The notes under the pieces: model-generated
What the model was told of the DNA's origin: nothing
What the model saw: only the letters and a program-made list of their open reading frames with translations
Database searches by the model: none
Position numbers and translations under genes: made by a program
Shown here: positions 1 to 64,000 of the stretch, one piece after another
How positions within the stretch are numbered: position 1 is the stretch's first letter
Layout of the letters: every line of letters begins with the position of its first letter
Virus record (IMG/VR): IMGVR_UViG_3300008110_007313
Direction: 5' to 3' (one strand)
Origin: a virus
Lineage: Duplodnaviria; Caudoviricetes
Length of the DNA stretch: 64,000 nucleotides

Positions 1-510
1 AGCACGATACAATTTAATTTCAACTAAAGAGTCTACTACAATATTGCCATGCGACCTTGTACAGTAATGTTCCATTTGATGTACACAATGATTTAGATCT
101 TGTAACTGTTGTATTATCTGTTTGATTACAGGCAGTCGCCCGTTTGGATCTTGATATTGTTGACTCAGCTGAGCCTGTAAAACATTATACTCTTGTTGAG
201 TGTGTGTAAAAAATCGATGCAGTTGATTCAAGCAATTTGCATCTACATGTGCAGGTGTGCAAGGAACAGGTCCAACAAAATCCACGCCCAACTCAGACAA
301 GCCATTTAGTATTTGTAAGCAATGCTGTCTTGGCAGATCGTAAACGTCTTCGTTGGAAACATTTATTTCTGGCACATACAAATGATCATGAATCATTGCT
401 TGTGTTTGATACTGATCAAATGCATTGATCCAGGCTTGTGCACCAGGATTGGCAACTACATCAACATCTACCAAAACACAGTGGCCAGGCAATACAAATT
501 CTAAACGCAT
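1..510 (-). CDS. hypothetical protein, partial (runs off the left edge; missing from the ORF track)
   Basis: Manual translation from ATG at 510 gives 170 open codons to position 1 (MRLEFVLPGHCVLVDVDVVANPGAQAWINAF...LNQLHRFF...LNHCVHQMEH...). Confidence 0.75.
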   Translation of the reverse strand, partial: MRLEFVLPGHCVLVDVDVVANPGAQAWINAFDQYQTQAMIHDHLYVPEINVSNEDVYDLPRQHCLQILNGLSELGVDFVGPVPCTPAHVDANCLNQLHRFFTHTQQEYNVLQAQLSQQYQDPNGRLPVIKQIIQQLQDLNHCVHQMEHYCTRSHGNIVVDSLVEIKLYRA

Positions 511-537
511 CAAGAATTTATCATAAAAGAGAGGAAG

Positions 538-625
538 TGCTCACTTTTGCTGTTTGGGTAGCGAATCCATTGAGCAGGGCAGCAGCCGCCCACACCACGG
601 TAACAAGTACCGGTCCTAAGGTGTG
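538..625 (-). ncRNA. candidate structured RNA element of unknown class
   Basis: Intergenic. Minus-strand pairings seen by eye: CACACC/GGUGUG enclosing CGGUA/UACCG, GGGCGG/CUGCCC, and UGCUCA/UGAGCA. Confidence 0.4.
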
Positions 626-3328
626 TTAGTTGCCGACACTGCTGGCATGCATTCTGCGTCGAATTGACCCTACATGAGTAATATGATCCATTAACTTTTT
701 GCGATACTGAACAGTGTTTTCTGTCAGTCCAATAGTTGCAAATTGTTGATCAACATATTTTTTGATTCGATCCACATCACTCTTGGTTTGCACAGATTCA
801 AGCATCTTTGACACTTGTTTTTTGGTAGCTTCCAGTTGTGGTTGTAGTTGTTTTTGTATGTCTGCAGGAAGGTCTTTTAAGGCCACTGCGCTCTTGCCAT
901 CTATCTTGGCTGCACCAGTTTTGGGATTGTAAGTTCCGCCGGAGCCTGCAGTTACAGTAGGAACTGTTGGTGCAGTTGGCGCATTGGGTGCTGCCGGAGC
1001 TTTGAATGTGGTTGTGGTCTTGCCGTACCCAGTAGGACCAGCACCAAAGTTGGCGGTCTTGGCAGGAGCTGCTGGTGCAGTCTTGGCATATTTTTGCATG
1101 CCAGGCATTTGCATGACATTAGATGCATTGAACGTAGCACCACCAGTTGACGGAGTAGTTGTTGTTGTAGTATTAACTGGAGGAGTTTGTTTTGTAGCGG
1201 CTGCTTTGGCCTGCAATTCATCCACAGTCCAGGGTTTCTTTGTGGCTGGATTTATACCATAGTAAGGCAATTGTGTTTGTGCACCACCTTTGTTTGTTTG
1301 GCCTTGCACTGGCGCAGGAGTAGGTGCAGGAGTAGGCGTAGGTGCAGGGATACCCATGCTGCCATAAACATCACCAATCACATTCTGCGGAACACCTTGT
1401 TTGGCCAAGAACGCAGCAATTGCATCGCTGTCACTGGGCTTGCCGGCCTGATGCCAATCCATCTTGAGTTTTTCTTTGGTAACTTTGGTAGTAAACTGAT
1501 GACCAAATTTGCTCAACGCACCGCCCACTTTGCCAGTGGCACGGTCCAGCCAATCAAGTCCCTTGCCGACAATGCCTTTTTTGCTCTTGTCATAACCTCC
1601 AGCGCCGCCGGGCATGTCAGGACGAAACTCATCAGGCAAGTCAGGACGACCTGGGCCTACCGCTTCTTTGACCACAGCTCGGGCATAACGGTTGACGTTT
1701 TCAAACACTGTGTAAACACCAAGTGTAGTAAGGTGTACACTTTGGCCTTGTGGCTTGCCTACACTTTCATTCAATGCCCAAGACATCACTGTTAGTTTGT
1801 CGTCAAGCAGTTTATCAGCAGGCAGAGTTTTAAAGTTAATGGATTCTCTAAATCCTGTACGCAATGCATTTCTCACAGAGGCCTGGTCCGCTTGCAGCTT
1901 GGCAGGATCTGCAACTTTACCTGTGCTGGCATCGACCCAAGAACCGTCAGGTTGTGGGATATAACGTTGAGTAGTTCCGCCAGTTGCATCTATTGGACTA
2001 GGCGCTTGTTTCATTGTCCAACCTGGGGGAATATTATCTGGATTAAAATTTGGTCCAAGATTTGTTGGGCCTGCGGGACTTGCACTAGAACCTGCAGGAC
2101 TCATACCTGCTGTTTGCCCAGCCGCTTTGTCTCCATACATACCGCCCTTGTAGTCAGACCACACACTGCCTTGGCTGGGAGTGCTAGCAGGTAAATTAAG
2201 TTCTGTGCCAGGCTTTAGTGCTTTGGCAAAATCAATATCTGGATTTGCTGCGCGAATTGCTTCAGGTGTTGTACCTTGCGCTTGGGCAATAAATCCCAGT
2301 TGGTCACCTTTTATCACAGTATAAGTGCCGCCAGGTCCACCAAGCCCAGGATTCAGTTTAACTAGTTCTTCTGGTGGCACACCAATTTGTTGTGCAATAT
2401 CATTGAGCGTCTCGCCTGGCTGTGCCTGCCATACATTGCCATTGCATGATCCCAACGGACATCTTACAGTGGCTCCTTGTGGCAACGGAGTATCTGTATT
2501 CACTATGGATTCCCCTGGGCTCAGACTATCTAATGCGCTAACTGCACCTAGGTTAGTGCCTGAAGAGCCCAGGGTACCTGCGGCTTGCTGAGCAGCAAAT
2601 TCAGCTTGTGTTAACGTTGTGGTAGGATTAGCAGTAACAAAGTTATCATAACTGTAGTCCATAACACCTGGACGAGTACCAGTGGTCGCTGCGGCCGCAG
2701 AATCTCCGCCAGACATCGCTCCAGAAATAGCTTGACCAGCCCAGGTAACAGCACTAGCACCAACACCTTTGCCAAGAACGCTGCTTAGTTTATCTCCACG
2801 GATGGCTGAATCAAGTGCATAGGTCAAGCCTGCAATGGCGGGCAAACCTGCACCGCCTGTGGCTAGACCAGCGATAGCAACCAGGGCTGCCTTGGCAAAA
2901 CCGGCTGCTTTGGGATATTCTTTCACCAGGTTACGATAACCTTTGATGGCCTGCATTACCTTGGTTTGTTGTCCGCCTGTGAGGTTGGCCACAGCATCAG
3001 TGGCCTGATCGTAGGCAACATCAACGGCCTGCACAGGAGCACTGTTCTGAATGCTGCTCATTACACTGTTGAACGCATCTTTGGCATTGGTAAATGCTTT
3101 TGTGGTTACATCTTTGCCTCGGCCCGCCCAGGTACGATTGGCACCTGTGTCTTTGTTGGTCAGACCTGTTTCAATTTTGCCGAACAAATCAAGAATCTCA
3201 GGTTCGGTCATCTTGCGTTCAGCAATGATACGACCTACCTTTTGCCACTGCTCAAACAACGGATCTTTGTAAACGTAAGATTCAACTAATCTTTCGCGTT
3301 CTGTTTTGTATATTTGTTCGAATATCAT
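626..3328 (-). CDS. large putative virion protein with two LysM domains and Pro/Ala/Thr-rich linkers
   Basis: LysM-like segments QPGETLNDIAQQIGVPPEELVKLNPGL and YTVIKGDQLGFIAQAQGTTPEAIRAANPDI...LKPGTELNLP; 900 aa. Confidence 0.7.
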   Translation of the reverse strand: MIFEQIYKTERERLVESYVYKDPLFEQWQKVGRIIAERKMTEPEILDLFGKIETGLTNKDTGANRTWAGRGKDVTTKAFTNAKDAFNSVMSSIQNSAPVQAVDVAYDQATDAVANLTGGQQTKVMQAIKGYRNLVKEYPKAAGFAKAALVAIAGLATGGAGLPAIAGLTYALDSAIRGDKLSSVLGKGVGASAVTWAGQAISGAMSGGDSAAAATTGTRPGVMDYSYDNFVTANPTTTLTQAEFAAQQAAGTLGSSGTNLGAVSALDSLSPGESIVNTDTPLPQGATVRCPLGSCNGNVWQAQPGETLNDIAQQIGVPPEELVKLNPGLGGPGGTYTVIKGDQLGFIAQAQGTTPEAIRAANPDIDFAKALKPGTELNLPASTPSQGSVWSDYKGGMYGDKAAGQTAGMSPAGSSASPAGPTNLGPNFNPDNIPPGWTMKQAPSPIDATGGTTQRYIPQPDGSWVDASTGKVADPAKLQADQASVRNALRTGFRESINFKTLPADKLLDDKLTVMSWALNESVGKPQGQSVHLTTLGVYTVFENVNRYARAVVKEAVGPGRPDLPDEFRPDMPGGAGGYDKSKKGIVGKGLDWLDRATGKVGGALSKFGHQFTTKVTKEKLKMDWHQAGKPSDSDAIAAFLAKQGVPQNVIGDVYGSMGIPAPTPTPAPTPAPVQGQTNKGGAQTQLPYYGINPATKKPWTVDELQAKAAATKQTPPVNTTTTTTPSTGGATFNASNVMQMPGMQKYAKTAPAAPAKTANFGAGPTGYGKTTTTFKAPAAPNAPTAPTVPTVTAGSGGTYNPKTGAAKIDGKSAVALKDLPADIQKQLQPQLEATKKQVSKMLESVQTKSDVDRIKKYVDQQFATIGLTENTVQYRKKLMDHITHVGSIRRRMHASSVGN

Positions 3329-3329
3329 A

Positions 3330-4067
3330 TTATTTCTCTTCTATGTAATCTTGTCCACGATCTCGTTGGGCTCTACGACGCTGAAACAATTTCAATGCTG
3401 TGTTAGCTTGATTGATGTCAGAAAACCTTGTAGGCAGGCTACGTCCACTGTGACGTATTTCAAATCCAGAATTGTCGTCGCCGTGTATTTCAAATACCAC
3501 ACTGTCTTCTATGGCCACTGTTTGCACAGGCATTGACTCTGGCAGTGTGGGGTTTTGTACAGGAGCAGGCGGTGGTTCCACAGACAACTCCTGCTGTGTG
3601 GGATCTTCGTACATGTCCTCTTCAGCTTCGCCACGTTCCACGGCTGATCTTGCTTTGTCTACTAGATCACGATCTACTGACTGTTTCTTTTCCAACTTGT
3701 CAAGATTTGGAGTTTCACGATCTCTAAGATCATCGTCGTGACGAATTTTCTTTTCTAACTTGTCAAGATAGCTGATGAAATCACCTTTGATTTTGCCCAG
3801 CATGTCTTCTTCAACTTCTTGCATGGCTTCTTCCAACGGCGACTTTGTGGGCTCTACTGAGTCGCCTACTAGCTTGCCATCCATGGGGTGTTTTTGATAA
3901 GGCTTTTTGGTTAGTGTTGGACTAATGTTCTTGGGTTTGAACAGCGCAGGCAATTGGTCCACAGACTTTTGCTGTTTGTTCAATCCGTGCTTGACCGTGA
4001 CAGGAGTAAGTTTACTTTCTACTGTGGCCAAACGATCAAGTATTGATCTAATATCTGTGGAACTCAT
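3330..4067 (-). CDS. hypothetical protein (acidic/basic, possible head-associated protein)
   Basis: 245-aa ORF tightly packed between its neighbours. Confidence 0.6.
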   Translation of the reverse strand: MSSTDIRSILDRLATVESKLTPVTVKHGLNKQQKSVDQLPALFKPKNISPTLTKKPYQKHPMDGKLVGDSVEPTKSPLEEAMQEVEEDMLGKIKGDFISYLDKLEKKIRHDDDLRDRETPNLDKLEKKQSVDRDLVDKARSAVERGEAEEDMYEDPTQQELSVEPPPAPVQNPTLPESMPVQTVAIEDSVVFEIHGDDNSGFEIRHSGRSLPTRFSDINQANTALKLFQRRRAQRDRGQDYIEEK

Positions 4068-4507
4068 GCTCTGGCGTCTTTCAAGAAACTTCTCAACATC
4101 CAGCCATGCTTGCCGTGTGCATCAATGCGCTCAGCAATAAAGTTAGCAATGCCTTCTTGTTTTTCGTTTTGTGCGATTTCAAAGGTCTTGTTGAGTAAGT
4201 CTATCATTTGGCCATTGTTGGCCAGCAATTCTTCAATCATGAGTCGGGCACGTGGAATTTTAGTTTGGCCTGAAATAATTGACAGTTCTTGAAAACGTTC
4301 AAAACTGCCAGGTGTGTAATCTTCTAGTGTGCGTATGTATTCTGCTGTGCGGTCAATTGAGTTATTGTAGACTTCTTCGTAGATGCCCCCAAAAAATTCG
4401 TGCAGTTGAGCAAAGTCAGGACCCTCCACGTTCCAGTGAAATAGCTGGGCTTTGATTACGAATGCGTATTCAGTTGCCAGGAGAGTTTTTAAAGCGTCCG
4501 CTAACAT
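4064..4507 (-). CDS. dps: Dps / ferritin-like DNA protection protein
   Basis: AQLFHWNVEGPDFAQLHEFF...YEE...IDRTAEYIRTL ferroxidase signature and C-terminal HGKHGWMLRS. Start moved from 4567 to ATG 4507 (MLADALK). Confidence 0.9.
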   Translation of the reverse strand: MLADALKTLLATEYAFVIKAQLFHWNVEGPDFAQLHEFFGGIYEEVYNNSIDRTAEYIRTLEDYTPGSFERFQELSIISGQTKIPRARLMIEELLANNGQMIDLLNKTFEIAQNEKQEGIANFIAERIDAHGKHGWMLRSFLKDARA

Positions 4508-4682
4508 TCTTGTTCCTTTTGTATTCTTTCGGAGTATTGGGAGTAGGATCCGTGCTATATTTACCACTCAACAAGCTGCCGCCATTTCTTGAAACCGTGC
4601 CCATGGGCTGAGTCACAGTGGCCATACTGCCTGCGGCAGTGCTGCCTGCTGACGCTGTTTCCATGATTTCTTTAAATCTCAT
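4470..4682 (-). CDS. small hypothetical protein with capsid-targeting-like leader
   Basis: Begins MRFKEIMETA, matching the leader family seen elsewhere in the window. Confidence 0.6.
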   Translation of the reverse strand: MRFKEIMETASAGSTAAGSMATVTQPMGTVSRNGGSLLSGKYSTDPTPNTPKEYKRNKNVSGRFKNSPGN

Positions 4683-4962
4683 CGCGAATCCTTACCACGT
4701 TGTGTGCTATAAACTCTGCTGGTCCAGATATTACTCGTGGATTCTGAGCTGTCAAATGTGCATTAGTGTCAATCATTTCGTATTTGATCACATAGTCGCC
4801 AGGTACTGCATTAACGGGAATCACTTCTTCTAGATACGACTGCACAAAATTAAAAGTGCGTTCAGTAAACAGTTCTCCTTGCACATACAATCGATAACGC
4901 GGAGGCGGCCCTGCCCAATCGCAAAACACATCATACTGTACCTGAACACTTTGTGGCTTCAT
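4672..4962 (-). CDS. hypothetical protein
   Basis: 96-aa ORF with a TAAATA motif 4 nt upstream. Confidence 0.65.
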   Translation of the reverse strand: MKPQSVQVQYDVFCDWAGPPPRYRLYVQGELFTERTFNFVQSYLEEVIPVNAVPGDYVIKYEMIDTNAHLTAQNPRVISGPAEFIAHNVVRIRDEI

Positions 4963-4966
4963 ATGG

Positions 4967-4972
4967 TATTTA
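4967..4972 (-). promoter_or_regulatory. T4-like late promoter core TAAATA
   Basis: Minus strand reads GCTAAATACCATATG; the ATG is the start of 4672..4962. Confidence 0.6.
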
Positions 4973-5620
4973 GCGGGATATTTGCATCAACCGCTGCTGA
5001 TAATACCGAAACTCTGTGCTGTTGAAATAGTCACAAAAATCTTGAGCACTACGTTTTCTGCACTGCGAATATGCCGCATGCGCTTTGGCAGCATAATCAT
5101 ACAAATTACTAAAGCCAAATGTTGCTGTCAGTTGCTGGTAAAAATTGCGGTCCAACACTGAATCAAACACAGTATCGCCATTGACAAAATTAAACAACGG
5201 TGTCTGACGCTGTTTGATATCTTGCATTGCATTATCACGAAGTAAAAATTTTGTTTTGATCTGATCAGGAGTGGTAGAATTCATGCCCAAGTTTATGTGA
5301 AAATAATGTGTAATAGGCAGCTGGTAATCAGCAAAAGTAATAAACAAAGTGGGATGATTTGTTAAGGACTGCCAGTCTTGGTAGTTGTGCGAAAGATTGA
5401 TGCCACCGTCCAGCATGTGACGATGACGCCATTCGTACTGCAACCAAGTGTTCCAGGTACGCTCTTTAGGGTACACTTGTTGTTGAATAAACAGTAGTTT
5501 ATCTTCGGGAGTTAGATAATTGTTAAACGGGTCTGTGTATTTTGGGTCTAAGAACAGTAACCAACGCAGATGATTGCCGCCAGCGCCTTCGGGAAAAATA
5601 ATATTACCGTGAAATGTCAT
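4970..5620 (-). CDS. hypothetical protein with sulfotransferase/P-loop-like N-terminus
   Basis: Likely start is ATG 5620 (MTFHGNIIFPEGAGGNHLRWLL). The longer ORF-track start overlaps the divergent gene. Confidence 0.55.
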   Translation of the reverse strand: MTFHGNIIFPEGAGGNHLRWLLFLDPKYTDPFNNYLTPEDKLLFIQQQVYPKERTWNTWLQYEWRHRHMLDGGINLSHNYQDWQSLTNHPTLFITFADYQLPITHYFHINLGMNSTTPDQIKTKFLLRDNAMQDIKQRQTPLFNFVNGDTVFDSVLDRNFYQQLTATFGFSNLYDYAAKAHAAYSQCRKRSAQDFCDYFNSTEFRYYQQRLMQISR

Positions 5621-5705
5621 ACGTTTACTTAATCTATAATTACACCCACTATTTCTTTGCTCTAAAGCAATAAATATTAGGATAATAATTATAAGGTGAG
5701 CAAAA

Positions 5706-6833
5706 ATGAAAAGAAAAATAGCCATGGGCCTAGCCAGCCTTGTGGTTGCAGCCGCTGCTACGGCACAGACCACTAATACCAGTACTGCCAGCACCACAGG
5801 CGGTACAACCACCAACAATACTACTTTGATCAATCAAGGTACCTACGACTCAAAAACATTGGTTGACACCAACAGCACGTCAAACAGCACCAGTACTGTG
5901 ACGTCAAACAGCAATACCAACAGCACGTCAACTAGTACCAGTGCTAGCACAGTTAATAGCACCAGTGCTAATACTAATACTAACACCAGTACCAGTGTGA
6001 ATACCAACAACAACGTTCAAAGTGGAACTGTTACTAACAACAATGTCAACACTGGAACAATGACGTATAATAACAACAACGTTAACTCAGGTACAATGAC
6101 CTACAACAACAACAATGTGAATACCAGTACCAGCAACAATACTAATACTAACCACAACATTAACTCAGGTACAATGACCTACAACAACAACAATGTCAGT
6201 ACCAGTACCGCTACAAACAACAACAACAATGTGAGTACCAGCACAGCCACTAACAACAACATCAACACTGGCGACATGACCAACCGTAATATTAACACCA
6301 GTACAAGTACCAGCAATAATGTAAACAACAACGTGAATACCAGTACTGCTGTGAACCAAAATGTGCAGACTGGCGACATGACCAACCGTAATATCAACAC
6401 TACCGAAATCACGCAACGTGTGATTCAGCCACCACCTACTGCTGTGGCACCTGCTATGCTGAGTGGCGGCAATGCTGACTTATGTTCAACTGGTAGCTCG
6501 GGTAGTGTGCAAACTCAAGTATTTGGTGTTAGTGGCGGTGGTACCGTACGTGACCTGAACTGCGAACGCTTGAAGTTATCTAAAACGTTATATGACATGG
6601 GCATGAAGGTAGCCGCTGTGGCAACTATGTGTCAGGATCGCAGAGTGTTTGATGCCATGATGGCTGCTGGCACACCTTGCCCATACGAAGGCAAAATTGG
6701 CGAGCAAGCTCGCGCTGAGTGGACTGCTAACCCAGACAAAATTCCCGCACCAGACAAGGTAAAACTAGATGAGAATTATAAGAAAATTGGCCTTGGCGCT
6801 TTACTTGGCGTTGTTGTCCATAAGTTATTCTAA
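5706..6833 (+). CDS. exported Asn/Thr-rich repeat protein with Cys-containing C-terminal domain and hydrophobic tail
   Basis: Signal peptide MKRKIAMGLASLVVAAAATA; N/T/S repeats; LCSTG...NCERLKLSK...TMCQD...TPCP domain; upstream TAAATA at 5671-5676. Confidence 0.75.
   Translation: MKRKIAMGLASLVVAAAATAQTTNTSTASTTGGTTTNNTTLINQGTYDSKTLVDTNSTSNSTSTVTSNSNTNSTSTSTSASTVNSTSANTNTNTSTSVNTNNNVQSGTVTNNNVNTGTMTYNNNNVNSGTMTYNNNNVNTSTSNNTNTNHNINSGTMTYNNNNVSTSTATNNNNNVSTSTATNNNINTGDMTNRNINTSTSTSNNVNNNVNTSTAVNQNVQTGDMTNRNINTTEITQRVIQPPPTAVAPAMLSGGNADLCSTGSSGSVQTQVFGVSGGGTVRDLNCERLKLSKTLYDMGMKVAAVATMCQDRRVFDAMMAAGTPCPYEGKIGEQARAEWTANPDKIPAPDKVKLDENYKKIGLGALLGVVVHKLF
6082..6196 (+). repeat. 37-bp exact direct repeat inside the Asn/Thr-rich gene
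   Basis: ttaactcaggtacaatgacctacaacaacaacaatgt at 6082-6118 and 6160-6196. A separate 26-bp repeat, actggcgacatgaccaaccgtaatat, lies at 6267-6292 and 6369-6394. Confidence 0.9.
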
Positions 6834-8442
6834 TAGTCAACAAATTGACGTTACTGGTAACCTGACTAACTTTACTAATCAGGCCAATGGTACAACCTCA
6901 ACTTGGCAAAACGCAGGTACTATCGGAGATCCACTGACCTGCTGGGCACAGGGTGATCCAGGCTATTGCGGTCCACTGCCTAGAGTCGCTGCCTGGGGCA
7001 CAGGTTCAAACATCATCAACTTCTCCTATGGCTTGACAGATTTGTATCAAGTAGTCAACATCAAAAACGCATTGCCTAATTCAGGTACAGGCTTACAAGT
7101 TAACGGGTTTAACTTTAGCTTTAGTGCCAAGAATGGCAATGGATGGGACAATGGCCAACCAGACCAGTTATCAGCATACGTTAACATCTACGATAACAAA
7201 AACTCAGCAGTGTTAGAATCATACAATTATAATCTAAATGGCAAATACAACTGGACACAATTCTACTATTCCGAAACATTCAAATCACCATATGGTGTTC
7301 CTAGTCTAGGCAATGCTCAGTATGGATTTGTGGGTCAAGATAACAACTACTGGGTTGGCCCATATGGTCCAGAAATAACTGCGGTAAGTTTTAGTTTAAA
7401 ATACAGTGTTGACCCATGTGCAACAAACCCGTTGTATTCACCTACTTGCAAAGGTTACATGGATGCATTGGCAAAATTAAGCCCCACTGCTTCGACCTCT
7501 ACTGATACATTTTCTCCACCACCTCCTCCGGAAGATGGTGTACCTCCACCAGGCAGTCCTCCACCACCTGGTAACTCACAGCAGTCTGGGCCTCCACCAC
7601 CTCCTGGTAGTCCGCCTCCTCCTGTGGGATCTCAACCACGTGCAAATGATACTAAAACCGCCAGTGAAAATCAAACAGGGCCTAGCTTAGGTTCAGTGTT
7701 AAACATGATTGGTGCTAATCAAGCTAGAATTAGCAATGAAGCCAAGTCTGTTGTGCAGTCTGCAGAATCCGCTGCCGCACAGGCAGCAACATCAACTCAG
7801 CAACAAGCAGAATCAGTAGCAGGATCATTAACTGCTCAAAGTATTTCTGACAGCATGACACAGTCTTCCGTAGGTACATCAACCGTGGCTGCATCTAGTG
7901 CTCAATCACAAACAACAGTGGCGAATGTATCTAATATGTCACAGACTAACGCGGTCAACATTGGCGGATTACGAGCTCCTGCTGCCAGTACATTTGCTGA
8001 CACTGTGTCTGCGCTGCCACAAGGTATGACACAAGTACAAATTGATATGTACAGTTTGCAGTCTCCACAAGGACGCAACAACACGCAGTTTGAACCAGAA
8101 GCGCCACAGCTTGAAGGCATCAAAATTGGTGAGCGTTCTGTATTGAATGATGCTATAGAACAACGTCCTGTGTTGCAGAACACTGCACAAGAACAACGCA
8201 CTGAAACAGTAAACCGTAATGTACAAAACAATGAACTTGCAGGCGGCGTTGACATTGCTGCTATAAACCAACAACCAGTGGGATTTCAAAACTACTCGTT
8301 TGTACTGACAGATGCACAATTTTACGCACCGCGTGAGATTTACCGCAATCAACGCACAGTGGACAATGCCAGAGCACTGCGTCAATTAACCAACGACGGT
8401 AGACATCGTGAAATGGTTGAGCAACAATACAAGAGGAATTGA
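6769..8442 (+). CDS. exported protein with Pro-rich linker and Gln/Ser/Ala-rich region
   Basis: Signal peptide, aromatic/Asn-rich N-domain, DPCATNPLYSPTC motif, several PPPP runs. Confidence 0.7.
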   Translation: MRIIRKLALALYLALLSISYSNSQQIDVTGNLTNFTNQANGTTSTWQNAGTIGDPLTCWAQGDPGYCGPLPRVAAWGTGSNIINFSYGLTDLYQVVNIKNALPNSGTGLQVNGFNFSFSAKNGNGWDNGQPDQLSAYVNIYDNKNSAVLESYNYNLNGKYNWTQFYYSETFKSPYGVPSLGNAQYGFVGQDNNYWVGPYGPEITAVSFSLKYSVDPCATNPLYSPTCKGYMDALAKLSPTASTSTDTFSPPPPPEDGVPPPGSPPPPGNSQQSGPPPPPGSPPPPVGSQPRANDTKTASENQTGPSLGSVLNMIGANQARISNEAKSVVQSAESAAAQAATSTQQQAESVAGSLTAQSISDSMTQSSVGTSTVAASSAQSQTTVANVSNMSQTNAVNIGGLRAPAASTFADTVSALPQGMTQVQIDMYSLQSPQGRNNTQFEPEAPQLEGIKIGERSVLNDAIEQRPVLQNTAQEQRTETVNRNVQNNELAGGVDIAAINQQPVGFQNYSFVLTDAQFYAPREIYRNQRTVDNARALRQLTNDGRHREMVEQQYKRN

Positions 8443-8680
8443 GGTGATTGATCCTTTGTACTGCATTAAAATTATTGTTGTATTGACATTACTTTCTTTT
8501 TTTACAGTGAGTGCTGTGCCAAAACAAGACAATACATTGAAAAAAGATGAAGTATGGCAATGTGTTAGATGGGCGTGGACTGATCAAGAATCACGTAGAA
8601 AAGTAATATGTCTGGATTGGCGCAAAGAAGACTGTGCCAACCGATTGCACAAAGAGATATGCAAAGGAAGTAAACAATGA
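8408..8680 (+). CDS. small membrane/exported Cys-containing protein (start uncertain)
   Basis: Hydrophobic segment followed by WQCVRW...ICLDW...C...C; abuts the next ORF. Confidence 0.5.
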   Translation: MKWLSNNTRGIEVIDPLYCIKIIVVLTLLSFFTVSAVPKQDNTLKKDEVWQCVRWAWTDQESRRKVICLDWRKEDCANRLHKEICKGSKQ

Positions 8681-9171
8681 TTGATCCCATAACAGCTCTA
8701 GCAGGAATACAAAGTGCGGTGGCATTGATAAAAAAAGTATCAAAAACAGTAGACGATGTATCATCTCTGGGTCCTGTGCTGGGCAAATATTTTGATGCCA
8801 AAAGTACAGCAAGCAAGGCCATCGTGCAGGCCAAAAACAGTGGCAAAAAATCTGCCATGGCCACTGCAATCGAAATTGAGTTGGCCATACACCAGGCAGA
8901 ACAGTTTGAAAAACAACTACAGTTATTGTTTATGCAAACTGGAAAAATAGATGTGTGGAACAAGATAAAATCCAGAGCAGCAGCCATGGACATCGAGGCT
9001 GCACACGATGCTCGTCGCGAAAAAGAATCCATTGCAAAGCGAAAAAAACAATTTGCTGAAGCAGTAGAATATACGTTGGCTGGTACTTTTTTATTGGTTG
9101 CGTTTATAGGAATGATATGGGTAACAGCCGAATTGATACAGTATTGCAGTCAAGTACAATGCGGAAAATAA
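8677..9171 (+). CDS. hypothetical membrane protein
   Basis: MIDPITALAGIQSAV N-terminus, coiled-coil-like middle, C-terminal hydrophobic helix. Confidence 0.7.
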   Translation: MIDPITALAGIQSAVALIKKVSKTVDDVSSLGPVLGKYFDAKSTASKAIVQAKNSGKKSAMATAIEIELAIHQAEQFEKQLQLLFMQTGKIDVWNKIKSRAAAMDIEAAHDARREKESIAKRKKQFAEAVEYTLAGTFLLVAFIGMIWVTAELIQYCSQVQCGK

Positions 9172-9182
9172 AAGGAGAAAAA

Positions 9183-17500: not shown

Positions 17501-19850
17501 TGTTTCTCCAAAAAGAAACAGCAACTTCATAGGGAGTAGTGTGCTCAAACATTATGCTCAAGTGCGTACCATCGTCCAGTGTAGCCAGTGCATCATAATC
17601 TCCGTACTCGCTTTTTTCCCATTTGATAGGATAAGGTTGATCAAATGTTTCGGACACATTGTAAGTAGGATCTGTCTTGATCTTGCGCATGCCTGGGGGT
17701 TGCGTAGGATCAGCAGGATCGATATCAGTAACATCCAGCCCTGTGGCTTTGAGATCCTTGATAAACTTGTGTTCAGTTTCTTCATCGCCAAACGAAATAA
17801 CTGAACTTGGTGGTCCTGCGCCAAAGTCGTGCTTGCCCAGACCCTTCATGTTTGAAATATGCTGACCCAGTTTGTACCAGTCATACATGTCGCTGACATC
17901 AATTCGCACTGTGCCAGCAGGCATAGTAGGCGGCGTTTCAGGTCCCAGGGGTTGATTCAAATCTCTATACTTTCCCTGTCCTTGACTGGGCTGTGGCATG
18001 CGACCTTCGCGCAAGTTGGCAGTCTTCATCAGCAGTGCTGGACGACCTTGAGCATCAGTTTTCAACGACATTTTGTTGGCATTCTTGCCTGTAGCACCTG
18101 GACGAACATCGGGGCTAAGAGCCATCACAAAGCGTGGATCATTCTTTTCGGCATCAGTGGGAATGTAACCAGATGCTTCCGCAATGTCTTCGCGTTGATA
18201 CTGATTGCCCGTCCAAGGTTGTTGCTGTGGTTGTTGACGTTGTTGTTGACGTTGTTGTAGTTGCCAAACACGGCTTTGATTCTGTGCTCCGGGATCTCCT
18301 TGTTGAGCCCGTATGTAATTTTTAAATTCTTGATTGAGTTCTTCTTCAGCACCAGCACGAGTCACATTGTGTTTGAGTCTGTATAAGGTACGAGCAACGT
18401 TGAGTATCTGTATTGGATTTAGTTGCCCTTGTTGTTGAACCTGTGGCTGTTGATCTTGTGGCAAGTAGTCTTGTGCCTGTGCGGGGGACATAGCCACCGC
18501 CGCAGCCAAGGCAGCAGCAGCGCCGGCTCGACTCATAACGCCTTCGTCAATTTCTTGACGCATGAACAATTCTGGATGAGCATCAGCATAGTCACGCATG
18601 ACAATGCCGGCTATGGCATGCGCTTCGTTTTCATAATCGCTGCCGGTATCTCCGGCATCATCGGGTAGAGATTCACGTTGATTTTGAGCACAATGAGCTA
18701 ATTCGTGTGCAGTGGTCCGCAGGATGTCCAAGAGATGACGATTGCCCAGACTCACATGTAGCTCATGTGATTCGGGTTTGTACATTCCAAAACTCTTGTT
18801 TTGTTGACTCCATTCAGGATCACGATGCAGTTCTACTCGTGGCAGGCGTTGTATGCCTAATTTTTCAGCGGTGTCTTTGATAAAGTTTTGTACAATATCT
18901 TCATGGTCTTGGTCAGTTTCACTGAGGAATTCTTGAGTGTCTGGGCTCACGCCGTCCCAGGTACTTTGAGCTCCTGCATCACCAATGGCGCTGCCTTGAG
19001 CCATGCCGGTGTTATCTTCGTACATGCTTTCGCCGCCGCCATCGCCACCTCCGGCGTCCCCTTCGCTGCCAAATCCAAACCCAGGATACCAGTAACCGCC
19101 AAGTCCATAGCGCACTTTTTTCTTCTTTTTCTTGCGCTCTTGTAAACTGAGTTCAGCATCTCTAGCAGCGTTACGAGCGTCGATCAGTTTCTTGATATAG
19201 CCTTGATTGCGCAGAACTTTGAAAGCCAAGTTGTCAGACCCGTACTCGCCTTGTTGTTCGAGACCCGACTGTCTCATTGTTTTGATCTTTTTGTGCAGAT
19301 CTGTGATGCGTTGATAATCGTTGGATTTTACAGCATCATCTATCCTTGCTGCAAGATCTTCAACTTTACTGTGAACGCTGACATCATCTATTTCAGGTTT
19401 TCTGCGCTTGGGCACAGATACCCAGTTATTTTTTGACAAGCTGTAGATGCCCTGACTGTGATGTTCTTGATTGGGATCTTGTACATAGAGTTCAACATCG
19501 TACCCGCCTATTTTGATATTGTGCATGTCGTTGTACTGATACTTTTTAGCATCAAACAACTCGCGAAATACTTCACTACTGTCGGCTTCGGGTAAGTCTA
19601 CTACAAGATGTAGATCAATATCGCTGTTGGGGGTGTAGTTGTAGGCAGCATTGGATCCTGACACAGTGATGTCTTTGACATCAAGATCAGGTACGCCTAA
19701 AAATTCTTGGAAATCTGCTGCTATTTCCAGCAGTTTGCTTTTTACTTCAGAACGCAGGTGTTCGTTTTCGTCCCACAACCGGGGATTTAACCGGTTATGG
19801 AACTTTACTGAATCGCTGAGGCGGTAATTGTCTAACTCTGTGATATTCAT
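14568..19850 (-). CDS. 1760-aa multi-domain protein: polB-type nucleotidyltransferase, HExxH metallopeptidase-like, GNAT-like, amidoligase, C-terminal repeats
   Basis: SGSNAAYNYTPNSDIDLHLVVD; TAHELAH; GMEFEM...VEPDGSL...GLEFVSPP...STGLHINIS...KYTSIN...IEFRSPGG; five Trp-containing repeats at the end. Confidence 0.8.
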   Translation of the reverse strand: MNITELDNYRLSDSVKFHNRLNPRLWDENEHLRSEVKSKLLEIAADFQEFLGVPDLDVKDITVSGSNAAYNYTPNSDIDLHLVVDLPEADSSEVFRELFDAKKYQYNDMHNIKIGGYDVELYVQDPNQEHHSQGIYSLSKNNWVSVPKRRKPEIDDVSVHSKVEDLAARIDDAVKSNDYQRITDLHKKIKTMRQSGLEQQGEYGSDNLAFKVLRNQGYIKKLIDARNAARDAELSLQERKKKKKKVRYGLGGYWYPGFGFGSEGDAGGGDGGGESMYEDNTGMAQGSAIGDAGAQSTWDGVSPDTQEFLSETDQDHEDIVQNFIKDTAEKLGIQRLPRVELHRDPEWSQQNKSFGMYKPESHELHVSLGNRHLLDILRTTAHELAHCAQNQRESLPDDAGDTGSDYENEAHAIAGIVMRDYADAHPELFMRQEIDEGVMSRAGAAAALAAAVAMSPAQAQDYLPQDQQPQVQQQGQLNPIQILNVARTLYRLKHNVTRAGAEEELNQEFKNYIRAQQGDPGAQNQSRVWQLQQRQQQRQQPQQQPWTGNQYQREDIAEASGYIPTDAEKNDPRFVMALSPDVRPGATGKNANKMSLKTDAQGRPALLMKTANLREGRMPQPSQGQGKYRDLNQPLGPETPPTMPAGTVRIDVSDMYDWYKLGQHISNMKGLGKHDFGAGPPSSVISFGDEETEHKFIKDLKATGLDVTDIDPADPTQPPGMRKIKTDPTYNVSETFDQPYPIKWEKSEYGDYDALATLDDGTHLSIMFEHTTPYEVAVSFWRNNSQEVTGEGDAQRIFATVLAAIQQFLKQEQPANISFSAVKEDDPTGSRSKLYNKLVQRYAGTWGYQARSFDHDDKVEFELTKIRQNTDEDELVESLRQEFALLEDEFLGEIKMTGKNLRAEAAKTGAIAGMEFEMIVPNIEQDLEPEYEPDWDQDQRSRSFGDVRDFFYDGDYNSRRDADRLIEELDGEYQEWKQEQIAEAWERDGADYVRDYVANNDLFDRDEAMAQARDEIMDANPDLPPESEEFTELLSARLNEMETEFADTAFEDRGRIHDQAFEEFSDEQDEEYDERSFLDDKYQTMSDIQSNFDISWPHYYDINDGQDGEMDIDQVADDFSNSIGKPVNASRQYHGGRREAGHYVVEPDGSLEGDNPGDGGLEFVSPPMPIDEMISDLNKVKAWAKREGCYTNDSTGLHINISVPNYTLAKLDYVKLALLMGDEYVLELFGRSGNTYAKSAIGKIKTMLQRNPDIAPQVMDKMREHMEDIATKAIHSGTTDKYTSINTKTGYIEFRSPGGDWLDANFDKIENTLLRFTVALSAAIDPKAYRQEYLKKLYKLLEGSQTKGGPDVLQLFANYSAGELDKAALIRQVREKQLARNVEKGKVTGKMWWNVARPGYFASVEVVASSKEEAIEKGKQEYPDWRNARDMTATPLRPYQEPQTPEAAGPTLNGRPSNPNGRWIIIDRQDRETPVYRYAAADSNDAFSVLRQWIAANPGGEWMYAQDPTQRLGQPQAQQPAASTDQGNWGIWIINSNRFANQPGSYSRSETPPFYRFPTRAAAEQWIEQQRAERPNMRSDIEVREIEPAEPIPGSTLDLQRQRATANTSPDIDTLTPSGPGPWEVANRDNNQVYYNPPSSNPIEAESQSRTWLRQNGHNEADFEVRTREGVGGTDAAQGGIIDIGPDISPYNVPQTLTRPGQGQQTFTGEWQIVGPEGRVIYRFSGVGNNQGDANRVAMDWLRRNPQNMQAGVEVVPVMG

Positions 19851-19857
19851 AACAGAG

Positions 19858-19863
19858 TATTTA
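19858..19863 (-). promoter_or_regulatory. T4-like late promoter core TAAATA
   Basis: Minus strand reads GGTAAATACTCTGTTATG, 7 nt before the start of the 1760-aa gene. Confidence 0.6.
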
Positions 19864-19875
19864 CCGCAGTTTGTG

Positions 19876-20757
19876 TTAGGCTGCTTTCTTGCTAGAAGCC
19901 AGAACTTCTGTTTCTACAGCAGGTGTAGGCTCTGCAGCCAAGGCATGTGGGGTACCAGCGGCTGGTGCAACAGTGGGGTCTACAGCCTGTGGCATACTTT
20001 TTGGCAGTTGCCCGGCCTGTGCCATAGCGTGCAGATCTTGATAGAGCTTTTCGTGTGTGCCAAAATCAAAGGTGTATGTGCCCACGTGGCGCAACAGCAC
20101 ACGCTTGTCCACAAATACTTGGCCACCAATGTCGCGCCAGTTTTCACAGAATGTCCAGTCTTCTGAGTAGTAACGTCCTTCGCGAACTGCGGTGTCAAAG
20201 TAGGTTTTCATGTGTACGTTGAGTGCAGGGTCAAGACCAATGTCGTTGGTAAATGGCTTCACAGCAGGGTGAGCATTGAGTTTTTCAAAAACTTCGCGTT
20301 TCATCAACAAGAAGCCTGTGCCTGTTTTTGTAACTTCAATCAAGCCCGATGGATCATCTTCAGGAGCACCTGGGATGCCATTTACGCACCATTTAACAGG
20401 CAAGCTCTTCATTGGGTACAAGCCGCCCACAACATCTTTGTCATGATTCAGCAAGGCCAGTAAGTGCCAGGGCTCCCAGCCAATATCAGCATCAATGAAC
20501 ATCAGGTGTGTTGAGCCTTCGGTGTTCAAAAACTTGGCGGTGAGTGTGTTTCGAGCACGACTAATTAGACTTTCATTGGTCATTGTTTCCACAGTCCAAT
20601 CAATGCCCAGTTGTCGGCAAGTATTACCCCATTTGATAAAACTCATAAAGGTCTGCTCAGTGAGCTGGCCTCCATAACAAGGCATACAGATATGTACTCG
20701 AGTGGTACGCAGATAATCGAGGTTAACTTGAATTTGTTGTTGCTGTGATTCAGCCAT
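19876..20757 (-). CDS. glycosyltransferase-like protein (GT-A fold)
   Basis: CMPCYGG, ESLISRARN, THLMFIDADIGW (DxD), GTGFLLMKREVF and SEDWTFC motifs. Confidence 0.75.
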   Translation of the reverse strand: MAESQQQQIQVNLDYLRTTRVHICMPCYGGQLTEQTFMSFIKWGNTCRQLGIDWTVETMTNESLISRARNTLTAKFLNTEGSTHLMFIDADIGWEPWHLLALLNHDKDVVGGLYPMKSLPVKWCVNGIPGAPEDDPSGLIEVTKTGTGFLLMKREVFEKLNAHPAVKPFTNDIGLDPALNVHMKTYFDTAVREGRYYSEDWTFCENWRDIGGQVFVDKRVLLRHVGTYTFDFGTHEKLYQDLHAMAQAGQLPKSMPQAVDPTVAPAAGTPHALAAEPTPAVETEVLASSKKAA

Positions 20758-20811
20758 TGGGATCTCCAGTAAAATTGTAGCAATATTTAATGCTAGCGGC
20801 CAGCAGCGGCA

Positions 20812-22026
20812 TTATTTTAACACACCGGCCTGTTGTACAGATTGATATAAATTGGGTAAAGTAGTGCGCCAATCAAGAGATCTGCGTTGGTCCAATTGAT
20901 GCAACCGATCAATCCATTGATTGTTACCGTTGGCAGATTGCAAACTGCTCGATATTAACTGTGCTACAGCATCTGATTGAGAAGAAAATTCCCGCAGTAA
21001 TTGTTCTTTGAGTGCAAGACTGGCAGTGTCAATACCCAGTAGTCCTACTACCAATTGATAGGTATTGTGTATCTTGATTCTTTCTTGATAAGGTTGAGTA
21101 AACTTCACCCACCAATCTTGTGTTTGTTGAGCAAGATGTACATTGTGTATTCCCAGTGCAGTGGACATGACCACATGGTCAAATCCAAGTTCAATGACTT
21201 TTTGAATGTTTTCAGTTACAGTGTTCCATTTCAGTGGATACCGTATGTATTCAAACTGCGGTCCTGTGCCGTCTATACTAAAATACACAGTGACATGAGC
21301 AGCTTGTTTGAGCAATGCAATCATCTCATCTGACGGCATGCAACTGCCATTCATGTTGAAGCCCACATCAATTTGATTTAGTTTACCCAAATCAGACAGT
21401 TTTTGTAAAATTTTTACAGGGTCTTGACTCAGCACCGGCTCACCGCCGTTGAAATACACACGAACAATGTTTTCAAAGTTTATATGATCAATTATGTTGT
21501 TGTCGCGAGCAGTGGCAGCACTGCGACTGATAGGAAATGCAGTATCTGAAAATTTTTGATCTTCTGCTAACCAGGAACTACTGTGATAGTTGCTGCAAAT
21601 AATACATTTGGCATTGCAAATGGGCTCAACATTCCAGTCGAGATTTTGCAAACCTGGTTGTTGATATTGAGAATAAAATTCAATACTACTGATCCTTAAA
21701 CTGCGTCCAGTGTACTTTTCTTGATTCCAACATACTGAGCATTCTTTGCTGGCAATGCCGGCTTGATTTTCTTGTCTGAGTCGCAGCAAAAATGGATTAG
21801 TATCAAAGTTCACCTGATCATTAGAACAAGATTGGCCTTGAGCTGCACAACAGGGTGCAACCACGCTGGTGTCAGCATCACGCCGCTCCACGTACATGCT
21901 TTTGAATATTGCAGGACAGTAATAAGGATTATTTTTTTCTTCCAGCACAGTGAGCTCTTTGACTGAATCCTTGTGGGCGATCGCAATTGATTGATTGTTT
22001 GTACTTGTCACTCCATTTTTCATCAA
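20812..22026 (-). CDS. radical SAM protein with an N-terminal Cys cluster (true start possibly GTG 21948)
   Basis: CNAKCIIC (CxxxCxxC), YFNGGEP and FSIDG motifs; additional APCC...CSVCW cluster. Confidence 0.85.
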   Translation of the reverse strand: MMKNGVTSTNNQSIAIAHKDSVKELTVLEEKNNPYYCPAIFKSMYVERRDADTSVVAPCCAAQGQSCSNDQVNFDTNPFLLRLRQENQAGIASKECSVCWNQEKYTGRSLRISSIEFYSQYQQPGLQNLDWNVEPICNAKCIICSNYHSSSWLAEDQKFSDTAFPISRSAATARDNNIIDHINFENIVRVYFNGGEPVLSQDPVKILQKLSDLGKLNQIDVGFNMNGSCMPSDEMIALLKQAAHVTVYFSIDGTGPQFEYIRYPLKWNTVTENIQKVIELGFDHVVMSTALGIHNVHLAQQTQDWWVKFTQPYQERIKIHNTYQLVVGLLGIDTASLALKEQLLREFSSQSDAVAQLISSSLQSANGNNQWIDRLHQLDQRRSLDWRTTLPNLYQSVQQAGVLK

Positions 22027-24598
22027 TGTAATCTTCGTTTGTGGGTTGATCTTTTGTCTTAATATGATTTACAACTGCAGGAGTTTTTTTCTTGTCGGGA
22101 GCAACATACACATTCTGTTTAGTCTGTGTCTGTGTGTTTTGTATTCTCAATGACTTTGCTACTGGTTCTACTTTGATGTTTTCTGCTTCAGTTACACGTG
22201 GTGCTCGACGGAGATAATTTACAGCCATGCTCAACGCCTGGCCCACTGCAACAGTGGGCTTTTTACCAGGTACAGCATCGGCCACTACCACTCGCAGTTT
22301 GACCTTGCCGCTGGGCAACACATCGACCACTTTGGCATGTACCCGTTGATGATTAGAAAAGTTCTTGGTCAGGTCTAACACTTGTCCTGTGGACTCTTCC
22401 AAGGTAGCAGCCCAGCCTTGGTTTTCCCCTACAGCAGACTCTGCAGCAGTACCAATCAGATGCTTTGCATCGCCTGCCTTTTCCCAAGCGGCCCACATTG
22501 CTTTGCCTTGACTTGTTTGATTATAACTGGCTCGAATATCATTGCCTAACATTTTAGCATACGCATACATTGTGGATGCAATGCCTTTGTTTCTATATGC
22601 TGGATCAACCTCAGTGCCGCCACTTTCTAAGTAATCTGCGGATGGCATTCTTCTTCCGCCCGGAGATCTTACAATTATTTCAAATAGGATATGACCTATT
22701 TCCTTATTGCCGTCATAGGCTTTGATCCACAACAATGGAGCACCTTCAAAGTCCTCAGCGGTTGCTGTGTAAGTGTAATCACCAATTTTTTGTTTGTGTT
22801 TGAATCTTGGATTGAGTATGGCCGAGTTTATTGTTTCCGCCACACCTTGCGGTTGTGTTGCATTTACTTTATAGAACGGCTCAGAACCAAGTTTAGCAAG
22901 AAATGCATTAACACGTTTTTTAAATTCATCTGGGTTTGCACTAACCTCAGAATGTCCCATTGGCTGTAAATCTTTGTTGATGATTGCATCACCGGTCTTT
23001 TTCATAAAAGGTATTTGCGCTTCTACACTAGATAAATCGCCTAAAGCATTGTTTAGTCTAGCTGCACCGAGTGCTAACATTTTGCTGCCGTAAAATTTGT
23101 TAATTGAGTCTTCGCCGCCCTTGTTCAACCAGCCCGAAGAGTGCCGGCCAAACACAGGATACCACTTACCTGTTGGAACCGAAGCCTTGCCGCCGCCACC
23201 AGTACTAATATAATAAGGAACGTTAACACCGAGAACATTCATAACTACCATGATTCTGTCACCGGTGTTAACTACTTTGGCAGTACCTTTAGGATTAGTG
23301 GAAGAAGTAAATACAGGCAAGTCCACCAGACCTGATAGTTTATCTGCGTATTCAAGGCCTTCTGTCACACCTTCGTCATACTCATCACGACCCCAGGGTT
23401 CGCCGTATATCTTTTCCCAGTCTTGGTTGAGCGGTAGATCATTTTCCTGCCAGTATGAACCCAGTTGATCCTTTAACTGTGTGTCGCCTTGCAGGTATGC
23501 ATCAAACCCTGTCTTTAGTCCTTTTAAGAAACCATCACGAACTTGCTCAAAATGTGCTATGTCAGCTGCCTGACTTTGCAGTGTGCCAGCTTGTGCTAAG
23601 TCTTGTTTGGTCCATCCAGCATCTATTAGGTCCTGTAGTTCTTCTTGTTTTTGCTGGGAGAAATCATTGACAAAGTTTGCAGTAACAGCGTAATAACTTG
23701 AAGCAGAATCGCCGCCGGGTGCAAATTCATTTAGAGAGCCTTCCGCTACACCTTGGTCACCTCGACCAACCAATCTAATTAGATAACCTTGTTTGAAATG
23801 CACTGGATGATACATGACCACATTCATAGTACTGTCGTTATTCCAGGATATTTTTACATCGCCGCCAGCTGCGCGAATTTTGCCCATTATGTTTTCTATC
23901 TCTTGCTTGTTCTTATTAGGACCATACAAGGCATTGCCAAGATCATCTGCTAGTTGTAACAAATATGACTTTTCGTCTCCGCCATCGCCACTGGACGGAG
24001 CAAACTCGTTTAGTTCTGTGCCCATAGCTGTGTCTAATAGTTTGACCACTGTGGCAGCTAGTTTGGGATTGGCTTGTGTTCGGGGATACAGACTCATCAC
24101 AAGAGCCTGTTTTCGTTTGTCATTTAGCCGGGGCCATGCACCACGAATCTCTGTGGCCGATGTCATACCAGGACCAAACTCCACTGTGGGCAGGTAGGCC
24201 ATATAGGCATGTTGAGCAAACGGCTCAACATTTTTGCCTGTCCAGGGCTGTAGGTAACTGGGACTGCCATCTTTCTTTACCCCGCCTGGTCGTGGAGGCG
24301 ACCCACGATCTTTGTCACTGCGCACAAAGATCAGGGTATCTTGCTCAGGATTGTATCGGGCTGTTACTTCTTCGGCCTTGAACGGGCTTTTGACCTGGAC
24401 AAATCTGTTGGGTGCAACACCAGCTAGCTTGGCTAATTTTTCTTTGATTGCAAACGGAAATGGTCTAGCACTGGTGTCGTTGGTGGCCGCAACATAAACG
24501 TCAGCGTCGGGAAACGCATCTACTGCACTTTTGTACAGTGCATAGTGTCCTGCGTGAAACGGATGAAACCCACCGGGCATGATTACAATTGTGGTCAT
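21929..24598 (-). CDS. 889-aa multi-domain protein: cytidylyltransferase-like (HxGH) domain, unknown modules, GNAT acetyltransferase, basic C-terminal module
   Basis: MPGGFHPFHAGH; EVDPAYRNKGIASTMY acetyl-CoA-binding motif; modules separated by LNEFAP / GVAEG / GVTEG / GVAET. Confidence 0.8.
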   Translation of the reverse strand: MTTIVIMPGGFHPFHAGHYALYKSAVDAFPDADVYVAATNDTSARPFPFAIKEKLAKLAGVAPNRFVQVKSPFKAEEVTARYNPEQDTLIFVRSDKDRGSPPRPGGVKKDGSPSYLQPWTGKNVEPFAQHAYMAYLPTVEFGPGMTSATEIRGAWPRLNDKRKQALVMSLYPRTQANPKLAATVVKLLDTAMGTELNEFAPSSGDGGDEKSYLLQLADDLGNALYGPNKNKQEIENIMGKIRAAGGDVKISWNNDSTMNVVMYHPVHFKQGYLIRLVGRGDQGVAEGSLNEFAPGGDSASSYYAVTANFVNDFSQQKQEELQDLIDAGWTKQDLAQAGTLQSQAADIAHFEQVRDGFLKGLKTGFDAYLQGDTQLKDQLGSYWQENDLPLNQDWEKIYGEPWGRDEYDEGVTEGLEYADKLSGLVDLPVFTSSTNPKGTAKVVNTGDRIMVVMNVLGVNVPYYISTGGGGKASVPTGKWYPVFGRHSSGWLNKGGEDSINKFYGSKMLALGAARLNNALGDLSSVEAQIPFMKKTGDAIINKDLQPMGHSEVSANPDEFKKRVNAFLAKLGSEPFYKVNATQPQGVAETINSAILNPRFKHKQKIGDYTYTATAEDFEGAPLLWIKAYDGNKEIGHILFEIIVRSPGGRRMPSADYLESGGTEVDPAYRNKGIASTMYAYAKMLGNDIRASYNQTSQGKAMWAAWEKAGDAKHLIGTAAESAVGENQGWAATLEESTGQVLDLTKNFSNHQRVHAKVVDVLPSGKVKLRVVVADAVPGKKPTVAVGQALSMAVNYLRRAPRVTEAENIKVEPVAKSLRIQNTQTQTKQNVYVAPDKKKTPAVVNHIKTKDQPTNEDYIDEKWSDKYKQSINCDRPQGFSQRAHCAGRKK

Positions 24599-24603
24599 GC
24601 CTG

Positions 24604-24609
24604 TATTTA
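24604..24609 (-). promoter_or_regulatory. T4-like late promoter core TAAATA
   Basis: Minus strand ACTAAATACAGGCATG; the identical 16-mer precedes the gene starting at 34208. Confidence 0.65.
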
Positions 24610-24611
24610 GT

Positions 24612-25049
24612 TTACATATTTTCCAACAGCCAAAGGTAAGCAGGGGTAGTAAACTTCAAACTTACTGTGCCGTTGCAGCCTAATGTATTGTAAAATTTAT
24701 GATCTGAGTGTTCACTAGCACTGTTGAAACTGTGGCTGTATACCGCTTGTTCTCGAACAACTTGATCAATGTCGATGTCATCTATCTTGAAGTTGTTGAC
24801 TTCAATTAGGCTGTCGCTGATGATTTCTAATTTTTCATTGACCTGCGTGTGTTGCGTAGTTTTGTTTTTCAACACAATTTTTATTGTGTGCGGTTGCTCA
24901 ATCTCATCGTCAAATTCGTGGGTGACATGCAGGGTGTTGGTCACTTGATTGTGATCAAGCAAACATTGGGCATTAACCCAAACTTCCATGCCCAGTGGTT
25001 GTTGTACATTGCTGGGCACAATGTCAAACTCTAAGAGTGAAATGGTCAT
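24612..25049 (-). CDS. hypothetical protein
   Basis: 145-aa ORF coupled to the upstream gene. Confidence 0.65.
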   Translation of the reverse strand: MTISLLEFDIVPSNVQQPLGMEVWVNAQCLLDHNQVTNTLHVTHEFDDEIEQPHTIKIVLKNKTTQHTQVNEKLEIISDSLIEVNNFKIDDIDIDQVVREQAVYSHSFNSASEHSDHKFYNTLGCNGTVSLKFTTPAYLWLLENM

Positions 25050-25411
25050 TAGTAATTGATTGTTACAGAATTGATAGTGCCGCCTGAGAATCCTTCTACG
25101 CGGATTCTCATCCAGGTAAAATTACCAGTGATTGTGGTGGGATGATAATCAGTTAATGGGATAGTGGACCCATCGCCGTACACGTAGGTTTCAAACCACA
25201 CAGCATTGTCGGCGTTGCTGTCTAACGTGGCTTCTAGTCTCATGATGCCTTCAAAACCAGACACGCTGAACGTGATGGTCTGTAATCCGCCTCGACCGCG
25301 ATAGTAGTTGGCAGCTTTGACAGCATCTGACGGCCAATCTTGGCTGCTTCCGTCATAGTTGCCGGAAGGCACACCGTAGTCAGTGCTGCCAAGAATGATT
25401 TCAGTGGTCAT
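25049..25411 (-). CDS. hypothetical protein (beta-rich, possibly virion)
   Basis: 120-aa ORF coupled on both sides. Confidence 0.65.
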   Translation of the reverse strand: MTTEIILGSTDYGVPSGNYDGSSQDWPSDAVKAANYYRGRGGLQTITFSVSGFEGIMRLEATLDSNADNAVWFETYVYGDGSTIPLTDYHPTTITGNFTWMRIRVEGFSGGTINSVTINY

Positions 25412-25581
25412 TGTTTGAGTTCAACTTCTACAACAACACCAGCACCCACAAGCTCTTCGCTCACAGCAGTGATAGCCTGCACAACATCAGCACTGGCAAT
25501 GGTGCCAGGACCTGTGGGTTCGTCGTCTTTCATCAGCTTGGAAAGTTTGATGGTAATGATTTCTTCGTGTATTTTAGCCAT
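25408..25581 (-). CDS. small hypothetical protein (57 aa; below the ORF-track cut-off)
   Basis: MAKIHEEIITIKLSKLMKDDEPTGPG...VVVEVELKQ; ATGA overlap with the next gene; TAAATA 7 nt upstream (25589-25594). Confidence 0.65.
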   Translation of the reverse strand: MAKIHEEIITIKLSKLMKDDEPTGPGTIASADVVQAITAVSEELVGAGVVVEVELKQ

Positions 25582-25587
25582 AGTGTA

Positions 25588-26235
25588 TTATTTAGCCTTG
25601 ATGGTTAGAGTTTTGCGTACAATGCCTGGACAAACCAGTTGTAACATCACAAGATCTTGCATGTTGTTGTGATCCACAAAATAGTGACTCAAAGTATAAA
25701 AGTTGTTGCCTTTGCTGAGTTTGCGATGTAGTTCTTCAGTTATTCTAAAACAGTCACCGCGACTCAGTAAAAACTTAGACAAAATGTTCATGTTTTCTTT
25801 GGTCATGAAGCGTTCTCTAAGAAAAGTGCGATATTGATATTTGGGATTTTTCAACAGCAAGGTATCACGAGCACGATTTATAACAGCTTGCGTGGCCCAA
25901 CAATCTTGAGCATAGGGCAATGCACTCAAGCTTTGTAGGTCAGCCACAGAGTTGCTGTAAATGTAAACATGGTCATAGGTGAACACCACTTTGTGCTCGC
26001 CAAGGCTGACTAGACGATCTATTAGATCATGCAGATTTTTTTTAGCATCATCGTCTACCGTAGATGTATAGCGTCTAGGAGAATGCGTATTGTGCCAATG
26101 AACTCTGTGATCAATAAATTCATGGCTGAGTCCTCGCACGAAACTAACATGTTTGAGTTTAAAAGTCAGTCCGTATTCGTACTTGTCGTAGAATAGCCGG
26201 TCTTTAAAAGTTGGGTTAAAGATTAACGTTTCCAT
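25588..26235 (-). CDS. hypothetical protein
   Basis: Likely start ATG 26235 (METLIFNP), overlapping the end of clpA. Confidence 0.65.
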   Translation of the reverse strand: METLIFNPTFKDRLFYDKYEYGLTFKLKHVSFVRGLSHEFIDHRVHWHNTHSPRRYTSTVDDDAKKNLHDLIDRLVSLGEHKVVFTYDHVYIYSNSVADLQSLSALPYAQDCWATQAVINRARDTLLLKNPKYQYRTFLRERFMTKENMNILSKFLLSRGDCFRITEELHRKLSKGNNFYTLSHYFVDHNNMQDLVMLQLVCPGIVRKTLTIKAK

Positions 26236-28489
26236 TTTCGACTCGGATAAAACCATCAGCGTCCACAGTAGGCACAATGTTGGCAGTTACAACAAATTCA
26301 ATACTGTTGTTAACCCAGTCAGCTCGAACTGAACAATCACTCAGTCGATCAAACAAGATTTTCTTTGATAACGGAACTTTGATTAGTTCGTCAATCTTAC
26401 GTGCCAGGGGTCTTGCTCCCATTTTAGGATCGTAGCCTTTTTCGGCTAGAACGTCTATTACTGCTTCAGTGAGATCCAGTCGAATGTTCTTGGCATTCAA
26501 ACTTGTTTTGAGCTGGTCTACAAATTTTAACACAACTTTCTTGATACTGAGCTTGTCTAACTTGTTGAATCGGCAAATTTGATCAATACGATTGCGTAGT
26601 TCTGGCTTGAAGAACTCTTTCATTGCTCGGTCTTCGTTGCCTGTTTTTTCAAAACTACCAAAGCCAATGTTGTTGTTTTCATTGTCTCTAGCACCCAGGT
26701 TGGATGTCATGATGATCAAGGTATTCTTGCAGTCCACTCGCTTGCCATTGGCACCTGTGACGTGTCCTTCGTCCAGCATCTGCAACAGAATGTTGGTAAC
26801 ATCAGGGTGTGCTTTTTCAATCTCGTCAAACAAGATGATGGCATACGGGTTCTTGCTGAGATCTGAGATCAGCTTGCCGCCGCCCACGTTGCCATCTTCA
26901 AAGCCCACATAGCCTGGAGGAGCACCAATCAGCGAACTCACAGTGTGCTTCTCTTGAAACTCACTCATGTCATAGCGCAACAACGGCATGTCCAAGTTGT
27001 CACTCAACAGACGAGCTAGTTCTGTTTTACCTGTGCCAGTTGGTCCCAGGAACAAGAAGCTGGCCATGGGTTTTTTCTCATTGGCGATACCAGCAAAGCT
27101 GATGTACACACGCTCTAGCACAGCATCCACGGCTTGATCCTGTCCGTAGAGCTTTTGTTTGATATTGCTTTCAAGTTCAACAATTTTAGCACTGCGTTCA
27201 TTCTGCAAACGATCTGCAGGCACGCCTGTTGCACGGCTCAACTGTTGCTCGATCATGTCTTTGGTGATGGTGACCAAGCCTGCATCTTTTACACGCTCTC
27301 GAGCACAGGCAGCATCAATCAAGTCAATGCTTTTGTCGGGATTCTTTTTGTCATGAATATAACGATTAGCCAAATCTACCGCAGCGGTCATGGCCTCAGT
27401 TTCGATGAGAACATTATGGAACTGTTCAAGTCTGGGGCTGAGACCAATCAGGATCTGCTCAGTGGTTGCAGCATCAGGTTCATCAATGGCCAAGCGATAG
27501 AATCTGCGCATAAGAGCACGATCTTTCTCAAAGCTTTCATAGAACTCTTCCCAGGTAGTCGATGCAATGACTTTGAGATTGCCCTTGGTAATGGCTGGTT
27601 TCAGCATGTTGGCAAAGTCTAGACTGCTGTTAGAGCTAGCACCTGCGCCCTTCATGGTATGTGCTTCGTCCACAAACAAAATGCAATTCTTCTTAGACTC
27701 TAGTGCAGAAATTACAGCCTTGAACTTTTCTTCAAATTCGCCACGATACTTAGAACCTGCCAACAACGAGCCAATTTCTAAACTCCATACTTCGTGTCCT
27801 TTGAGAAACTCAGGTACACGACCTGCGTGAATTTCCTGGGCAAGGCCATCAATGATGGCAGTTTTACCCACGCCCGGGTCACCAACCATGAGCACGTTGG
27901 CCTTGAAACGTCGGGCCAGCACAGCAATCATATCTTCCAATTCTTGGCTACGGCCAATCAGCGGCTCCAGTTTATTGCCAGCGGCCTGTACAGAAATGTT
28001 TGTACAGTATTCGTTGAGAATGTCATTGGCTTGATCAGTGCTGAGTTTGGCCTCACTCTGTTGATAGTGTTTGTGCCAGAACTCTACAAACTCGGATTTT
28101 TTGACACCGTATTTGAGCAAGAAATAGTGTGCATGACTATTGGTTTCGGCCATGATACTAAGATACAGATCAACTGTTGTGAGCTGTCGCCGGCCAGTGA
28201 ACATGACCTGTACATTAGCACGATTAAAAATACGCTCCAGGGTTTGTGTTTTGCGAGGTTGATAATCAGTCTTGTCACTGACTAGATTGGATTGACTCAG
28301 TAGATAAGCCAACAATTCGTGGTCCAAGGTTTCAACATCGGTGCCGAATTTGTCAAGTACTCGACGAAACGGTTGGTGCCTGATTAGACTCAACAGCAGA
28401 TGTTCAGTTAACACATATTCATGTGAGTGATCCTTGGCCAGCTTTATAGCTGCATCTACCAACTGTTCAATTTCGGGATTGTTTTGCAT
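26216..28489 (-). CDS. clpA: ClpA-type AAA+ chaperone/unfoldase
   Basis: Clp N-domain and two Walker A motifs (GDPGVGKT, GPTGTGKT); LIGAPPGYVG, FDEIEKAH and GARPLAR motifs; no ClpB middle domain apparent at 757 aa. Confidence 0.9.
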   Translation of the reverse strand: MQNNPEIEQLVDAAIKLAKDHSHEYVLTEHLLLSLIRHQPFRRVLDKFGTDVETLDHELLAYLLSQSNLVSDKTDYQPRKTQTLERIFNRANVQVMFTGRRQLTTVDLYLSIMAETNSHAHYFLLKYGVKKSEFVEFWHKHYQQSEAKLSTDQANDILNEYCTNISVQAAGNKLEPLIGRSQELEDMIAVLARRFKANVLMVGDPGVGKTAIIDGLAQEIHAGRVPEFLKGHEVWSLEIGSLLAGSKYRGEFEEKFKAVISALESKKNCILFVDEAHTMKGAGASSNSSLDFANMLKPAITKGNLKVIASTTWEEFYESFEKDRALMRRFYRLAIDEPDAATTEQILIGLSPRLEQFHNVLIETEAMTAAVDLANRYIHDKKNPDKSIDLIDAACARERVKDAGLVTITKDMIEQQLSRATGVPADRLQNERSAKIVELESNIKQKLYGQDQAVDAVLERVYISFAGIANEKKPMASFLFLGPTGTGKTELARLLSDNLDMPLLRYDMSEFQEKHTVSSLIGAPPGYVGFEDGNVGGGKLISDLSKNPYAIILFDEIEKAHPDVTNILLQMLDEGHVTGANGKRVDCKNTLIIMTSNLGARDNENNNIGFGSFEKTGNEDRAMKEFFKPELRNRIDQICRFNKLDKLSIKKVVLKFVDQLKTSLNAKNIRLDLTEAVIDVLAEKGYDPKMGARPLARKIDELIKVPLSKKILFDRLSDCSVRADWVNNSIEFVVTANIVPTVDADGFIRVENGNVNL

Positions 28490-28546
28490 GAACTTCCTTT
28501 TTTTAACAACACAAAGTTTTTTTATTATAACGCAATTTCACATGAA

Positions 28547-29329
28547 CTAGCGATGTTTTTGGATGGCTTCGGCTAAATCACTGCTAATTTTATCCGGAAT
28601 CTGGGCCAGTAGTCGTACCATCATATCACCTTTTCTGCCCTGTTGATCTCGTAGTCCTTGCTCTCGTAGTCGCAACTGTGTGCCCGGCTGACAACGTGCC
28701 GGCACACGAATGGTTAATTTTTCACCGTAGATATTTTCTACCACAATGTCACCGCCCAGTATCAAATCCCAAACCACCACACGATGATCTCTAGTGAGAT
28801 TCAGGGCCTGTCTGTGCCACACAGAATCTGGATGTATTCTAAAACTAATTACCAAATCTTGGCCACCAGGTCCCACACCCGGATATTGAACATTGTCACC
28901 ATCATTGAGTCCCAAGGGAATGTCAATTTCCAAAGTTTGATTGCCTTGAGCACTGTTTACTGCAATGGTTTTGCGTCCGCCTTGGGCAACATCTTGTAGA
29001 CGCACCCACAGACTCATACGAAGATGATTGCGTCTGGGATGTTGTCCAAATCCTGCGCCGCCGAACATCTGACTAAAAATGTCATTGATGTTAACATGTC
29101 CGCTGTCGCTGAATCCACTGAAGCCGTTGAACTGTGGTCTGGGATTGTCGTATTCACTTCGTTTCTGGTCATCGCTGAGTACAGCATAGGCAGCTTGTAC
29201 TTCTTGGAATCGAGCCTTGTCTCCTCCTTTGTCAGGATGGTGCTGGCTGGCTAACCGACGATAGGCCTTCTTGATTTCATCTTGACTGGCACCGCGAGAT
29301 ACTCCCAATGTTGCATAGTGGTCTGTCAT
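28547..29329 (-). CDS. DnaJ/CbpA-type co-chaperone (J-domain plus C-terminal domain, no zinc finger)
   Basis: DHYATLGV...[18 protein letters not shown] (HPD motif); start ATG 29329. Confidence 0.9.
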
Positions 29330-29856
29330 TGTTCTTCTAACATTTTTTTGACTTCTAAACACTTGTCACATTTGCCGCAGTTCTTATAAAAAAAGCAACT
29401 GCTGACCAAGGGTTTGACATCATCGGGAATCTGATTCCATTGTTCCCGTTTGCTCATGTGTTCAAAAGGACGATAAAATTTTACATTAGGATGCAACAGC
29501 GTCCAGGCCTCAAACACGTTGGCTGGTCTTGCAGGTCCGTCTATATCGCCGCTGTGTCGACCTGCCCAGACTTCAGTGATTTTTGGATCCTTGGCACACC
29601 ATAGATTGGCCACGCTAATAAAGGTTCTAATTTGATGCACAAAGTGATAGGGTTCAGGTTCAATGGGAATGTGTATGCGTGCATAATTTATTTTGAACCC
29701 AAGTTTCTCTGCAATTTTTTCAGCAGATTCTTTCCTAAATGTAGGTATGCCGTAGGGATAGGTAGGTTCGATTGTGACCACAGTATCCATGGGATCTGCT
29801 TCACACAGTAGCAAGGTGCTTTCTACACCGCCGCTGAAAAGAATAAGTCTGCTCAT
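29326..29856 (-). CDS. QueC-like PP-loop ATPase
   Basis: [11 protein letters not shown]-loop and C-terminal [14 protein letters not shown] Zn-site pattern; shorter than canonical QueC. Confidence 0.6.
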
Positions 29857-29885
29857 AATATTATTTACAAGCAGACTGTGATGTC

Positions 29886-30101
29886 TTATTTCTTTTCAGG
29901 TACTTTAGTGCCTTCTAACTTTTTGTGTTGTTTGACTTCTTTGCAGTTCTGTTTGACTTTTTTAGTCTTTGGATCTATTACATCTTTGCCGTCTTTGTCT
30001 TTGACATCGACGCAGATTCTTTTGGTTTCTTTGGCAGGCTCTTCAGCAATGACAAATTGACTACCTAGAGCTAGTGCTAATGCAAGTATGATTTTTTTCA
30101 T
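29886..30101 (-). CDS. small exported basic protein
   Basis: Signal peptide MKKIILALALALGSQFVIA; two Cys; Lys-rich. Confidence 0.65.
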   Translation of the reverse strand: MKKIILALALALGSQFVIAEEPAKETKRICVDVKDKDGKDVIDPKTKKVKQNCKEVKQHKKLEGTKVPEKK

Positions 30102-30103
30102 GA

Positions 30104-30676
30104 TTATCTTTCTGGATAAAAGTCAGGCTGTGGTGGAGCAAGTTTGCCCCCAAAGCCTGCGGTTACTTGGCCGGATGCGCCAAAACTGTTGCCCATAGGT
30201 GGTGTTGCACCATATCCGGGTTGATATCCACCGGTGCTGCCGCCCATGACGGGGGTTGTGCCCCAGGAGTTTGTGCCTGGTGAATTATACGAGCCGCCGG
30301 GTTGGCTGAGACCTGGCGCAGGTTGGCCAAATGTTGTTGTGACGCTTTGTGATACGGGTTGTAGTGCATTTGATCCTCCTGATACGCCAGCCATTTTTTC
30401 TTGTCCGCGACTCCATGCACTGACACCCAGTACTGCACCCATGGCCACGTGGAACAGACCACCGCCTTGCAGTGTTATAGGTGCCCATTGACGGAACGCA
30501 TCGTTTTGTACAGCAGTTTCCCAGAATTGAACAACTGTGAACATTATTGGGAAAAACACAAAGTCAAACAAGCAGGCAGTCATGTACATGATGGCCATCA
30601 TGGGACGCCACTTCTTGGTCATCCAGTCTTCTTCGCTCTTGGTTATCTTGCTTGGGGGTAATTCTTTTTTGCTCAC
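30104..30676 (-). CDS. putative holin (3TM-like) with Gly/Pro-rich tail
   Basis: KWRPMMAIMYMTACLFDFVFFP and GGLFHVAMGAVLGVSAWSRGQEK hydrophobic segments; near the endolysin. Confidence 0.6.
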   Translation of the reverse strand: MSKKELPPSKITKSEEDWMTKKWRPMMAIMYMTACLFDFVFFPIMFTVVQFWETAVQNDAFRQWAPITLQGGGLFHVAMGAVLGVSAWSRGQEKMAGVSGGSNALQPVSQSVTTTFGQPAPGLSQPGGSYNSPGTNSWGTTPVMGGSTGGYQPGYGATPPMGNSFGASGQVTAGFGGKLAPPQPDFYPER

Positions 30677-30710
30677 TGTTGGCTCCTTGTTGTAGTTGTT
30701 TTATTATTGT

Positions 30711-31442
30711 TCAATATCCAAATCTAGCTTTGTATTGATTGTACAGTCCTTGCACATCTGCTAGTGTGAGTATACCGTTGTAGGCCTTGACAAAACCTAT
30801 GTCGCCAGTTTGTACTTCTGTGCCTGCTGCTCTACTAAACAGTCGTATCTGATTAGGGCCACCGCCGCTGCCTAGATTAGTGACTGCAAACGCAGTGCCA
30901 ACGGGCTGAGTGCTTGTTGCTGTGTACAGTTGGCCCAGGCCTGTGCTAGCGTTCCAGGTACCCCAGGCAAAGTTCCATACAGTGTTTGCGCCTGAGCTAG
31001 GCAAGTTAACTGCATAGTTGGGGTAGAATGTATTTACAAAACCGTTGTAGGCCCCCAACAACCAGTCTCTAGTAGCTTCACTTTGTGTGTTCAACAATCT
31101 ACCTGCTGACGTGGCTGACAGTTTGTAGGCTGTGAATACACTGTAACTCTGCCCGGTGCTCCAGTTGGGACCACCGTAGATAACATCTGTCCCGGTGGCA
31201 TTGCTTTTTCTAAACAGTCCACCATTGGCTGAGTTCCAGCTAATACTGCCACCAGCATTGGCCACAGTGAGTGTGCGTTGACCCGTGGTCCCTGTTCCGT
31301 CGGCAACAGATCCATTCACAGGCACAGCAGAATAGTTGGCAGCGTCTAGATCATATACCAGGTCCACTGATGTAGAAAATCCTCGTTCAACGGTTATACC
31401 ATTGCCTATTTCAATGCCGGGTCCTATTACTATTGGCATCAA
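30711..31442 (-). CDS. LamG/concanavalin A-like domain protein
   Basis: LVYDLDAANY...YSVFTAYK...WNFAWGTW...GDIGFVKAYNGILT..V..LY pattern. Confidence 0.65.
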   Translation of the reverse strand: MMPIVIGPGIEIGNGITVERGFSTSVDLVYDLDAANYSAVPVNGSVADGTGTTGQRTLTVANAGGSISWNSANGGLFRKSNATGTDVIYGGPNWSTGQSYSVFTAYKLSATSAGRLLNTQSEATRDWLLGAYNGFVNTFYPNYAVNLPSSGANTVWNFAWGTWNASTGLGQLYTATSTQPVGTAFAVTNLGSGGGPNQIRLFSRAAGTEVQTGDIGFVKAYNGILTLADVQGLYNQYKARFGY

Positions 31443-32059
31443 TGATCTCCTAGTACATGCAGTGCATGATTGGTGTGTTTGATACGATCCTCTAGGCCAA
31501 TAAATCCACCGTTGATGGCACGAGTTAACCCTTTGACATCATTGGCGTCAGCAAAGCGATTGAGATTGTTTTGTTCCCAGAAGAAACAGGCACTTTGTGC
31601 CGCGCCTTCAAATGTGGCCAGATATTCGGCAGCCTCTTCTACTGATATACCCAGGCTGCCAGCAAAAAATGTGTAGTTGTCTTTGCCTGTGAGTTGGATC
31701 AAGCCGCGACCACAATAGCGCCAACCATCACCTGATGCTTCGTCGCCGTTGCCCATTCTGCTGGCATACACTCGGTTGGCAATCCTCTCAGGCTTGTTGG
31801 CATACTCGGCTGCCAAGGCGTCTGTGGGGAAATACTTGGGGAATACCTTGCGCAGGCTCACTGCTTTGTAGTTGAGATTCTCTTTGATGAACACAAAGTT
31901 TCCTGACTCATGTGCGCATTGTGCTATAAAGTGTGCAACTCGCAATGGAGTATCAATGCCATAGTCTGGCAGCAGTTGATCCAGTGCTTCATGCCAGTGG
32001 GCAATGTGGGGATTTTTGACCATTTGTTTTAGTTGGTCAAGAGTTAGTATGCTACTCAT
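31439..32059 (-). CDS. glycoside hydrolase family 19 endolysin
   Basis: AHFIAQCAHESG, ENLNY, GDGWRYCGRGLIQLTGKDNY and INGG..GL.DR motifs. Confidence 0.9.
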   Translation of the reverse strand: MSSILTLDQLKQMVKNPHIAHWHEALDQLLPDYGIDTPLRVAHFIAQCAHESGNFVFIKENLNYKAVSLRKVFPKYFPTDALAAEYANKPERIANRVYASRMGNGDEASGDGWRYCGRGLIQLTGKDNYTFFAGSLGISVEEAAEYLATFEGAAQSACFFWEQNNLNRFADANDVKGLTRAINGGFIGLEDRIKHTNHALHVLGDH

Positions 32060-32081
32060 TTATAGGCTCCTATTATTTTTA

Positions 32082-33086
32082 TCAGCAGTTCCATTTACGC
32101 AGGGCCAGAGCCTTGCGTGTGGGCTTGCCGTTGGGCTTTTTCATTGGCCCTTTGACCCCTGACATTCTAGCGCAGAAACTCTTACGGCGTTTGGCAGCTT
32201 TTGATCCAGGCTTGAGTTTTGATGGTTTGGTAGTCACTGCCATTTGTAATTTTGAACCTGGGTTCTCTCTACGATAACTGGCCACACCTTTGGCGTTGAG
32301 TCCACCTTTTTTGCTCTTGCCTTCTTTTCTGCGCCAGGCCGCTGTTTCATACAGCACATTGTCCGGAAGTGCTTCAAAACTTTCCCATACCAGATCTTCA
32401 CTCACGCGATTCTTTTGGGCCATTTCTGACACTAGATCTTCCATGGCTTCGAACATCTCATCCACTTCCGGATCTACTTCGTCTGATGCTTCTTCTGAGT
32501 ACATGTAGTCCCACACAGTGACCAACATTGATTTGGCCACAGCAATCTTTTCCTGACACCATTCAGGCAAGTTATCACCGCTTTGAATTAACTCATCAAT
32601 GCCTTCTACAGCACGGCTCAGTGTTTCAAGGTTATTGTCGGCCATGCCTGCTTCGTCATCGTATTCAGGATTGTAGTCTTCTGCTATGCCTTGTTGACCC
32701 GACATATCCATCAGTTGTCGAACATAGAAATTATAATGACCACGACGGCTGTTGTATTCTCTATTGCCCAGCACAGTCTTTAATGCGGCCACAGCATCAC
32801 TTGCTTCTGAACCACGCATTATTTTTAGTGCGTCAGTCACAAGTGAATCCACACGCTGTGAACCTTCAGCTACCCCTTCTGACTTGTTGCCCCAGTTGCC
32901 AGCACCTTTTTTGCGACACTGTACCAGTCGACCCGAAGCATACGCTGACGGCCATACCTTGGCACTGGCTTTGACTTTGTGATAGCAAGCATCTTTCTTT
33001 TCTGCCAGGACTAGGTCACTGAATGCAGGACCACCGCACTTAGGGCAAGTCATTTGAGATTCGTTTACAAGTTGATTGATTTTCAT
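32082..33086 (-). CDS. modular protein of short conserved-looking acidic and basic domains
   Basis: Leader MKINQLVNES; modules DACYHKVKA..VWPSAYASG..VQCRKK, LPEWCQEKIAVA and AAWRRKEGKSKKGGLN...RRKSFCARM separated by GVAEG/GIAED. Confidence 0.7.
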   Translation of the reverse strand: MKINQLVNESQMTCPKCGGPAFSDLVLAEKKDACYHKVKASAKVWPSAYASGRLVQCRKKGAGNWGNKSEGVAEGSQRVDSLVTDALKIMRGSEASDAVAALKTVLGNREYNSRRGHYNFYVRQLMDMSGQQGIAEDYNPEYDDEAGMADNNLETLSRAVEGIDELIQSGDNLPEWCQEKIAVAKSMLVTVWDYMYSEEASDEVDPEVDEMFEAMEDLVSEMAQKNRVSEDLVWESFEALPDNVLYETAAWRRKEGKSKKGGLNAKGVASYRRENPGSKLQMAVTTKPSKLKPGSKAAKRRKSFCARMSGVKGPMKKPNGKPTRKALALRKWNC

Positions 33087-33430
33087 TTTTTCTTTGTGGC
33101 CACGTTGATGGCTGCTCCTTTGCGATTGGCGTCAGGATCTTGACGACGTTTGCGAGCCGCTGCACTTGCACGGCCTTTTTTGCCCAGGGCATGTGCCTTG
33201 GCTTGTGGTAAACACTTGGGTTTGCCTTCTGATTCTGAATCACGAGCACAGTCTCCACGGATTTTGCCGTCTGGACCAAATCGCACCCATTTTTGTTTGA
33301 ACCACTTGCGCAGATCTTCTTCAAGGTCTGCTTCGCTGATCTTTTTGCAACTGCCTGGTGAGTATTCAGCTGTGCCTGGCACACGCCGATAGCCCTTCCA
33401 ACAAGATTCCAGTATTTCTCTGTATCTCAT
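33083..33430 (-). CDS. small basic modular protein
   Basis: Leader MRYREILES; CWKGYRRVPG and EDLRKWFKQKWV...KPKCLP modules. Confidence 0.7.
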   Translation of the reverse strand: MRYREILESCWKGYRRVPGTAEYSPGSCKKISEADLEEDLRKWFKQKWVRFGPDGKIRGDCARDSESEGKPKCLPQAKAHALGKKGRASAAARKRRQDPDANRKGAAINVATKKK

Positions 33431-33699
33431 CGGGTTGCACTTTCAAAAATTTTTCTTTGTTCGCCGTACCAGTCTTGCCAGCCGTCTCTGCGAGCCGAAC
33501 ATTCATAGTAGGTGGCATAATTTTTCACAACCACACGTAGAAGATCAGTGATTGCAGTTTCAGTGGGCAACATCTGAGTCAACTCTGGGCAGCTTTTCAT
33601 CAGCTCCGGCGGTGCATCAGGAAATTTTTGCTTGACTGGGACTACAGTAGAGCAGGCTGACAAGATCACGACAGTCAATAACAAAGCCATGCTTTTCAT
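33427..33699 (-). CDS. putative o-spanin lipoprotein (Rz1-like)
   Basis: Lipobox ILSAC followed by Pro-rich FPDAPPELMKSCP; adjacent to an Rz-like gene. Confidence 0.7.
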   Translation of the reverse strand: MKSMALLLTVVILSACSTVVPVKQKFPDAPPELMKSCPELTQMLPTETAITDLLRVVVKNYATYYECSARRDGWQDWYGEQRKIFESATR

Positions 33700-34208
33700 T
33701 TTTTGTCTCCCTGTGCTGCACGATTCAGAATGGCCGCTGCATTGTGAGCATCTATCACCGCAGCTGGTACAGGGCAGTTTTCAATGTATTTGATAACTTC
33801 CTCACGCTTGATTCTTTCAGGGCCTTCTACCATTACTTCTTTGGTGTTCCATTTATCAATATACTTGATAATTTCTTCGCCTTTTTCTCGCACCACTCGG
33901 GTTTTTTCTACCACACGAGTTTGCACTTCCACATTGGTCTTGGCACTGCGAGCCTCAGCTTCGGCAACCTTTAGTTCCATTTCGGCCACACGCTGTCGCC
34001 ATTCAGATTCTACTGAATAGCCACCACGTAGGTACACGCCCAGCGCCAACAGCACAATGCCAGCAATCTTGAACGGCAGTTGATACTGCCAAATTACAGG
34101 TATGCGATGCGCAAACAGGCCAGCCACGGCCAAGATCACACCCAGCACAAGTATAGAATTAACTGCCCATAAAATGGCAGTGTCGGGGAGAAAATGTAAG
34201 ATCCACAT
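33696..34208 (-). CDS. putative i-spanin (Rz-like)
   Basis: N-terminal hydrophobic helices, then coiled coil and C-terminal Cys (CPVPAAVIDAHNAAA). Confidence 0.65.
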   Translation of the reverse strand: MWILHFLPDTAILWAVNSILVLGVILAVAGLFAHRIPVIWQYQLPFKIAGIVLLALGVYLRGGYSVESEWRQRVAEMELKVAEAEARSAKTNVEVQTRVVEKTRVVREKGEEIIKYIDKWNTKEVMVEGPERIKREEVIKYIENCPVPAAVIDAHNAAAILNRAAQGDKK

Positions 34209-34213
34209 GCCTG

Positions 34214-34219
34214 TATTTA
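34214..34219 (-). promoter_or_regulatory. T4-like late promoter core TAAATA
   Basis: ACTAAATACAGGCATG, identical to the site at 24604-24609. Confidence 0.65.
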
Positions 34220-34795
34220 GTAACCAAAATCAAGATTACGTTGCTTTAGCTTTTGCCAGGTCTGTGTGTATGTTGCAAACTCAGTGTGTTGGTACTGTTC
34301 TAAATTTTCTCGCATGAAACTAGAAAAATCATCCTGGCCAGTGTCAATGCAGAACACCTGATCTGCCCACCAATCTACCGTGGTTTGATTGTAGTATTGC
34401 CAGTGATGTTCCAGCGCCATGTTCATGGTATGATCTAACCCATGCTCTAGGATTTCTGGCCGATGCAGGTGTTGAGTCCAGACTTGCCAGCAGCGATTAT
34501 AACTAGGCGCAAAATGACTTTTGATTTTGATAATTTGTCGACCTGGAAAATGCTGAAATAGCAGTTGGGTGTCAAGGCAGTGTGTAAGCTCAATGAGATT
34601 GTGTCTTGACTTCAGTTGAGTTGACTCTTTGGGGTAGGGCCTGGTATCGGGATCCTGGTAGTTGATTTCTGGAGTTGGGTCTGGCCCTGAGTGACTGTGT
34701 GCGTGTTGGTTGTGACGCCATTGTTTTTGCAGAAGATACCTGGCCAGTCGATTGCCCCCACTGCCGGGAAAATAAGCAATTACGCAGGCATTCAT
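34217..34795 (-). CDS. hypothetical protein with sulfotransferase/P-loop-like N-terminus
   Basis: Likely start ATG 34795 (MNACVIAYFPGSGGNRLARYL), coupled to the upstream stop. Confidence 0.55.
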   Translation of the reverse strand: MNACVIAYFPGSGGNRLARYLLQKQWRHNQHAHSHSGPDPTPEINYQDPDTRPYPKESTQLKSRHNLIELTHCLDTQLLFQHFPGRQIIKIKSHFAPSYNRCWQVWTQHLHRPEILEHGLDHTMNMALEHHWQYYNQTTVDWWADQVFCIDTGQDDFSSFMRENLEQYQHTEFATYTQTWQKLKQRNLDFGY

Positions 34796-35868
34796 GAGTA
34801 GTAGTAAACAGACTGATCGCGACTGGGAAACAGATCCACAGGCGAATCTTCTCTGCGTATGTCCAGAGTCAAACAATGAAGTCCGCCATCCCAGAATGTT
34901 CTAGTACGAAATGGCAAGCTGTGCGCAGTGATTCCAAATTTTTCCAAGGCTCTAAATACAGCTTCGTTTTCTCCCAGCATGAGCACATTTTTTTCGTCAA
35001 CAACCAAGCAGTTGACTTCAAAGTAAGTTTCTGTATAATTGCCCACCCAGTCTAGTGCATGTTTGATCACATGATCATTAAATGCTTGATTATTACTAGC
35101 GCCGGCAAGCCAAAATTTACCATTGGCTCCAGGAGTATTTCTTCCATGTTGATTGTTTGAAAACTCCGGCTTTGCAATATTGATCTGTTCCCAGCCAGGA
35201 AATGTTCGATCATAGTCTGAAAAATAACGGCTGGTCAGCAGTAGCCCGGGCTTGATTGCAGCAAAACATGCGTCAACATGCCCGCCGTTGTTCAACAGAT
35301 GCAAACGACTGTCAGCAAAATACGGTTTTATTTTTTGATCAAATTCTTGTTGCAATAGATCAATTTGACTGTTTCGTTGTACGTGAAACACATCAAGATA
35401 AAGATCCTTGCCGACTCTCACAGTGTTTGCGCCGCTGAGACTGCCCAGGTGTTCGAGTCTGATTTCTGGTATCACCTGTGATCCAGCATCAGCAGCATAA
35501 CGGTCAAGTGCTGGCTGCCAAGCTTGGGCCATCCATTCAGGATAAAACAATTTGTTTCCGTGCGCTAAAAAATGATCTCTGGGGGTAATCTGCGGCTTCA
35601 GCAAGGTAGTGGGATGATGCGGATGCCCGTCGGGAGATATGAAATCATCTATTTTGTGATACTCAGGCCGCACTACATCGACTCCAAATTCCTGGAGTTT
35701 ACTCTGGATCGTGTTGAGATCTGCCTGAGTTTTTTCAGTGAGTTCATAAAACACATCTCGAACCTGAGACTCAAGGTGATCATAAAAATGGCTGGGGTAA
35801 ACATCTCCCAGCCATACTTCTTTCAGCTTGCCCCAGTTGGTAAAACTATTAACCAGTGGTGTTGACAT
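34792..35868 (-). CDS. amidinotransferase (pentein superfamily, glycine/inosamine amidinotransferase-like)
   Basis: NWGKLKEVWLG, PRD, GHVDACF, FEVNCLVVDEK and WDGGLHCLTLDIRR (catalytic Cys) motifs. Confidence 0.85.
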   Translation of the reverse strand: MSTPLVNSFTNWGKLKEVWLGDVYPSHFYDHLESQVRDVFYELTEKTQADLNTIQSKLQEFGVDVVRPEYHKIDDFISPDGHPHHPTTLLKPQITPRDHFLAHGNKLFYPEWMAQAWQPALDRYAADAGSQVIPEIRLEHLGSLSGANTVRVGKDLYLDVFHVQRNSQIDLLQQEFDQKIKPYFADSRLHLLNNGGHVDACFAAIKPGLLLTSRYFSDYDRTFPGWEQINIAKPEFSNNQHGRNTPGANGKFWLAGASNNQAFNDHVIKHALDWVGNYTETYFEVNCLVVDEKNVLMLGENEAVFRALEKFGITAHSLPFRTRTFWDGGLHCLTLDIRREDSPVDLFPSRDQSVYYYS

Positions 35869-36526
35869 CGGAATTCCTTTTCAATGTATTTAAGAATTCC
35901 TGTGTTTGGGCGGTTTTAATTCCAGTAACTTGCAGTGTGGCTCTAGGCACATGCCCTGCATTGGCTGTGGCATGTGGTACATTGACCCAATCAAATGTTG
36001 AAACATCGCCTGCACGCCAACCAGTCCAGGCATAGTTGCCATAACTCCAGAAATGTCCTTGCTGCCAGTCTGTGAGCTGTACAAAATAGCGTACCACTTG
36101 GCTGGGATCAGCCGGCATCCATTTTTCCAGCTTGTCTAAGTGCAAGTTCCACACTTGTCCAGGATGTTGCACATGTATGCGGGCCATGCTTTTTTCCAAG
36201 CCAAATTGATCAGCAATGCGCTGAAACACCGGCGCTAGATCATAAGTCAAGTTTGTGACCACGTAGTCGCGCCCATAGCCTTGCTGTTCTAGGTCATGGT
36301 CTTCTTGATCGTACTCTTCTGTGGCACGTTTTAATGGATCTGACTCGCGACCTCGAGTACGCCAGGTCACAGATTTTGATACAGCGACCGCAGCAGCTAG
36401 TTCCGCAGTCCAGTCTGGCTCGATGTGTCCTAGGTGTTGCACAGTGTCCCAGCGTGGATCCTGTTGTGTAGTATCAAAATGATATTGGCTGCGGGCTCGG
36501 GTTATTTCCCAATTTGATTGTGTCAT
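35849..36526 (-). CDS. cupin / 2OG-Fe(II) oxygenase-like protein
   Basis: HVQHPGQVWNLHLDK (HxD) and distal VPHATANAG..RATLQVTG. Confidence 0.6.
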   Translation of the reverse strand: MTQSNWEITRARSQYHFDTTQQDPRWDTVQHLGHIEPDWTAELAAAVAVSKSVTWRTRGRESDPLKRATEEYDQEDHDLEQQGYGRDYVVTNLTYDLAPVFQRIADQFGLEKSMARIHVQHPGQVWNLHLDKLEKWMPADPSQVVRYFVQLTDWQQGHFWSYGNYAWTGWRAGDVSTFDWVNVPHATANAGHVPRATLQVTGIKTAQTQEFLNTLKRNSDVNTTG

Positions 36527-37161
36527 ATTACTGTTACCTCAATATCGTTGTTGGTGTAATTTTGTCTGTAACTGCTGTCTGGCCAGGCAATGTTTAATGC
36601 ATTACATAATTCCAAATTAGTGCGCACCTGTTTTGATCCGCGGTGTTTGTAATTCCACATAGTGTCAGTGATACCTTGATTTTGTTTCTTGATACACGTG
36701 GCCATGTGCTTTAAATCTTGATAATATTCACGGTATAATGGATACGTTATATCAAAATGGCCACATTTTACCCACCAACCCAGGCAAGAATCATTGCTGC
36801 GATGAACCAACACAATGGCACAATCCATGAACTGTTCACGCAAGTGTCGGATATTTTGTTCATACGAGAAGATGTGGCTTTTGATGATTCTAACTCCTTG
36901 GGAGTCTTTGCTAAACGGGTAATCAAAGCTGGCCTCCAATTGTTGTCGGTCGAGTATGGTGAGATCCTCGGGCAAAGGACAAGCCATGCCAGGATCCCAA
37001 TATGCACCCAAATGCATAAGTTCTCGCTGACCTGATGCATCGTGGTAATACGTCCACTCGTCTCTGTAGTCTGAACGATCTATCGATGGCGAGTAATAGA
37101 TGTTTTTTACAACACTGCTCCATTTTGAGCCTGGAGCGCCGGCTACAAAGACATATTTCAT
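36523..37161 (-). CDS. P-loop / sulfotransferase-like protein
   Basis: MKYVFVAGAPGSKWSSV, RIIKSH and IVLVHR motifs; start ATG 37161. Confidence 0.55.
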   Translation of the reverse strand: MKYVFVAGAPGSKWSSVVKNIYYSPSIDRSDYRDEWTYYHDASGQRELMHLGAYWDPGMACPLPEDLTILDRQQLEASFDYPFSKDSQGVRIIKSHIFSYEQNIRHLREQFMDCAIVLVHRSNDSCLGWWVKCGHFDITYPLYREYYQDLKHMATCIKKQNQGITDTMWNYKHRGSKQVRTNLELCNALNIAWPDSSYRQNYTNNDIEVTVI

Positions 37162-38120
37162 TTGTTGGGAGTAATTCGTCGAGCAATAGGTTGCCAAGTT
37201 TGTTGCAGTCGAGCCATGCTTGCTCGCACTCCGGCAGCTGAATGTTCTGTAGGTGTGATATACATCATGTTTTCACGAAACTTGACAGCGGCTTCAGCTG
37301 ATTGAATAGCAGGCACAAACTGATCACGGTACCATGCTTGAATTTCAGGGGGTGTGCCTGGTGGCAATACCATGTTCCAGCAACCGTGAATGCTGAGTCC
37401 AGGCGCTGCTTTGCTCATCAAAGGAATATGCTCTAGCCCAGGCAAGGCACGTGTGTCTGCAATGCCAATGAACTTGAGACGTCCTGCTTGCACATGTGGA
37501 TAGCCCACAGCCACTGGTGTTACACCAAACTCTACGTGCCCGCCCATGACATCTAGTAGAGCCTGTGCTGGGCCTTTGTACATGGCAGTTTGAAGGTTGT
37601 CGCTACCTGCTACACTTACTTTGTCTACAAGATATTCCACTGCCAGCTTGTGTCCACCACCGCCAATGGCCACAGTCATTCGTTGTCGATTACGAATGGC
37701 TGCAACAAATTCTTCTGGTGTGTTGATCTTGCTTGACGGATGTGCCCAAAATGCCAGGGGTGATCTAGCAATGTTGGCAATGGGTTCCAGATCCATGGGG
37801 TTGTACTTGATCATGTCCTTGAACCAGATTTCGGGAGTGACCCAGTTTGATTGGCAAGCAGGCACACTTATGGTGTGACCATCACGTGGTGTTGTGACAA
37901 AATGATTGATAGCAATGTTGCCGTCAGCTCCTGGGCGATATTCAGAATTGAATTTGGCTCCAGTTTTACGTTCCACAATGTCTGCAACGATTCTAAACGA
38001 GATTTCGTTGCCAGCACCAGGACCATTGGGGAATATCACCGTAACAGGTTTAGTGGGCTGCCAAGCCAGCGCAACAGTAGGCGCCAAAACTAAGGCTGCA
38101 AGTAATTTTTTCATTGACAT
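37158..38120 (-). CDS. Bug/TctC family tripartite tricarboxylate transporter substrate-binding protein
   Basis: Signal peptide; WQPTKPVTVIFPNGPGAG, YRPGADGNIA, YKGPAQALLDVMGGHV and LPPGTPPEI motifs. Confidence 0.85.
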   Translation of the reverse strand: MSMKKLLAALVLAPTVALAWQPTKPVTVIFPNGPGAGNEISFRIVADIVERKTGAKFNSEYRPGADGNIAINHFVTTPRDGHTISVPACQSNWVTPEIWFKDMIKYNPMDLEPIANIARSPLAFWAHPSSKINTPEEFVAAIRNRQRMTVAIGGGGHKLAVEYLVDKVSVAGSDNLQTAMYKGPAQALLDVMGGHVEFGVTPVAVGYPHVQAGRLKFIGIADTRALPGLEHIPLMSKAAPGLSIHGCWNMVLPPGTPPEIQAWYRDQFVPAIQSAEAAVKFRENMMYITPTEHSAAGVRASMARLQQTWQPIARRITPNK

Positions 38121-38195
38121 AGGGTTCCTTAAATAGTATACTTGATTTACAGCAACAGAGCAAAAATTTTTATGGTCTGTTGTAAAATTCTCTTT

Positions 38196-38203
38196 TATTT
38201 ATA
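38196..38203 (-). promoter_or_regulatory. full T4 late consensus TATAAATA
   Basis: tatttata on the plus strand, about 75 nt upstream of the Bug/TctC operon start. Confidence 0.5.
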
Positions 38204-38212
38204 AAATTTTTT

Positions 38213-38941
38213 ATGAACACCAAAATTTTTAATCTAATCACAAAAAATTTGCAACAGGCATTTGCTTTGCCCAAGTATGCAGATATTGTGATCAACGCAG
38301 ACACTGTAGTCAACACACTGCCTTGGACCCCGGCACGCTACTCAAAGTTCAAAGACGCTGTGGAAGCAGAACTTAGCTTGCCCTGCGAGTATCGTGGCAC
38401 CCTGCGTGAAATTACAGACGACCTAAGCGAACGCTACACACATAGGTTTTTTGCTGAGATTTGGAAACCACGCACAGGCGACTATGAACACACGGGCTGG
38501 GAATTGGCTGACGAAGTTAACAAGCTGAATCCAGAGAAAGTATTAGATGTAGGCTGTGGATATCATCCTTTTAAAGGACGCATACACAATCTAATTGGTA
38601 TTGATCCCTACAACAACTGTGCTGACTATGAAGTGGACATCTTGGACTACAAGGTCAAGCCCGAAAGCTACGATGTTATTATTGCCCTGGGATCAATCAA
38701 CTTTAACTCACGAGATGAAATTGAATCACGATTCGCGCACTGTGTGACGTTGTTGAAATCCGGCGGCCGGTTCTTTTTACGAGCCAATCCAGGGATAACA
38801 CACAAGACAGGGCCTTATGTGGAAATCTTTAATTGGACTTTTGAAGTTGTAAATGAATTTGCCGAAAAGTACAATTTAAATCTAGACACATTCAAGAAAG
38901 ATGCCAATGATAGATTGTATTTTGTCTATACCAAACGATGA
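38213..38941 (+). CDS. class I SAM-dependent methyltransferase
   Basis: VLDVGCG motif I, IGID, YDVII..GSINF and LLKSGG motifs. Confidence 0.85.
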   Translation: MNTKIFNLITKNLQQAFALPKYADIVINADTVVNTLPWTPARYSKFKDAVEAELSLPCEYRGTLREITDDLSERYTHRFFAEIWKPRTGDYEHTGWELADEVNKLNPEKVLDVGCGYHPFKGRIHNLIGIDPYNNCADYEVDILDYKVKPESYDVIIALGSINFNSRDEIESRFAHCVTLLKSGGRFFLRANPGITHKTGPYVEIFNWTFEVVNEFAEKYNLNLDTFKKDANDRLYFVYTKR

Positions 38942-39157
38942 TTATTTGCCGGCAGCTCTTAGATTAGCCCCATTATTGAAGCTGGGACTGTAAGGACTGT
39001 TGCCCGGAATGTTGCCCTTGCGAGCTGACCAGTAGTAGCCTGCACGATGCCCCGAACAGTCCTTGGTACAAGGTGAGCCCAGAAAACTCAACTCATCCAA
39101 CTGTTCTTCTTGACTTTTTTTGATCTGGCGCCGACGCATAAATTCACGCAGTCTCAT
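38942..39157 (-). CDS. small Cys-containing protein with capsid-targeting-like leader
   Basis: MRLREF; LSFLGSPCTKDCSGHRAGYYWS module. Confidence 0.65.
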   Translation of the reverse strand: MRLREFMRRRQIKKSQEEQLDELSFLGSPCTKDCSGHRAGYYWSARKGNIPGNSPYSPSFNNGANLRAAGK

Positions 39158-40329
39158 AGTCCAGCCAACTCTTTGAGTCTGCGCACTGTTTCGCCCATGG
39201 TACCAGTCCTAGGCTGATCAAACATATCTGCTTGTCTATCAGCTCTGGCACGACTGATGGTAGGCAGCACATCATCGCTGCCAGCAGGCAATTCCACAGG
39301 TTCGTTGTACATATAGGTCACATTAGAATTGGGATCCTTGGTGACCTTGGGCACTCGTGGACCACGGTCCACTGTGGTAGGCAGCGGTTGATCACGCATA
39401 GGAGCAGTCTGAGTTGCAGCTGGTTGACTCTTGGCAGCAGGTTCAACTGGGGGCTTGATTCCAATTGTAGGAGGAGCGTATGTGTTAGTGTTGGCCGGCT
39501 TATTGATTTCTGTGTTGCGTTGATCTTTGTCTTTTTCTCTTTTCTTGCGACTGTCAGATCGGCGTGTTTGTCCAGATCCTGCAAACGCAGAAGGTTCTTT
39601 GTCGGCCTTGGGCAAATCAACCTGGCTTCGACTCACAGGTTCTTTGTTACCGCCCTGGCGCAACTGACGCTCCATGCCATCTATTTCGCGATTGAGTTGA
39701 TTGAGTTCGTTGTCGAGACTGTCATTTTCTTGATCTAGATTGGCGATCTGTTGGCTTTGTTTTTTGCTGAGATCACGTAGGCGATCTAGAGTTTGATCTT
39801 GACGAGCATTGGTTTTGTTCTGTGCACCAAAACTTTGGTCAGTGGTAGTTTGGTTTTCTATTTCGTTGCGTATAAACGCTTCTATGTCAGATCTAGCTGA
39901 CGGATACTTGGCATAGGCCTGACGCAGTGCCACACTGAGTTTGGGGTCTTTTACTCCTGATCTGCTGAGATCAGGTTGTTCTTTTTTTTCGCGTTCAAAC
40001 AGCCCGGCCTGTCCTGCACTCATGTTCACAGGCGTAACATTGAGATTGAGTCGGTCAGCCAAGGCCAAGAACTTGTCGGACCTGCTCATGGTGTTGTACA
40101 CAAAGTCTCGTTTGTCACTCATGTCCTGTAGCTGATTGTAGTGATCAGCCAAGGCATCCACTTCTGGATCGCTGAGTTTGATCACATCGTCGCCAAAGGT
40201 CAGCGTCAAGGTAGCGGCAGTTTTACGCCCTTGATAAAAATCAACCAGCATTTTGAAATTGGCGCCGCCAAGTGCTTTGCTGCCTACGGCTCCGTATTCT
40301 AACAGTGTAACAACGTCTGTGATTTTCAT
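39154..40329 (-). CDS. coiled-coil hypothetical protein
   Basis: 391 aa; central heptad-like region, Pro-rich tail; TATAAATA 5 nt upstream (40335-40342). Confidence 0.65.
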   Translation of the reverse strand: MKITDVVTLLEYGAVGSKALGGANFKMLVDFYQGRKTAATLTLTFGDDVIKLSDPEVDALADHYNQLQDMSDKRDFVYNTMSRSDKFLALADRLNLNVTPVNMSAGQAGLFEREKKEQPDLSRSGVKDPKLSVALRQAYAKYPSARSDIEAFIRNEIENQTTTDQSFGAQNKTNARQDQTLDRLRDLSKKQSQQIANLDQENDSLDNELNQLNREIDGMERQLRQGGNKEPVSRSQVDLPKADKEPSAFAGSGQTRRSDSRKKREKDKDQRNTEINKPANTNTYAPPTIGIKPPVEPAAKSQPAATQTAPMRDQPLPTTVDRGPRVPKVTKDPNSNVTYMYNEPVELPAGSDDVLPTISRARADRQADMFDQPRTGTMGETVRRLKELAGL

Positions 40330-40333
40330 AATT

Positions 40334-40789
40334 TTATTTATAAGCAGTGCGATTGATGTTCAAGCGTTGCTGAAGTCTTTGTATAGCAGTGTCGGCTTTT
40401 TGTATCAAACTGGCATAGTTGTCTTGATCGGCACCTCGCATGTACAATGCTAAGTCTGTGTCAGCTTCTAGTCCAGGGTTCATGAGTCCGCGTTTTTCGG
40501 CCGCTGTTCGCAGTTTTTCCAGCTGTTGCATTTTGTCAATGGCTGCGTTTACTCCAGACAACTTGGTTTTGAGTTCTGAATAGCTGTATTTGCTATAATC
40601 TGTAGGTGGAGTAGGTGCCGGGCGTCCAGCCTTGGCAGTCATAAATCGTTGAGCCATGTTTTTCTCAAAATCCTGTTGCCAAGCAGCTACGTCTTGATCT
40701 CGTTGTTGTGTGATAGCACCACGAGCCTGTTGCAGAGCAGCCAGGGCTTCAGGTTTGAGTGCTTCTTGTAAAAATTCACTGGCTCTCAT
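40334..40789 (-). CDS. hypothetical protein with capsid-targeting-like leader
   Basis: Begins MRASEFLQEA. Confidence 0.7.
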   Translation of the reverse strand: MRASEFLQEALKPEALAALQQARGAITQQRDQDVAAWQQDFEKNMAQRFMTAKAGRPAPTPPTDYSKYSYSELKTKLSGVNAAIDKMQQLEKLRTAAEKRGLMNPGLEADTDLALYMRGADQDNYASLIQKADTAIQRLQQRLNINRTAYK

Positions 40790-41397
40790 TTTTTGTCCCG
40801 TGGTTGAACAGCAGTGGGCATGTTCTTGTATCTACGTGTGTTGGGGTCGTATACTGTCTTCATGGGACCAGCACCAGCCAACTTCTTGAGTCGGTTGACC
40901 ATGTCATCAAAGTCTGCAGGGTCGTGACGTCCACCAATTTTTTCCTTGGCACCTTCCATGTTGGCAATAGGTGCCACAGGAGCATCGGCTACATCCTTTT
41001 CTAACTGGCTGATGTCGCCTTCGTCCATTTCGTCAGGTTGTGCGGTGCTGTGAATTCTCCCGGTACCAGCGGTTGGAACAGCACCACTGGTACGAGCAAA
41101 AGGATCTGCGGGCAAGCGTTTGCTTTGTCCTTTGAAAATATCATCTCGACGAGTTTTTGATCCGTCACCGCCATAACCTGTGGCAGTTAAGTCTCGGCCG
41201 TATTCGCTGCCGCGATGAGCATTGTAGTAATCATCTCTGTCATAGTTGCCTTCCGCCACACCTTGCTTCTTGAGAATATCCAGTGCGTGTTTTTCCATCT
41301 GTTTTTTGGTAATAGGTTTACCGGGTGCTTCCTTACCTTTGAAATAATCAGAACCTTTTTTCACGACCTGGTTGTGGTGCTGACTTATCCATTTCAT
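40786..41397 (-). CDS. modular protein; probably the frameshifted 3' half of the upstream ORF
   Basis: Contains KQGVAEG and DEMDEG linkers; overlaps the upstream ORF by 50 nt around an A6 run. Confidence 0.55.
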   Translation of the reverse strand: MKWISQHHNQVVKKGSDYFKGKEAPGKPITKKQMEKHALDILKKQGVAEGNYDRDDYYNAHRGSEYGRDLTATGYGGDGSKTRRDDIFKGQSKRLPADPFARTSGAVPTAGTGRIHSTAQPDEMDEGDISQLEKDVADAPVAPIANMEGAKEKIGGRHDPADFDDMVNRLKKLAGAGPMKTVYDPNTRRYKNMPTAVQPRDKK

Positions 41398-41971
41398 TCA
41401 AGCCTTCCGCCACACCTTTTTTCATTTTGTCTAACTGCGTTAGTCTTGCGAGCTCTTGATCAGTCAAGGGGTTGTCTAACTTGGGCACCTTGGGTTTGAC
41501 GTTGGTGGGGTAGTATGCTGTTTTTGCACGATTTTTTGTACCAGGAATTTGTTGGTTGGCCACACGCACGCCTTCATCAACATCATCTTTTGCCGTACCT
41601 TGAGACTTTTCAGCACGAGCAATTCTATTGCCTAGGCTGTTTAACTCATGTTCCATGGCGCGAGCTTGACGCTCGCGATCAGTCAAGTTCTGTTCACGAT
41701 CTGCATACTGCCAATTATTGCCGCCCAGTGAGTCATACTCATTTTTCATTTGTTCGTATTTGGCTTTTAGTTCTGGCAATTGAGCTAGATCTGCCTGGGC
41801 AGCATTAGAGTCTGCCTGTGTTCGTTCTGCATCGCGCTGTGCCATGCGTTGACGACTGCGCTCACGTTCTTGTTCTGGTGTTCCAGCAATGCGAACATTC
41901 ATACCCCGGGCGCGGGCCATTGCTGCAAATTGGTCAGCTAGATTTTCTGTTACAACTTGATTTATTTTCAT
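41348..41971 (-). CDS. modular protein with leader MKINQVVTEN
   Basis: Ends GVAEGLNEMDKSAPQPGREKRF, that is, about 15 residues into a new module. Confidence 0.65.
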   Translation of the reverse strand: MKINQVVTENLADQFAAMARARGMNVRIAGTPEQERERSRQRMAQRDAERTQADSNAAQADLAQLPELKAKYEQMKNEYDSLGGNNWQYADREQNLTDRERQARAMEHELNSLGNRIARAEKSQGTAKDDVDEGVRVANQQIPGTKNRAKTAYYPTNVKPKVPKLDNPLTDQELARLTQLDKMKKGVAEGLNEMDKSAPQPGREKRF

Positions 41972-42510
41972 TATCTAATTCCTGCTAGACTTTGTAGCGC
42001 ACGACTTTCATCTGTGGGTTCGTGTATCTTTTTAGGAGCAATACCAGCAGCTGATCTAACATCATTTAGATCTTCGTCGTGCACACGACGATATTCGTTG
42101 GGCGTGCATGGCACAATCTTGGCAAACGCATCTTCGTCCCAGTCATAGTTTTGGTCTTGATAGCGCCAACGCCAGTCGCTGGGTTCAAATTCTGTAAGGG
42201 TGCCAAGGTCACTCAGCAGGTCCTGGATTTGCCCGGCCACTGCTGATCTACGACGCAATTCAACATACACTAGATAACGACTGGGTTTGATTTCACCAGG
42301 ACTACGGTCTGCGTCCAGCACAAAGTCATAGCCCTTTTCAAACCAGCTTACTAGGTCCTTGGCAGCTTGCAAATCTCTTACAAAAAAGCTCACAACCACA
42401 ATGTCAGCATCATCACCCATTTTTGAAGTAAACTCATCAATGTGAATGGTAGGCTTCATCATGCCATCTAGGTCTTTGTACTGTAGGCCTTCTAACAAGT
42501 GTTTGAACAT
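41971..42510 (-). CDS. hypothetical protein
   Basis: 179-aa ORF coupled on both sides. Confidence 0.7.
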   Translation of the reverse strand: MFKHLLEGLQYKDLDGMMKPTIHIDEFTSKMGDDADIVVVSFFVRDLQAAKDLVSWFEKGYDFVLDADRSPGEIKPSRYLVYVELRRRSAVAGQIQDLLSDLGTLTEFEPSDWRWRYQDQNYDWDEDAFAKIVPCTPNEYRRVHDEDLNDVRSAAGIAPKKIHEPTDESRALQSLAGIR

Positions 42511-43103
42511 TATATGGCTCCTGGTGCTGCGGGCTGTTGCGGTGTGGCTGCTAGGTTCTGTTGAGCAGTATCTGCTGCTGTATCGCTTTGATTTTCCTGT
42601 TTGTCTAGATCCTGCTCATAGGCTTGATCTAGTTCGTCAAGATCAATTTCTTGGTCTTCCATCTCAATTGATCCAGTCTTGATGTCATTCATCAGACTCT
42701 TGGGCATGATAATTTCTACCAACCATACAGGTTTTTCAACGATCTTGGCTTTTTTAGTGCCAGGTATGTAGTCTGAAGGATCTGTGATGCGAATAGGAAT
42801 TTTAATCATTTTCTTTTGATAGTTGACGTCACAGTCAAAAGGCAACAATCTACGGGCACCACGTGGATCAGGCATGAGTTTTTCGGGCCACATAAATGTA
42901 CAGGCCACACGATATTTTGTGATTTCGGGACCGGCCACAAGCTCGCCAATCTCCCAGTTTTTAAAGGCATACATATCTACTTCGTCCAACACACGCTCAA
43001 AATCTAGTAGCGTGGTAATTGTGCCCTCGCTCATGTAGATATCGCGGATATTGTCGGCGACTTGCCAGTAGTCTTCGTGGTTTTTAAATAGGTCTCGATC
43101 CAT
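42510..43103 (-). CDS. hypothetical protein with acidic tail
   Basis: 197 aa; TAAATA 7 nt upstream (43111-43116). Confidence 0.7.
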   Translation of the reverse strand: MDRDLFKNHEDYWQVADNIRDIYMSEGTITTLLDFERVLDEVDMYAFKNWEIGELVAGPEITKYRVACTFMWPEKLMPDPRGARRLLPFDCDVNYQKKMIKIPIRITDPSDYIPGTKKAKIVEKPVWLVEIIMPKSLMNDIKTGSIEMEDQEIDLDELDQAYEQDLDKQENQSDTAADTAQQNLAATPQQPAAPGAI

Positions 43104-43266
43104 GGTTGTATATTTACCACAACAGGACTCAAGCTGGATTTTGACATCACAGGGTCAACAGCCTAATACTTATGCTGAAAAACCAAAGAAATCTGTCCAC
43201 ATAATTCTCTGATTCACTGTACCGTAAATATCCTTGTCCAACTAACGGACACAAGGAGAAAACACT

Positions 43267-44004
43267 TTGAGTAGAAACCGCGCTGCGAAAGCACAAAACA
43301 AACGTATGGTACAGACACAAGAGAACACTATCAGCTTTAACCAAGCACCTAAAGCGGCACAGCGCCGCATAGACCTGATCCCTCGAACACGAAATCAGGA
43401 ACGCTTGGTGCTGGCTCTTTTGGACGCTGACCAACACATAGTTGTTACCACTGGTCCTGCTGGCACTGGCAAAACGTATCTAGCCATGCAAGCAGCAGTA
43501 AAAGCATTAAGAGAAGGAGATTGCGATCGCATAGTATTAACACGCCCAGCGGTTGGCGTAGAGGGAGAACAACATGGTTTCCTCCCGGGCAATTTAGTTG
43601 CTAAAATGGAACCTTGGACTCGTCCTTTGCTAGACGTCATGCGGGAATACTACCGCCCTCAGGACATTGTAGCCATGATAGAAGATCAGGTTGTGGAAAT
43701 TGCGCCTCTGGCATTCATGCGCGGCCGCACCTTTAAAAACTCGTGGATTATTGCCGACGAAATGCAAAATGCAACTCCGGCACAGGCCAAGATGTTAATG
43801 ACTCGCATTGGAACGAACTCTAAGATTGTGATCACAGGTGATGTTGAGCAAGCTGATCGTAACGCAGACGACAACGGCTTGATGGACCTGGTAACAAGAT
43901 TGCAATCTTTCCCAGTGAACGGTATCACGGTTTGCCCCATGGAAAACCGTGATGTTCAGCGACACAAGATCATAGGAGAAGTGTTACGACTCTATAGTAA
44001 ATAA
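43267..44004 (+). CDS. phoH: PhoH-family ATPase
   Basis: GPAGTGKT, GFLPG, EIAPLAFMRGRTF, DEMQN and GDVEQAD motifs; TTG start. Confidence 0.92.
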   Translation: MSRNRAAKAQNKRMVQTQENTISFNQAPKAAQRRIDLIPRTRNQERLVLALLDADQHIVVTTGPAGTGKTYLAMQAAVKALREGDCDRIVLTRPAVGVEGEQHGFLPGNLVAKMEPWTRPLLDVMREYYRPQDIVAMIEDQVVEIAPLAFMRGRTFKNSWIIADEMQNATPAQAKMLMTRIGTNSKIVITGDVEQADRNADDNGLMDLVTRLQSFPVNGITVCPMENRDVQRHKIIGEVLRLYSK

Positions 44005-44009
44005 GGGCC

Positions 44010-44672
44010 ATGCTGGCCCAACTTGCCCACCCTAATTTAATCGTAGTTCACTACAGACCATATCAGGGTGGCAAGTTTTTCATCAACTGCCTTGCTCATC
44101 ACTACAAAGTAATGCCTCAGCTGGATACCAGCTGTTACCTGTCTGGTCAAGATTTCAAAATACAACAAATTCACAACAGTTTGCCCCCGCCTGAACACCT
44201 ACGCAAGTGGGAAAAATTCGAGTTGGGTTGCAGATCTTTTTGGGGCGGTAAGTTGACTGAATTGTTGCAACGTACACAACAACCTAACTCAGTGTCAACT
44301 GAATTGTTGAGTCAATACCGTTGTTTCATAGTCAATCACATGACCAATCCAGAACGCCTTGATCTAATTGATCTGAATCTGCCAATGGCCAGACACATTG
44401 TACTCACCAACGCTGATGAGTTTTGCAAGACGTCAATTGAGAAAAAAGCACCTCTGGACTATGATCCCAAGTTGTCAACAGGATCATTTGAAAGACACAT
44501 GTTTACAAACCGCAATGCATTTTTTCTAGATGTAGATTCTGCATATTCTAACTCAACACAATTGATTACGCAACTGCATCGGTGTTTGATCTGGCTGGGC
44601 GTGGATACTGAACTAGATCCAACAGTATCTCAGTTTATTGATCAATATCGTTGGCTTCATGGCCTACAATAG
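44010..44672 (+). CDS. hypothetical protein with sulfotransferase/P-loop-like N-terminus
   Basis: IVVHYRPYQGGKFFINCL resembles three other ORFs in the window. Confidence 0.55.
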   Translation: MLAQLAHPNLIVVHYRPYQGGKFFINCLAHHYKVMPQLDTSCYLSGQDFKIQQIHNSLPPPEHLRKWEKFELGCRSFWGGKLTELLQRTQQPNSVSTELLSQYRCFIVNHMTNPERLDLIDLNLPMARHIVLTNADEFCKTSIEKKAPLDYDPKLSTGSFERHMFTNRNAFFLDVDSAYSNSTQLITQLHRCLIWLGVDTELDPTVSQFIDQYRWLHGLQ

Positions 44673-45270
44673 TTTGATATGCTTCGCGCCAGTTTTTGAC
44701 CACTGGATAGTTGCAGCAATGGTGCATGTTGTGTCCGTGTTCCATGAGCATGCTGTTTAGACCCATGCTATAGCCCACGTCAGCGTTTTCAGGCTTGTCT
44801 TCAATCCACCAGCAACCTGAACCTGCGTATGGCTCCAGTGCTTCGTTTTTATCAGCACCTGTATCCAAGCACACAATTGATTCAAACACTGTTTCACCAA
44901 ACATCTTGCGCAGATTCATTTCTCGCAGTCGTTGTGCATTGATATCCCGGCTTAGACTTGTGATACAGTGAAACACGTAGCCATGCTCTTCGTGCAGACG
45001 CTTGACATAGTACATGGCATCACGCAAGGGTGGCAAAAACCCAATGGCCGCCGATTCATTGAACATTCTAATCAGCTTTTTGCCCTGCTCTCGAGTAATG
45101 CCATAGCGTTCACCGATGTCATAGACAAATGCAGACCCGGGCTGTTGTTCATGCCCGTGTTCTTCCATCCAGATTGCAAAGGCATACTCCCAGTTCAACA
45201 GCACGCCGTCGGCGTCAACTAGGATTGTTTGCGTTGGGTTGTACTTCAGATTCTGATTTGGTTTCTTCAT
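44635..45270 (-). CDS. HAD-superfamily 5'(3')-deoxyribonucleotidase-like protein
   Basis: ILVDADGVLL (DxD motif I), ITS (motif II), WIEDKPEN (motif IV). Confidence 0.8.
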   Translation of the reverse strand: MKKPNQNLKYNPTQTILVDADGVLLNWEYAFAIWMEEHGHEQQPGSAFVYDIGERYGITREQGKKLIRMFNESAAIGFLPPLRDAMYYVKRLHEEHGYVFHCITSLSRDINAQRLREMNLRKMFGETVFESIVCLDTGADKNEALEPYAGSGCWWIEDKPENADVGYSMGLNSMLMEHGHNMHHCCNYPVVKNWREAYQTIVGHEANDIDQ

Positions 45271-45532
45271 TTTTTACTATCTCATAACCGTTTTCGTCAA
45301 ACAGTCGCTTGATGATACTTTCGTAGTGTTGCATGTAGTATTCTACAATGCGGTGGAAATTTTTGGGTACTTGAACACCGCCCATGTGACATTTTTCTAC
45401 CTGGAGTGTTTTAAAGTCCAAGATCACATTGGCAGTTTGCAGGTCTCTTGTTTTTAGCCGTTTGGACACTTGCATGGCTTCGTCTAGTCGGCCATCCGCT
45501 TTGCGGTAATAGGTTAGAATAAAATATCTCAT
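45215..45532 (-). CDS. hypothetical protein
   Basis: 105 aa, directly downstream of a sigma70 promoter. Confidence 0.7.
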   Translation of the reverse strand: MRYFILTYYRKADGRLDEAMQVSKRLKTRDLQTANVILDFKTLQVEKCHMGGVQVPKNFHRIVEYYMQHYESIIKRLFDENGYEIVKNEETKSESEVQPNANNPS

Positions 45533-45538
45533 AACGTT

Positions 45539-45567
45539 ATTGTAACAATTTTCTAATAAAATGTCAA
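45539..45567 (-). promoter_or_regulatory. sigma70-type promoter, 6 nt from the ATG
   Basis: Minus strand TTGACA-17 nt-TACAAT-aacgtt-ATG. Confidence 0.75.
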
Positions 45568-45604
45568 TGCTTCTACTAAATTTAGAGCATTATAAATCAA
45601 CAGT

Positions 45605-46303
45605 TTAACACACTAGTTTTTTGAGAACACTGTTTTTTTCAGTCCAGGTTGTAAACGTTTGATCAAACTTATCAAAATCTCTAATAGGTGTTTGTGTTAA
45701 TTGCTGTACTACATTGATCAAGTTCTGCCTGTTAAAAAAATCAGCCAATGCAATGGCTTGCATGTTGGGCACGGTTTTCCAGATATGAACCTGCTTTAAC
45801 CACAGTGTAGAAAAAAATTGTCGAGCATTGTGCTCAGTTACTCGTTGTTGAGCCCAAACGGGCAAAGTTTGTTTGTGAACCTCAACAAAATGCATTAGGC
45901 TGTTTTGATGCCGTTTGGCAATAAACACATCGATGATACCAACTGCGGCCGACTCAGGAAAGTCTATGTAATAAAATTTCTCAGCCAGTTCTACAAACCA
46001 ATCAAAATAATAGTGCGAATTCTCAACAGGATCAACTTGAGACCAATCTAAGATGCTAGGAACTACATTTTTGTAATCTACACAGATATCTCTAAAATAA
46101 CGTCGGTTGTGTAACACCAACCCAGTGTCTGTAATATTACATTCTACAGAAGTATTCAAATCGAGTTGTTGGAGGCACAGTGTTTTTAAAAAATCACCCC
46201 CAGTTCCTCCCACATAACAAATCATTGATTGAACACGGTGCATAAAAATTTGTATAAAAATTGATGTGTTTTTTCGCCAATGTGCGTTCGCGAAACATCC
46301 CAA
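45605..46303 (-). CDS. hypothetical protein with P-loop-like N-terminus (start uncertain)
   Basis: MICYVGGTGGDFLKTL motif near the probable start. Confidence 0.55.
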   Translation of the reverse strand: MGCFANAHWRKNTSIFIQIFMHRVQSMICYVGGTGGDFLKTLCLQQLDLNTSVECNITDTGLVLHNRRYFRDICVDYKNVVPSILDWSQVDPVENSHYYFDWFVELAEKFYYIDFPESAAVGIIDVFIAKRHQNSLMHFVEVHKQTLPVWAQQRVTEHNARQFFSTLWLKQVHIWKTVPNMQAIALADFFNRQNLINVVQQLTQTPIRDFDKFDQTFTTWTEKNSVLKKLVC

Positions 46304-46776
46304 TCTAAATTTTTAATCATTGGGTAGCACTTTGGATAAGGCAACGGTTTTCCACAAAATACATGCACAAAACTATAAGGGACCAACTGCTGATAGTAAT
46401 CGTTCAAACGTTCAGGATTTCGGTCCGACCAAACCACAGCCATTTTAACATGTGGAGCATAGAGATCAGAATTTAAAAAATTCTCAATGATTTGAAAAAT
46501 ATGTGCATTATCGTACAATCCGGATATACCATAGTTTTGAGAATTTTTAAACTTGCTAGCAAAGATTTTATCTTCGTCTATTCCAATGCCTAACACAAGG
46601 CTACACCCAAAAAAGGCATAGTCTGGCACACATTCAAAATTGTTAGAACTTCGGAATCCTAGATTGTTAAAACGATAAGTGACTGTTTGTGTACTGTCTT
46701 TTCCAAATGTGTTTACAGTTTTCCCATGTTGATTCCACATAGGAATCACTGGATTCTTTAGATTGTTATCTGACAT
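46222..46776 (-). CDS. SGNH-hydrolase-like hypothetical protein
   Basis: YRFNNLGFRS...AFFGCSLVLGIG...NYGISG pattern. Confidence 0.45.
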   Translation of the reverse strand: MSDNNLKNPVIPMWNQHGKTVNTFGKDSTQTVTYRFNNLGFRSSNNFECVPDYAFFGCSLVLGIGIDEDKIFASKFKNSQNYGISGLYDNAHIFQIIENFLNSDLYAPHVKMAVVWSDRNPERLNDYYQQLVPYSFVHVFCGKPLPYPKCYPMIKNLDWDVSRTHIGEKTHQFLYKFLCTVFNQ

Positions 46777-47684
46777 AGCTCAATAAGTGTAGCACTCAAA
46801 TTGATTTCTGTGTCAGCCACTGAATTGTTGTTTACCAGCCCGTTGCGAATGATCACAATAGCTTGGTCTTGGCGCTCGGGAGTATCGCCCCATAGTTCTA
46901 AGTTATCGTACATCCAGCGAAAGATATCTTCAGCTTCTTCAGGATTGGCGTTTTGACACAGCAGTGTACGTGCCTGACGAATTTGTCCACGCTTGAACAA
47001 GTCCACAGCATCCAGCTTCCAGTCACGTGCTGAACGATCAGCTTCACCTGGCGGCACAAGTCGGCCTGTTTGGCTATTGAGTTGAACCAAGTTCAGACAT
47101 TTGCGCAGGTCTGGATAAGTGGCTTTGACATAACTGTCCAAGGTATCTAGTTCAAACTCTACACCTTCTGTGACTAACACAGTAGCAACTCTAGCAGTAA
47201 ACTCTGTGTGATCAGTTTTGGTAATGTGGAAGCCTTGACAGCGACTGTGAATAGGACTGATGATCTTGTGCGGATAGTTACATGTAAGAATGAATCGTAC
47301 AGTCTGCGAGTAATCTTCCATCAAATTACGCAGTGCAGGTTGCACTGAATCCTTGTTCATGTAGTCTGCTTCGTCAATCAGCACAACCTTGAACTTGCCA
47401 AATGGCATGGTTTGACAAAAGTTGATTAGCTTGTCCACCCATTCGATCTTACGTGCTTCTTTTGAACCGTTTGCATACATCACATCGTATTCGTCCACAC
47501 CCAGTTCATTGATCAGCATTTTGGCCAAGGTGGTTTTGCCTGTACCTGCTGAACCTGATAGCATCAAGTGTGGAACTGATCCGTCTTGTATCCATTGTTG
47601 TACTTGATCTCGTTGTGCCTGATCTACAAATACATAACCGTCTACTGTGTTGGGACGGTACTTCTCTACCCATAACTCTTTCAT
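46758..47684 (-). CDS. sliding-clamp loader ATPase subunit (RFC / T4 gp44-like)
   Basis: LWVEKYRP, SGSAGTGKTT, LIDEADYM, SRC motif and DLRKCLN. Confidence 0.92.
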   Translation of the reverse strand: MKELWVEKYRPNTVDGYVFVDQAQRDQVQQWIQDGSVPHLMLSGSAGTGKTTLAKMLINELGVDEYDVMYANGSKEARKIEWVDKLINFCQTMPFGKFKVVLIDEADYMNKDSVQPALRNLMEDYSQTVRFILTCNYPHKIISPIHSRCQGFHITKTDHTEFTARVATVLVTEGVEFELDTLDSYVKATYPDLRKCLNLVQLNSQTGRLVPPGEADRSARDWKLDAVDLFKRGQIRQARTLLCQNANPEEAEDIFRWMYDNLELWGDTPERQDQAIVIIRNGLVNNNSVADTEINLSATLIELCQITI

Positions 47685-47872
47685 GTTCTTCCTTGTGGAA
47701 TGTTTTGGCCCAATTGCCGTTCAAACGATGACTCTATGTTTTGCATGTCCTCAGGCAGTGGTGGCGGAACATAACGAGGCTTGGGCTCTTTCTTGCCAAA
47801 GATCTCAGTATGTCTAGCTGCCAGTTCTTCCTGACTAACACTTGATGGACGTGGTCTTGACCCTTTACTCAT
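47681..47872 (-). CDS. small hypothetical protein
   Basis: 63 aa, MSKGSRPRP; coupled to neighbours. Confidence 0.55.
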   Translation of the reverse strand: MSKGSRPRPSSVSQEELAARHTEIFGKKEPKPRYVPPPLPEDMQNIESSFERQLGQNIPQGRT

Positions 47873-47873
47873 T

Positions 47874-48161
47874 TTACACTAACTCCTCAACAATGCCAAG
47901 TATTTCGGCAATAATCAATAGTAAACCGCCTGTTGCAATAAATTGCAAAGACAATTCAGGATTAAAAGCTGCCAAGATAAATGCTGTACCAGCAGCTACC
48001 CTTACAAAACTCTTGACAAGGCTCACATAAAAGTGGCCTCGACTGGTGTCTTTTGGTTGTATTTCTATCATAGGTGGGTGGTGCGGGCAACGGCCCTGTT
48101 TATAGTCACAGTCAGGAGTGTATTCCTTCCTGCAGATTTTACATTTTGTCATTGAGTACAT
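47874..48161 (-). CDS. small membrane protein with N-terminal Cys cluster
   Basis: CKIC...C...CPHH followed by two hydrophobic helices. Confidence 0.55.
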   Translation of the reverse strand: MYSMTKCKICRKEYTPDCDYKQGRCPHHPPMIEIQPKDTSRGHFYVSLVKSFVRVAAGTAFILAAFNPELSLQFIATGGLLLIIAEILGIVEELV

Positions 48162-48384
48162 TCCATACTTGGCGTTTGGATTGTTGATCTAACCAGTCTT
48201 TTTCTGTGTCTCCAAAGCTGGGAGAAGTTCTAATAATTTCGTCTAGTATGTGTTTGATTTGATAAAGGTCTTGCTTGCATCCCCACTGAATATAACCATC
48301 GTTGTAGGGGCTGTTCATTTCAAGTTCGGCTCGATGCAGTTGATTGACCACGTCAACTACATCCCAGCGTTTGGCAAAACCCAT
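48139..48384 (-). CDS. hypothetical protein
   Basis: Likely start ATG 48384 (MGFAKRWDV...YIQWGCKQDLY). Confidence 0.6.
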   Translation of the reverse strand: MGFAKRWDVVDVVNQLHRAELEMNSPYNDGYIQWGCKQDLYQIKHILDEIIRTSPSFGDTEKDWLDQQSKRQVWNVLNDKM

Positions 48385-48385
48385 G

Positions 48386-48790
48386 TCAGTTGTGCTGCAT
48401 CCAGCTGGGTTTGGCTTCAATGTTGATAGCGTCCGAGAATGTGGTATCCTGTGGTTCTTCATCTGATTCCATCATGATGTCCTTGGGATCAACTCTGCGT
48501 AGAGTTTGCTTGCCGTTCTCATCCTCAATGTCAATACCTCGAGTCCAGCGTCCGTGTTCCACACAGATCCATGTGCCTACCCGGATATCTTTTTGATCAG
48601 GACCCACTGCATAGACCTTGCCCCAGCGTGGACGAATGCCTGAGCTCTTGCCGTTGTCTGTGGGCAGTATAAGACCTCCACGGCTGATACGTTCTTTAAA
48701 ATTCATATCGCTTACAATCACAGCGTCTCTCAAAGGTTTGAGTTGTGCGCGATCAATGCGATGTGGTTCAAAAGCTAGTTTTGTCATCAA
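48386..48790 (-). CDS. groES: GroES-like co-chaperonin
   Basis: LKPLRDAVIV...GGLILP...GKVYAVGP...VG pattern. Confidence 0.85.
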   Translation of the reverse strand: MMTKLAFEPHRIDRAQLKPLRDAVIVSDMNFKERISRGGLILPTDNGKSSGIRPRWGKVYAVGPDQKDIRVGTWICVEHGRWTRGIDIEDENGKQTLRRVDPKDIMMESDEEPQDTTFSDAINIEAKPSWMQHN

Positions 48791-48993
48791 CTTCCTTTTT
48801 TGGGATTGCTAACTTGTTTTTGGTACTGCTGATTGACTTGATCGGTTTTCTTACTGATCACACGATTCATGTCATCGACTAGGTCTCCACGTGCATTGAC
48901 TTTCATGTTGCCTACGGCACGTACATTTTCATTTTTTAGGCGTAGACTGGCCATGTCTACTGTTTTACCCATTGCTGTTTTGTGAGTTTTCAT
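48787..48993 (-). CDS. small hypothetical protein
   Basis: SD AAGGAG and TAAATA at 49012-49017; AVGNMKVNARGD motif. Confidence 0.65.
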   Translation of the reverse strand: MKTHKTAMGKTVDMASLRLKNENVRAVGNMKVNARGDLVDDMNRVISKKTDQVNQQYQKQVSNPKKGS

Positions 48994-49014
48994 AGTAATC
49001 TCCTTGGTAATTAT

Positions 49015-49533
49015 TTAACGCAGAAATTCGTTGGGGTTTAAATCATAGTGTAAACTGTCAATTCTGTGTACTCGTAGTTTATACAACACATAACTGGCCA
49101 CACTAGAACCACGTCCTACACCCCAGATCAATTCATGTTCAGTCATAACATCTACCAAATATTTGAGATAGCGTAGTAGATTAAACAAGTTACGTTCTTG
49201 AAATAGCATGAGTTCTTGTCCACAGCGTTGCAGTTCAGCATCAGTTTGGCATAAACTCAGCACATGTTCGGCAATGTCAAGATCTTTATAGGACTGAGGC
49301 ATGTACCAATTGGCCTGGCAACGATGATCCCACTCTTGCTGGCTCTGTTGCTGACACATTTCATCGTAGCGTATAAAAGTTGGCACATTATCTAGAATCA
49401 ACGCGGCTGTTTCTAGATCAATGCTGTTGTCTACCAGCAAGTGATCCAAGGTGGCAAAGTCATGTCCTTGCATGTACAAGTGCACAACATCGTTCTCACC
49501 AAAGATCATTTGTCCAAATTTGTCAGTTTTCAT
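49015..49533 (-). CDS. stand-alone fragment of DNA polymerase III alpha (DnaE) palm region
   Basis: EL.LF...YLKYLVD...WGVGRGSSVASYVLY.L.VH.IDSL.YDL...EFLR parallels DnaE GRGSAAGSLVAY.LGIT.IDP...FERFL. Confidence 0.75.
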   Translation of the reverse strand: MKTDKFGQMIFGENDVVHLYMQGHDFATLDHLLVDNSIDLETAALILDNVPTFIRYDEMCQQQSQQEWDHRCQANWYMPQSYKDLDIAEHVLSLCQTDAELQRCGQELMLFQERNLFNLLRYLKYLVDVMTEHELIWGVGRGSSVASYVLYKLRVHRIDSLHYDLNPNEFLR

Positions 49534-50119
49534 TTTTTGGGAAATTTGCAAATACTACAGTGTTGGCAGTGTGCTTGACCTCATCGGGCCATTCAAGTCC
49601 GTATTCTTGCCAGCCAGTGGTTGTAACTTTAACAACGTTTTGAGACACAGTTTCTAATTCAATGTTTTCGTGTTGAGTGTTGGACAATGTCCACCAGCCA
49701 TCGTTGACAAACGGACCCAGAGTATCTTCTTCATTGTGCAGATACCAGACCTGATCGCCCAATGTGCTTTGAATGTTGAGGTCTGTGATTATCATGCGAC
49801 CTTCCATGATAGCATTGAGCTTGCAGTATAACATTATACCAATGAGTTGGTCAACTGGTTCTTCGGGCAAGGTGGTCACATTTATACCCAATAGACTCAT
49901 CATTTCTGCTTTTTCTTCATGCACCTGATTGATGAATACTGTGTTTTCCAACTCGCTCCAAATAAAACACTTGAGGCGATTCATTGCAATATTGGTTTGT
50001 TCAGCATCAGTAGTTTTGGTAACCAAATCTAAACTAACTGAGTATTGATTGAGTTGCAATGAATCTTCATAGTAAATGCCCGCCATGAAGTCTATGTCGT
50101 ACTGAAGTCTTACGTTCAT
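49523..50119 (-). CDS. hypothetical protein
   Basis: 198-aa ORF coupled on both sides. Confidence 0.7.
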   Translation of the reverse strand: MNVRLQYDIDFMAGIYYEDSLQLNQYSVSLDLVTKTTDAEQTNIAMNRLKCFIWSELENTVFINQVHEEKAEMMSLLGINVTTLPEEPVDQLIGIMLYCKLNAIMEGRMIITDLNIQSTLGDQVWYLHNEEDTLGPFVNDGWWTLSNTQHENIELETVSQNVVKVTTTGWQEYGLEWPDEVKHTANTVVFANFPKNEN

Positions 50120-50349
50120 TTGATGTTGATTTTGTCTGAATGAGCCATGGCACCAGATTTTTCTGATGCTTCGCGCAGTCGTTGTTGATACTTGCTTTGG
50201 TAGCTTTCCAAAGCCATTCGAATTTGATTGCAGAGATGTCCGTTGCCGGTTTGCGCGGCTATAGACAGTTTTCGGTTTAGTTCGCTGATCTTGTCAGTGA
50301 GCTGTTCTTCGCTCAGTGAATCAAGGCTGCCAATCAAAGGATGTTCCAT
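50116..50349 (-). CDS. small hypothetical protein
   Basis: 77 aa, directly downstream of a sigma70 promoter. Confidence 0.7.
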   Translation of the reverse strand: MEHPLIGSLDSLSEEQLTDKISELNRKLSIAAQTGNGHLCNQIRMALESYQSKYQQRLREASEKSGAMAHSDKINIK

Positions 50350-50355
50350 AGAGTA

Positions 50356-50385
50356 ATTTTACTACAGAACACCCAGCAATGTCAA
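50356..50385 (-). promoter_or_regulatory. sigma70-type promoter, 6 nt from the ATG
   Basis: Minus strand TTGACA-18 nt-TAAAAT-tactct-ATG. Confidence 0.65.
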
Positions 50386-50395
50386 CACAAATTGG

Positions 50396-51898
50396 TTAAG
50401 CCCAACTACCAATTGAAGCCACAGCACTGGTACCCAATGGAACCAATTTGATATAGCTGTTGGCCAATACAGTGGGAGCGCCGCCTGGGGCAGAACTAAA
50501 TTGGATTTGCGGAGTAAAAGTTCCACTGGCATTGGATTTTACTATGCCTTTGAGCACCACTGTGATGTTTTCTGCGGCAGTGGTACTGGCTGCTGTGACC
50601 ACAGTGGCGGTAGCACCTGTGCCATAGATACGACTCACAGCACCTAGCGCATTGCCATTGGTGCTGGTGGTATCAGCAGTGTATGTCATAGACGACAAGG
50701 TGCCACTCAGTGCAAACAATGTACTCAGGGTGTGACTGTTGGTACCAGCACTTCGTGTGATGTAGTACACTGCTTCAAACATATAGGCAGTGCTAGCGTC
50801 CAAAGTAATTGCACTGGGAGAACTGAAAACGTTTTGAGCTGACGCAGAGTCGCTGAGCACGTTGTTGGAAGCCTGCAATCGAAATGCCACAGAAGGTGCC
50901 AATCCTCGACGGCTGGCAGTAGGGGTAGTATAGAAAACTACACCGTCGTATTCAAATGCACCTGCACCTGGTGTGGCCAGTACATCGCCGGCGGTGAATT
51001 GCAGTGCAGCCAGCGTGGTTGTTCCAATGTTTGGTCTAACTTTGGAGTTTAAAAATGCTCCGTTTAGGTTACCAGTGGCAGTAACGTTGCCAATCACCAA
51101 ATTGCCACCAGTGATTGTGCCAGTGGCGCTTACACTGCCAGCTGTGACTAAATTACCACCTGTGACGTTGCCTGTAGCAATTACTTGTTGACTGGCCAAT
51201 ACATTGCCTGTAGCACTGACAAAACCTACCCCGCCTGAACCAGCAATAATATTACCAGTAGCAGTGACGTCATCGACCTGCAGATCAGCAGCCGAAAAGT
51301 TCGTCAGCGCACGATTCAAGTCAAAGATAGTTACAGTGCTGCCACCGTTGTAGGTACCAAACGCAAACTCATAAGTGCCGGCCGCGGAAAAAGACAATGT
51401 GTAAGGTCCAGCTGCTGGTGGTGTGGGGCTAATACCTTGTAGACCTGATACTCCCAGGGTCACTGAACTTGGCAAAGTAACTGTGTGCGCAATGTTGGTA
51501 ACTTCAATTTGTAATTTGATGTAACCGTAGCTACCAGTACCTGGGAAGTTAACAAAACTCAAAGATATGCTGCCGGAAGTGCTAATACTCTGATAATGTC
51601 CGCTGGCATAGTTGATGCTTATGGCTCCACTGGTGGAAGTCACTGTGACTTTGGTACCCGAAAAGTCTTGAATTTTTGCAGCATAGATTAGATTGTCCAA
51701 CATGTTGTTGTCTAATGTTCCGCCAGTGAGTGCGCTTTTGAGCACTGCCTTGGCCTGCAGGTCGTTGATTTCATCTTCGGCATATTGAAAGTTTACCTTG
51801 GTATTGGTAAAATTATCACGAAAGCCTTGTGAATTGTTATCTTGCCCGGCTACTGGGTATGAGCCGTCAATGTTGTTTGGGTTAATATTGCTTGACAT
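50396..51898 (-). CDS. tail/baseplate-associated fibre protein
   Basis: N-terminal YPVAGQDNNSQGFRDNF, S/T/G-rich beta content, ATGN(V/I)xGGN repeats shared with 55804..58437. Confidence 0.65.
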   Translation of the reverse strand: MSSNINPNNIDGSYPVAGQDNNSQGFRDNFTNTKVNFQYAEDEINDLQAKAVLKSALTGGTLDNNMLDNLIYAAKIQDFSGTKVTVTSTSGAISINYASGHYQSISTSGSISLSFVNFPGTGSYGYIKLQIEVTNIAHTVTLPSSVTLGVSGLQGISPTPPAAGPYTLSFSAAGTYEFAFGTYNGGSTVTIFDLNRALTNFSAADLQVDDVTATGNIIAGSGGVGFVSATGNVLASQQVIATGNVTGGNLVTAGSVSATGTITGGNLVIGNVTATGNLNGAFLNSKVRPNIGTTTLAALQFTAGDVLATPGAGAFEYDGVVFYTTPTASRRGLAPSVAFRLQASNNVLSDSASAQNVFSSPSAITLDASTAYMFEAVYYITRSAGTNSHTLSTLFALSGTLSSMTYTADTTSTNGNALGAVSRIYGTGATATVVTAASTTAAENITVVLKGIVKSNASGTFTPQIQFSSAPGGAPTVLANSYIKLVPLGTSAVASIGSWA

Positions 51899-51910
51899 TT
51901 TTTATCCTTG

Positions 51911-54900
51911 TTACACCAAAATGTTCTGTTTGGGGAATACCAAATATTTATCGTAGGTTTCGCCTGGATTGTACATATCCACTGGCTCAATGAATTCCAT
52001 GCTACCTTCATCAAATATAGTTTCTGTTGTGACCACTGTGGCAAATGGTAGCCAGCTAATTCTAGACAGTCCAGTGCCGGGTGTGGTTGGTCGATACAGT
52101 TGTGCGCTGCGATATTGCGAACCACGACTGATTTGCACAAACTGATTTGGTGCCGTCTGTGTTTCTAAAGTACAGGTTACTATTTCAGTAACTGCATCTA
52201 CGCTAATTCTCCATATTGCCATGCGATCGTTGCCAAATTCGCCAACCAGGCTACCAGAGGCAGTGGTCAACGTTACTGGAACTGTACCGCCGGCACCACT
52301 GGTAATTCTGAAACGTGTTGCATCTACAATATCAAGTACATAGTAGATTTGGTTGCCTGTTGCAAAAGGAACAATGTTTCCAAATCCTGTACCTGTAAAC
52401 CAAATTATATCACCTGGTGCCATGTTGGCAGTGGAACTACAAGTTATTGCATTGGTTGCAGATGAAGTGGCAGTGCAGACAACCTGATAGCCGCCAGGCA
52501 CAGTAACACTTTCGTCGTATTGCTGTTCACTTAGGCCTGGTTGAGTCGCAGTAGGTCCTTGATCAAACAATCCACCATCATAGATGGTGTCATAGAGCTG
52601 CCAGCCATCTGTGGTAGTAGCATAGTTGGACCCAGGTGGGCCGTCGTAGTTCTCTTGTTTGACAAACACAATAGTGTCGCCGTTGATCTGTGCAATCTGT
52701 CCATCAAGTCCGCCAAGGCTGTTGATATAGCTGAGAGTTCGCTGATTTACGTCGCTAAATGCAAGATTGGTTGCAATGCTGACATTGCCAATAAATTGTT
52801 TACCTGCTGTATTGAATCGATCAAACGTGGTCAAGCTAGGTTGTGGCGTCCAGTCTTGAGTGGTAGTATCCCAATTTGCACTCAGTGCGCGGTCTAGTAC
52901 GTAACGATCAACTTTGAAATCAACTTGGTTGAGTTGTTGCCCAAACTGAGTAGCTATGTAATAGGCAATTTGATCGCCGTGTCCTGGATTAGCATAGCAG
53001 AGTACCCAGGCTGGTGTAAATCCCAACACTCGACCATCGGCTTGTTTACTAGTCATCCATAAAGGAAGACCAGTCGAAATTTGTCCCACAGTGTCAATTA
53101 CTTGATCTCTCATGTTGTCTAGACTGTTGGGATATACCGCAATGATTGATGTACTGCCATCTGCTGGGTCAGTTATAGCATATGGCAAAGGCACAATCTT
53201 GCTCACACTCTCGCCTTGGGGGTTGACCAAGTTGTCAATTATTTTGCTATAAACAACTTCATAGATAATATTACCGTCAGAGTCCACAGCACGAGCAGTG
53301 TTGATTTCGCCTAATACTAAATTCTTCCAGTAGTGATTGAGATACAAACTTTCTACGTAGGTTGACAGAGCGTCGGGTGCTAGACCAAAAGCATGCTGAT
53401 AGGTAACTTTAGATGCTTTACCAAAATTTGGATCAGTGGGTCTGAATATAAAGCTAGGCACAAAGATAGACTCATTGTCTAACAATGAAGCAATGAGTAC
53501 TCGGTCTTCAGCCGGAGGCATAGCCTCCACGTAGAGATTTTGATATGGTGCATTATACTCACGTACCACACGCACAGTAAATGTCTTGAACACGCTGACC
53601 ACGTCTCTTGTGCCGGTGGCCTGCATGACTGCGGTCAACGCAGCTCCTGTACCGCCAAATCCCTCGGCTACGGTGATTGTAGCAGGACCTGTATACCCAG
53701 CGCCAGAATTGCTAACTGTTACCGCAGTTATAGACCCACTGGTTACAGTAATATTTCCAACCTGAGCTTGTACCGCGCTGGCGCCAACGGGAGTTTCAAA
53801 AACAATAATAGGCAAATTGATTGAACTAAAGCCTGAACCACCGTTGGTTACAATCACTTCGCTGACGTTGTACAGTATTTGTTGAGTGTCAGGCGCATAG
53901 GCGTTGACAGTAAATTCAAAACTGCTGTCCCATGTAGTAGTATTGTTATCAAATGTGGTAGCGCCTAGATCAATAGCAAAAGTGTTAAAAGTTACTCGCC
54001 CTGCAATTTCGCCTGTGGGCAACAGTTCCAGCCCCTGCGGCAAACTGTTAAATGCACCAGAAGCCAATTTGTAAGACAGTTCTCTACCGCCGCGATTTAC
54101 AGCTTCTACTTGTAACAGACTGGTACTACCGTTGACAATTGTACCAAGATCTGAATCAGTGAGCCAGGTAATTTCGCTGTCAATATCGCCTGCTACAGTG
54201 AGAGTAAACGGAAATGGTTGGCTAGCAATCACTGTGCCAGCGGTCATTGCACCGGAAGAAGTAGTCAAGGTCAATGGTGTTGTTGCACTTGTGCTTGCAA
54301 CCACACTGAATTCGGTAGCACTGTAAACATGCAGTACATAGTATATGGTATTTCCAGCGGTGCTCAGCCCGCCTAGAGCTGTGCCTGACAGCTTGATAGG
54401 AATATACAGTGGAGCAGAGTTAGAAGGATACCATTCAGAAATGCCAGCCAATGGCGCGGTACTGTTGCAAGTGATCTTGTTGGTCGATGCGCTGGTCGAC
54501 GTACAGCTTACATTTGTTCCCACAGTTGCGGTCTGATAGACCACAATGTTAAAACTGTATTCAACTTCGGTTGTACCTTGATCAGGAATGTTACCATAAA
54601 ACCATCCAGTTTCTGGATCCAAGATCAAGCCAGGCGGCAATCCAAAACCTTCATTGACATTGATAGCGTAACTGATATCTTCGGTATCATAATCTTCGCC
54701 GATGAATTGATAACCATATTTGTTGGCACTACGTACAGTGCCCAGATCACTGGGAGAAGCATTGACCAGGAATGGTGCTCGACTGTTGGTTTCGTCTGCT
54801 GTAATAAATGTGTTGTCTGCGGTAAATGTTGTGTTGTCGGCAGTCATTTCGTTGCGAGCATACACAAACATTGTAAAAGATCTTAGATCACTGCTTTTAC

Positions 54901-55792
54901 CATCACTGACTTCAAGACTGAACTGATAATTTCTGCTGATAAACTCCACTATAAAGTCATAAGGTTCAGAGTCAGTGGAAGTAATATCATATCCTGGACT
55001 TTGATCCAGAGGGAAAGAAGGTACAATATAACCACTGATTAGACCAGTTGGACTCAATACCAAACCTGGAGGCAGCTGACCAGAGGCCAATGACACCACG
55101 GTGAGTTCTCCGGGATCTAAGTCAGTGTACTGAATTTGTATATTGACTTGGTCTCCATCATAGAACGTGCCAATGCTGCCTGCAGGAGTGGTAAATTTTG
55201 GCACATCGTTGCCGGTAATTGTTATCTCAAAAGTTCTGTCAGCAATGCGATCAATTGTGCCTAGTACAGTTTTAGTATAACTGCGAATTACAAATTTACT
55301 AGTCACATCCACAGCAACTTCTACAGGCACGCCTTGTAGACTGGTAATAGCTCTTGGAACTCCAGTCAAAGTTCCTGTGTCTGCAATCTGCAGACCGGTG
55401 GGCAATGCTCCAGCAATCTGTGTATAAAACACACGCTGGGAGAAAAACGCAGTCATATCACCTGAGTCGGTAGTCAGCGTTTTAGGTTGACTACTGGTTT
55501 CTGAATCACTGACTCTAAATTGTGTGGAGTTAATTACGTCATATACAAAATATTTGACTCCTGGTTGCAGACCACCGAACGTTAGACCAACGTTGCTGAC
55601 AAATTCTACTTGTAAGTTCCTATACAATCCAGCGGTGCTGGCACAGGTAATTGCATTAGTGGTTGCAGAAGTAGCTGTACAAACTGTGTTGGCCAATGGC
55701 GCAACTGTTGTGAGTAACGGTTGTTGATAGAATATACCTTCGGGTATGACCCCTAGACTGCCTGCAGGAGTAATCCACTGTGGTTGTGCCAT
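51911..55792 (-). CDS. large baseplate/wedge-type protein with putative Ig-like repeats
   Basis: Repeated W.T.AGSLG / LPPGL.L...G.ISG Ig-like units; three CTATS..TNAITC..T domains; 1293 aa. Confidence 0.7.
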   Translation of the reverse strand: MAQPQWITPAGSLGVIPEGIFYQQPLLTTVAPLANTVCTATSATTNAITCASTAGLYRNLQVEFVSNVGLTFGGLQPGVKYFVYDVINSTQFRVSDSETSSQPKTLTTDSGDMTAFFSQRVFYTQIAGALPTGLQIADTGTLTGVPRAITSLQGVPVEVAVDVTSKFVIRSYTKTVLGTIDRIADRTFEITITGNDVPKFTTPAGSIGTFYDGDQVNIQIQYTDLDPGELTVVSLASGQLPPGLVLSPTGLISGYIVPSFPLDQSPGYDITSTDSEPYDFIVEFISRNYQFSLEVSDGKSSDLRSFTMFVYARNEMTADNTTFTADNTFITADETNSRAPFLVNASPSDLGTVRSANKYGYQFIGEDYDTEDISYAINVNEGFGLPPGLILDPETGWFYGNIPDQGTTEVEYSFNIVVYQTATVGTNVSCTSTSASTNKITCNSTAPLAGISEWYPSNSAPLYIPIKLSGTALGGLSTAGNTIYYVLHVYSATEFSVVASTSATTPLTLTTSSGAMTAGTVIASQPFPFTLTVAGDIDSEITWLTDSDLGTIVNGSTSLLQVEAVNRGGRELSYKLASGAFNSLPQGLELLPTGEIAGRVTFNTFAIDLGATTFDNNTTTWDSSFEFTVNAYAPDTQQILYNVSEVIVTNGGSGFSSINLPIIVFETPVGASAVQAQVGNITVTSGSITAVTVSNSGAGYTGPATITVAEGFGGTGAALTAVMQATGTRDVVSVFKTFTVRVVREYNAPYQNLYVEAMPPAEDRVLIASLLDNESIFVPSFIFRPTDPNFGKASKVTYQHAFGLAPDALSTYVESLYLNHYWKNLVLGEINTARAVDSDGNIIYEVVYSKIIDNLVNPQGESVSKIVPLPYAITDPADGSTSIIAVYPNSLDNMRDQVIDTVGQISTGLPLWMTSKQADGRVLGFTPAWVLCYANPGHGDQIAYYIATQFGQQLNQVDFKVDRYVLDRALSANWDTTTQDWTPQPSLTTFDRFNTAGKQFIGNVSIATNLAFSDVNQRTLSYINSLGGLDGQIAQINGDTIVFVKQENYDGPPGSNYATTTDGWQLYDTIYDGGLFDQGPTATQPGLSEQQYDESVTVPGGYQVVCTATSSATNAITCSSTANMAPGDIIWFTGTGFGNIVPFATGNQIYYVLDIVDATRFRITSGAGGTVPVTLTTASGSLVGEFGNDRMAIWRISVDAVTEIVTCTLETQTAPNQFVQISRGSQYRSAQLYRPTTPGTGLSRISWLPFATVVTTETIFDEGSMEFIEPVDMYNPGETYDKYLVFPKQNILV

Positions 55793-55803
55793 ATTTTAAA
55801 ACC

Positions 55804-58437
55804 TTAGTTGAGAAATACCCAGGCAGAGCCATTCCAACCTTTGAATCGACCACCGGTTGTGTTCAAATAAATGGCTCCAGTAACTGGACTAGCAGGATCA
55901 GCAGCAGAGGCAGGCACTACCAAAAATGGTCCTGCGGCCGTGATAACTGACCCAGTAATATTACCCGTTGCACTGATCACTCCAGGTGTGTTAATGTTAC
56001 CGCTGTTGGTATTACCAGTGACATTCAAAGTGGATGTTACATTGCCGCTAAGGCTCAGTGTGGCACCTGTAATAGCTGCTGTAGAGTTAACGTTACCACC
56101 ATTGACGTTGGCAGTAGCAATAACGTTGGTGCCTGTTACATTTCCTGTGACATTAACAACACTGATAATATTGCCACTAAGGCTTAGTGTGGCACCTGTA
56201 ATAGCTGCAAGTGAATTGATGTTGCCGCCAATGATGTTACCTGTTGAACTGACCAGTCCAACACTGTTGACATTGGCGCCAGTGATGTTACTGGTGACGT
56301 TGAGTGCAGTGATAACGTTTCCGCTGAGACTGATAGCCACAGTGTTGACGTTGCCTGAAGTTAAATTTCCTGTGGCAGTAATTAAACCACCAGTGACTAT
56401 GTTGCCTCCAATAACGTTACCAGTTGAGGTGACATTAGCTGTGGCTACAAGGTTTGCTCCACGTACATTTCCTGTGGCACTGACCAAACCACCTGTGTTA
56501 ATATTGCCGCCAGTGATGTTTCCAACCACGGTGGCCAACCCAGGAGAACTCAAATTGCCGCCAGCAATATTGCTGCTAACATTAAGATCACTGATCACGT
56601 TACCAATCAAGCTCAAGCTACCGTTGGTTACCAGGTTACCGCCAATCACGTTACCAGTGGCACTGAGTATACCACCAGTTCTCACGTTTCCGGCATCCAC
56701 GTTGCCAGTGACGCTGACGCTGGCACCTTCTAATCCGCCAATGATCAAGTTGCCGTATGCACTGATTGCAGTAACCACATCATTGGTCATGGTTACTTGT
56801 GTGGCTGCTAGAAATTTACCAGCTGAATTGTCGTAGCCAATAAATGCTGACAGCTCACTGCCAGAGTAATACCACAGTTGTTCGCCTCGATCTTTGCCGT
56901 CGTTGCTGGTCAAAGGTGTGTTGTTGGGTCCGCGGCCCAAACTTATAATTGGATCCTCTACTGCCAGTGTGGTCACGTTGTTGTAGACCAAGTCGCCATC
57001 TACAGTAAGGTTGCCAGTGATTATGGCGCTGCCTGACACTGCAAGACTACCATTGGTGACTAAATTGCCACCGGTGATATTACCAGTAGCACTGACCACC
57101 CCACCAGTGTTGATGTTTCCACCTGTGATATTGCCAGACGCAGTTACAATGCCAGTGCTTACATTGTTGCCTGTGATGTTGCCTGTGGCAGTTATGATAC
57201 CACTAGAAATCACATTGCTGCCTTGCACATTGGCTGCACTTGTGATGTTGCCCGTAGCGGTAACTATGCCTGTGGCCACAATGATTGCAGTATTCAAATT
57301 GAGAGCTTCAAGATTTCCAGCAACGTTTGCTGTGCTAGTCACTAGCAATTGGCCTACATTGGCCAGGCCAGTACCTTGAATGTTGCCAACACTGATGTTG
57401 GCGTTGGCAGTTATGTTATTACCGGTGATATTTCCTGTAGCATTAACAGTAATACTGGTAACTCTATTGGTAGCGTCAACGTTGGCAGCACCTACAGTAC
57501 CACCAGGTACACTGACATCAGTTCCGGTGAGTACGCCTCCAGCGGTGATACCACCTGTGGCTGTAATCAATCCACCAGTTACAATGTTGCCACCAACAAC
57601 GTTGCCCACGGCTGAAATAGCAGCCAAAGCAGAAACGTTGTTTGAACTGACATCGCCGTTGCCGCCTAGGGCATTACTGACATTTAAAAAGTTTAAAGTG
57701 CCCACAGTTTGCAAACTGGAGTTTACTACGTTTGCGCTCAAAGTTGACCCAACTATCAGAGCTGCATTGCCCACTGAAGTAATGCCTGATAATCCTGATC
57801 CGTTGCCGGTAAAAAACTGTGCTGTAATATTACCTGCTGCGGTAATGTCGCCTCCGGCACTGACCTGTCCAGTGGTCAACAAATTACCGCCTGTGATGTT
57901 GCCCGTGGCACTGACTTGTCCACCGGTGTTAAAATTGGATGCTTGAGCATTGCCCGATACACTGATCAGGCCTGAAGTAACAAGATTGCCACCTACTATG
58001 TTACCTGACGCACTCAAATTGGCCAATACGCCCACAGAAGTCAGTGTACTGTTGGTCACGTTTGCACTCAGCGTATTACCCACAAGAGCGTTGGCAGGAG
58101 CCACAGATGTAACTCCAGTAAGTTGGCTACCATTACCTAAAAACAATCCTGCACTAACTATGTTACCAGTGACACTGACAATGTTTGCTGCCACAGTGCC
58201 TAGTATTGTAGCACCTGTGCCCGACACTACAACAACGTTGGGAACACCAGTACTGCTCATGTTGATTACACTGTCATCAACAATGCTGATGTTTGAAGAT
58301 CCGTTGCTAATACCGCTTACACCACCAATGTTGAATAATTCTGTAAAGTTTTCGTTGGTTTTGATAAAAGCTGTGCGTAGCGGATCGCCATCGCCGTCAT
58401 TAGCGACATTGCCTACGTTGATTACTTGCTGTGTCAT
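55804..58437 (-). CDS. tail fibre/spike-like protein with many ATGNITGGN repeats
   Basis: N-terminal INVGNVANDGDGDPLRTAFIK.NENF.EL (T4 gp9/gp10-like baseplate attachment motif); dozens of short G/N/T repeats. Confidence 0.75.
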   Translation of the reverse strand: MTQQVINVGNVANDGDGDPLRTAFIKTNENFTELFNIGGVSGISNGSSNISIVDDSVINMSSTGVPNVVVVSGTGATILGTVAANIVSVTGNIVSAGLFLGNGSQLTGVTSVAPANALVGNTLSANVTNSTLTSVGVLANLSASGNIVGGNLVTSGLISVSGNAQASNFNTGGQVSATGNITGGNLLTTGQVSAGGDITAAGNITAQFFTGNGSGLSGITSVGNAALIVGSTLSANVVNSSLQTVGTLNFLNVSNALGGNGDVSSNNVSALAAISAVGNVVGGNIVTGGLITATGGITAGGVLTGTDVSVPGGTVGAANVDATNRVTSITVNATGNITGNNITANANISVGNIQGTGLANVGQLLVTSTANVAGNLEALNLNTAIIVATGIVTATGNITSAANVQGSNVISSGIITATGNITGNNVSTGIVTASGNITGGNINTGGVVSATGNITGGNLVTNGSLAVSGSAIITGNLTVDGDLVYNNVTTLAVEDPIISLGRGPNNTPLTSNDGKDRGEQLWYYSGSELSAFIGYDNSAGKFLAATQVTMTNDVVTAISAYGNLIIGGLEGASVSVTGNVDAGNVRTGGILSATGNVIGGNLVTNGSLSLIGNVISDLNVSSNIAGGNLSSPGLATVVGNITGGNINTGGLVSATGNVRGANLVATANVTSTGNVIGGNIVTGGLITATGNLTSGNVNTVAISLSGNVITALNVTSNITGANVNSVGLVSSTGNIIGGNINSLAAITGATLSLSGNIISVVNVTGNVTGTNVIATANVNGGNVNSTAAITGATLSLSGNVTSTLNVTGNTNSGNINTPGVISATGNITGSVITAAGPFLVVPASAADPASPVTGAIYLNTTGGRFKGWNGSAWVFLN

Positions 58438-58457
58438 AAATCGGAATCCTTGTGAAG

Positions 58458-58508
58458 TATTTAGCGTATCAACAATGCTGTGTCGAACAGTTGATTTCTG
58501 GCTAAATA
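58458..58508. promoter_or_regulatory. back-to-back late promoter cores (TAAATA on each strand)
   Basis: tattta at 58458-58463 serves the minus-strand gene; taaata at 58503-58508 serves the plus-strand tail fibre. Confidence 0.6.
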
Positions 58509-58527
58509 TGGTGAGTTGGAGTGATCA

Positions 58528-60588
58528 ATGTCATATATTATCAATAATAGTCGCGGCAACATTGTTGCTGTTGTTCCCGATGGTACCGTAAACCAAGGAG
58601 CGACCAGTCTGAGTTTGATTGGGCAAAACGTAACAAATTACGGTACTGACCAAAACGAAAATCTAGTATTCTTGCTAGAAAATTTTGCCTCGCCTTCGGC
58701 ACCAAATCAGCCCATCCTAGGGCAACTTTGGTACAAAAGCGACGAAGATTTAATTTATTCCTACAGCACAGCCAATACCTGGCAAGCCTTGGTCAACGAA
58801 GCCTATGTGCAGGCACAAAAGATCAGTCCTATTTTTACAGGAGTACCACAGGCGCCTACTGCACCTGCTGGCACAGCTAACACACAGATAGCTACTACTG
58901 CTTTTGTAACCAACAGCCCGCAGTTTGCAGGCGCCCCAACTGCTCCAACTGCGACACTTGCAACATCGAATACTCAGATTGCAACCACAGAGTTTGTAAA
59001 AAATGTGGCCAACAACCTGGGCACTATGTCCCAACAAAACTTTAACTCTGTGGCCATCACTGGAGGTACCATTACTGGACTGTCTGCGCCCTTGCCAGTG
59101 TTGTCTGGGGGTACAGGAGCTCAAGATGCTATCAACGCTAGAATCAATCTTGGACTGGGCTCTATAGCCACACAAAATGCCAACAGTGTTGCTATCACTG
59201 GCGGCTCTGCCACAGGACTCACAACACTGTCATTGTCTAATCCAACTTCAGGTGCTGTTTTCAGCACTGGCGGATCGCTGAGTGCGGTGAGCACATTGCC
59301 TATTAGTCTAGGGGGCACAGGTGCCAGTGATGCTGCCAACGCTAGAATCAACCTTGGTCTAGGTTCAGGTGCGGTAACCAACATTGGTACCATTGCAACA
59401 CAAAATGCCAACAGTGTTGCTATCACTGGCGGTACAATAACAGGTATTTCTGATTTGGCCGTGGCCGACGGAGGCACAGGTGCTAGTGATGCTGCCAATG
59501 CTAGAACCAATCTAGGAGCCGCTGCTCTGGGCAACAACAGTGATATCACTTCTATCACAGGACTGACCACTCCCTTGGCACCCTTGTACGGCGGCACAGG
59601 TGTGTCAGGACTCACGCCCAACGCTTTGGTTGTAGGCAATGCCTCATCCAGCGTAAAAAGCATACTGCCAGGAAATGCAGGTAATGTGTTGATCAGCACA
59701 GGGTCGCAGTGGATTTCTCAGGTATTCCCTGACGCTGGAGGTACCGTGACCAGCATAGAATTTATAGGTGGCAATGGTATTCAAATCACAGGTATCAATC
59801 CTGTGACCAGCGCAAGTACTATAACAATTAACAACGCAGGTATTACACGCATCCAAGGACCTAACATTGCTCTCACATCCACAGGCGTGGAATTTGTGGG
59901 CAACGGCGTGAGTCAAAGTGGCAACGTATTTACATTTAGTAGCACTGGTGCTCAAGGTCCCATTGGTCCAACAGGCCCAGCAGGTCCGCAAGGTGCAGAG
60001 GGCGCTACCGGGCCACGGGGTGCCACAGGACCACAGGGCTTGCAAGGCGAACGTGGAATTCAAGGGGCGCAAGGTCTCACCGGTGCCACAGGTCCTGCAG
60101 GTCCTAGTTATACCTTGCCCACAGCATCATCTAGCACACTAGGCGGGGTTAGAATTGACGGAACCACAATTACCATTTCTGGATCAGTTATTTCTGCCAA
60201 CATGCCAACTGCTACAGTATCGACACTGGGCGCTGTTCGTCCAGATGGTACTACAATTAAAATCAGTTCAGGGGTTATTTCAGCTCCTACTGCTACAGGA
60301 TATACTATCGTTTTTGCCACAGCTCAAAACTGTGTGGGATTTTCAAACAGCTTTGAATGGAACAATTCTACAAACTATTTTGATGTGTTTCCGCCAGCCG
60401 GGTTTAATATGACTCAATTGCAGGGATTCATGGCCAGCATGAGCAAAATATTCTTTGCAGGTAATGTCAACCTTGACGATTCAATGAGAACGGAATGGGC
60501 TGTGCAGGCAGATAGAATTCGAGTATGGGTTCAAAATACTGAACAGCGAGATACACCGGCGGTTAACTACATAGCTTTTTGGAGATAA
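58528..60588 (+). CDS. tail fibre protein with collagen-like segment
   Basis: [15 protein letters not shown] x2; [10 protein letters not shown] and GGTGA.DA.NAR.NLG x3; collagen Gly-X-Y run. Confidence 0.8.
59947..60108 (+). repeat. collagen-like (Gly-X-Y)18
   Basis: [54 protein letters not shown]. Confidence 0.9.
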
Positions 60589-60592
60589 TTTA

Positions 60593-60952
60593 ATGTATTA
60601 TATTTGCGTAGAAAATGACCGTGTAACCGGTGTACTAAACTATGAACCCAACGTTCCGTCTTCGGTCACAGTTGTAGTGATATCAGACGAAGATCATGCC
60701 AAACTTGATCAAAGAACCCATTACTTTGACATACCCACATCAAGTATACAGCCTTACCCCCAGAGCGAACTTGACAAACTGGCTGCTAGAAACGCCAGCC
60801 TAGAACATCAGAAATTTTTGAACAATACTGACTGGAAAGTCATGCGCCACATAAGAGAAAAGGCCCTGGGCATACCCACAAGCCTTAGTAATGCAGAATA
60901 CTTAGATCTTGAACTAGAGCGTGAACGTCGCGCCGCTGCAATCACACACTGA
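60593..60952 (+). CDS. putative tail fibre assembly chaperone
   Basis: Directly follows the fibre gene; [15 protein letters not shown]...LELERER motif typical of such chaperones. Confidence 0.6.
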
Positions 60953-61262
60953 AGCTAGAACCGCATCCACAGGTGCTTTGTGCCTGTGGATTGTCAATCA
61001 CAAAGCTGGATCCCATGTCCGATTCGTCCCAGCGAATATTGGCATTTTGTAAGTACTGCATGCTCATAGCGTCTACCAACACAGTAACATCGTCGTAGGC
61101 AAAATCAAAATCGTCTTCGTTTTTGGCTTCGTCTAGAGTGAAGCCATATTGGAATCCTGAACACCCACCACCTTGCACAAACACACGTAGTTTTGCATTG
61201 GGGTTGTTCTCTTCTGCCAAGATGTCTTTCAACTTGGTAACGGCACTCGTGTCTAATTTCAT
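60942..61262 (-). CDS. A-type Fe-S cluster carrier (ErpA/IscA/HesB family)
   Basis: [17 protein letters not shown] and [14 protein letters not shown] motifs. Confidence 0.92.
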
Positions 61263-61810
61263 TATAGTCTTTCGTTACAAACGTCCCAGTCAATGATCTT
61301 CCAGATATTGTCTAAGTAACGTTCTTTGTCTGATTGATAATCCAGGGCCCAGGCGTGTTCCCACCAGTCTACTAGCACACAGATGTCGGTGCGCACAGCA
61401 TGATTGGCAATGGTCTTGATATCCCCGCCTGTGCTCAAGTAAACCCAACCTGATCCTTGGATCTTCATTGCGGCCTGTTTGAATTCTTCTTTGAAATCTT
61501 CCCAGGTTTTGAATTTTTCTTCTATCAACGCGAGTACTGCACCACGCGGTCTGTTGGCGCCTTTGGGAGCCCGAAGCTGAGGGAAAAACTTATTGTGTAA
61601 AAAACTGCCAGCACGATTAAAATCCGCATTGCCTTCTCCTGCATTGTAGCGTTTGGCATAGCCCTTGGCCAAATGCTCAAAATGATAGTCTATGGTTTCC
61701 TTGCTCATTACGGGTTCAAGATCTTTGACACCATAAGGTAAAGGGGTAGTTTCCAGTTTTGCCGGACGAGTGCTTGCTTCTACAAGATTGATGTGGTCAC
61801 GTAGTTCCAT
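61262..61810 (-). CDS. sod: Fe/Mn superoxide dismutase with an N-terminal extension
   Basis: LPYG..DLEP.MS.ETIDYH, FLHNKFF, GSGWVYL and DWWEHAW (metal ligands apparently retained). Confidence 0.88.
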
Positions 61811-61814
61811 GTTG

Positions 61815-61820
61815 TATTTA
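61815..61820 (-). promoter_or_regulatory. T4-like late promoter core TAAATA
   Basis: ATAAATACAACATG, 4 nt before the SOD start. Confidence 0.6.
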
Positions 61821-62036
61821 TTTGCGACGGGTGATACGCCCTTTGGTAAGATCGTAGGGTGAGAATTCCATTTCTACTCGATCTCCCAACAACACCTTGA
61901 TGTTGTTCTTACGCATACGCCCAGATAAGTGAGCTACAACCAAGTTTGGTAAATTGTCTAATTTGATGCGGAACATGGCGGCGGGCAGAACTTCTTCTAC
62001 TCGACCTTCCATGTTAATAATATCTTCTTTTGCCAT
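61818..62036 (-). CDS. infA: translation initiation factor IF-1
   Basis: [24 protein letters not shown]....[37 protein letters not shown]. Confidence 0.95.
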
Positions 62037-62046
62037 AAGCAATTAC

Positions 62047-62448
62047 TTATTTGAACACCAATTCTGCTGTGATCTTCTTTAACCGATCCATACGGAAACT
62101 GCGCCAGGATTGTGCTTCTAAATCAAACACTTTGATCACAGCAGGATCAGTTTCCTTGCGGGGTTTTTTGGACTCTAGAACAATGCCATCCACGGGACCC
62201 GGTGTGGGCTTTTGTGGCTGTGGCGGAATCAAGTCCCAGTTCAAAGTGCATCGCATGTCACGATCTGTGCCATCTGCTTTGGTAAATTGTACTGTGATTT
62301 CTTGCTTGTTTAGCAAACTTGTAACCCAGTCACGCATGATGGTCTTGTTGACGTCATCTGCTTCTTGGTACTGTGTGCCTGGTACTCCTTTGAGCAAGCG
62401 CACAACTTCTTGTTTTTCCCACATATCGGCATTCATAATTTCATCCAT
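62047..62448 (-). CDS. SH3-fold / WYL-like phage protein
   Basis: VQFTKADGTDRDMRCTL...VFDLEAQSWRSFR motif; likely start ATG 62448. Confidence 0.65.
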   Translation of the reverse strand: MDEIMNADMWEKQEVVRLLKGVPGTQYQEADDVNKTIMRDWVTSLLNKQEITVQFTKADGTDRDMRCTLNWDLIPPQPQKPTPGPVDGIVLESKKPRKETDPAVIKVFDLEAQSWRSFRMDRLKKITAELVFK

Positions 62449-62483
62449 AATAATTTCTCTGTTGGTTAATAAACGTTTCTTGA

Positions 62484-62750
62484 TCACGGAAAAGTCAACT
62501 TAAACACCGACAAGTCTTGCTGATCAGCAAAGTAAACTTGATACTTGTCAAAGTTGGCAAGGTCCGTAAAGTTGCTGTTGCGACCTGCCCAGGCCATGGT
62601 CCATCGTCCTTCAGGATTGTCTAGCGGATGCCACGGATGTCCAAACTGTTTCTCCAACCACTGAGATGCCGGCACTCGCTTGGGCATGTCAATAAGGGTT
62701 TCGTGTTCCAGATTTCTTTCGGGACTGAGATATGATAAATGTCGACTCAT
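62484..62750 (-). CDS. hypothetical protein
   Basis: 88-aa ORF in the co-directional run. Confidence 0.6.
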   Translation of the reverse strand: MSRHLSYLSPERNLEHETLIDMPKRVPASQWLEKQFGHPWHPLDNPEGRWTMAWAGRNSNFTDLANFDKYQVYFADQQDLSVFKLTFP

Positions 62751-62777
62751 GAGTAGGCCTTTCTGTTATAGGGAGAG

Positions 62778-63170
62778 TTAACCACGACGCATGCGGGAGA
62801 TTTCCACGGCCTCTTCATCGCTGAACACAGGCACAGCATTTGACTTGTGCATGGTAGCAATGCCCTTGACCTTGGTGCCAGTATAGACCTCGTGTACAGA
62901 TGCGGTTGAGGAACCTGGGGTCACAAGGCTAGGAATGTTGTGTGTGTTGCTACGACCAACAGGAGTGCTTAATTTGTAAGTCAACGGTTCTGCCGCAAGC
63001 GCACGTTGGCGGCGCTTCTCGTCAGCATCTAATTCCCACTTGGTCTGCATCTCTTTCCATGACGCATCGAGCTCACGTGCCTTACGTGCTTCTTCTGCGT
63101 TGCGAAACTTCTGTTTACCTTTTTTCTTACCGCCCATGGTCAAGGCAGGGTGTGCAAGATGCATAGTCAT
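62778..63170 (-). CDS. hypothetical protein
   Basis: YTGTKVKGIATMHKSNAVPVFS motif, which I recall from T4-like phage hypotheticals. Confidence 0.65.
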   Translation of the reverse strand: MTMHLAHPALTMGGKKKGKQKFRNAEEARKARELDASWKEMQTKWELDADEKRRQRALAAEPLTYKLSTPVGRSNTHNIPSLVTPGSSTASVHEVYTGTKVKGIATMHKSNAVPVFSDEEAVEISRMRRG

Positions 63171-63355
63171 GATTTAGTCCTCAGTTCTCGACATTGTTTA
63201 CGTACCTTGGCAGGGAAGTCGGGGCTAATCTCCGCCAGTTCACAATTATAACGCATCTCGGTATTTCCGGTCAAGCCAACGTAGGTCAGTCCCAAAGCAG
63301 CCAATCCGCAGATTACGGCAATTACAATAGATGTCATTGCTTTAGTTCTTCCCAC
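63167..63355 (-). CDS. small membrane protein
   Basis: N-terminal hydrophobic helix, then CELAEISPDFP..VRKQCR. Confidence 0.55.
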   Translation of the reverse strand: MGRTKAMTSIVIAVICGLAALGLTYVGLTGNTEMRYNCELAEISPDFPAKVRKQCRELRTKS

Positions 63356-63567
63356 ATGTATTCATCATCGGGCATGTGGGCTACAGATTTGAGCCAACCT
63401 TGATCAATACAGGCAGCAATAATCTGTTTGTATTGTGCAGGACACTTGTCAGTGAGTTCGATACTGGCCCGAGGTACAAGCATGATACCATCGGGCGAAA
63501 AATAAGAGTGTTTTTCGCCCGCATAGATCTTGCGCCAAGGCTTAGAGTTTGTGTTGAATGTGGCCAT
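63334..63567 (-). CDS. hypothetical protein
   Basis: 77-aa ORF in the co-directional run. Confidence 0.6.
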   Translation of the reverse strand: MATFNTNSKPWRKIYAGEKHSYFSPDGIMLVPRASIELTDKCPAQYKQIIAACIDQGWLKSVAHMPDDEYMWEELKQ

Positions 63568-63568
63568 A

Positions 63569-63961
63569 TCAATAAAACAAAGGTTCTACGGTGCGCTCAT
63601 TTTTCAGCGCCATCATGATTTCGTCTTGCTCAGAATACACCAAGTCCGAAAATTCTAAATGTAAACGACGTTGGGCATCAGTCATCTTGAGCCAGGCACG
63701 GATCTGAGCTCGACTACCCCAGGCTTCTGCTGGCATGCAGTTGATCATCCACTTGGTAAGATTTTTCAAAGCTTCCACTGTGTTGGCAGGATGACTATGA
63801 AGGATAGCTGTGGCTTCATTGGCATACCAGGCCATGAAAAACCCACCAGGCTCCCAACCATGAGTCAGATAGTTGTACATGGGGTCAGCAAAATCCTTGT
63901 CCACTTGCCAGTGGTGCAAGGATTTCATGAGCCGGTTTTGACTGTATTTTGTTAGTTCCAT
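63569..63961 (-). CDS. hypothetical protein
   Basis: Start reassigned to ATG 63961 (MELTKYSQ) because the ORF-track start lies inside the promoter. Confidence 0.65.
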   Translation of the reverse strand: MELTKYSQNRLMKSLHHWQVDKDFADPMYNYLTHGWEPGGFFMAWYANEATAILHSHPANTVEALKNLTKWMINCMPAEAWGSRAQIRAWLKMTDAQRRLHLEFSDLVYSEQDEIMMALKNERTVEPLFY

Positions 63962-63967
63962 GCTGTT

Positions 63968-63996
63968 ATTATAGCACAGACGCAATTTTGAGTCAA
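63968..63996 (-). promoter_or_regulatory. near-consensus sigma70 promoter, 6 nt from the ATG
   Basis: Minus strand TTGACT-17 nt-TATAAT-aacagc-ATG. Confidence 0.8.
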
Positions 63997-64000
63997 TATA

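Follow-up and report, generated by a model that had tools for sequence, protein, structure and literature searches.

The stretch of DNA analysed here (hereafter the window), 64,000 nt from an uncultured T4-like giant phage, carries the same short N-terminal peptide on nine otherwise unrelated genes. A first-pass annotation had named twelve N-termini as versions of one shared leader; all 12 are present as gene starts, all on the minus strand, and nine of them stand. A leader profile trained on other contigs only, with the window left out, was scored on the 638 candidate ATGs of the window, and these nine starts took its top nine places. The genes concerned, each beginning at its higher coordinate, are as follows.

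3330..4067, minus strand: 245-aa protein starting MSSTDIRSIL; rank 87
4470..4682, minus strand: 70-aa leader protein; leader MRFKEIME at 4659-4682; score 18.5, rank 3
13098..14024, minus strand: 308-aa leader-NUDIX fusion; leader MRAKEFAE at 14001-14024; score 15.9, rank 4
14021..14563, minus strand: 180-aa leader protein with a predicted ART-superfamily fold body; leader MRAQEFVIE at 14537-14563; score 19.0, rank 2
14568..19850, minus strand: 1760-aa multidomain protein (nucleotidyltransferase, amidoligase); score 0.3, rank 21
32082..33086, minus strand: 334-aa leader protein; leader MKINQLVNE at 33060-33086; score 13.1, rank 7
33083..33430, minus strand: 115-aa leader protein; leader MRYREILE at 33407-33430; score 13.4, rank 6
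38942..39157, minus strand: 71-aa protein with a partial leader, MRLREF; score 8.8, rank 8, just above background
39154..40329, minus strand: 391-aa coiled-coil, low-complexity protein with a borderline leader, MKITDVVTLLE; score 7.6, rank 9
40334..40789, minus strand: 151-aa leader protein; leader MRASEFLQE at 40763-40789; score 19.0, rank 1
41348..41971, minus strand: 207-aa leader protein, charged and Gln/Arg-rich; leader MKINQVVTE at 41945-41971; score 13.9, rank 5
41971..42510 and 42510..43103, minus strand: two virion structural protein genes (PHROG), immediately upstream of the 38.9-42.0 kb leader cluster
61262..61810, minus strand: Fe/Mn superoxide dismutase (SOD) with an N-terminal extension of ~20 residues; rank 78, no canonical leader

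The nine starts follow the consensus M-[RK]-x-x-[EDQ]-[FIL]-[IVL]-x-E, and seven of them score 13-19, the best background score in the window being 6.9. The motif is strongly enriched at N-termini: MR..E[FI] opens 6 of 79 genes, where the frequency at internal positions predicts 0.05 (P about 1e-11), and the looser pattern opens nine, where 0.18 are predicted, with every regex match lying at the first ATG of a real gene and none in spurious ORFs. [ILVF]-x-E closes eight leaders (IME, FAE, VIE, ILE, LQE, VNE, VTE, LLE); the ninth, at 39157, lacks a second Glu. The bodies behind the leaders are unrelated, as had been proposed, since all-against-all BLASTP returned no significant pair (best E = 0.008, from low-complexity sequence). 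It is also true that the MR versions all start ATGAGA, but this feature is not specific, because AGA is the preferred codon for an Arg at codon 2 both outside the leader genes (61%) and within them (73%), compared with 26% overall. At the conserved residues Glu5, Phe6, and Ala3, codons are used as in the genome at large, which places selection at the level of the peptide; leader positions 3, 4, and 8 vary in residue, whereas the Glu and hydrophobic positions are fixed. The motif is conserved as a peptide and not as DNA. Late-promoter boxes were too few to show late expression.

The remaining three of the twelve N-termini score as background. MNITELDN, at the start of the 14568-19850 protein, is the conserved beginning of an NTase domain (PHROG 36119, residues 14-234), and in two relatives (G002 and L016) this N-terminus is kept as part of the domain. 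The orthologue of the 3330-4067 protein in G002 keeps another conserved N-terminal pattern, and the SOD is taken up at the end.

The leader protein at 14021-14563 has Glu9 and Ala10 in common with all 32 homologues aligned; its position 7 is hydrophobic throughout, whereas any residue is tolerated at position 8. In its AlphaFold model (pLDDT 80), residues 1-10 have a mean pLDDT of 39 and lie outside the fold; in both predicted models of leader proteins, the leader forms such a low-confidence tail. Nearly all top hits of two structure aligners were ART-fold proteins: VIA-align gave ART folds for nearly all of its top 50 hits, with Z up to 6.1 over ~110 aligned residues, and the Foldseek lists consisted mostly of PARP, RES, and Arr. 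As Z stays below 8, membership of the ART superfamily is suggested at the level of the fold only. Invariant residues, taken from the homologue alignment, include R34, S44, Y77, R126, R131, S133, H158, and H161; none of those in the body is a Glu, and the catalytic motif sets considered were R-S-E, H-Y-E, or a variant.

Several other leader proteins are built from successive modules. Behind its leader, the 13098-14024 protein has a NUDIX domain (~13692-14000; Pfam NUDIX, residues 9-111), then a middle domain that begins at residue 131 and is preceded by IKE, and finally a basic NFADGK module preceded by LTE (13101-13271). In a relative (L003), the NUDIX domain and the NFADGK module are encoded separately, and both genes have a leader. 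The NUDIX orthologues in G002 and L003 lack the second Glu, as does the 39157 start, so cleavage of these leaders is doubtful. The 33083-33430 protein, 95% identical in G002, consists of a Cys-pair segment followed by a basic DLRKWF module after LEE (33086-33316), a module that elsewhere lies directly behind a leader and also occurs inside a cyanophage virion protein. Its neighbour at 32082-33086 carries a DACYHKVK module after LAE and a basic DUF6321 module after LYE (32085-32345; Pfam DUF6321, residues 256-332). In the 38942-39157 protein, a Cys-rich PCTKDCSGH module follows LDE, a conserved arrangement, and the G002 orthologue starts MRASEF. The leader variant of the 39154-40329 protein, whose start is preceded at 5 nt by TATAAATA, reappears as MKVTDIITE in place of MRAQEFVIE within one orthologous family.

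Three further leader genes complete the set. Past the leader Glu, the 4470-4682 protein is similar to the major capsid protein at its mature N-terminus; an alignment with the G002 capsid protein (29 residues, score 61) spans the predicted cleavage junction, and orthologues are present in L001, L002, and G002. The 41348-41971 gene lies directly downstream of the two virion structural genes (phrog_13138, 3e-17, and phrog_12928, 9e-29; PHROG category head and packaging for each). The 40334-40789 protein has no Pfam or PHROG matches. The proposal that enzymes are among the leader-bearing proteins holds for the enzyme-like NUDIX and ART-fold proteins and fails for the SOD, which lacks a canonical leader.

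In relatives of the source phage, the leader is retained in orthologues, and one family spans its strict and loose forms with Glu9 invariant. Judged from sequence, a large metagenomic family of modular proteins with exchangeable modules begins with the leader; it is spread over hundreds of uncultured contigs, and its stand-alone size range alone counts 763 clusters, labelled only 'hypothetical protein'. The modules include basic three-helix or Cys-pair peptides with pI 10.4-11.8. The basic three-helix peptides are hyper-conserved. Among the stand-alone forms, 33 of 40 consist of MRAxEF[IV]xE followed by NFADGK. The residue that directly precedes the NFADGK module (P1) is always Glu (62/62 and 109/109 cases), P3 is mostly V/L/I/M (50/62 and 100/109), and P2 and P4 are variable; the same hydrophobic-x-Glu rule applies before five further modules. 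A Glu and a hydrophobic residue in front of a module could also mark a conserved module edge, which counts against reading these junctions as cleavage sites. In a 97% complete relative (G002), a score of at least 10 is reached by 9 of 414 gene starts, compared with 1 of 2,088 internal Mets (P = 7e-7). This share of ~2% is close to that of T4, so the suggestion that the phage tags proteins far beyond the few T4 internal proteins puts the number too high.

The near-complete relatives, 320-355 kb in size, all encode a T4 gp21-type prohead protease, and Peptidase_S77 is present in 4/4 module-bearing records that are at least 92% complete. In G002, the genes for portal, gp21 protease (Peptidase_S77, 80 bits), scaffold, and gp23 (324 bits) stand in a row. 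The evidence for the protease comes from the genomes of relatives, and the window covers 64,000 nt of the source phage.

The likeness to the T4 capsid targeting sequence (CTS), already noticed in the first-pass annotation, is borne out quantitatively by the protease of the relatives, by the agreement of the junctions with gp21 specificity, and by a control on T4 itself. A T4-free version of the profile, applied to 1,070 T4 ATGs, placed ipIII first, ipII second, gp24 fourth, ipI sixth, and Alt sixteenth (hypergeometric P = 1.4e-9), with vs.6 and uvsY as two false positives. In T4, the first 10 residues of IPIII are enough for targeting, and gp21 cuts after L/I-X-E (PMC9026906). The CTS of IPI, IPII, and IPIII, removed by gp21, is likewise an N-terminal tag of ~9-10 residues on otherwise unrelated proteins, with a core E-F-[IV]-x-E that ends in the L/I-x-E cleavage motif and with small basic mature products, and the relatives of the window encode a gp22/gp23-type head module together with the protease. 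Differences also exist: the consensus here, MRAxEF[IV]xE, lacks one residue of the length of MKTYQEFIAE, many bearers consist of several modules and have additional junctions that end in Glu, NUDIX and ART-fold proteins are among the bearers, the family extends over hundreds of uncultured contigs, and targeting and cleavage are predicted here from sequence. The contrast with T4 lies in the modular, polyprotein-like build of the bearers and the kind of cargo, rather than in the number of leaders. The ART-fold protein also recalls T4 Alt, a packaged and injected ADP-ribosyltransferase processed by gp21 at both ends, in its predicted fold, its putative N-terminal propeptide ending in Glu, and its occurrence in a T4-type phage (PMC9026906); Alt, however, has 682 aa against 180 aa, the two share no sequence similarity, and the fold call stands at Z ~6 only.

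We therefore favour, at a probability of roughly 60%, the reading that the leader represents this lineage's version of T4-type capsid targeting and protease processing, extended to modular polyproteins; the nine window proteins are probably packed into the capsid. The leader would bind the scaffolding core of the assembling prohead, whereby the attached protein would be enclosed, and the gp21-type prohead protease would then cut after the Glu of the leader-terminal hydrophobic-x-Glu and at the same motif before each internal module. Such cuts would free basic three-helix and Cys-pair peptides as well as NUDIX and ART-fold enzymes inside the head, and the products may leave the head with the DNA. 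Targeting, cleavage, and injection are steps that we infer.

Indirect support from a virion context comes from T4-like cyanophages. Homologues of the 32082-33086 protein occur in 541 phage records, mostly of this group, and the homologue encoded between the terminase genes g16 and g17 (T4-GC 119; S-SCSM1 ORF29) concatenates three window modules, DLRKWF-type, DACYHKVK, and DUF6321, each after hydrophobic-x-Glu. These modules lie there in one protein without the MRAxEF leader, whereas the window splits them over two adjacent leader genes. The S-SCSM1 homologue is a 'virion protein' by GenBank annotation, and S-SCSM1 virions were analysed by mass spectrometry. A genome-wide profile test in S-SCSM1 was not significant, virion proteins making up two of the top five annotated starts against ~0.8 expected.

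Of the competing explanations, all of them unlikely, the one that survives best is that these are processed polyproteins without capsid targeting. The same protease, or a different one, would then cut the junctions in the cytoplasm, and the leader would serve only as a propeptide or as a folding or inhibitory cap. The junction logo is cleavage-like but silent on where cutting occurs, and among the other proteases of the window is an S8 peptidase domain in 51911-55792. Against this, the leader matches a T4 sequence that is experimentally sufficient for targeting, homologous modules occur in a protein annotated as a virion protein, and gp21-type proteases become active inside proheads (PMC9026906).

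Improbable, and somewhat more so, is an N-terminal recognition tag for a Clp system (a ClpA/B-like AAA+ protein with ClpP) that would time degradation or unfolding. Met-basic-hydrophobic N-termini form one class of ClpX tags, the window encodes a 757-aa ClpA/B-type AAA+ protein (26216-28489), and one or two ClpP genes are present in 4/4 near-complete relatives. The same leader class, however, is found on the internal proteins of T4, which the same profile retrieves and which come from a phage without Clp genes (150 kb examined); cyanophage homologues occur in genomes annotated without ClpP; and a degradation tag leaves the Glu-ending junctions before internal modules unexplained.

Still less credit is given to a RiPP-like recognition sequence for a modifying enzyme, for instance a radical-SAM paralogue, that would introduce cross-links into the Cys-pair modules ahead of leader removal. 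Conserved Cys pairs do occur in several modules, and many radical-SAM genes, like ClpP, share genomes with the leader: G002 has at least 12 CxxxCxxC radical-SAM-like genes, of which one adjoins a 65-aa leader gene and a second lies at 3 kb from two paired leader genes. With ~16 such genes in 349 kb, chance proximity is likely, and at distances of 0.4-25 kb no tight pairing was seen in G002; the NUDIX and ART-fold cargoes are folded enzymes rather than peptides, and T4 CTS proteins fit the profile, yet T4 has no such maturase. Finally, a nucleotide-level signal without peptide function, for translation initiation or coupling or as a recombination joint for cassette exchange, could be suspected from ATGAGA at all six MR starts, from the ATGA overlap with the upstream stop in four of them, and from T-even internal-protein loci, which are thought to exchange through conserved CTS-coding DNA, but this highly improbable explanation is largely refuted by the codon-use analysis and by the AGA bias at codon 2 that is general in these phages.

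The favoured T4-type targeting and processing can also be set beside two other known systems. In the giant phages phiKZ, 201phi2-1, and SPN3US, the ejection and inner-body proteins are likewise numerous and located inside the head, and each is cut after Glu at several sites by a diverged gp21 homologue whose motif is S/A-X-E (PMC9026906). They differ in having S/A instead of V/I/L/M at P3, in the absence of a short common N-terminal tag, and in their chimallivirus-type lineage. Polyvalent proteins (Iyer et al. 2017, cited in PMC7824862) are multi-domain proteins thought to accompany the DNA, whose effector domains, ART, GNAT, and nucleotide-acting enzymes among them, can be exchanged; they are very large single chains defined by domain content, in contrast to the mostly small window proteins with one common leader and uniform Glu-ending joints.

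A broader proposal, to which we give slightly less than even odds, is that the leader and the hydrophobic-x-Glu joints form an environment-wide combinatorial 'cargo polyprotein' system of T4-like phages, in which one address tag would serve exchangeable modules (basic three-helix peptides, Cys-pair peptides, NUDIX, ART-fold, and NMNAT-type) that are cut apart in the prohead into a lineage-specific mix of DNA-bound peptides and enzymes. If so, it would also account for the hitherto unexplained detection of NMNAT in cyanophage virions and offer a mechanism for metabolic enzymes in cyanophage virion proteomes. T4 capsid targeting would then be no T-even peculiarity with three small proteins but a general means of cargo loading in abundant uncultured T4-like phages, and a simple sequence rule, a leader followed by hydrophobic-x-Glu-joined modules, would predict which proteins travel in the capsid. 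For a large family of 'hypothetical proteins', the rule would suggest where they are located and, tentatively, what they do; packaged NUDIX and ART-fold enzymes would become candidate early-acting effectors, and the leader might serve as a portable packaging tag.

In the SOD at 61262-61810, the Sod_Fe_N domain begins at residue 22, and the orthologue in G002 has wholly different first 11-15 residues while retaining [LI]VE followed by ASTRPAK; the extension is putatively propeptide-like.

A short N-terminal leader of the form M-[RK]-x-x-[EDQ]-[FIL]-[IVL]-x-E opens nine genes of the window. The first-pass annotation had placed a shared leader on twelve proteins, and all twelve N-termini are present as described. 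A position matrix built solely from the leaders of other contigs, as a guard against circularity, was run over the 638 ATGs of the window that each start an ORF of 45 codons or more; the best nine all belong to the twelve, so that the proposed profile scan upholds the shared leader for these nine and removes the starts at 19850, 61810 and 4067. The nine genes are as follows.

4470-4682, minus strand: 70-aa protein
13098-14024, minus strand: 308-aa leader-NUDIX fusion (NUDIX protein)
14021-14563, minus strand: 180-aa protein
32082-33086, minus strand: DUF6321 protein
33083-33430, minus strand: leader gene adjoining the DUF6321 gene
39157 (start), minus strand: leader gene
40329 (start), minus strand: leader gene
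40789 (start), minus strand: leader gene
41971 (start), minus strand: leader gene

Seven of these genes score 13-19 against 6.9 for the best background start, and those at 39157 (8.8) and 40329 (7.6) are borderline. Of 79 gene starts, 6 show the pattern MR..E[FI], compared with 0.05 expected from internal positions, and 9 the looser leader pattern, compared with 0.18 expected; every regex match is the first ATG of a real gene. Past the leader the proteins are mutually unrelated, as had been claimed. In G002, a 349-kb uncultured record that contains the relative L004 and is 97% complete (CheckV), scores of at least 10 were obtained at 9 of 414 gene starts versus 1 of 2,088 internal Mets, with seven of the nine starts lying in the region syntenic with the window. 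Leader genes make up about 2% of the genes in G002, a share similar to that in T4, so the earlier view that the number of tagged proteins goes far beyond T4 does not hold.

Among the rejected starts, that at 19850 (rank 21 of 638) is the conserved beginning of the nucleotidyltransferase domain of a 1760-aa protein, and that at 4067 (rank 87) has its own, different conserved N-terminus. The SOD at 61810 (rank 78) carries an N-terminal extension of about 20 residues, with the Pfam domain starting at residue 22; in G002 the first part of the extension is completely different and [LI]VE followed by ASTRPAK is kept. The extension thus appears to behave like a propeptide distinct from the nine-gene leader. 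The adjoining 74-aa ORF (61818-62042, minus strand) has a start that we take, by eye, to resemble translation initiation factor IF-1.

The 64-kb window is phage-like, with a G+C content of about 45% and most genes on the minus strand. True relatives are found among uncultured IMG/VR contigs (L001, L002, L003 and L004), and the 214-kb L001 encodes a NUDIX protein 82% identical to that of the window. Megablast with the 1760-aa gene gave no match among cultured phages, leaving the window without a close cultured relative, and the 391-aa protein, used as a query for related loci, retrieved no relatives. The head module of G002 follows the T4 order, comprising a portal, two small core-like proteins, a gp21-type protease (Peptidase_S77, 80 bits), a scaffold protein in which L-x-E sites recur and a gp23-type capsid protein (324 bits); the lineage is therefore that of a T4-like giant phage, and a gp21-type protease is expected from the relatives for the window's phage as well. 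Other large proteins of the window, all on the minus strand, include a 900-aa protein with two LysM domains (626-3328), for which a peptidoglycan-binding, virion-associated role is possible, and a 1293-aa protein that has a subtilisin-like (S8) peptidase region (51911-55792), whose phage matches are confined to the jumbo phages Atu_ph07 and Phosso.

The leader is retained in the G002 orthologues, where MRYREILES is unchanged and MRAQEFVIEA, MKINQLVNES and MRFKEIMETA read MRANEFVVEA, MKINQFVNES and MKMREIMETA, respectively. The 32 homologues of the 180-aa protein begin with variants such as MRAQEFVIE, MKVTDIITE, MLVTDVITE and MKISDILTE, in which Glu9 and Ala10 never change, position 7 is hydrophobic throughout and position 8 varies freely. 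Since strict and loose variants occur within this single family, the strict leaders and the loose MK forms belong to one class. The opening ATGAGA, noted earlier for the MR leaders, proved unspecific. AGA at codon 2 is general in these phages: where Arg stands at this position, AGA encodes it in 61% of genes without a leader and in 73% of leaders, compared with 26% overall. Of the six ATGAGA starts, four overlap an upstream stop through ATGA. The conserved Glu5, Phe6 and Ala3 follow genome-wide codon use; selection on the leader therefore acts on the peptide, and a nucleotide-level signal is rejected. Perfect late-promoter boxes (TATAAATA) occur only twice in the window, and the boxes, 4-5 nt from the ATG, sit too close to it for the standard promoter-leader layout.

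T4 gp21 recognizes L/I-X-E and cleaves behind its Glu, the N-terminal 10 residues of IPIII are enough for packaging, and the diverse internal proteins of T-even phages have only the capsid targeting sequence (CTS) in common (PMC9026906, PMC3012670). The window leaders share with the T4 leaders the core E-F-[IV]-x-E, and eight of the nine end in [ILVF]-x-E. When a profile containing no T4 sequence was applied to the 1,070 ATGs within T4 positions 1-150,000 that start an ORF of 60 codons or more, ipIII ranked 1st, ipII 2nd, gp24 (annotated as gp21-cleaved) 4th, ipI 6th and Alt 16th. Four of the five known short-propeptide substrates thus fall in the top six (P = 1.4e-9), in agreement with the likeness to the T4 CTS first proposed; vs.6 and uvsY, at ranks 3 and 5, are presumably false positives. 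In the T4 locus (65416-67490; 15416-17490 of L104), ipII and ipIII lie two genes from the NUDIX hydrolase gene nudE, and the NUDIX gene among the window leader genes is probably a coincidental parallel. The best reading, to which we give a probability of roughly 60%, is that the leader on the nine genes represents a signal for capsid targeting and cleavage of the T4 type, here carried over to modular polyproteins.

The modular organization is clearest for the NFADGK module, the C-terminal 57 residues of the NUDIX protein (pI 11.5), which has matches at 80-95% identity in more than 595 IMG/VR contigs. A protein search gave 763 clusters within the size range allowed; every one is labelled hypothetical and lacks a Pfam domain. 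In 62 non-redundant proteins with an internal NFADGK module, 44 of which start with the leader, the preceding residue is always Glu (62/62), P3 is V, L, I or M in 50, and P2 and P4 are variable; a second set gave Glu in 109/109 and V, I, L or M at P3 in 100/109. Stand-alone forms place MRAxEF[IV]xE directly before the module in 33 of 40 cases. The NUDIX domain and the module, fused through ...LTE in the window, are separate genes in the relative L003, each with a leader. The same joint rule applies to the DUF6321, DACYHKVK, DLRKWF, PCTKDCSGH, GRIVKGVNTT and KWSxKYK modules, most of which occur in both settings, straight after a leader and behind unrelated upstream segments, almost always preceded by hydrophobic-x-Glu. 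Leader end and internal joints are thus interchangeable, as a common protease site would predict; alternatively, each module may simply have a conserved edge that includes the Glu and the hydrophobic residue. The basic module is modelled as three helices that form a small unit, preceded by a flexible leader, and a fold search gave nothing below E = 2. A tblastn search of cultured phages with the 68-aa stand-alone module had no match, probably because of the low-complexity filter.

The cargo would include enzymes. The NUDIX domain begins at residue 9, straight after the leader. In the model of the 180-aa protein (pLDDT 80), residues 1-10 form a low-confidence tail; Foldseek matches are weak yet consistent, and the VIA-align top 50 of 48,161 chains are nearly all of the ADP-ribosyltransferase fold (Z up to 6.1); one of them is a domain from a pre-ejectosome protein of a cyanophage. 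Atlas feature scores were all below 0.8, and the homologues have no invariant catalytic Glu. The ADP-ribosyltransferase assignment is one of fold only, and would parallel T4 Alt. An alignment of the 70-aa protein with the G002 major capsid protein (86455-87651) spans the leader junction of the former and the predicted cleavage junction and mature N-terminal arm of the latter, with ASAGST.AG..AT shared after the leader. The 70-aa protein may mimic the capsid arm, or serve as a peptide of the vertex or core.

The main alternative to T4-type targeting is processing without capsid targeting. As for links to virions, homologues of the DUF6321 protein were found in 541 records of cultured phages, most of them T4-like cyanophages, in which one protein, encoded between the terminase genes g16 and g17, joins through V-S-E or V-R-E the modules that the window divides between 33083-33430 and 32082-33086. 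Its S-SCSM1 version, ORF29, is annotated as a virion protein; mass spectrometry detected 45 proteins in CsCl-purified S-SCSM1 virions (PMC9602691), and ORF29 was not found by name in the supplement of that paper. The leader cluster at 38.9-42.0 kb has, directly upstream of it, two genes with matches to virion structural PHROGs. A genome-wide scan of S-SCSM1 gave leader-profile scores of about 10, in the grey zone only, and put two virion proteins, the prohead protease and NMNAT, among the top 5 annotated starts, an enrichment that is not significant. NMNAT is an unexplained non-structural virion component in three cyanophages (PMC9602691). The N-termini of NMNAT (ORF91, L107 38819-40048; MKSFLQFLKE, then A) and ORF30 (L106 44215-44535; MKTFKQFMSE) closely resemble the T4 ipIII and ipI leaders. 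A leaderless 889-aa multidomain protein of the window (21929-24598, minus strand) combines a cytidylyltransferase/NMNAT-like HxGH N-terminus with a GNAT domain.

The principle of CTS loading is already known, the CTS having been suggested to let T4-like phages load various proteins (PMC9026906); the novelty lies in a joint rule that holds uniformly, a very large family of unannotated modules, and enzymes as cargo. Within an incomplete coverage of the literature, which is no proof of novelty, no paper was found that ties the CTS to cyanophages, jumbo phages or metagenomes, or that mentions DUF6321.

It is improbable that the leader is a Clp degradation tag. ClpP is present in 4/4 relatives, and a ClpA/B-like protein is encoded in the window, but this co-occurrence does not discriminate between the readings, and such a tag leaves both the match to T4 and the internal joints unexplained. 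The lineage seems to have a chaperone-protease set of its own: each relative has one or two ClpP genes, and in the window a 757-aa ClpA/ClpB-type double AAA+ protein (26216-28489, minus strand) adjoins a gene (28547-29362, minus strand) whose product has, by eye only, a J-domain-like N-terminus. A RiPP-like tag for radical-SAM enzymes is not supported, since G002 has radical-SAM genes in such numbers that proximity carries little weight. This radical-SAM-like expansion (L082-L099) comprises at least 12 genes with a CN..C..C ... SS.W signature, for example at 22519, 26293, 27501, 28853, 31300, 137945, 139087, 150633 and 300708 of G002, and the window holds one copy (20812-22026, minus strand).

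Follow-up and report, generated by a model that had tools for sequence, protein, structure and literature searches.

How are genes transcribed and translated when the putative late-promoter box TAAATA ends only 4-8 nt before their start codon? The question arose in a 64,000-nt stretch of DNA (the window) from IMG/VR record IMGVR_UViG_3300008110_007313 (Duplodnaviria; Caudoviricetes), an uncultured giant phage from lake water. The 6-nt core TAAATA was searched for in the window and in a comparison set of 80 related IMG/VR loci and one 343-kb relative, G003. The number of nucleotides between TAAATA and ATG was taken as the distance d; sites with d of 4-8 were defined as fused, and those with the box farther away as distal (leadered). 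The fused sites of the window are listed below, the last two being candidates with the variant box TAAGTA.

4960..4972, minus strand: TAAATA, 4-nt spacer, ATG 4962; 96-aa gene 4672-4962, no Shine-Dalgarno (SD) sequence
19848..19863, minus strand: TAAATA, 7-nt spacer, ATG 19850; 1760-aa gene 14568-19850
24596..24609, minus strand: TAAATA, 5-nt spacer, ATG 24598; 889-aa gene 21929-24598
25579..25594, minus strand: TAAATA, 7-nt spacer, ATG 25581; 57-aa gene 25408-25581
29854..29867, minus strand: TAAATA, 5-nt spacer, ATG 29856; 176-aa gene 29326-29856
34206..34219, minus strand: TAAATA, 5-nt spacer, ATG 34208; 170-aa gene 33696-34208
40327..40340, minus strand: TAAATA, 5-nt spacer, ATG 40329; 391-aa gene 39154-40329
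43101..43116, minus strand: TAAATA, 7-nt spacer, ATG 43103; 197-aa virion structural protein gene 42510-43103 (phrog_12928)
61808..61820, minus strand: TAAATA, 4-nt spacer, ATG 61810; 182-aa gene 61262-61810
43998..44012, plus strand: TAAATA (43998-44003), 6-nt spacer, ATG 44010; 220-aa gene 44010-44672
5618..5631, minus strand: candidate, TAAGTA, 5-nt spacer, ATG 5620; 216-aa ORF
62034..62049, minus strand: candidate, TAAGTA, 7-nt spacer, ATG 62036; 72-aa ORF

The nine minus-strand TAAATA sites had been reported in a preliminary description with spacers of 4-7 nt. All were recovered with the same positions and spacers, and in every case the ATG is the earliest start codon in the ORF. As had been claimed, there is no room for an SD at these nine sites (no GGAG-like sequence fits between box and ATG), and the identical 16-mer common to 24598 and 34208 is real. 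The plus-strand site is a tenth, absent from that description; an SD is lacking at 10/10. For the 1760-aa gene, Megablast found nothing similar among cultured phages, and a pattern search of IMG/VR found no relative of the 391-aa protein.

Chance occurrence in the window was estimated from a Poisson model over 162 first-ATGs (ORFs of at least 57 codons), with 14 permuted hexamers as control. Ten fused sites were observed against 0.18 expected (p = 7e-15), and the permuted hexamers gave 0-3 each at d=4-8. TAAATA occurs 28 times in all, vs 28.6 in shuffled sequences, and is thus in no overall excess. For about 22 of these 28 boxes a plausible gene start on the same strand follows within 77 nt, yet ~90% of the window is coding.

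Across the 80 loci a fused box was counted if it preceded an ATG opening an ORF of at least 60 codons. This held for 232 of 891 TAAATA boxes (26%), with 24, 93, 48, 50 and 17 sites at d=4, 5, 6, 7 and 8, respectively; unrelated permuted hexamers reached 2-5%. G003, taken whole, has 29 boxes at d=4-8, 16 of them at d=5, and when only the first ATGs of ORFs were considered 27 fused sites remained vs 0.96 expected (p = 1e-29). A histogram of box-to-start distances against background had been set beforehand as the refutation test. It was not flat: the 4-8 nt peak (mode 5) stood far above the permuted hexamers in the window, the 80 loci and G003 alike. In the 80 loci and G003 the distribution is bimodal, with this sharp peak and a broad one at 16-30 nt, and about half of the late-promoter boxes in the phage and its relatives are fused to an ATG. 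Among one-mismatch variants only TAAGTA was clearly above background (11% vs 1-4%). Since a mere handful of orthologous genes account for all 195 unique fused sites of the 80 loci, these numbers demonstrate conservation, not independent recurrence.

Boxes assigned as leadered late promoters in the window, each with an SD before the start codon, are the following.

20755..20789, minus strand: TAAATA, 26 nt with GGAG, ATG 20757
48991..49017, minus strand: TAAATA, 18 nt with AAGGAG, ATG 48993
58435..58463, minus strand: TAAATA, 20 nt with AAGGA, ATG 58437 (877-aa gene); divergent partner of the 58503 promoter
58503..58530, plus strand: TAAATA, 19 nt with GGAG, ATG 58528; tail-fibre-like collagen-repeat gene
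35866..35892, minus strand: TAAATA, 18 nt with AAGGA, ATG 35868
5671..5708, plus strand: TAAATA, 29 nt with AAGG, ATG 5706
9797..9821, plus strand: TAAATA, 16 nt with AAGGA, ATG 9819
11523..11571, plus strand: TAAATA, 40 nt with GGAG, ATG 11569

Four of these boxes (11523, 20784, 49012 and 58458) had been noted before as distal and SD-bearing, which they are; the start served by 11523 is likely ATG 11569, not GTG 11542.

Packed genes with TAA stops and AT-rich junctions might produce the fused layout as a by-product. In the mechanical ORF list, the TAA in or overlapping the box is indeed the stop of an upstream ORF at 4-6 of the 10 window sites (e.g. 4970, 34217, 61818). Among the relatives, however, the TAA of the box is the upstream stop at just 17% of fused sites, with a further 6% through an overlapping second TAA. 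On that figure this explanation was rejected. Permuted hexamers that contain TAA (TAATAA, ATTAAA) gave no peak either, the ATA half of the box is invariant, and at 32 fused sites no ORF ends close upstream; we give the idea almost no credence.

The two classes of site differ in their start regions. An SD motif was present at 0.5% of fused vs 78% of distal sites in the relatives. Fused sites open with ATG in 258 cases, GTG in 7 and TTG in 5, and the last two are at the same level as the non-start triplets CTG (4) and ACG (2); SD-led genes use ATG 329, GTG 28 and TTG 20 times (fused vs SD-led, Fisher p = 3e-4). The base preceding the ATG is a pyrimidine at 86% of fused vs 67% of distal sites. 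Over the first 40 nt, folding energy was -2.7 vs -3.2 kcal/mol for fused vs leadered starts (p = 0.02), with no clear separation, and both are weakly folded relative to gene interiors. A second-codon bias (Asn/Lys vs Ala/Ser) was also seen; it is confounded by orthologue redundancy and was left out of the evidence.

Across orthologues the box is retained while the sequence and length of the spacer drift. It lies at d=4-8 in 61/65 orthologues of the 1760-aa gene (ATG 19850) and at d=4-7 in 62/72 of the 889-aa gene (ATG 24598), where the spacer sequence drifts freely. The 57-aa gene (ATG 25581) has it at d=7 in 52/63, with TAAGTA in its place in some. Orthologues of the gene starting at 34208 alternate: 15 have the box at d=5 and 27 have none within 30 nt, and in most examples listed of the latter a GGAG-type SD precedes the same ATG.

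TAAATA is A/U-rich, sits directly 5' of the start codon and stands in for the SD, and TAAATA-N5-ATG could on these grounds be a translation signal on polycistronic RNA (e.g. an SD-independent A/U-rich enhancer) with no promoter involved. We regard this as very improbable. With an SD leader, the same box is found ahead of the genes for tail sheath, baseplate wedge and tail fibre, where a variable 6-20 nt separate it from a normal SD and a start-proximal enhancer role is impossible. Enrichment was limited to TAAATA and TAAGTA and did not extend to other A/U-rich hexamers, and the gp55-type sigma encoded by the relatives (below) also argues against a translation signal. Furthermore, whole TTGAC/TATAAT promoters are fused to start codons in the same way, with the expected one-base shift. 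Three lie in the window.

50347..50385, minus strand: TTGACA, 18 nt, TAAAAT, 6 nt, ATG 50349; 77-aa gene 50116-50349
45530..45567, minus strand: TTGACA, 17 nt, TACAAT, 6 nt, ATG 45532; 105-aa gene 45215-45532
63959..63996, minus strand: TTGACT, 17 nt, TATAAT preceded by TGC, 6 nt, ATG 63961; 130-aa gene 63569-63961

The pattern TTGAC-N17-19-TAnnnT at 5-7 nt before ATG was found at 24 unique sites, with a mode of 6, and once in the reversed sequence. The reversed sequence served as the control here; a pattern with AT...A in place of TA...T picks up shifted real -10 boxes. The mode is one base more than the 5 of TAAATA, the shift predicted for a hexamer at -12 to -7, and would likewise put +1 on the A of ATG. 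Fusion had been described as a property of late promoters, a scope that is too narrow since host-type promoters show it too. The -10 boxes of GCTAnAAT type hint weakly at a host among the Alphaproteobacteria.

That TAAATA would act as a late promoter, as first proposed, is backed by its position before virion genes (among them the structural protein gene phrog_12928), by a sigma gene in the relatives and by T4 geometry. A gp55-like sigma (phrog_234) was found in 5/5 near-complete relatives (E about 1e-24); it was found in these relatives and not in the window. Compared with gp55 in PDB 7D7C (E = 2.7e-5) it is ~35% identical over 74 residues. Pocket residues N13, R57, F86, Y97 and T99 are kept, L54 is replaced by Y and H95 by F, and the protein bears an insertion of ~160 aa; in the relative L086 (1441-2340, minus strand) it is 299 aa long. 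The gp45 sliding clamp (phrog_223) had no match in 4/5 relatives and one weak match (E = 0.005) in the fifth; a divergent gp45-type clamp may still exist. Two bases before TAAATA are A/G/C-biased and almost never T, the 8-mer TATAAATA is not kept, and TAAGTA is tolerated. In both site classes base composition is near flat over positions -20 to -4 ahead of the box, with no conserved -35 element.

In T4 the late promoter TATAAATA occupies -13 to -6 (PMC1524935); three of its adenines, those at -12, -9 and -8, are flipped by gp55 (PMC7892883). TAAATA would therefore span -11 to -6, and with a spacer of 5 nt the A of ATG would be +1. This position of +1 is an extrapolation that carries the T4 and E. 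coli geometry over to a sigma only ~35% identical over 74 residues. Transcript starts at or within ~2 nt of the AUG, as had been suggested, agree with the spacing pattern. At spacers of 7-8 the T4 rule would put +1 on a pyrimidine, and an A is conserved 3 nt before the ATG, so mRNAs from these sites may carry a 3-nt leader, slightly beyond the earlier limit.

Genuine late promoters might also feed mainly the genes downstream, with the adjacent ATG translated from longer read-through RNA. Gene packing is tight: an upstream ORF ends 60 nt or less before the box at 111/195 fused sites (~57%), and the stop overlaps the box at 44 more. Read-through transcripts over fused ATGs therefore probably exist, and translation from them may occur at the ~57% of sites with an upstream ORF end this close. 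As the general explanation we nevertheless judge read-through to be quite unlikely. A promoter serving downstream genes alone has no reason to keep a 4-8 nt spacing (mode 5) across diverged spacers, fused genes without an SD (present at 0.5%) would be expected to be poorly translated from a long transcript, and both the ATG-only use and the alternation of box and SD in the 34208 orthologues fit a 5'-terminal AUG better.

We therefore favour the reading that TAAATA is the late-promoter element of the clade, that its fusion to ATG yields leaderless or near-leaderless mRNAs and that leaderless initiation is general in the clade, and consider this likely. TAAATA would be the -10-like element of late promoters recognised by the host RNA polymerase when equipped with the phage gp55-type sigma. 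At about half of them, with the box 4-8 nt (mode 5) from the ATG, transcription would begin at the A of the ATG or at most ~3 nt earlier, and ribosomes would recognise the 5'-terminal AUG in place of pairing with an SD. From the remaining half, leaders of the usual kind would result, roughly 12-25 nt long and containing an SD. Sigma-70-like host-type promoters of the same genomes would be fused in the same manner, so leaderless initiation would be a general expression mode of the clade and not a late-only one. Because early host-type promoters are fused too, the unmodified host ribosome would have to accept 5'-AUG mRNAs.

Fusion involves dozens of genes per genome and is conserved through a big uncultured clade. 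Software that relies on an SD for gene calling will misplace fused starts. Promoter strength and translation initiation would merge into one 14-nt element. A broader picture can be imagined, which we think unlikely: leaderless expression as the default of a large and widespread group of aquatic phages in all temporal classes, with SD-led genes for high-copy tail and baseplate proteins and leaderless ones for lower-copy or packaged proteins forming two tunable regimes, whose balance is perhaps shifted by ribosome-acting phage factors or by the 160-aa insertion of the sigma. Both the leaderless mRNA and the T4-type late promoter are textbook matter; a literature search for leaderless expression in T4-like or jumbo phages, or from gp55-dependent late promoters, returned nothing relevant, and a gp55-type promoter fused to ATG was in no paper found.

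Like the putative promoters here, those of T4 have an A/T-rich -10-like box without a -35 element, placed before virion genes, and gp55 of T4 has a homologue in the relatives. T4 late promoters depend on the gp55 sigma, the gp33 co-activator and the gp45 sliding clamp, whereas the relatives here have no clear gp45 and a sigma with the ~160-aa insertion. None of the T4 TATAAATA sequences lies less than 13 nt from an ATG (mode 28), while about half of the boxes here are fused. The bases matching T-13 and A-12 are variable here and only the 6-nt core is conserved. Aeromonas phage Aeh1 has the late-promoter variant CTAAATA (PMC1524935), with C instead of A before TAAATA as at several sites of this clade; fusion to start codons was not reported for it. 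In jumbo phages CBB and GAP32 (PMC5259590), ATAAATA lies upstream of structural genes; a gp55-like gene is present, and neither gp33 nor gp45 was detected. They belong to the same broad jumbo-myovirus supergroup and have a T4-like late motif; short spacing or a leaderless reading is not mentioned in that paper. In PA5oct, Atu_ph07, Phosso and the Vibrio jumbo phage 2.275.O, which are cultured and distantly related, the fused pattern was not enriched. Freshwater bS21 phages described by Chen et al. 2022 have 31-34% GC and predicted Bacteroidetes hosts (PMC9723584); identity with them was rejected, as the present clade has 45-47% GC, strong SDs and TTGAC/TATAAT promoters.

The fused layout does recur in HTVC008M, a cultured T4-like pelagimyophage of a different family (147-kb, 33% GC), which makes this phage on Pelagibacter a testable system. 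TAAATA precedes an ORF-opening ATG at d=5 in 12 cases, with 0-2 at neighbouring distances, and the pattern count on the forward strand was 22 vs 8 in the control. A scan of HTVC008M for fused host-type promoters found none, and no paper on its TAAATA-ATG layout was found. Phage-encoded bS21 is present in 4/4 relatives and in HTVC008M; it was rejected as a specific link, since PA5oct, Atu_ph07, Phosso and Vibrio 2.275.O have bS21 without the layout.

Thermus phages phiYS40 and P23-45 make leaderless middle and late transcripts. The classical leaderless mRNA is lambda cI transcribed from PRM (PMC10491246), and mycobacteria have many leaderless genes (PMC4633059). Such classical mRNAs resemble the present sites in having a -10 at a fixed short distance, a 5'-terminal AUG, no SD and a requirement for AUG. 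They are made with a housekeeping-type sigma, whereas here a gp55-type late promoter would give rise to leaderless and SD-led mRNAs within one temporal class.

The nine TAAATA boxes that the preliminary description had placed 4–7 nt before an ATG were recovered on re-reading the sequence, with every position and spacer as described, as was the 16-mer shared by two of them. In all nine cases the ORF has no start codon earlier than this ATG. A tenth site, absent from that description, has its box at 43998 (+ strand), a spacer (d, box to ATG) of 6 nt and its ATG at 44010. TAAATA is not in overall excess in the window (28 copies vs 28.6 in shuffles); its position is highly non-random. Ten boxes stand 4–8 nt before the first ATG of an ORF (fused sites) vs 0.18 expected (p = 7e-15), the same count for permuted hexamers being 0–3. 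Some 22 of the 28 boxes have a plausible gene start just downstream, with ~90% of the window being coding sequence. The window has a GC content of 45% and carries the majority of its genes on the minus strand. TAAGTA was the sole one-mismatch variant clearly enriched (11%), and replaces TAAATA at orthologous sites in some relatives. In the window it occurs at:

5618-5631, minus strand: variant box TAAGTA, 4-7 nt before ATG
62034-62049, minus strand: variant box TAAGTA, 4-7 nt before ATG
10802-10814, plus strand: variant box TAAGTA, 4-7 nt before ATG

Sequence searches gave no near match to the window among cultured phages. For the ClpA-like ATPase (26216-28489) and a virion structural protein (42510-43103), only distant relatives (~40% identity) were found there, in the jumbo myoviruses PA5oct, the Rak2 group, Atu_ph07, Phosso and a Vibrio phage. 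A large uncultured IMG/VR clade, including near-complete genomes of 320–350 kb, encodes ClpA 66–79% identical to that of the window. The comparison set comprised one relative in full (G003, 343 kb) and 80 loci, each ~22 kb long. Of the 891 boxes in these 80 loci, 232 (26%) precede an ORF-opening ATG by 4–8 nt (24, 93, 48, 50 and 17 at d = 4 to 8), with a second, broad mode at 16–30 nt; because these sites derive from a handful of orthologous genes, they were taken as evidence of conservation, and independent counts are those of the window and G003. Unrelated permutations of the hexamer gave 2–5% at 4–8 nt. The whole-genome histogram of G003 likewise has two modes, with 29 sites at d = 4–8 (16 at d = 5) and ~40 at d = 13–32; using first ATGs only, 27 fused sites were counted vs 0.96 expected. 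A Shine-Dalgarno (SD) sequence accompanies 0.5% of fused sites vs 78% of distal sites, where the SD-ATG distance is normal and the SD-box distance variable. A role for the box as a translation enhancer cannot explain why it also occurs ahead of normal SDs at distances that vary, nor why full TTGAC/TATAAT promoters are fused to ATGs likewise. Read-through, in which the promoter serves downstream genes only, would not lead one to expect nucleotide-level spacing between the box and its nearest ATG. Stop-codon overlap was rejected as the cause of the fused pattern, as it covers only 17% of fused sites.

The T4 late box TATAAATA spans −13 to −6 (PMC1524935), and adenines at −12, −9 and −8 are flipped in a cryo-EM structure (PMC7892883). 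TAAATA would thus occupy −11 to −6; at the observed modal spacer of 5 nt, +1 would therefore fall on the A of the ATG. From spacing, SD absence and start-codon use, fused boxes are predicted to give leaderless mRNAs. A pyrimidine immediately precedes the ATG at 86% of fused and 67% of distal sites, in line with the pyrimidine/purine preference usual at start sites. Start codons at fused sites were ATG in 258 cases and GTG or TTG in 12, the latter no commoner than non-start codons; among SD-led starts the GTG/TTG share is 13% (Fisher p = 3e-4 for the difference). At spacers of 7–8 nt an A is conserved 3 nt before the ATG, so these messages may have a 3-nt leader. A 57-aa gene starting MAKI (25408-25581, minus strand) was found in 63 of the 80 loci, 52 of them with a 7-nt spacer; its conserved A-C-Y triplet before the ATG hints at such a leader.

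Fusion to ATGs is likewise seen in promoters of host type (TTGAC-N17-19-TAnnnT, often with extended TG). Those in the window are:

50347-50385, minus strand: host-type promoter (TTGAC, 17-18 nt, TAnAAT) 6 nt before ATG 50349, 77-aa ORF
45530-45567, minus strand: host-type promoter (TTGAC, 17-18 nt, TAnAAT) 6 nt before ATG 45532, 105-aa ORF
63959-63996, minus strand: host-type promoter (TTGAC, 17-18 nt, TAnAAT) 6 nt before ATG 63961, 130-aa ORF

The clade holds 24 unique sites of this kind at d = 5–7 (mode 6), against 1 in the reversed-sequence control. The sigma-70 hexamer ends at −7, and the mode of 6 would therefore also set +1 on the A of the ATG. The one-base offset between late box and host-type promoter matches that predicted from published geometries, and the host-type sites are an independent check on the leaderless reading. 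The three presumed early genes (77, 105 and 130 aa) look leaderless too. Because presumed early, host-type promoters are also fused, the unmodified host ribosome probably accepts 5'-AUG messages.

Orthologues of three window genes keep a box at d = 4–8 in 62/72, 52/63 and 61/65 cases, while spacer sequence and length drift. Orthologues of the gene starting at 34208 (33696-34208, minus strand) in the 80 loci either have a box at d = 5 and no SD (15) or are boxless within 30 nt (27), with that same, conserved ATG preceded by an SD of AGGAG type in most boxless examples shown. This comparison shows the ATG to be the real start, and suggests that fused box and SD are interchangeable routes to translation of this gene. 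Its switching between fused TAAATA-N5-ATG and SD-led forms is a natural experiment worth exploiting.

A protein resembling the T4 late sigma gp55 (phrog_234, E about 1e-24) was seen only in relatives, being encoded by 5/5 near-complete ones; no convincing match to the gp45 clamp was found in near-complete relatives. The G003 protein (L086:1441-2340, minus strand) has 299 aa vs 185 aa in T4 and matches the T4 gp55 structure 7D7C, retaining promoter-pocket residues N13, R57, F86, Y97 and T99. Its first helix and region-2-like core align to gp55, with ~160 aa inserted between them. Genes preceded by a fused box encode a radical-SAM enzyme, some virion structural proteins and many products of unknown function; boxes with an SD leader stand before those for tail sheath, baseplate wedge and tail fibres. 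In G003 (L088-L105) and the window, those high-copy tail genes that can be recognised (sheath, baseplate wedge, fibres) are SD-led, and fused promoters stand mostly before unknown proteins, with a few virion proteins among them; such a split may follow expression level. Two divergent, back-to-back late promoters 40 nt apart (58435-58530), each with an SD leader, serve an 877-aa minus-strand gene and, on the plus strand, a tail-fibre-like gene with collagen repeats.

Ribosomal protein bS21 scored above the Pfam cut-off in relatives G001-G004 (e.g. L140, L141), Pelagibacter phage HTVC008M, PA5oct, Atu_ph07, Phosso and Vibrio 2.275.O, and T4 is without it. As a correlate of the fused layout bS21 failed negative controls; the gene does not track the layout. 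ATAAATA or TATAATA motifs are described in the CBB and PA5oct papers, with spacing unremarked, and a literature search found no paper linking gp55-type promoters to leaderless mRNAs. In PA5oct, Atu_ph07, Phosso and Vibrio 2.275.O the fused pattern was not above its reversed control. The 32 TATAAATA boxes near ATGs in T4 are all at least 13 nt away (mode 28), whereas HTVC008M has the fused layout, d being exactly 5 at 12 sites. The layout would join two known kinds, the leaderless mRNA and the T4-type late promoter.

What the first reader, a model, noticed from the sequence alone, without database searches (positions are those of the whole stretch)
21929..24598. Second polyvalent protein with visibly duplicated module junctions
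Seen: an HAGH nucleotidyltransferase domain, then at least six modules. Two begin LNEFAP (~24010 and ~23730) and three follow GVAEG, GVTEG or GVAET. One is a GNAT with an intact acetyl-CoA motif. The NEFA start echoes the EF of the N-terminal leaders. Inference: a cassette-like array in which formerly independent leader-tagged genes have been concatenated.
Basis: partly seen in the sequence, partly recalled or inferred. Interest (0 to 1): 0.65.

Follow-up and report, generated by a model that had tools for sequence, protein, structure and literature searches.

The report
Shuffled cargo polyprotein of a jumbo phage
This 889-residue giant-phage protein strings eight interchangeable modules together at short motifs that look like cutting sites for a T4-type head protease, so it is probably loaded into the phage head, cut into pieces and delivered into the next host.

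Summary
ORF 21929-24598 (-) encodes 889 aa: a cytidylyltransferase-like domain with an HxGH motif (M1), then seven modules including an intact GNAT. Both LNEFAP boxes and the GVAEG, GVTEG and GVAET junctions are present.

The cassette reading is supported.
- 237 relatives show 76 different module orders.
- At one syntenic locus in six related phage contigs, the gene always starts with M1. In five of the six it ends with the same basic Cys tail. Its length runs from 259 to 889 aa.
- Modules M3, M4, M5 and M8 also occur alone, or first in a protein, behind MRxxEF leaders. The leader's final hydrophobic-x-Glu aligns exactly with the internal junction.
- All 7 homology breakpoints have [LIVM]xE within 3 aa (shuffles: mean 0.51).

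Best reading (about 0.6): a capsid-loaded cargo polyprotein cut by a T4 gp21-type (S77) prohead protease.

The protease is present in PA5oct and in the complete relative G003. I could not check it in the window's own genome, and there is no proteomic evidence.

This protein has no N-terminal leader. Instead, 85% of M1-led relatives carry a C-terminal DY(I/L)xE tag, against 0 of 78 leader-bearing proteins.

This scan had already reached the same general reading for neighbouring genes of this genome.

The parts
21929..24598 (-). Whole gene, 889 aa (P0001). No N-terminal MRxxEF leader; soluble, with no hydrophobic segment.
24014..24598 (-). M1, aa 1-195: HUP-class (PPAT/NMNAT-like) nucleotidyltransferase with HxGH at aa 15-18 and TSATEIR at 146-152. 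Always N-terminal in the family. Ends ...AMGTE|
23741..24013 (-). M2, aa 196-286: starts with LNEFAP box 1 (window 23996-24013) and a Gly/Ser linker, then a small alpha/beta domain of unknown function. Ends QGVAE|
23360..23740 (-). M3, aa 287-413: GS + LNEFAP box 2 (window 23717-23734), then an acidic helical bundle (model pLDDT 70, both ends disordered). Ends EGVTE|
22835..23359 (-). M4, aa 414-588: confident beta + helical domain (pLDDT 86.7) with no solved relative. Related to a domain of MS-verified virion proteins of Cellulophaga phages. Ends PQGVAE|
22424..22834 (-). M5, aa 589-725: GNAT acetyltransferase with motif A RNKGIA at aa 669-674 (window 22577-22594). Ends SAVGE|
22187..22423 (-). 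M6, aa 726-804: small basic domain that always begins NQGWAAT. Unknown function. Ends PRVTE|
22019..22186 (-). M7, aa 805-860: low-complexity spacer ending in the tag NE|DYIDE|, which is the usual C-terminal tag of M1-led proteins.
21932..22018 (-). M8, aa 861-889: 29-aa basic (net +6) two-Cys tail, KWS..KYK..C..GFSQRAHC.GRKK. A promiscuous tail also found in T4-like cyanophage proteins.

Best explanation
The gene encodes a modular cargo polyprotein of an uncultured PA5oct-related, T4-like jumbo phage.

Shown:
- It is a chain of eight autonomous modules: nucleotidyltransferase, two modules with LNEFAP starts, a virion-protein-type domain, a GNAT, a small basic domain, a spacer and a basic Cys tail.
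- The modules are joined by disordered linkers that carry hydrophobic-x-Glu motifs.
- The same modules are reshuffled freely among relatives.
- Several occur alone behind MRxxEF leaders, and the leader's terminal [VI]xE is positionally equivalent to the internal junctions.
- At one syntenic locus the two ends (M1 and the DYIxE tag with its tail) stay fixed while the middle is exchanged.

Inferred:
- The leaders are T4-type capsid targeting sequences.
- The junctions are cleavage sites of the gp21-type (Peptidase_S77) prohead protease.
- The protein would therefore be built into the prohead core and cut after Glu into pieces of roughly 3 to 21 kDa. The enzymes, and small basic peptides that could stay on the DNA, would then leave with the genome into the next host, probably as take-over or counter-defence factors.
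- This protein has no N-terminal leader. I propose it is recruited through its C-terminal DY(I/L)xE tag and/or the internal leader-like LNEFAP boxes.

The substrates of the two enzymes are unknown.
For: Modularity and shuffling:
- BLAST breakpoints cluster at aa 195, 286, 413, 588, 725, 804 and 860.
- 76 architectures occur in 237 relatives.
- The M1 profile finds 1996 cluster representatives. M1 lies at residues 1-195 in all but one of the 150 listed (P0310: residues 14-207), in proteins of 245-1149 aa.

Synteny:
- The order dnaJ, clpA, g229, g120, (g145), [M1 gene], g293, 1760-aa polyprotein is conserved in L001-L005 and L009. The M1 gene there is 259-519 aa, against 889 aa here.

Junction grammar:
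- Of 270 distinct upstream contexts of module starts, 75% have Glu at P1 and 66% fit [LIVM]xE|. The background rate is 1.65%.
- M5 is preceded either by ...QGVAE| or by MRAQEF[VI]TE|.
- All 7 breakpoints in this protein carry a site; shuffles give a mean of 0.51.
- The junction residues are disordered (pLDDT below 50) at both ends of the M3 and M4 models.
- The boxes are conserved as peptide, not as DNA.

Protease and precedent:
- Peptidase_S77, gp23 and a T4-type portal are found in PA5oct and in the complete relative G003, which also has the syntenic M1 gene and an MRAQEF-led GNAT.
- The protease is at least 86% identical across the 120 closest listed aquatic-contig proteins (8000 scored below E 1e-20).
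- The T4 capsid targeting sequence (MKTYQEFIAE) and cleavage after Glu by gp21 and the phiKZ/SPN3US proteases are documented in PMC9026906 and PMC5694885.

Virion link:
- M4 matches phi4:1 gp038, annotated 'structural protein, experimental MS/MS'.
- Three of five leader-like PA5oct ORFs are MS-detected virion proteins.

C-terminal tag:
- 185 of 218 M1-led proteins carry it, against 0 of 78 leader-led proteins.
Against: - No proteomic or cleavage data exist for this phage.
- P0001 starts directly with the Rossmann strand and has no leader.
- The window's own genome is not held, so its protease could not be seen.
- The two closest contigs, G001 and G002, show no S77 protease. They also lack a portal and a capsid gene, so they are fragments.
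- P3 is mostly Val, and the M1 junction is G-T-E. T4 prefers Leu or Ile.
- The LNEFAP-type leaders have no downstream xE site.
- A conserved QGVAE could in principle be just the first residues of each mobile unit.
- Only 3 of 5 PA5oct leader-like ORFs are virion-detected, against a 20% base rate. That is suggestive only.
- PA5oct itself has no M1 homologue.
Confidence: 0.6

Rival explanations
1. An ordinary cytoplasmic multi-domain ('polyvalent') enzyme that is never cut or packaged. On this view the QGVAE/LNEFAP stretches are only flexible linkers that travel with each mobile module.
For: - There is no N-terminal leader on this protein.
- No protease was seen in the own genome or in the closest contigs.
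- The polyvalent proteins described by Iyer et al. need not be processed by a head protease.
Against: - The junction Glu is positionally equivalent to the last Glu of MRxxEF leaders in stand-alone forms.
- [LIVM]xE is present in 66% of contexts against 1.65% background, whatever lies upstream.
- Synonymous divergence of the repeated boxes shows selection on the peptide.
- M4 relatives are MS-verified virion proteins.
Confidence: 0.2
2. The chain is cut at the Glu sites, but not in the prohead. Cleavage would happen in the cytoplasm or after injection, by another protease: a peptidase module carried by sister polyproteins, a phage Clp system, or a host enzyme.
For: - Some relatives carry M48 or U49 peptidase domains.
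- A ClpA-like gene sits 2 kb upstream in conserved synteny.
- Iyer et al. propose autoproteolysis by embedded metallopeptidases.
Against: - P0001 has no peptidase domain.
- In the phage literature read here, cleavage after Glu in x-x-E motifs is the documented habit of gp21-type and phiKZ-type prohead proteases.
- From my own knowledge, not tested here: Clp proteases degrade processively rather than cutting at defined linkers.
- The leaders match the T4 capsid targeting sequence.
Confidence: 0.12
3. An assembly chimera or a mis-called ORF made from unrelated genes.
For: The junction motifs are repeated and the gene comes from a metagenome.
Against: - The identical 889-aa product is found on at least 6 contigs from at least 3 samples and two assemblers.
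- The repeated boxes are only 18 nt long and are not identical in DNA.
- The frame is a single open one with conserved flanking genes.
Confidence: 0.01

Closest known systems
Polyvalent proteins of phages and conjugative elements (Iyer, Burroughs, Anand, de Souza, Aravind 2017, PMC5512222)
   Same: - Many unrelated effector-type domains, including a GNAT, in one phage polypeptide.
- Extreme mosaicism between relatives.
- Predicted delivery with the DNA.
   Different: - No MuF, primase, ArdC or metallopeptidase anchor domain.
- The nucleotidyltransferase is HUP-class (PPAT/NMNAT-like), not Pol-beta.
- Modules are separated by a regular hydrophobic-x-Glu junction grammar and have stand-alone leader-tagged twins. 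I did not find either feature in the passages of that paper that I read.
Phage T4 internal proteins IPI, IPII, IPIII and Alt, with the capsid targeting sequence and gp21 cleavage (PMC9026906, PMC5694885)
   Same: - Leader M-[RK]-x-x-E-F-[IV]-x-E on stand-alone modules.
- A Glu at P1 and a hydrophobic residue at P3.
- Basic small products.
- Alt is also trimmed at its C-terminus.
- The set of IP genes differs between related phages.
   Different: - Here many cargo units are concatenated in one reading frame.
- This chain has no N-terminal leader. It has a fixed N-terminal enzyme and a fixed C-terminal DY(I/L)xE tag.
- P3 is mainly Val.
- Nothing has been shown experimentally.
Ejection/inner-body proteins of phiKZ-like giant phages (phiKZ, 201phi2-1, SPN3US)
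   Same: Many head-internal proteins are processed after Glu (A/S/G-x-E) by a gp21-related protease and then ejected into the host.
   Different: Those proteins have long propeptides of 100 aa or more and are separate paralogous genes. They are not shuffled chains of enzymes, and the phage lineage is different.
Cellulophaga phage phi4:1 gp038 (PHROG 32390), a 1957-aa MS-verified structural protein
   Same: It contains a domain homologous to module M4 (Foldseek BFVD: E 5.6e-5 to the phi14:2 structural protein and 2.1e-3 to the phi4:1 protein; tblastn 37% identity over 80 aa, E 8e-4).
   Different: It is one giant virion protein of an unrelated phage. I saw no leader or junction grammar there, and only part of M4 aligns by sequence.

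Membership tests
Polyvalent proteins (Iyer et al. 2017) | Two to fifteen functionally disparate domains in one polypeptide of a phage or conjugative element | tested here: met
   Eight segments, including CTP_transf_like and GNAT, in a PA5oct-related phage.
Polyvalent proteins (Iyer et al. 2017) | Rapidly varying, mosaic domain architecture among relatives | tested here: met
   76 architectures in 237 relatives. Syntenic orthologues are 259-889 aa long.
Polyvalent proteins (Iyer et al. 2017) | Frequent anchor domains (MuF, metallopeptidase, ArdC-N, primase); common but not obligatory | tested here: not met
   Pfam finds none in P0001. Some sister proteins carry M48 or U49 peptidases.
T4-type capsid-targeted internal proteins | N-terminal capsid targeting sequence of about 10 aa (MKTYQEFIAE type) | tested here: not met
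   P0001 begins MTTIVIMPGGFHPFH. Its modules M3, M4, M5 and M8 do carry MRxxEF..E leaders when first in other proteins.
T4-type capsid-targeted internal proteins | Processing sites with a hydrophobic residue at P3 and Glu at P1, at domain boundaries | tested here: met
   Seven of 7 breakpoints carry one. 66% of 270 contexts fit, against 1.65% background. This tests the motif only; cleavage itself was not tested.
T4-type capsid-targeted internal proteins | gp21-type (Peptidase_S77) prohead protease encoded by the same phage | tested here: inconclusive
   The own genome is not held. The protease is present in G003 and PA5oct. It is absent from the G001 and G002 contigs, which also lack a portal and a capsid gene.
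T4-type capsid-targeted internal proteins | Physical presence of the processed protein in the virion, and its ejection | not testable with these tools
   Only indirect evidence is available: an M4 relative is an MS-verified virion protein, and 3 of 5 PA5oct leader-like ORFs are MS-detected.
GNAT acetyltransferases (PF00583) | Profile match over the curated cut-off, and acetyl-CoA motif A (Q/R-x-x-G-x-G/A) | tested here: met
   25.5 bits against a cut-off of 20.7 for aa 589-725. R669-N-K-G-I-A674 is present.
HUP-class nucleotidyltransferases (PF01467 CTP_transf_like; PPAT/NMNAT-like) | Profile match, (H/T)xGH motif and a C-terminal SxTxxR-type motif | tested here: met
   23.6 bits against a cut-off of 21. 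H15, G17, H18 and R152 are invariant and T149 is nearly invariant (at least 90%) in 30 relatives. The PDB profile search hits PPAT and NMNAT only over the first 60 aa, at E about 1e-3. The substrate is not assignable.

The most novel reading that the evidence does not exclude
M1-led genes act as a fixed 'landing pad' for cargo. A conserved N-terminal nucleotidyltransferase and a conserved C-terminal DY(I/L)xE tag, with or without a basic Cys tail, frame a slot into which any leader- or junction-flanked module can be recombined. The C-terminal tag would be a second, so far undescribed capsid-targeting or processing signal that replaces the N-terminal T4-type leader. If so, aquatic jumbo phages would carry a natural plug-and-play system for packaging and delivering enzymes, with module M4 representing a fold not yet solved.
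Probability: 0.3. Interest if true: 0.78.

Novelty: new variant of a known kind. Interest (0 to 1): 0.62.

Why it matters
If the junctions really are head-protease sites, this family shows how large phages diversify what they inject. The family has about 2000 cluster representatives for the M1 head domain alone. New cargo would arise by in-frame swapping of pre-tagged modules, not by inventing new genes.

That would give a sequence rule (leader, [LIVM]xE junction, DY(I/L)xE or basic tail) for predicting virion-delivered effectors in metagenomes. It would also give a list of unknown domains (M2, M3, M4, M6) that are likely early-acting host take-over or counter-defence factors. The same tags could be used to load foreign proteins into phage heads, as has been done with the T4 targeting sequence.

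The idea is directly testable with viral-fraction metaproteomics from the same lakes.

Tried and rejected
- DNA search of phage records with the gene: no match.
- Whole-genome search of the window's own genome: not held.
- One full-length alignment made of module fragments (A1), and a combined M2+M3 alignment (A3): MAFFT misplaced the fragments, so I discarded both and folded single modules instead.
- M4 model against the PDB: Foldseek best E 0.27; VIA-align wide best Z 2.8; ESM Atlas TM at most 0.33. No fold assignment follows. The weak OB-like rows (LysRS, RuvA) are not trusted.
- M3 model against the PDB: best E 0.41, generic helical bundles.
- Atlas feature search for M2: nothing usable.
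- Pfam and NCBIfam on M2, M3, M4, M6 and M7-M8: no family.
- T4 late promoter TATAAATA upstream of the gene: none. There are two matches in the whole window, which is about chance. Only 13 nt separate the gene from the upstream ORF, so it is probably co-transcribed with it.
- Tracing the own contig's protease through contig lengths in the protein index: no hit on a 229,477-bp contig among the best 120.
- Recent DNA duplication as the cause of the repeated junctions: rejected, because 4 of 6 synonymous sites differ.
- Assembly chimera: rejected.
Full report
**What is there.**
The minus-strand ORF 21929-24598 is open for 889 codons.
- Scanned alone, aa 1-195 passes the Pfam cut-off for CTP_transf_like and aa 589-725 passes it for GNAT.
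- The HxGH motif (H15-A-G-H18), the TSATEIR motif and GNAT motif A (R669-N-K-G-I-A674) are intact. The nucleotidyltransferase residues are invariant or nearly so in 30 relatives.
- The identical protein is called on at least six contigs from at least three samples, so it is not an assembly chimera.

**Which phage.**
- The window's clamp loader is 50% identical to that of Pseudomonas phage PA5oct. More distant matches are Atu_ph07, Phosso and SCTP-2.
- It is 81-82% identical to two IMG/VR contigs (G001, G002) and 63% identical to a complete 352-kb genome with terminal repeats (G003).
- The window's own genome is not held.

**Modules.**
Local alignments of P0001 to 239 relatives break at seven places: aa 195, 286, 413, 588, 725, 804 and about 855-860. 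This gives eight segments.

| Module | Residues | Reading |
|---|---|---|
| M1 | 1-195 | nucleotidyltransferase |
| M2 | 196-286 | unknown, LNEFAP start |
| M3 | 287-413 | unknown, LNEFAP start |
| M4 | 414-588 | virion-protein-type domain |
| M5 | 589-725 | GNAT |
| M6 | 726-804 | small basic domain |
| M7 | 805-860 | spacer |
| M8 | 861-889 | 29-aa tail, net charge +6 |

Each breakpoint coincides with an x-x-Glu site: GTE|LNE|, VAE|, VTE|, VAE|, VGE|, VTE| and IDE|. All seven have [LIVM]xE within 3 residues. In 5000 shuffles of the protein the mean was 0.51 and the maximum 4.

**Shuffling.**
- Among 237 relatives there are 76 architectures. The full M1-to-M8 order is unique to this sequence.
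- Orders differ. M8 lies before M3 or M4 in several proteins. M7 or M6 lies before M5 in others. M5 is often tandemly doubled.
- A profile of M1 finds 1996 cluster representatives. In 149 of the 150 listed, M1 occupies residues 1-195; the exception is P0310 at residues 14-207. These proteins are 245-1149 aa long.

**The decisive test is synteny.**
In L001-L005 and L009 the gene order is conserved: dnaJ, clpA-like, g229, g120, (g145), [M1-led gene], g293, 1760-aa polyprotein. The flanking proteins are mostly 70-80% identical in L001-L005, apart from g229, g145 and dnaJ (27-62%). The M1-led gene is 259, 332, 352, 400, 406 or 519 aa long, with different middles. L004 has only M1, a short linker and M8.

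**Stand-alone, leader-tagged twins.**
Short relatives carry single modules behind MRxxEF leaders:
- M4: MRATEFIVE|GLAE|GLEH... (P0136, 190 aa).
- M5 plus a basic tail: MRAQEFITE|TINTG... (P0178, 203 aa, seen on 14 contigs up to 320 kb).
- M3: MRLYEFAPGG... (P0208).
- M2+M3: MRLREFAPAGGG... (P0193).
- M8 then M3: MRAQEFVTE|KWS... (P0160).

The module start TINxxILN follows either ...QGVAE| or MRAQEF[VI]TE|. The last Glu of the leader is therefore positionally equivalent to the junction Glu. Over 270 distinct upstream contexts, 75% have Glu at P1 and 66% fit [LIVM]xE|, against 1.65% of random positions. P4 is mostly Gly, P3 mostly Val and P2 mostly Ala.

The two LNEFAP boxes differ at 4 of 6 synonymous sites. 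The repeats are kept by selection on the peptide and are not a recent DNA duplication.

**Structure.**
- The M4 model is confident (pLDDT 86.7, pTM 0.83). The M3 model is a helical bundle (pLDDT 70).
- In both, the residues that form the junctions are disordered, with pLDDT below 50. That suits protease access.
- Neither model has a significant match among solved structures or, for M4, in the ESM Atlas.
- M4 does match predicted viral structures: a 1233-aa lytic-transglycosylase protein (E 1.5e-11) and 'structural proteins' of Cellulophaga phages.
- By sequence, M4 matches phi4:1 gp038, a 1957-aa protein annotated from experimental MS/MS as virion-associated. This is the PHROG hit.

**Mechanism.**
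- The leaders resemble the T4 capsid targeting sequence MKTYQEFIAE. In that sequence the EF region targets and the I-x-E is cut by gp21 (PMC9026906).
- gp21 and its giant-phage relatives all cut after Glu in x-x-E motifs (PMC5694885).
- A Peptidase_S77 gene lies next to T4-type scaffold and capsid genes in PA5oct and, together with a T4-type portal, in G003.
- G003 also holds the syntenic M1-led gene and an MRAQEF-led GNAT.
- The protease is at least 86% identical across the 120 closest listed aquatic-contig proteins; 8000 scored below E 1e-20.
- In PA5oct, three of five ORFs with leader-like N-termini are annotated as MS-detected virion proteins, against a base rate of 93 of 461.

I therefore read P0001 as a polyprotein that is built into the prohead, cut after Glu into its modules and delivered with the DNA. 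This step is inference. There are no proteomic data. The own genome's protease could not be seen. G001 and G002 show no protease, but they also lack a portal and a capsid gene and so are fragments.

**What is particular to this gene.**
It has no N-terminal leader; the Rossmann strand starts at residue 3. Instead, 185 of 218 M1-led proteins carry DY[ILVM]xE within the last 45 residues. About 130 of them stop 0-9 residues after it, and 55 continue into the M8 tail. None of 78 leader-bearing relatives has the tag.

In an unselected scan of the window plus ten related loci, 38 ORFs have a leader, 8 have the tag and none has both. Seven of the eight are M1 orthologues. The eighth is window ORF 3330-4067, which ends DYIEEK.

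I propose that this tag, itself an [ILV]xE site, is a C-terminal targeting or processing signal. T4 Alt is also trimmed at its C-terminus. The support is correlative and comes mostly from one family.

**Function of the cargo.**
- M1 is a distant PPAT/NMNAT-like adenylyl- or cytidylyltransferase, and its substrate cannot be assigned.
- M5 is a GNAT.
- M2, M3, M4 and M6 have no family.
- M8 is a basic two-Cys peptide. It also occurs inside T4-like cyanophage proteins, one of them encoded two genes downstream of the major capsid gene of P-TIM68. It also ends many viral protein clusters with unrelated N-terminal domains (a lead only).
- Basic tails of this kind are separated from their modules by further [VM]xE| sites in the stand-alone proteins.

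**Relation to earlier work.**
- The polyvalent-protein concept (PMC5512222) covers the mosaic, multi-effector nature. The passages I read describe neither this junction grammar nor leader-tagged twins.
- Two of my full-text searches, which paired capsid targeting sequences with 'polyprotein' or with T4-like internal-protein shuffling, found no description of such chains.
- Earlier agents of this scan reached the same general reading for the neighbouring 1760-aa protein and for genes at 32-42.5 kb of this window. Those notes are not independent evidence. I formed the hypothesis before reading them and tested it on this gene.

**Verdict.**
The capsid-cargo mechanism is likely (about 0.6) but unproven. 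I class this as a new variant of known kinds: polyvalent proteins and T4-type targeted internal proteins.

Noticed in passing
L001:10001-11560 (positional orthologue, aa ~198-232): Directly after an ELDE| site, the orthologue carries a textbook twin-arginine signal: SRRGFLRG, an Ala-rich hydrophobic stretch, then AIA|Q. A released module might be exported by the host Tat pathway after delivery. P0001 has no such segment (maximum Kyte-Doolittle 19-residue mean 1.27).
   Followed up: partly
window 3330-4067 (-): This 245-aa protein has no MRxxEF leader and ends ...RGQDYIEEK. It carries the same C-terminal DY(I/L)xE tag as the M1-led family, and it is the only non-M1 example in the window and ten related loci.
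   Followed up: partly
window 20812-22026 (-): The gene just downstream is a radical SAM protein (PF04055; 361-378 aa as called). It has no counterpart at the syntenic position in L001-L005 or L009, so it is an insertion specific to this lineage.
   Followed up: partly
G001 (L001 record, 342,865 bp) and G002 (L005 record): Both contigs lack a T4-type portal, an S77 protease and a gp23 capsid gene, although CheckV rates G001 as 99% complete. The head-gene block must lie elsewhere. Completeness estimates for this clade look unreliable.
   Followed up: partly
L019:994-2115 (P-TIM68) and L018:1258-3090 (S-CAM9 gp114): T4-like cyanophage proteins contain strings of short basic Cys motifs. These include the M8 motif and, in S-CAM9 gp114, motifs that recur as C-terminal tails (AANWGN.KK) or within small ORFs (CWKGY) of this window's phage clade. 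The P-TIM68 gene lies two genes downstream of the major capsid gene.
   Followed up: partly
PA5oct MK797984.1 82921-83142 (EST35_0150): A 73-aa ORF between the portal and scaffold genes starts MKINDIITE and is an MS-detected virion protein. By position and leader it resembles the small T4 prohead-core proteins gp67 and gp68.
   Followed up: no
P0144, P0142, P0146, P0162 and others (relatives): Many stand-alone cargo proteins carry two GNAT modules in tandem. One is only 35-40% identical to M5 and the other 80-90%, and a junction site separates them.
   Followed up: no
window 24599-24611: Only 13 nt separate the gene from the upstream ORF (24612-25049). There is no T4-type late promoter nearby, so the gene is probably co-transcribed with g120 and g145.
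   Followed up: partly

Follow-up and report, generated by a model that had tools for sequence, protein, structure and literature searches.

The T4 leader sequence is MKTYQEFIAE, and conserved leader and promoter blocks were reportedly proposed by Repoila et al. in 1994 (EMBO J) to mediate shuffling of the genes for internal proteins. These proteins (IPI, IPII, IPIII and Alt, with polymorphic IP loci in the T-even phages) carry a capsid-targeting sequence, the first 10 residues in IPIII (PMC9026906), which the gp21 prohead protease cleaves off; the head proteases of T4 and of giant phages make their cut behind Glu in x-X-E sites (PMC5694885). In T-even tail-fibre adhesins, in-frame motifs (glycine-rich in gp38, His boxes in gp37) separate hypervariable segments, and exchanges within or near them give chimeric proteins, according to PMC3157838, which cites Tetart et al. 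1996 and 1998. Polyvalent proteins, known from phages and conjugative elements, are long chains in which enzymatic or effector domains of unrelated kinds are joined; they are thought to be co-injected with the DNA (Iyer, Burroughs, Anand, de Souza and Aravind 2017, as cited in PMC7824862).

The window, the whole stretch of 64,000 nucleotides analysed here, comes from an uncultured PA5oct-like jumbo phage. It contains a short repeat that is probably a dual-coded, in-frame connector between exchangeable cargo-protein modules – a DNA joint that also encodes a putative head-protease-site peptide, and not an integron. The consensus is AAG CAA GGT GTG GCG GAA GGC, encoding K-Q-G-V-A-E-G. A search of the window with the 17-mer CAA GGT GTG GCG GAA GG (at most 3 mismatches) gave 6 matches, with 0.13 expected. 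Five of the six sites listed in a sequence-only reading were recovered, all on the minus strand; the sixth match, at 15668–15684 with 3 mismatches, is probably due to chance. Together with six-frame translation, the search bore out the in-frame (Q/K)GVAE repeat described at 22835, 23739, 41249 and 41403. The copies, which read (Q/K/E)GVAE(G), sit in frame within the long ORFs of three multi-module genes (Table 1). The encoded peptides are DQGVAEG, KQGVAEG, KKGVAEG and PQGVAET, with DEGVTEG at 23360 and SEGVAEG at 32865. The peptide had also been described as kept at 23358 and 32863; it is kept at 32863, on other codons (GGG GTA GCT), and at 23358 Ala is replaced by Thr.

Table 1. Motif copies in the window, the genes that carry them, and their neighbours.
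Feature	Position	Strand	Details
Leader-bearing cargo-type neighbours without GVAEG motif	13098..19850	-	NUDIX, 180-aa and 1760-aa proteins
889-aa multi-module ('polyvalent') gene	21929..24598	-	Pfam CTP_transf_like 6-94, Acetyltransf_1 616-682
Motif copy PQGVAET	22833..22849	-	CAA GGT GTG GCG GAA AC, 2 mismatches; module 3/GNAT module junction
Drifted copy DEGVTEG	23358..23374	-	GAA GGT GTG ACA GAA GG, 3 mismatches; module 2/module 3 junction
Motif copy DQGVAEG	23739..23755	-	CAA GGT GTA GCG GAA GG, 1 mismatch; N-terminal part/module 2 junction
334-aa gene	32082..33086	-	Pfam DUF6321 256-332, phrog_727
Degenerate copy QQGIAED	32679..32693	-	CAA GGC ATA GCA GAA; missing from the sequence-only list
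SEGVAEG copy, silent sites drifted	32863..32879	-	GAA GGG GTA GCT GAA GG
151-aa gene, leader MRASEFLQE	40334..40789	-	Immediately downstream of the split gene
Split multi-module gene, leader MKINQVVTE	40786..41971	-	207-aa ORF 41348-41971 and 203-aa ORF 40786-41397
Motif copy KQGVAEG	41249..41265	-	CAA GGT GTG GCG GAA GG, exact (0 mismatches)
Motif copy KKGVAEG	41403..41419	-	AAA GGT GTG GCG GAA GG, 1 mismatch
Two virion structural protein genes	41971..43103	-	phrog_13138, phrog_12928; directly upstream of the split motif gene

The 889-aa gene has no leader (it starts MTTIVIMPGG) and encodes, in order: a cytidylyltransferase-like module, an LNEFAP junction, an unknown module, QGVAEG, module 2, EGVTEG, module 3, QGVAET, a GNAT module, an ENQGWAAT junction, an OB-like segment, and a conserved Cys-rich basic C-tail. 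In the 334-aa gene, the leader MKINQLVNE is followed by a Zn-ribbon-like N module, SEGVAEG, a mid module, QQGIAED, and C modules with DUF6321 at their end. Dozens of other loci contain these parts: the N module (1-70) and the mid module (76-132) are found there intact, the C segment (138-334) as separate sub-parts. In the split gene, two motif copies bracket a mini-module of ca. 46 aa. Its frame changes at ca. 41361, where 37 additional letters are present in relatives from runs X11 and X13, and relative L013 reads through the homologous stretch. Among the neighbours, the leaders are MRAKEF… in the NUDIX protein, MRAQEFVIE… in the 180-aa protein, and MNITE… in the 1760-aa polyvalent protein (nucleotidyltransferase, HExxH, DUF6934 and amidoligase domains); the starts of these genes are alike in DNA, forming repeat family D20. 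For the virion structural pair, the record of the homologue PA5oct gp189 states that it was detected in virions by ESI-MS/MS.

The element is pan-viral. The exact 17-mer is found in at least 120 IMG/VR contigs, and all 179 of its occurrences there are in frame. Of 616 near-matches, 602 fall within open frames. Hundreds of other phage contigs keep the stretch for Gln-Gly-Val-Ala-Glu-Gly unchanged to the letter, including its rare codons. Every copy is sense-oriented, in a single frame and inside an ORF; none was found outside an ORF, inverted or in another frame. Large contigs carry 2–5 copies each, in clusters. In 596 Gb of cellular genomes, the exact 21-mer turned up just twice. A literature search for 'GVAEG' returned no relevant paper, and no account was found of a linker that is universal and conserved as DNA, or of one serving as an exchange point.

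Synonymous positions of the window copies had been noted as almost invariant, and a codon-usage simulation places this beyond chance. GCG makes up 6.9% of Ala codons in the window (GTG 33.5% and GGT 34.4% for their amino acids), and the Ala codon is GCG in four of the five GVAE copies (P = 1e-4 for at least 4 of 5, by simulation); codon sharing among the five sites has P = 0.004–0.008, also by simulation. A degenerate scan of IMG/VR for KQGVAEG gave 124 distinct sites at 107 loci, with a mean GC of 41%. The codon shares at these sites relative to background were: AAG 83% vs 33%, CAA 94% vs 70%, GGT 93% vs 41%, GTG 83% vs 19%, GCG 87% vs 11%, GAA 91% vs 78%, and GGC for the final Gly 73% vs 30%. 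Silent positions are 73–94% fixed, mostly on disfavoured codons, in contigs that span 33–71% GC. Codon bias, which had been named as the explanation that would undo the claim, fails against both the window simulation and the IMG/VR shares. The flanks are not conserved, with information near background (0.1–0.2 bits) at −1 and +21. A neighbouring peptide module, equally conserved, has a codon homozygosity of only 0.44 at 4-fold sites, on common codons. In junction pairs where the silent sites of the shared module are nearly saturated (0.36–0.52 codon identity), motif codon identity is 0.71–0.79. Across motif copies, codon positions 1 and 2 are about twice as conserved as position 3. No local structure, dyad symmetry, hairpin or attC-like hairpin was found at the motif, and Shine-Dalgarno-like pausing is unsupported – of 2048 synonymous variants ordered by anti-SD pairing, the canonical coding comes 1421st. 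The silent sites may be under selection for some other RNA- or DNA-level function.

Homology between related loci breaks at the motif. Ten of 1352 homologous partner pairs (0.7%) have two-sided homology there, compared to 74–80% at control points 105 nt inside modules. One-sidedness is similar for canonical and drifted copies (0.77–0.61), so there is no sign of shuffling limited to canonical copies. Homology blocks of the 889-aa ORF to its relatives (L121–L130) end at residues 195–198, 282, 408–415 and 584–586, and its motifs start at residues 283, 410 and 585; each of the 334-aa ORF's three modules occurs alone at other loci. Both results agree with the earlier placement of the copies at domain junctions. 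At 23739..23755 (junction C), nucleotide identity to L126 changes from ca. 20–40% to ca. 90% at the motif. Modules 2 and 3 are in separate genes of L126, each bordered by canonical GVAE (junctions A and D), and junction B is the copy at 22833..22849. In recent exchanges the switch in nucleotide identity falls within the motif itself, and modules of the window are found in other genes of relatives with the same motif as border. In a near-identical strain (run X7), 22434–22826, the GNAT module adjoining the copy at 22833–22849, is swapped for 426 other letters; 32853–33426 is swapped for 155 letters, with an edge ca. 10 nt from the copy at 32863..32879. The module that follows QQGIAED (…EYDDEAGMA…) follows canonical QGVAEG at two other loci (L015 and L021), behind different upstream modules. 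Breakpoints in relatives thus map to the repeat and codon bias is insufficient, which supports the proposal that the repeat is a recombination joint. All related sequences are metagenome assemblies, and unitigs of run X11 end at the motif.

These comparisons indicate that modules have been exchanged at the element; how this happens can be proposed. The 18–21 bp with identical silent sites would be the crossover point for in-frame gain, loss and replacement of modules, most likely through the phage's own homologous or short-homology recombination in mixed infections. Only copies with canonical letters would take part, the canonical sequence would spread with every new junction, and unused copies would drift, as may have happened at 23358, 32863 and 32679. 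Counting against this, 18–21 bp is short for efficient homologous recombination as known from T4 genetics.

The peptide (Φ-x-Glu) is plausibly a head-protease site, cut after Glu. Alternative linkers that follow one conserved module have Glu at P1 in 18 of 21 loci and a hydrophobic residue at P3 in about 19 of 21, a pattern that fits the head-protease rule of T4 and giant phages (PMC5694885, PMC9026906). By analogy, the peptide would follow the cutting rule of T4-type and giant-phage head-maturation proteases, which is hydrophobic-x-Glu followed by Gly, Ser or Ala. Motif proteins are probably capsid-targeted cargo polyproteins with T4-like MRAxEFΦxE leaders. The leader of many of them, M-R-A-x-E-F-Φ-x-E (9–10 residues), resembles the T4 capsid-targeting sequence; 76 distinct ORFs start with MRAxEF, and the leader pattern is found in 56% of motif ORFs vs 24% of other ORFs. 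The chain would be loaded into the prohead, then cut to separate modules that travel with the DNA. A T4-type S77 protease, and gp23 too, was found in two of five large motif-bearing contigs (G003 and G004), in which the N-terminus of the major capsid protein carries LLE/ILE/LKE sites. Neither was detected in G002, G005 or the closest complete relative (G001, 343 kb, 99% complete); only a ClpP homologue of PA5oct's 'head maturation protease' was found there.

GVAEG could instead be kept purely as a peptide – a protease site or interdomain linker – with illegitimate recombination occurring anywhere, selection keeping the linker-joined chimeras, and the silent sites reflecting a separate nucleotide constraint (rare-codon translation kinetics, an RNA-binding factor, or mRNA processing). 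The uniform frame and orientation of the copies, the stronger conservation of codon positions 1 and 2, the one-sidedness of drifted copies, and the linker variants with other residues at the same junction all fit this account. It is nonetheless unlikely: it leaves aside silent sites that are fixed on disfavoured codons whatever the GC content and do not decay with the adjoining module, and recent exchanges that switch inside the motif; pausing, the sole RNA-level idea tried, failed, and the motif has no local structure.

Integron-like, site-specific cassettes, as suggested in the sequence-only reading, are improbable. An unrecognised recombinase would bind a 17–21 bp site and excise or insert modules as circles. 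The sharp edges and size of the element, its near restriction to viruses and the cassette-like one-sided homology would suit such an enzyme, and circles between short repeats can exist, as in the PeSL mini-circles of T4-type phages (PMC2839356). However, no integrase, resolvase, transposase or other recombinase match was present among the scanned window ORFs, the motif has neither dyad symmetry nor an attC-like hairpin, and a pure DNA site would not need to be always sense-oriented, in frame and within ORFs. Head-gene sets also differ among motif-bearing phages, and a dedicated enzyme, if there were only one, would need to move along with the motif. An artefact, whether from chance, from codon bias or from metagenome assembly that made chimeras at a shared k-mer, is very improbable, even though the relatives are all metagenome assemblies with X11 unitigs ending at the motif. 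The 21 bp are at or below the smallest k-mer sizes usual in assembly, neither the shuffle null nor the codon null holds, reading frames continue open over hundreds of codons through the junctions, independent contigs bridge the window junctions (X10 record 1 covers 23482–23767 with 0 differences), and the element appears in many studies and habitats.

Compared with known systems, the proposed dual-coded connector shares with integron gene cassettes a short repeated site at which units are gained, lost and reordered. It differs in that no IntI integrase or folded attC site was found, and in that integron cassettes are promoterless genes while the cassettes here are in-frame protein modules. Motif-mediated homologous shuffling in T4-type phages is the closer analogue. 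The domains encoded here (nucleotidyltransferases, GNAT, zincin HExxH and amidoligase, with NUDIX neighbours) are like those of polyvalent proteins. The T-even adhesin motifs belong to the structure of a single fold within a single gene family, while this linker joins unrelated folds in many genes and phage lineages, with conserved rare codons. As in the T4 internal proteins, a short N-terminal leader ends in hydrophobic-x-Glu (here MRAxEFΦxE), a constant tag precedes diverse, fast-changing cargo beside head and virion genes, and the cut would follow Glu (PMC9026906, PMC5694885, PMC3012670). The internal proteins are single small genes, whereas here many modules share one frame with the site repeated internally, the joint lies within coding sequence (18–21 bp, silent sites fixed), a T4-type protease is undetected in the closest relative, and packaging and cleavage are putative. 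As in the PeSLs of T4-type phages (PMC2839356), variable and for the most part non-essential segments lie between short conserved DNA motifs, and close relatives differ by insertions, deletions and replacements that stop at the motifs, with exchange attributed to homologous recombination between motif copies. PeSLs are intergenic and regulatory (a promoter and a terminator hairpin) and move whole genes; the element described here is coding and unstructured; what it moves are protein domains, in frame, and the peptide it encodes is a putative protease site.

The repeat is a discrete coding unit of 18–21 bp, read in frame as (K)QGVAEG, and it marks the places where homology between related phages begins and ends. 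A search with the 17-mer CAAGGTGTGGCGGAAGG, allowing up to three mismatches, gave six matches in the window against 0.13 expected. The five copies listed from this search are all in frame within long ORFs by six-frame translation, and two more copies are found in a third gene, the 334-aa ORF. The sequence-only reading had reported such a repeat, and its coordinates and frame were borne out, with two corrections: the copy at 23358, said to keep the peptide, has lost its alanine, and a degenerate copy in the 334-aa ORF was overlooked.

Motif copies and associated features in the window
Feature	Position	Strand	Remarks
PQGVAET	22833	minus	found with 17-mer
DEGVTEG	23358	minus	found with 17-mer
DQGVAEG	23739	minus	found with 17-mer
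KQGVAEG	41249	minus	found with 17-mer
KKGVAEG	41403	minus	found with 17-mer
SEGVAEG	32865	minus	334-aa ORF; different codons
QQGIAED	32679	minus	334-aa ORF; degenerate
LNEFAP	23996-24013	minus	889-aa ORF, residue 196
LNEFAP	23717-23734	minus	889-aa ORF, residue 289
ENQGWAAT	22403-22426	minus	889-aa ORF, residue 725
Overlap of 207-aa and 203-aa ORFs	41348-41397	minus	50 nt, different frames, run of six A
Leader-bearing ORFs (examples)	13098-14563, 33083-33430, 40334-40789, 41348-41971, 32082-33086		
Cys-containing basic C-tail	21929-22080	minus	889-aa ORF
Similar tails (DUF6321-like)	13098-14024, 32082-33086		end leader-bearing ORFs
1760-aa polyvalent ORF	14568-19850		
PhoH-ClpA gene order	26216-29362, 41971-44004		common to PA5oct
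Apparent lysis cluster	30104-34208		includes 334-aa motif gene
Imperfect direct repeats	5868-6350, 55949-58260		periods 36 and ~51 nt

The last two copies found with the 17-mer lie in a gene that is present as two overlapping ORFs of 207 and 203 aa. In a related locus (L013) the reading frame continues through the corresponding stretch, and contigs from two public runs (X11 and X13) have 37 extra letters exactly at 41361. A 37-nt indel has therefore divided one gene into the two ORFs; it may reflect either true variation or faulty assembly. The copy at 41403-41419 was considered as a ribosome-binding site for the 203-aa ORF, with an ATG 5 nt downstream, and was dropped as a by-product of the indel.

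To count the motif beyond the window, IMG/VR and five large related contigs were scanned. The 17-mer AAGGTGTRGCGGAAGGC was found in at least 120 IMG/VR contigs, and all 179 of its listed occurrences read (K/Q/E)GVAEG within long open frames. Many loci have 2–5 copies, 150–1500 nt apart with unrelated peptides between them, and each large contig has 2–5 copies clustered within tens of kilobases. No copy of the motif was seen to lie between ORFs, to use a different frame or to run in the inverted orientation. In 596 Gb of bacterial and archaeal genomes the exact 21-mer was matched at just two places. The first is in a MAG, on a phage-like polyprotein contig; the second, in a Rhizobiales contig (L230, UEIJ01000023.1, minus-strand position 3933), is within a bacterial deaminase-like ORF (…TKQGVAEGNKVFG…HEPCSMC…) and, although no other cellular match was found, is probably a coincidence, with ca. 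0.27 matches expected by chance in that collection. A full-text literature search found no description of the peptide GVAEG, megablast of 21 kb against cultured phages gave no match, and the canonical junction is missing from the homologues of the 334-aa protein in cultured cyanophages (ACG-2014f, S-SKS1).

Module boundaries in the 889-aa ORF were located by tblastn comparison with ten protein-level relatives. Homology falls into blocks of residues 1-195/198, 282-411/415, 408-609, 584/586-747 and 842/849-889, and the motif starts at residues 283, 410 and 585. In one relative (L124) the first module is joined via QGVAE straight to the C-tail, while in two others (L122 and L121) different modules stand between them. 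In another (L126), modules 2 and 3 of the window belong to separate genes, where each has GVAE at its boundary and other neighbours after it, and nucleotide identity to this locus jumps from ca. 20–45% to ca. 90% inside the motif. In the 334-aa ORF, the N module (1-70) and the mid module (76-132) are each matched in full length, on their own, in many loci, as are sub-parts of the C-terminal segment (138-334).

Across all fetched loci, homology extended to the motif in 1352 partner pairs from 560 junctions. It was found on both sides of the motif in just 10 of these pairs (0.7%); at control points set 105 nt into the flanking modules, 74–80% were two-sided. Replacement of segments is also seen between close strains. 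In a strain from run X7, with flanks more than 99% identical, 22434-22826 is replaced by 426 other letters; this is the GNAT module (residues 591-722) between QGVAET and the conserved junction ENQGWAAT. The X7 strain also has 155 letters in place of 32853-33426, with edges three codons from SEGVAEG and at a gene start. Four contig joints (23755 to 41249, side 20; 41247 to 41402, between the two nearby copies, side only 24 nt; 32849 to 23736; 22026 to 41250) probably reflect the motif matching several copies and were not counted.

Two other junction peptides were seen in the 889-aa ORF. LNEFAP often directly follows GVAEG in this ORF and its relatives and is itself an L-x-E site; its two copies differ at silent sites. 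ENQGWAAT recurs in relatives.

The DNA of the motif is conserved at silent positions, on rare codons. Codon usage was drawn from 56 window ORFs, in which GCG makes up 6.9% of alanine codons, GTG 33.5% of valine codons and GGT 34.4% of glycine codons. Four of the five GVAE sites in the window read GGT GT(G/A) GCG GAA. In simulation, codon sharing of this extent had a probability of 0.004–0.008, and GCG at four or more of the five alanine codons a probability of 1e-4. To avoid codon ascertainment, IMG/VR was also scanned for KQGVAEG with free third positions, which gave, among the matches listed, 124 distinct sites in 107 loci (mean GC 41%). Relative to the background of the same loci, the consensus codon was enriched at every residue: Lys AAG (83% observed, 33% background), Gln CAA (94%, 70%), Gly GGT (93%, 41%), Val GTG (83%, 19%), Ala GCG (87%, 11%), Glu GAA (91%, 78%) and the final Gly GGC (73%, 30%). 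Information content drops to near background (0.1–0.2 bits) at positions −1 and +21. In near-matches (up to 4 mismatches of 18), 602 of 616 were in an open frame, and third positions were just ca. 2-fold as variable as first and second positions.

Codon bias, one of the two conditions that the sequence-only reading had named as refuting its recombination joint, is rejected by the window codon usage, by the simulation and by a neighbouring-module control: a strongly conserved module beside the motif has a 4-fold codon homozygosity of 0.44 at invariant residues, on common codons, against 0.65–0.80 on rare codons in the motif. Nor do the silent sites reflect identity by descent along with a module, because in matched junction pairs that share a homologous module with nearly saturated silent sites (codon identity 0.36–0.52), the adjoining motif has a codon identity of 0.71–0.79. 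Concerted evolution among many intragenomic copies is not the cause, given so few copies per large contig. Shine-Dalgarno-like pausing or internal initiation was rejected, because, when the 2048 synonymous variants are ranked for anti-SD pairing, the canonical one comes 1421st. Some RNA- or DNA-level constraint other than recombination may hold the silent sites. These are fixed on disfavoured codons across contigs of 33–71% GC, which is unusual for a coding linker and needs to be explained under any reading.

For the recombination joint that the sequence-only reading had suggested, the pattern has good support and the mechanism is likely: neither refuting condition holds, since codon bias is rejected and module breakpoints map to the repeat. 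Crossovers would occur inside the element by homologous or short-homology recombination during co-infection; the canonical letters would be copied with each new junction, and unused copies would drift, like three of the copies in the window. This has two weak points. The homology is very short (18–21 bp), and no clear difference was found in how often canonical and drifted copies have been shuffled. A site-specific system has no support. Scans of ca. 50 window ORFs against Pfam or PHROGs gave no recombinase, tyrosine recombinases of the IntI type included, and no copy of the motif departs from the sense and frame of an ORF. The 21-mer lacks the foldable imperfect inverted repeat of attC sites: it folds at −0.7 kcal/mol, and 81-nt windows around four copies fold at −10.9 to −14.9, with a control of −15.2 ± 5.0. 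For the integron-like mechanism suggested earlier, the scanned ORFs gave no IntI integrase and the copies no attC-like structure; the analogy holds only in the sense of cassettes at a repeat.

As a peptide, the linker is a plausible head-protease site. The head proteases of T4 and the giant phages all cut after glutamate, at x-X-E (PMC5694885). The linkers that follow one conserved module differ among 21 loci and include GVAEG, SMAEG, SVAEN, AINEF, SILEG, SIDEA, SVEES and NVNEN; the P1 glutamate is kept in 18 of the 21 and a hydrophobic P3 in ca. 19. Retention of these two positions among linker variants is what a protease rule predicts at the level of sequence. No T4-type prohead protease (S77, gp21-like) is found within the window. 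S77 (PF03420, phrog_207) and gp23 are found in two of the five large motif-bearing contigs (G003 and G004), in which the major capsid protein carries LLE, ILE and LKE sites in abundance at its N-terminus. They were not found in G002, in G005 or in the closest relative (G001, 99% complete), in which searches for S77, gp23 and S78 detected none. A ClpP homologue of PA5oct gp212, annotated as "head maturation protease", is present in all five. Together with the PA5oct-like gene order, this suggests a phage-borne Clp system that might act as chaperone/protease or in head maturation. S77 and gp23 are found in G003 and G004 alone of the five contigs, and the 889-aa ORF starts without a leader; cleavage and packaging are therefore putative.

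The window belongs to the PA5oct / Rak2 / Atu_ph07-like assemblage of jumbo phages. Its structural proteins match those of Pseudomonas phage PA5oct at 38% identity, and the order of PhoH, two virion structural proteins, DnaJ and ClpA is common to both, with the block ca. 13 kb larger in the window, motif genes included. The encoded proteins are multi-domain: the 889-aa ORF has CTP_transf_like (cytidylyltransferase-like), GNAT and unknown modules, and the 1760-aa ORF has NTP_transf_2, HExxH, DUF6934 and Amidoligase_2. NUDIX and DUF6321 domains are also found among the motif-bearing and neighbouring genes. Polyvalent proteins of such domain make-up are thought to be injected with phage DNA (PMC7824862, citing Iyer et al. 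2017). In the 1760-aa ORF, the segment EIDEGVMSRAGAAAALAAAVAMSPAQA resembles a signal or TAT-like/TM segment, and similar segments (…SRRGFLRGLGAAAVAG…) come after junctions in two related loci (L121 and L055); a membrane or periplasmic destination is thus possible for some modules.

A capsid-targeting sequence makes up residues 1-10 of T4 IPIII, and processing needs residues 8 and 10 (PMC9026906). Leaders of this type, of ca. 10 residues ending in hydrophobic-x-Glu, are found in seven window ORFs (MRAKEFAE, MRAQEFVIE, MRASEFLQE, MKINQLVNE, MKINQVVTE, MRYREILE, MNITE), the exception being the 889-aa ORF. In ca. 2 Mb of related loci (L009-L214), 76 distinct ORFs start with M-R-A-x-E-F-[IVL]-x-E, and 56% of motif ORFs have hydrophobic-x-Glu in the first 12 residues, compared to 24% of other ORFs. 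MKINQ(L/V)V(N/T)E and MRYREILE appear as variants of the MRAxEF type, and QGVAEG directly follows the leader in some ORFs of that type. DNA-level conservation of the leader is weaker than that of the linker, as common codons (AGA, GCA) predominate in it. The C-tail of the 889-aa ORF (…DEDYIDEKWS.KYK.SINC…GFSQRAHC.GRKK) is kept in L121-L125 whichever modules stand before it, and might give the cargo architecture a second constant element.

Other members of the apparent lysis cluster are a holin-like 3-TM protein (weak match), a 206-aa lysozyme/chitinase-like ORF, an Rz1-like LysC (weak match) and a 170-aa membrane/coiled-coil ORF. The direct DNA repeats are in a 375-aa ORF and in 877-aa and 500-aa ORFs beside tail-fibre-like genes, and these are probably repetitive fibre or beta-helix proteins.

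Tentatively, and with slightly more doubt than confidence, the 21-nt element can be read as a self-perpetuating, dual-coded connector across large aquatic phage lineages, its silent sites being kept because the DNA is the exchange substrate and its codons serving as protease site; exchange would be by short-homology recombination or a novel enzyme. If so, phages would trade injected effector modules in frame, as integrons trade cassettes, and the same codons would specify the head-protease site that releases each module. One short sequence would be read twice, as crossover site and as processing site; this would be modular evolution of the Botstein type acting on protein domains, in a concrete case open to testing, and would explain fast renewal of the repertoire of probably injected proteins in large phages. 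The 21-mer and the MRAxEF leader would be a simple handle for cataloguing that repertoire in metagenomes. The arrangement also suggests a natural design rule by which one gene could load a phage head with several foreign proteins.

There are three close precedents. T-even internal proteins have a capsid-targeting sequence, gp21 processing and polymorphic loci. PeSL cassettes of T4-type phages mediate modular shuffling and form mini-circles (PMC2839356, PMC4122927), and in the gp38 and gp37 adhesins exchanges occur at conserved in-frame motifs (PMC3157838). As in the PeSL and gp38 GRM types, a short conserved DNA motif flanks variable segments here, with breakpoints at the motif. PeSL, however, consists of an early promoter and terminator stem-loop and is intergenic, whereas the present element is coding, in frame and has no stem-loop. 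Unlike these precedents, it connects unrelated folds within a single reading frame, is common to phages with different head-gene sets, is fixed on rare codons and coincides with a putative processing site. Motif-mediated modular shuffling would here be combined with capsid-targeted cargo.
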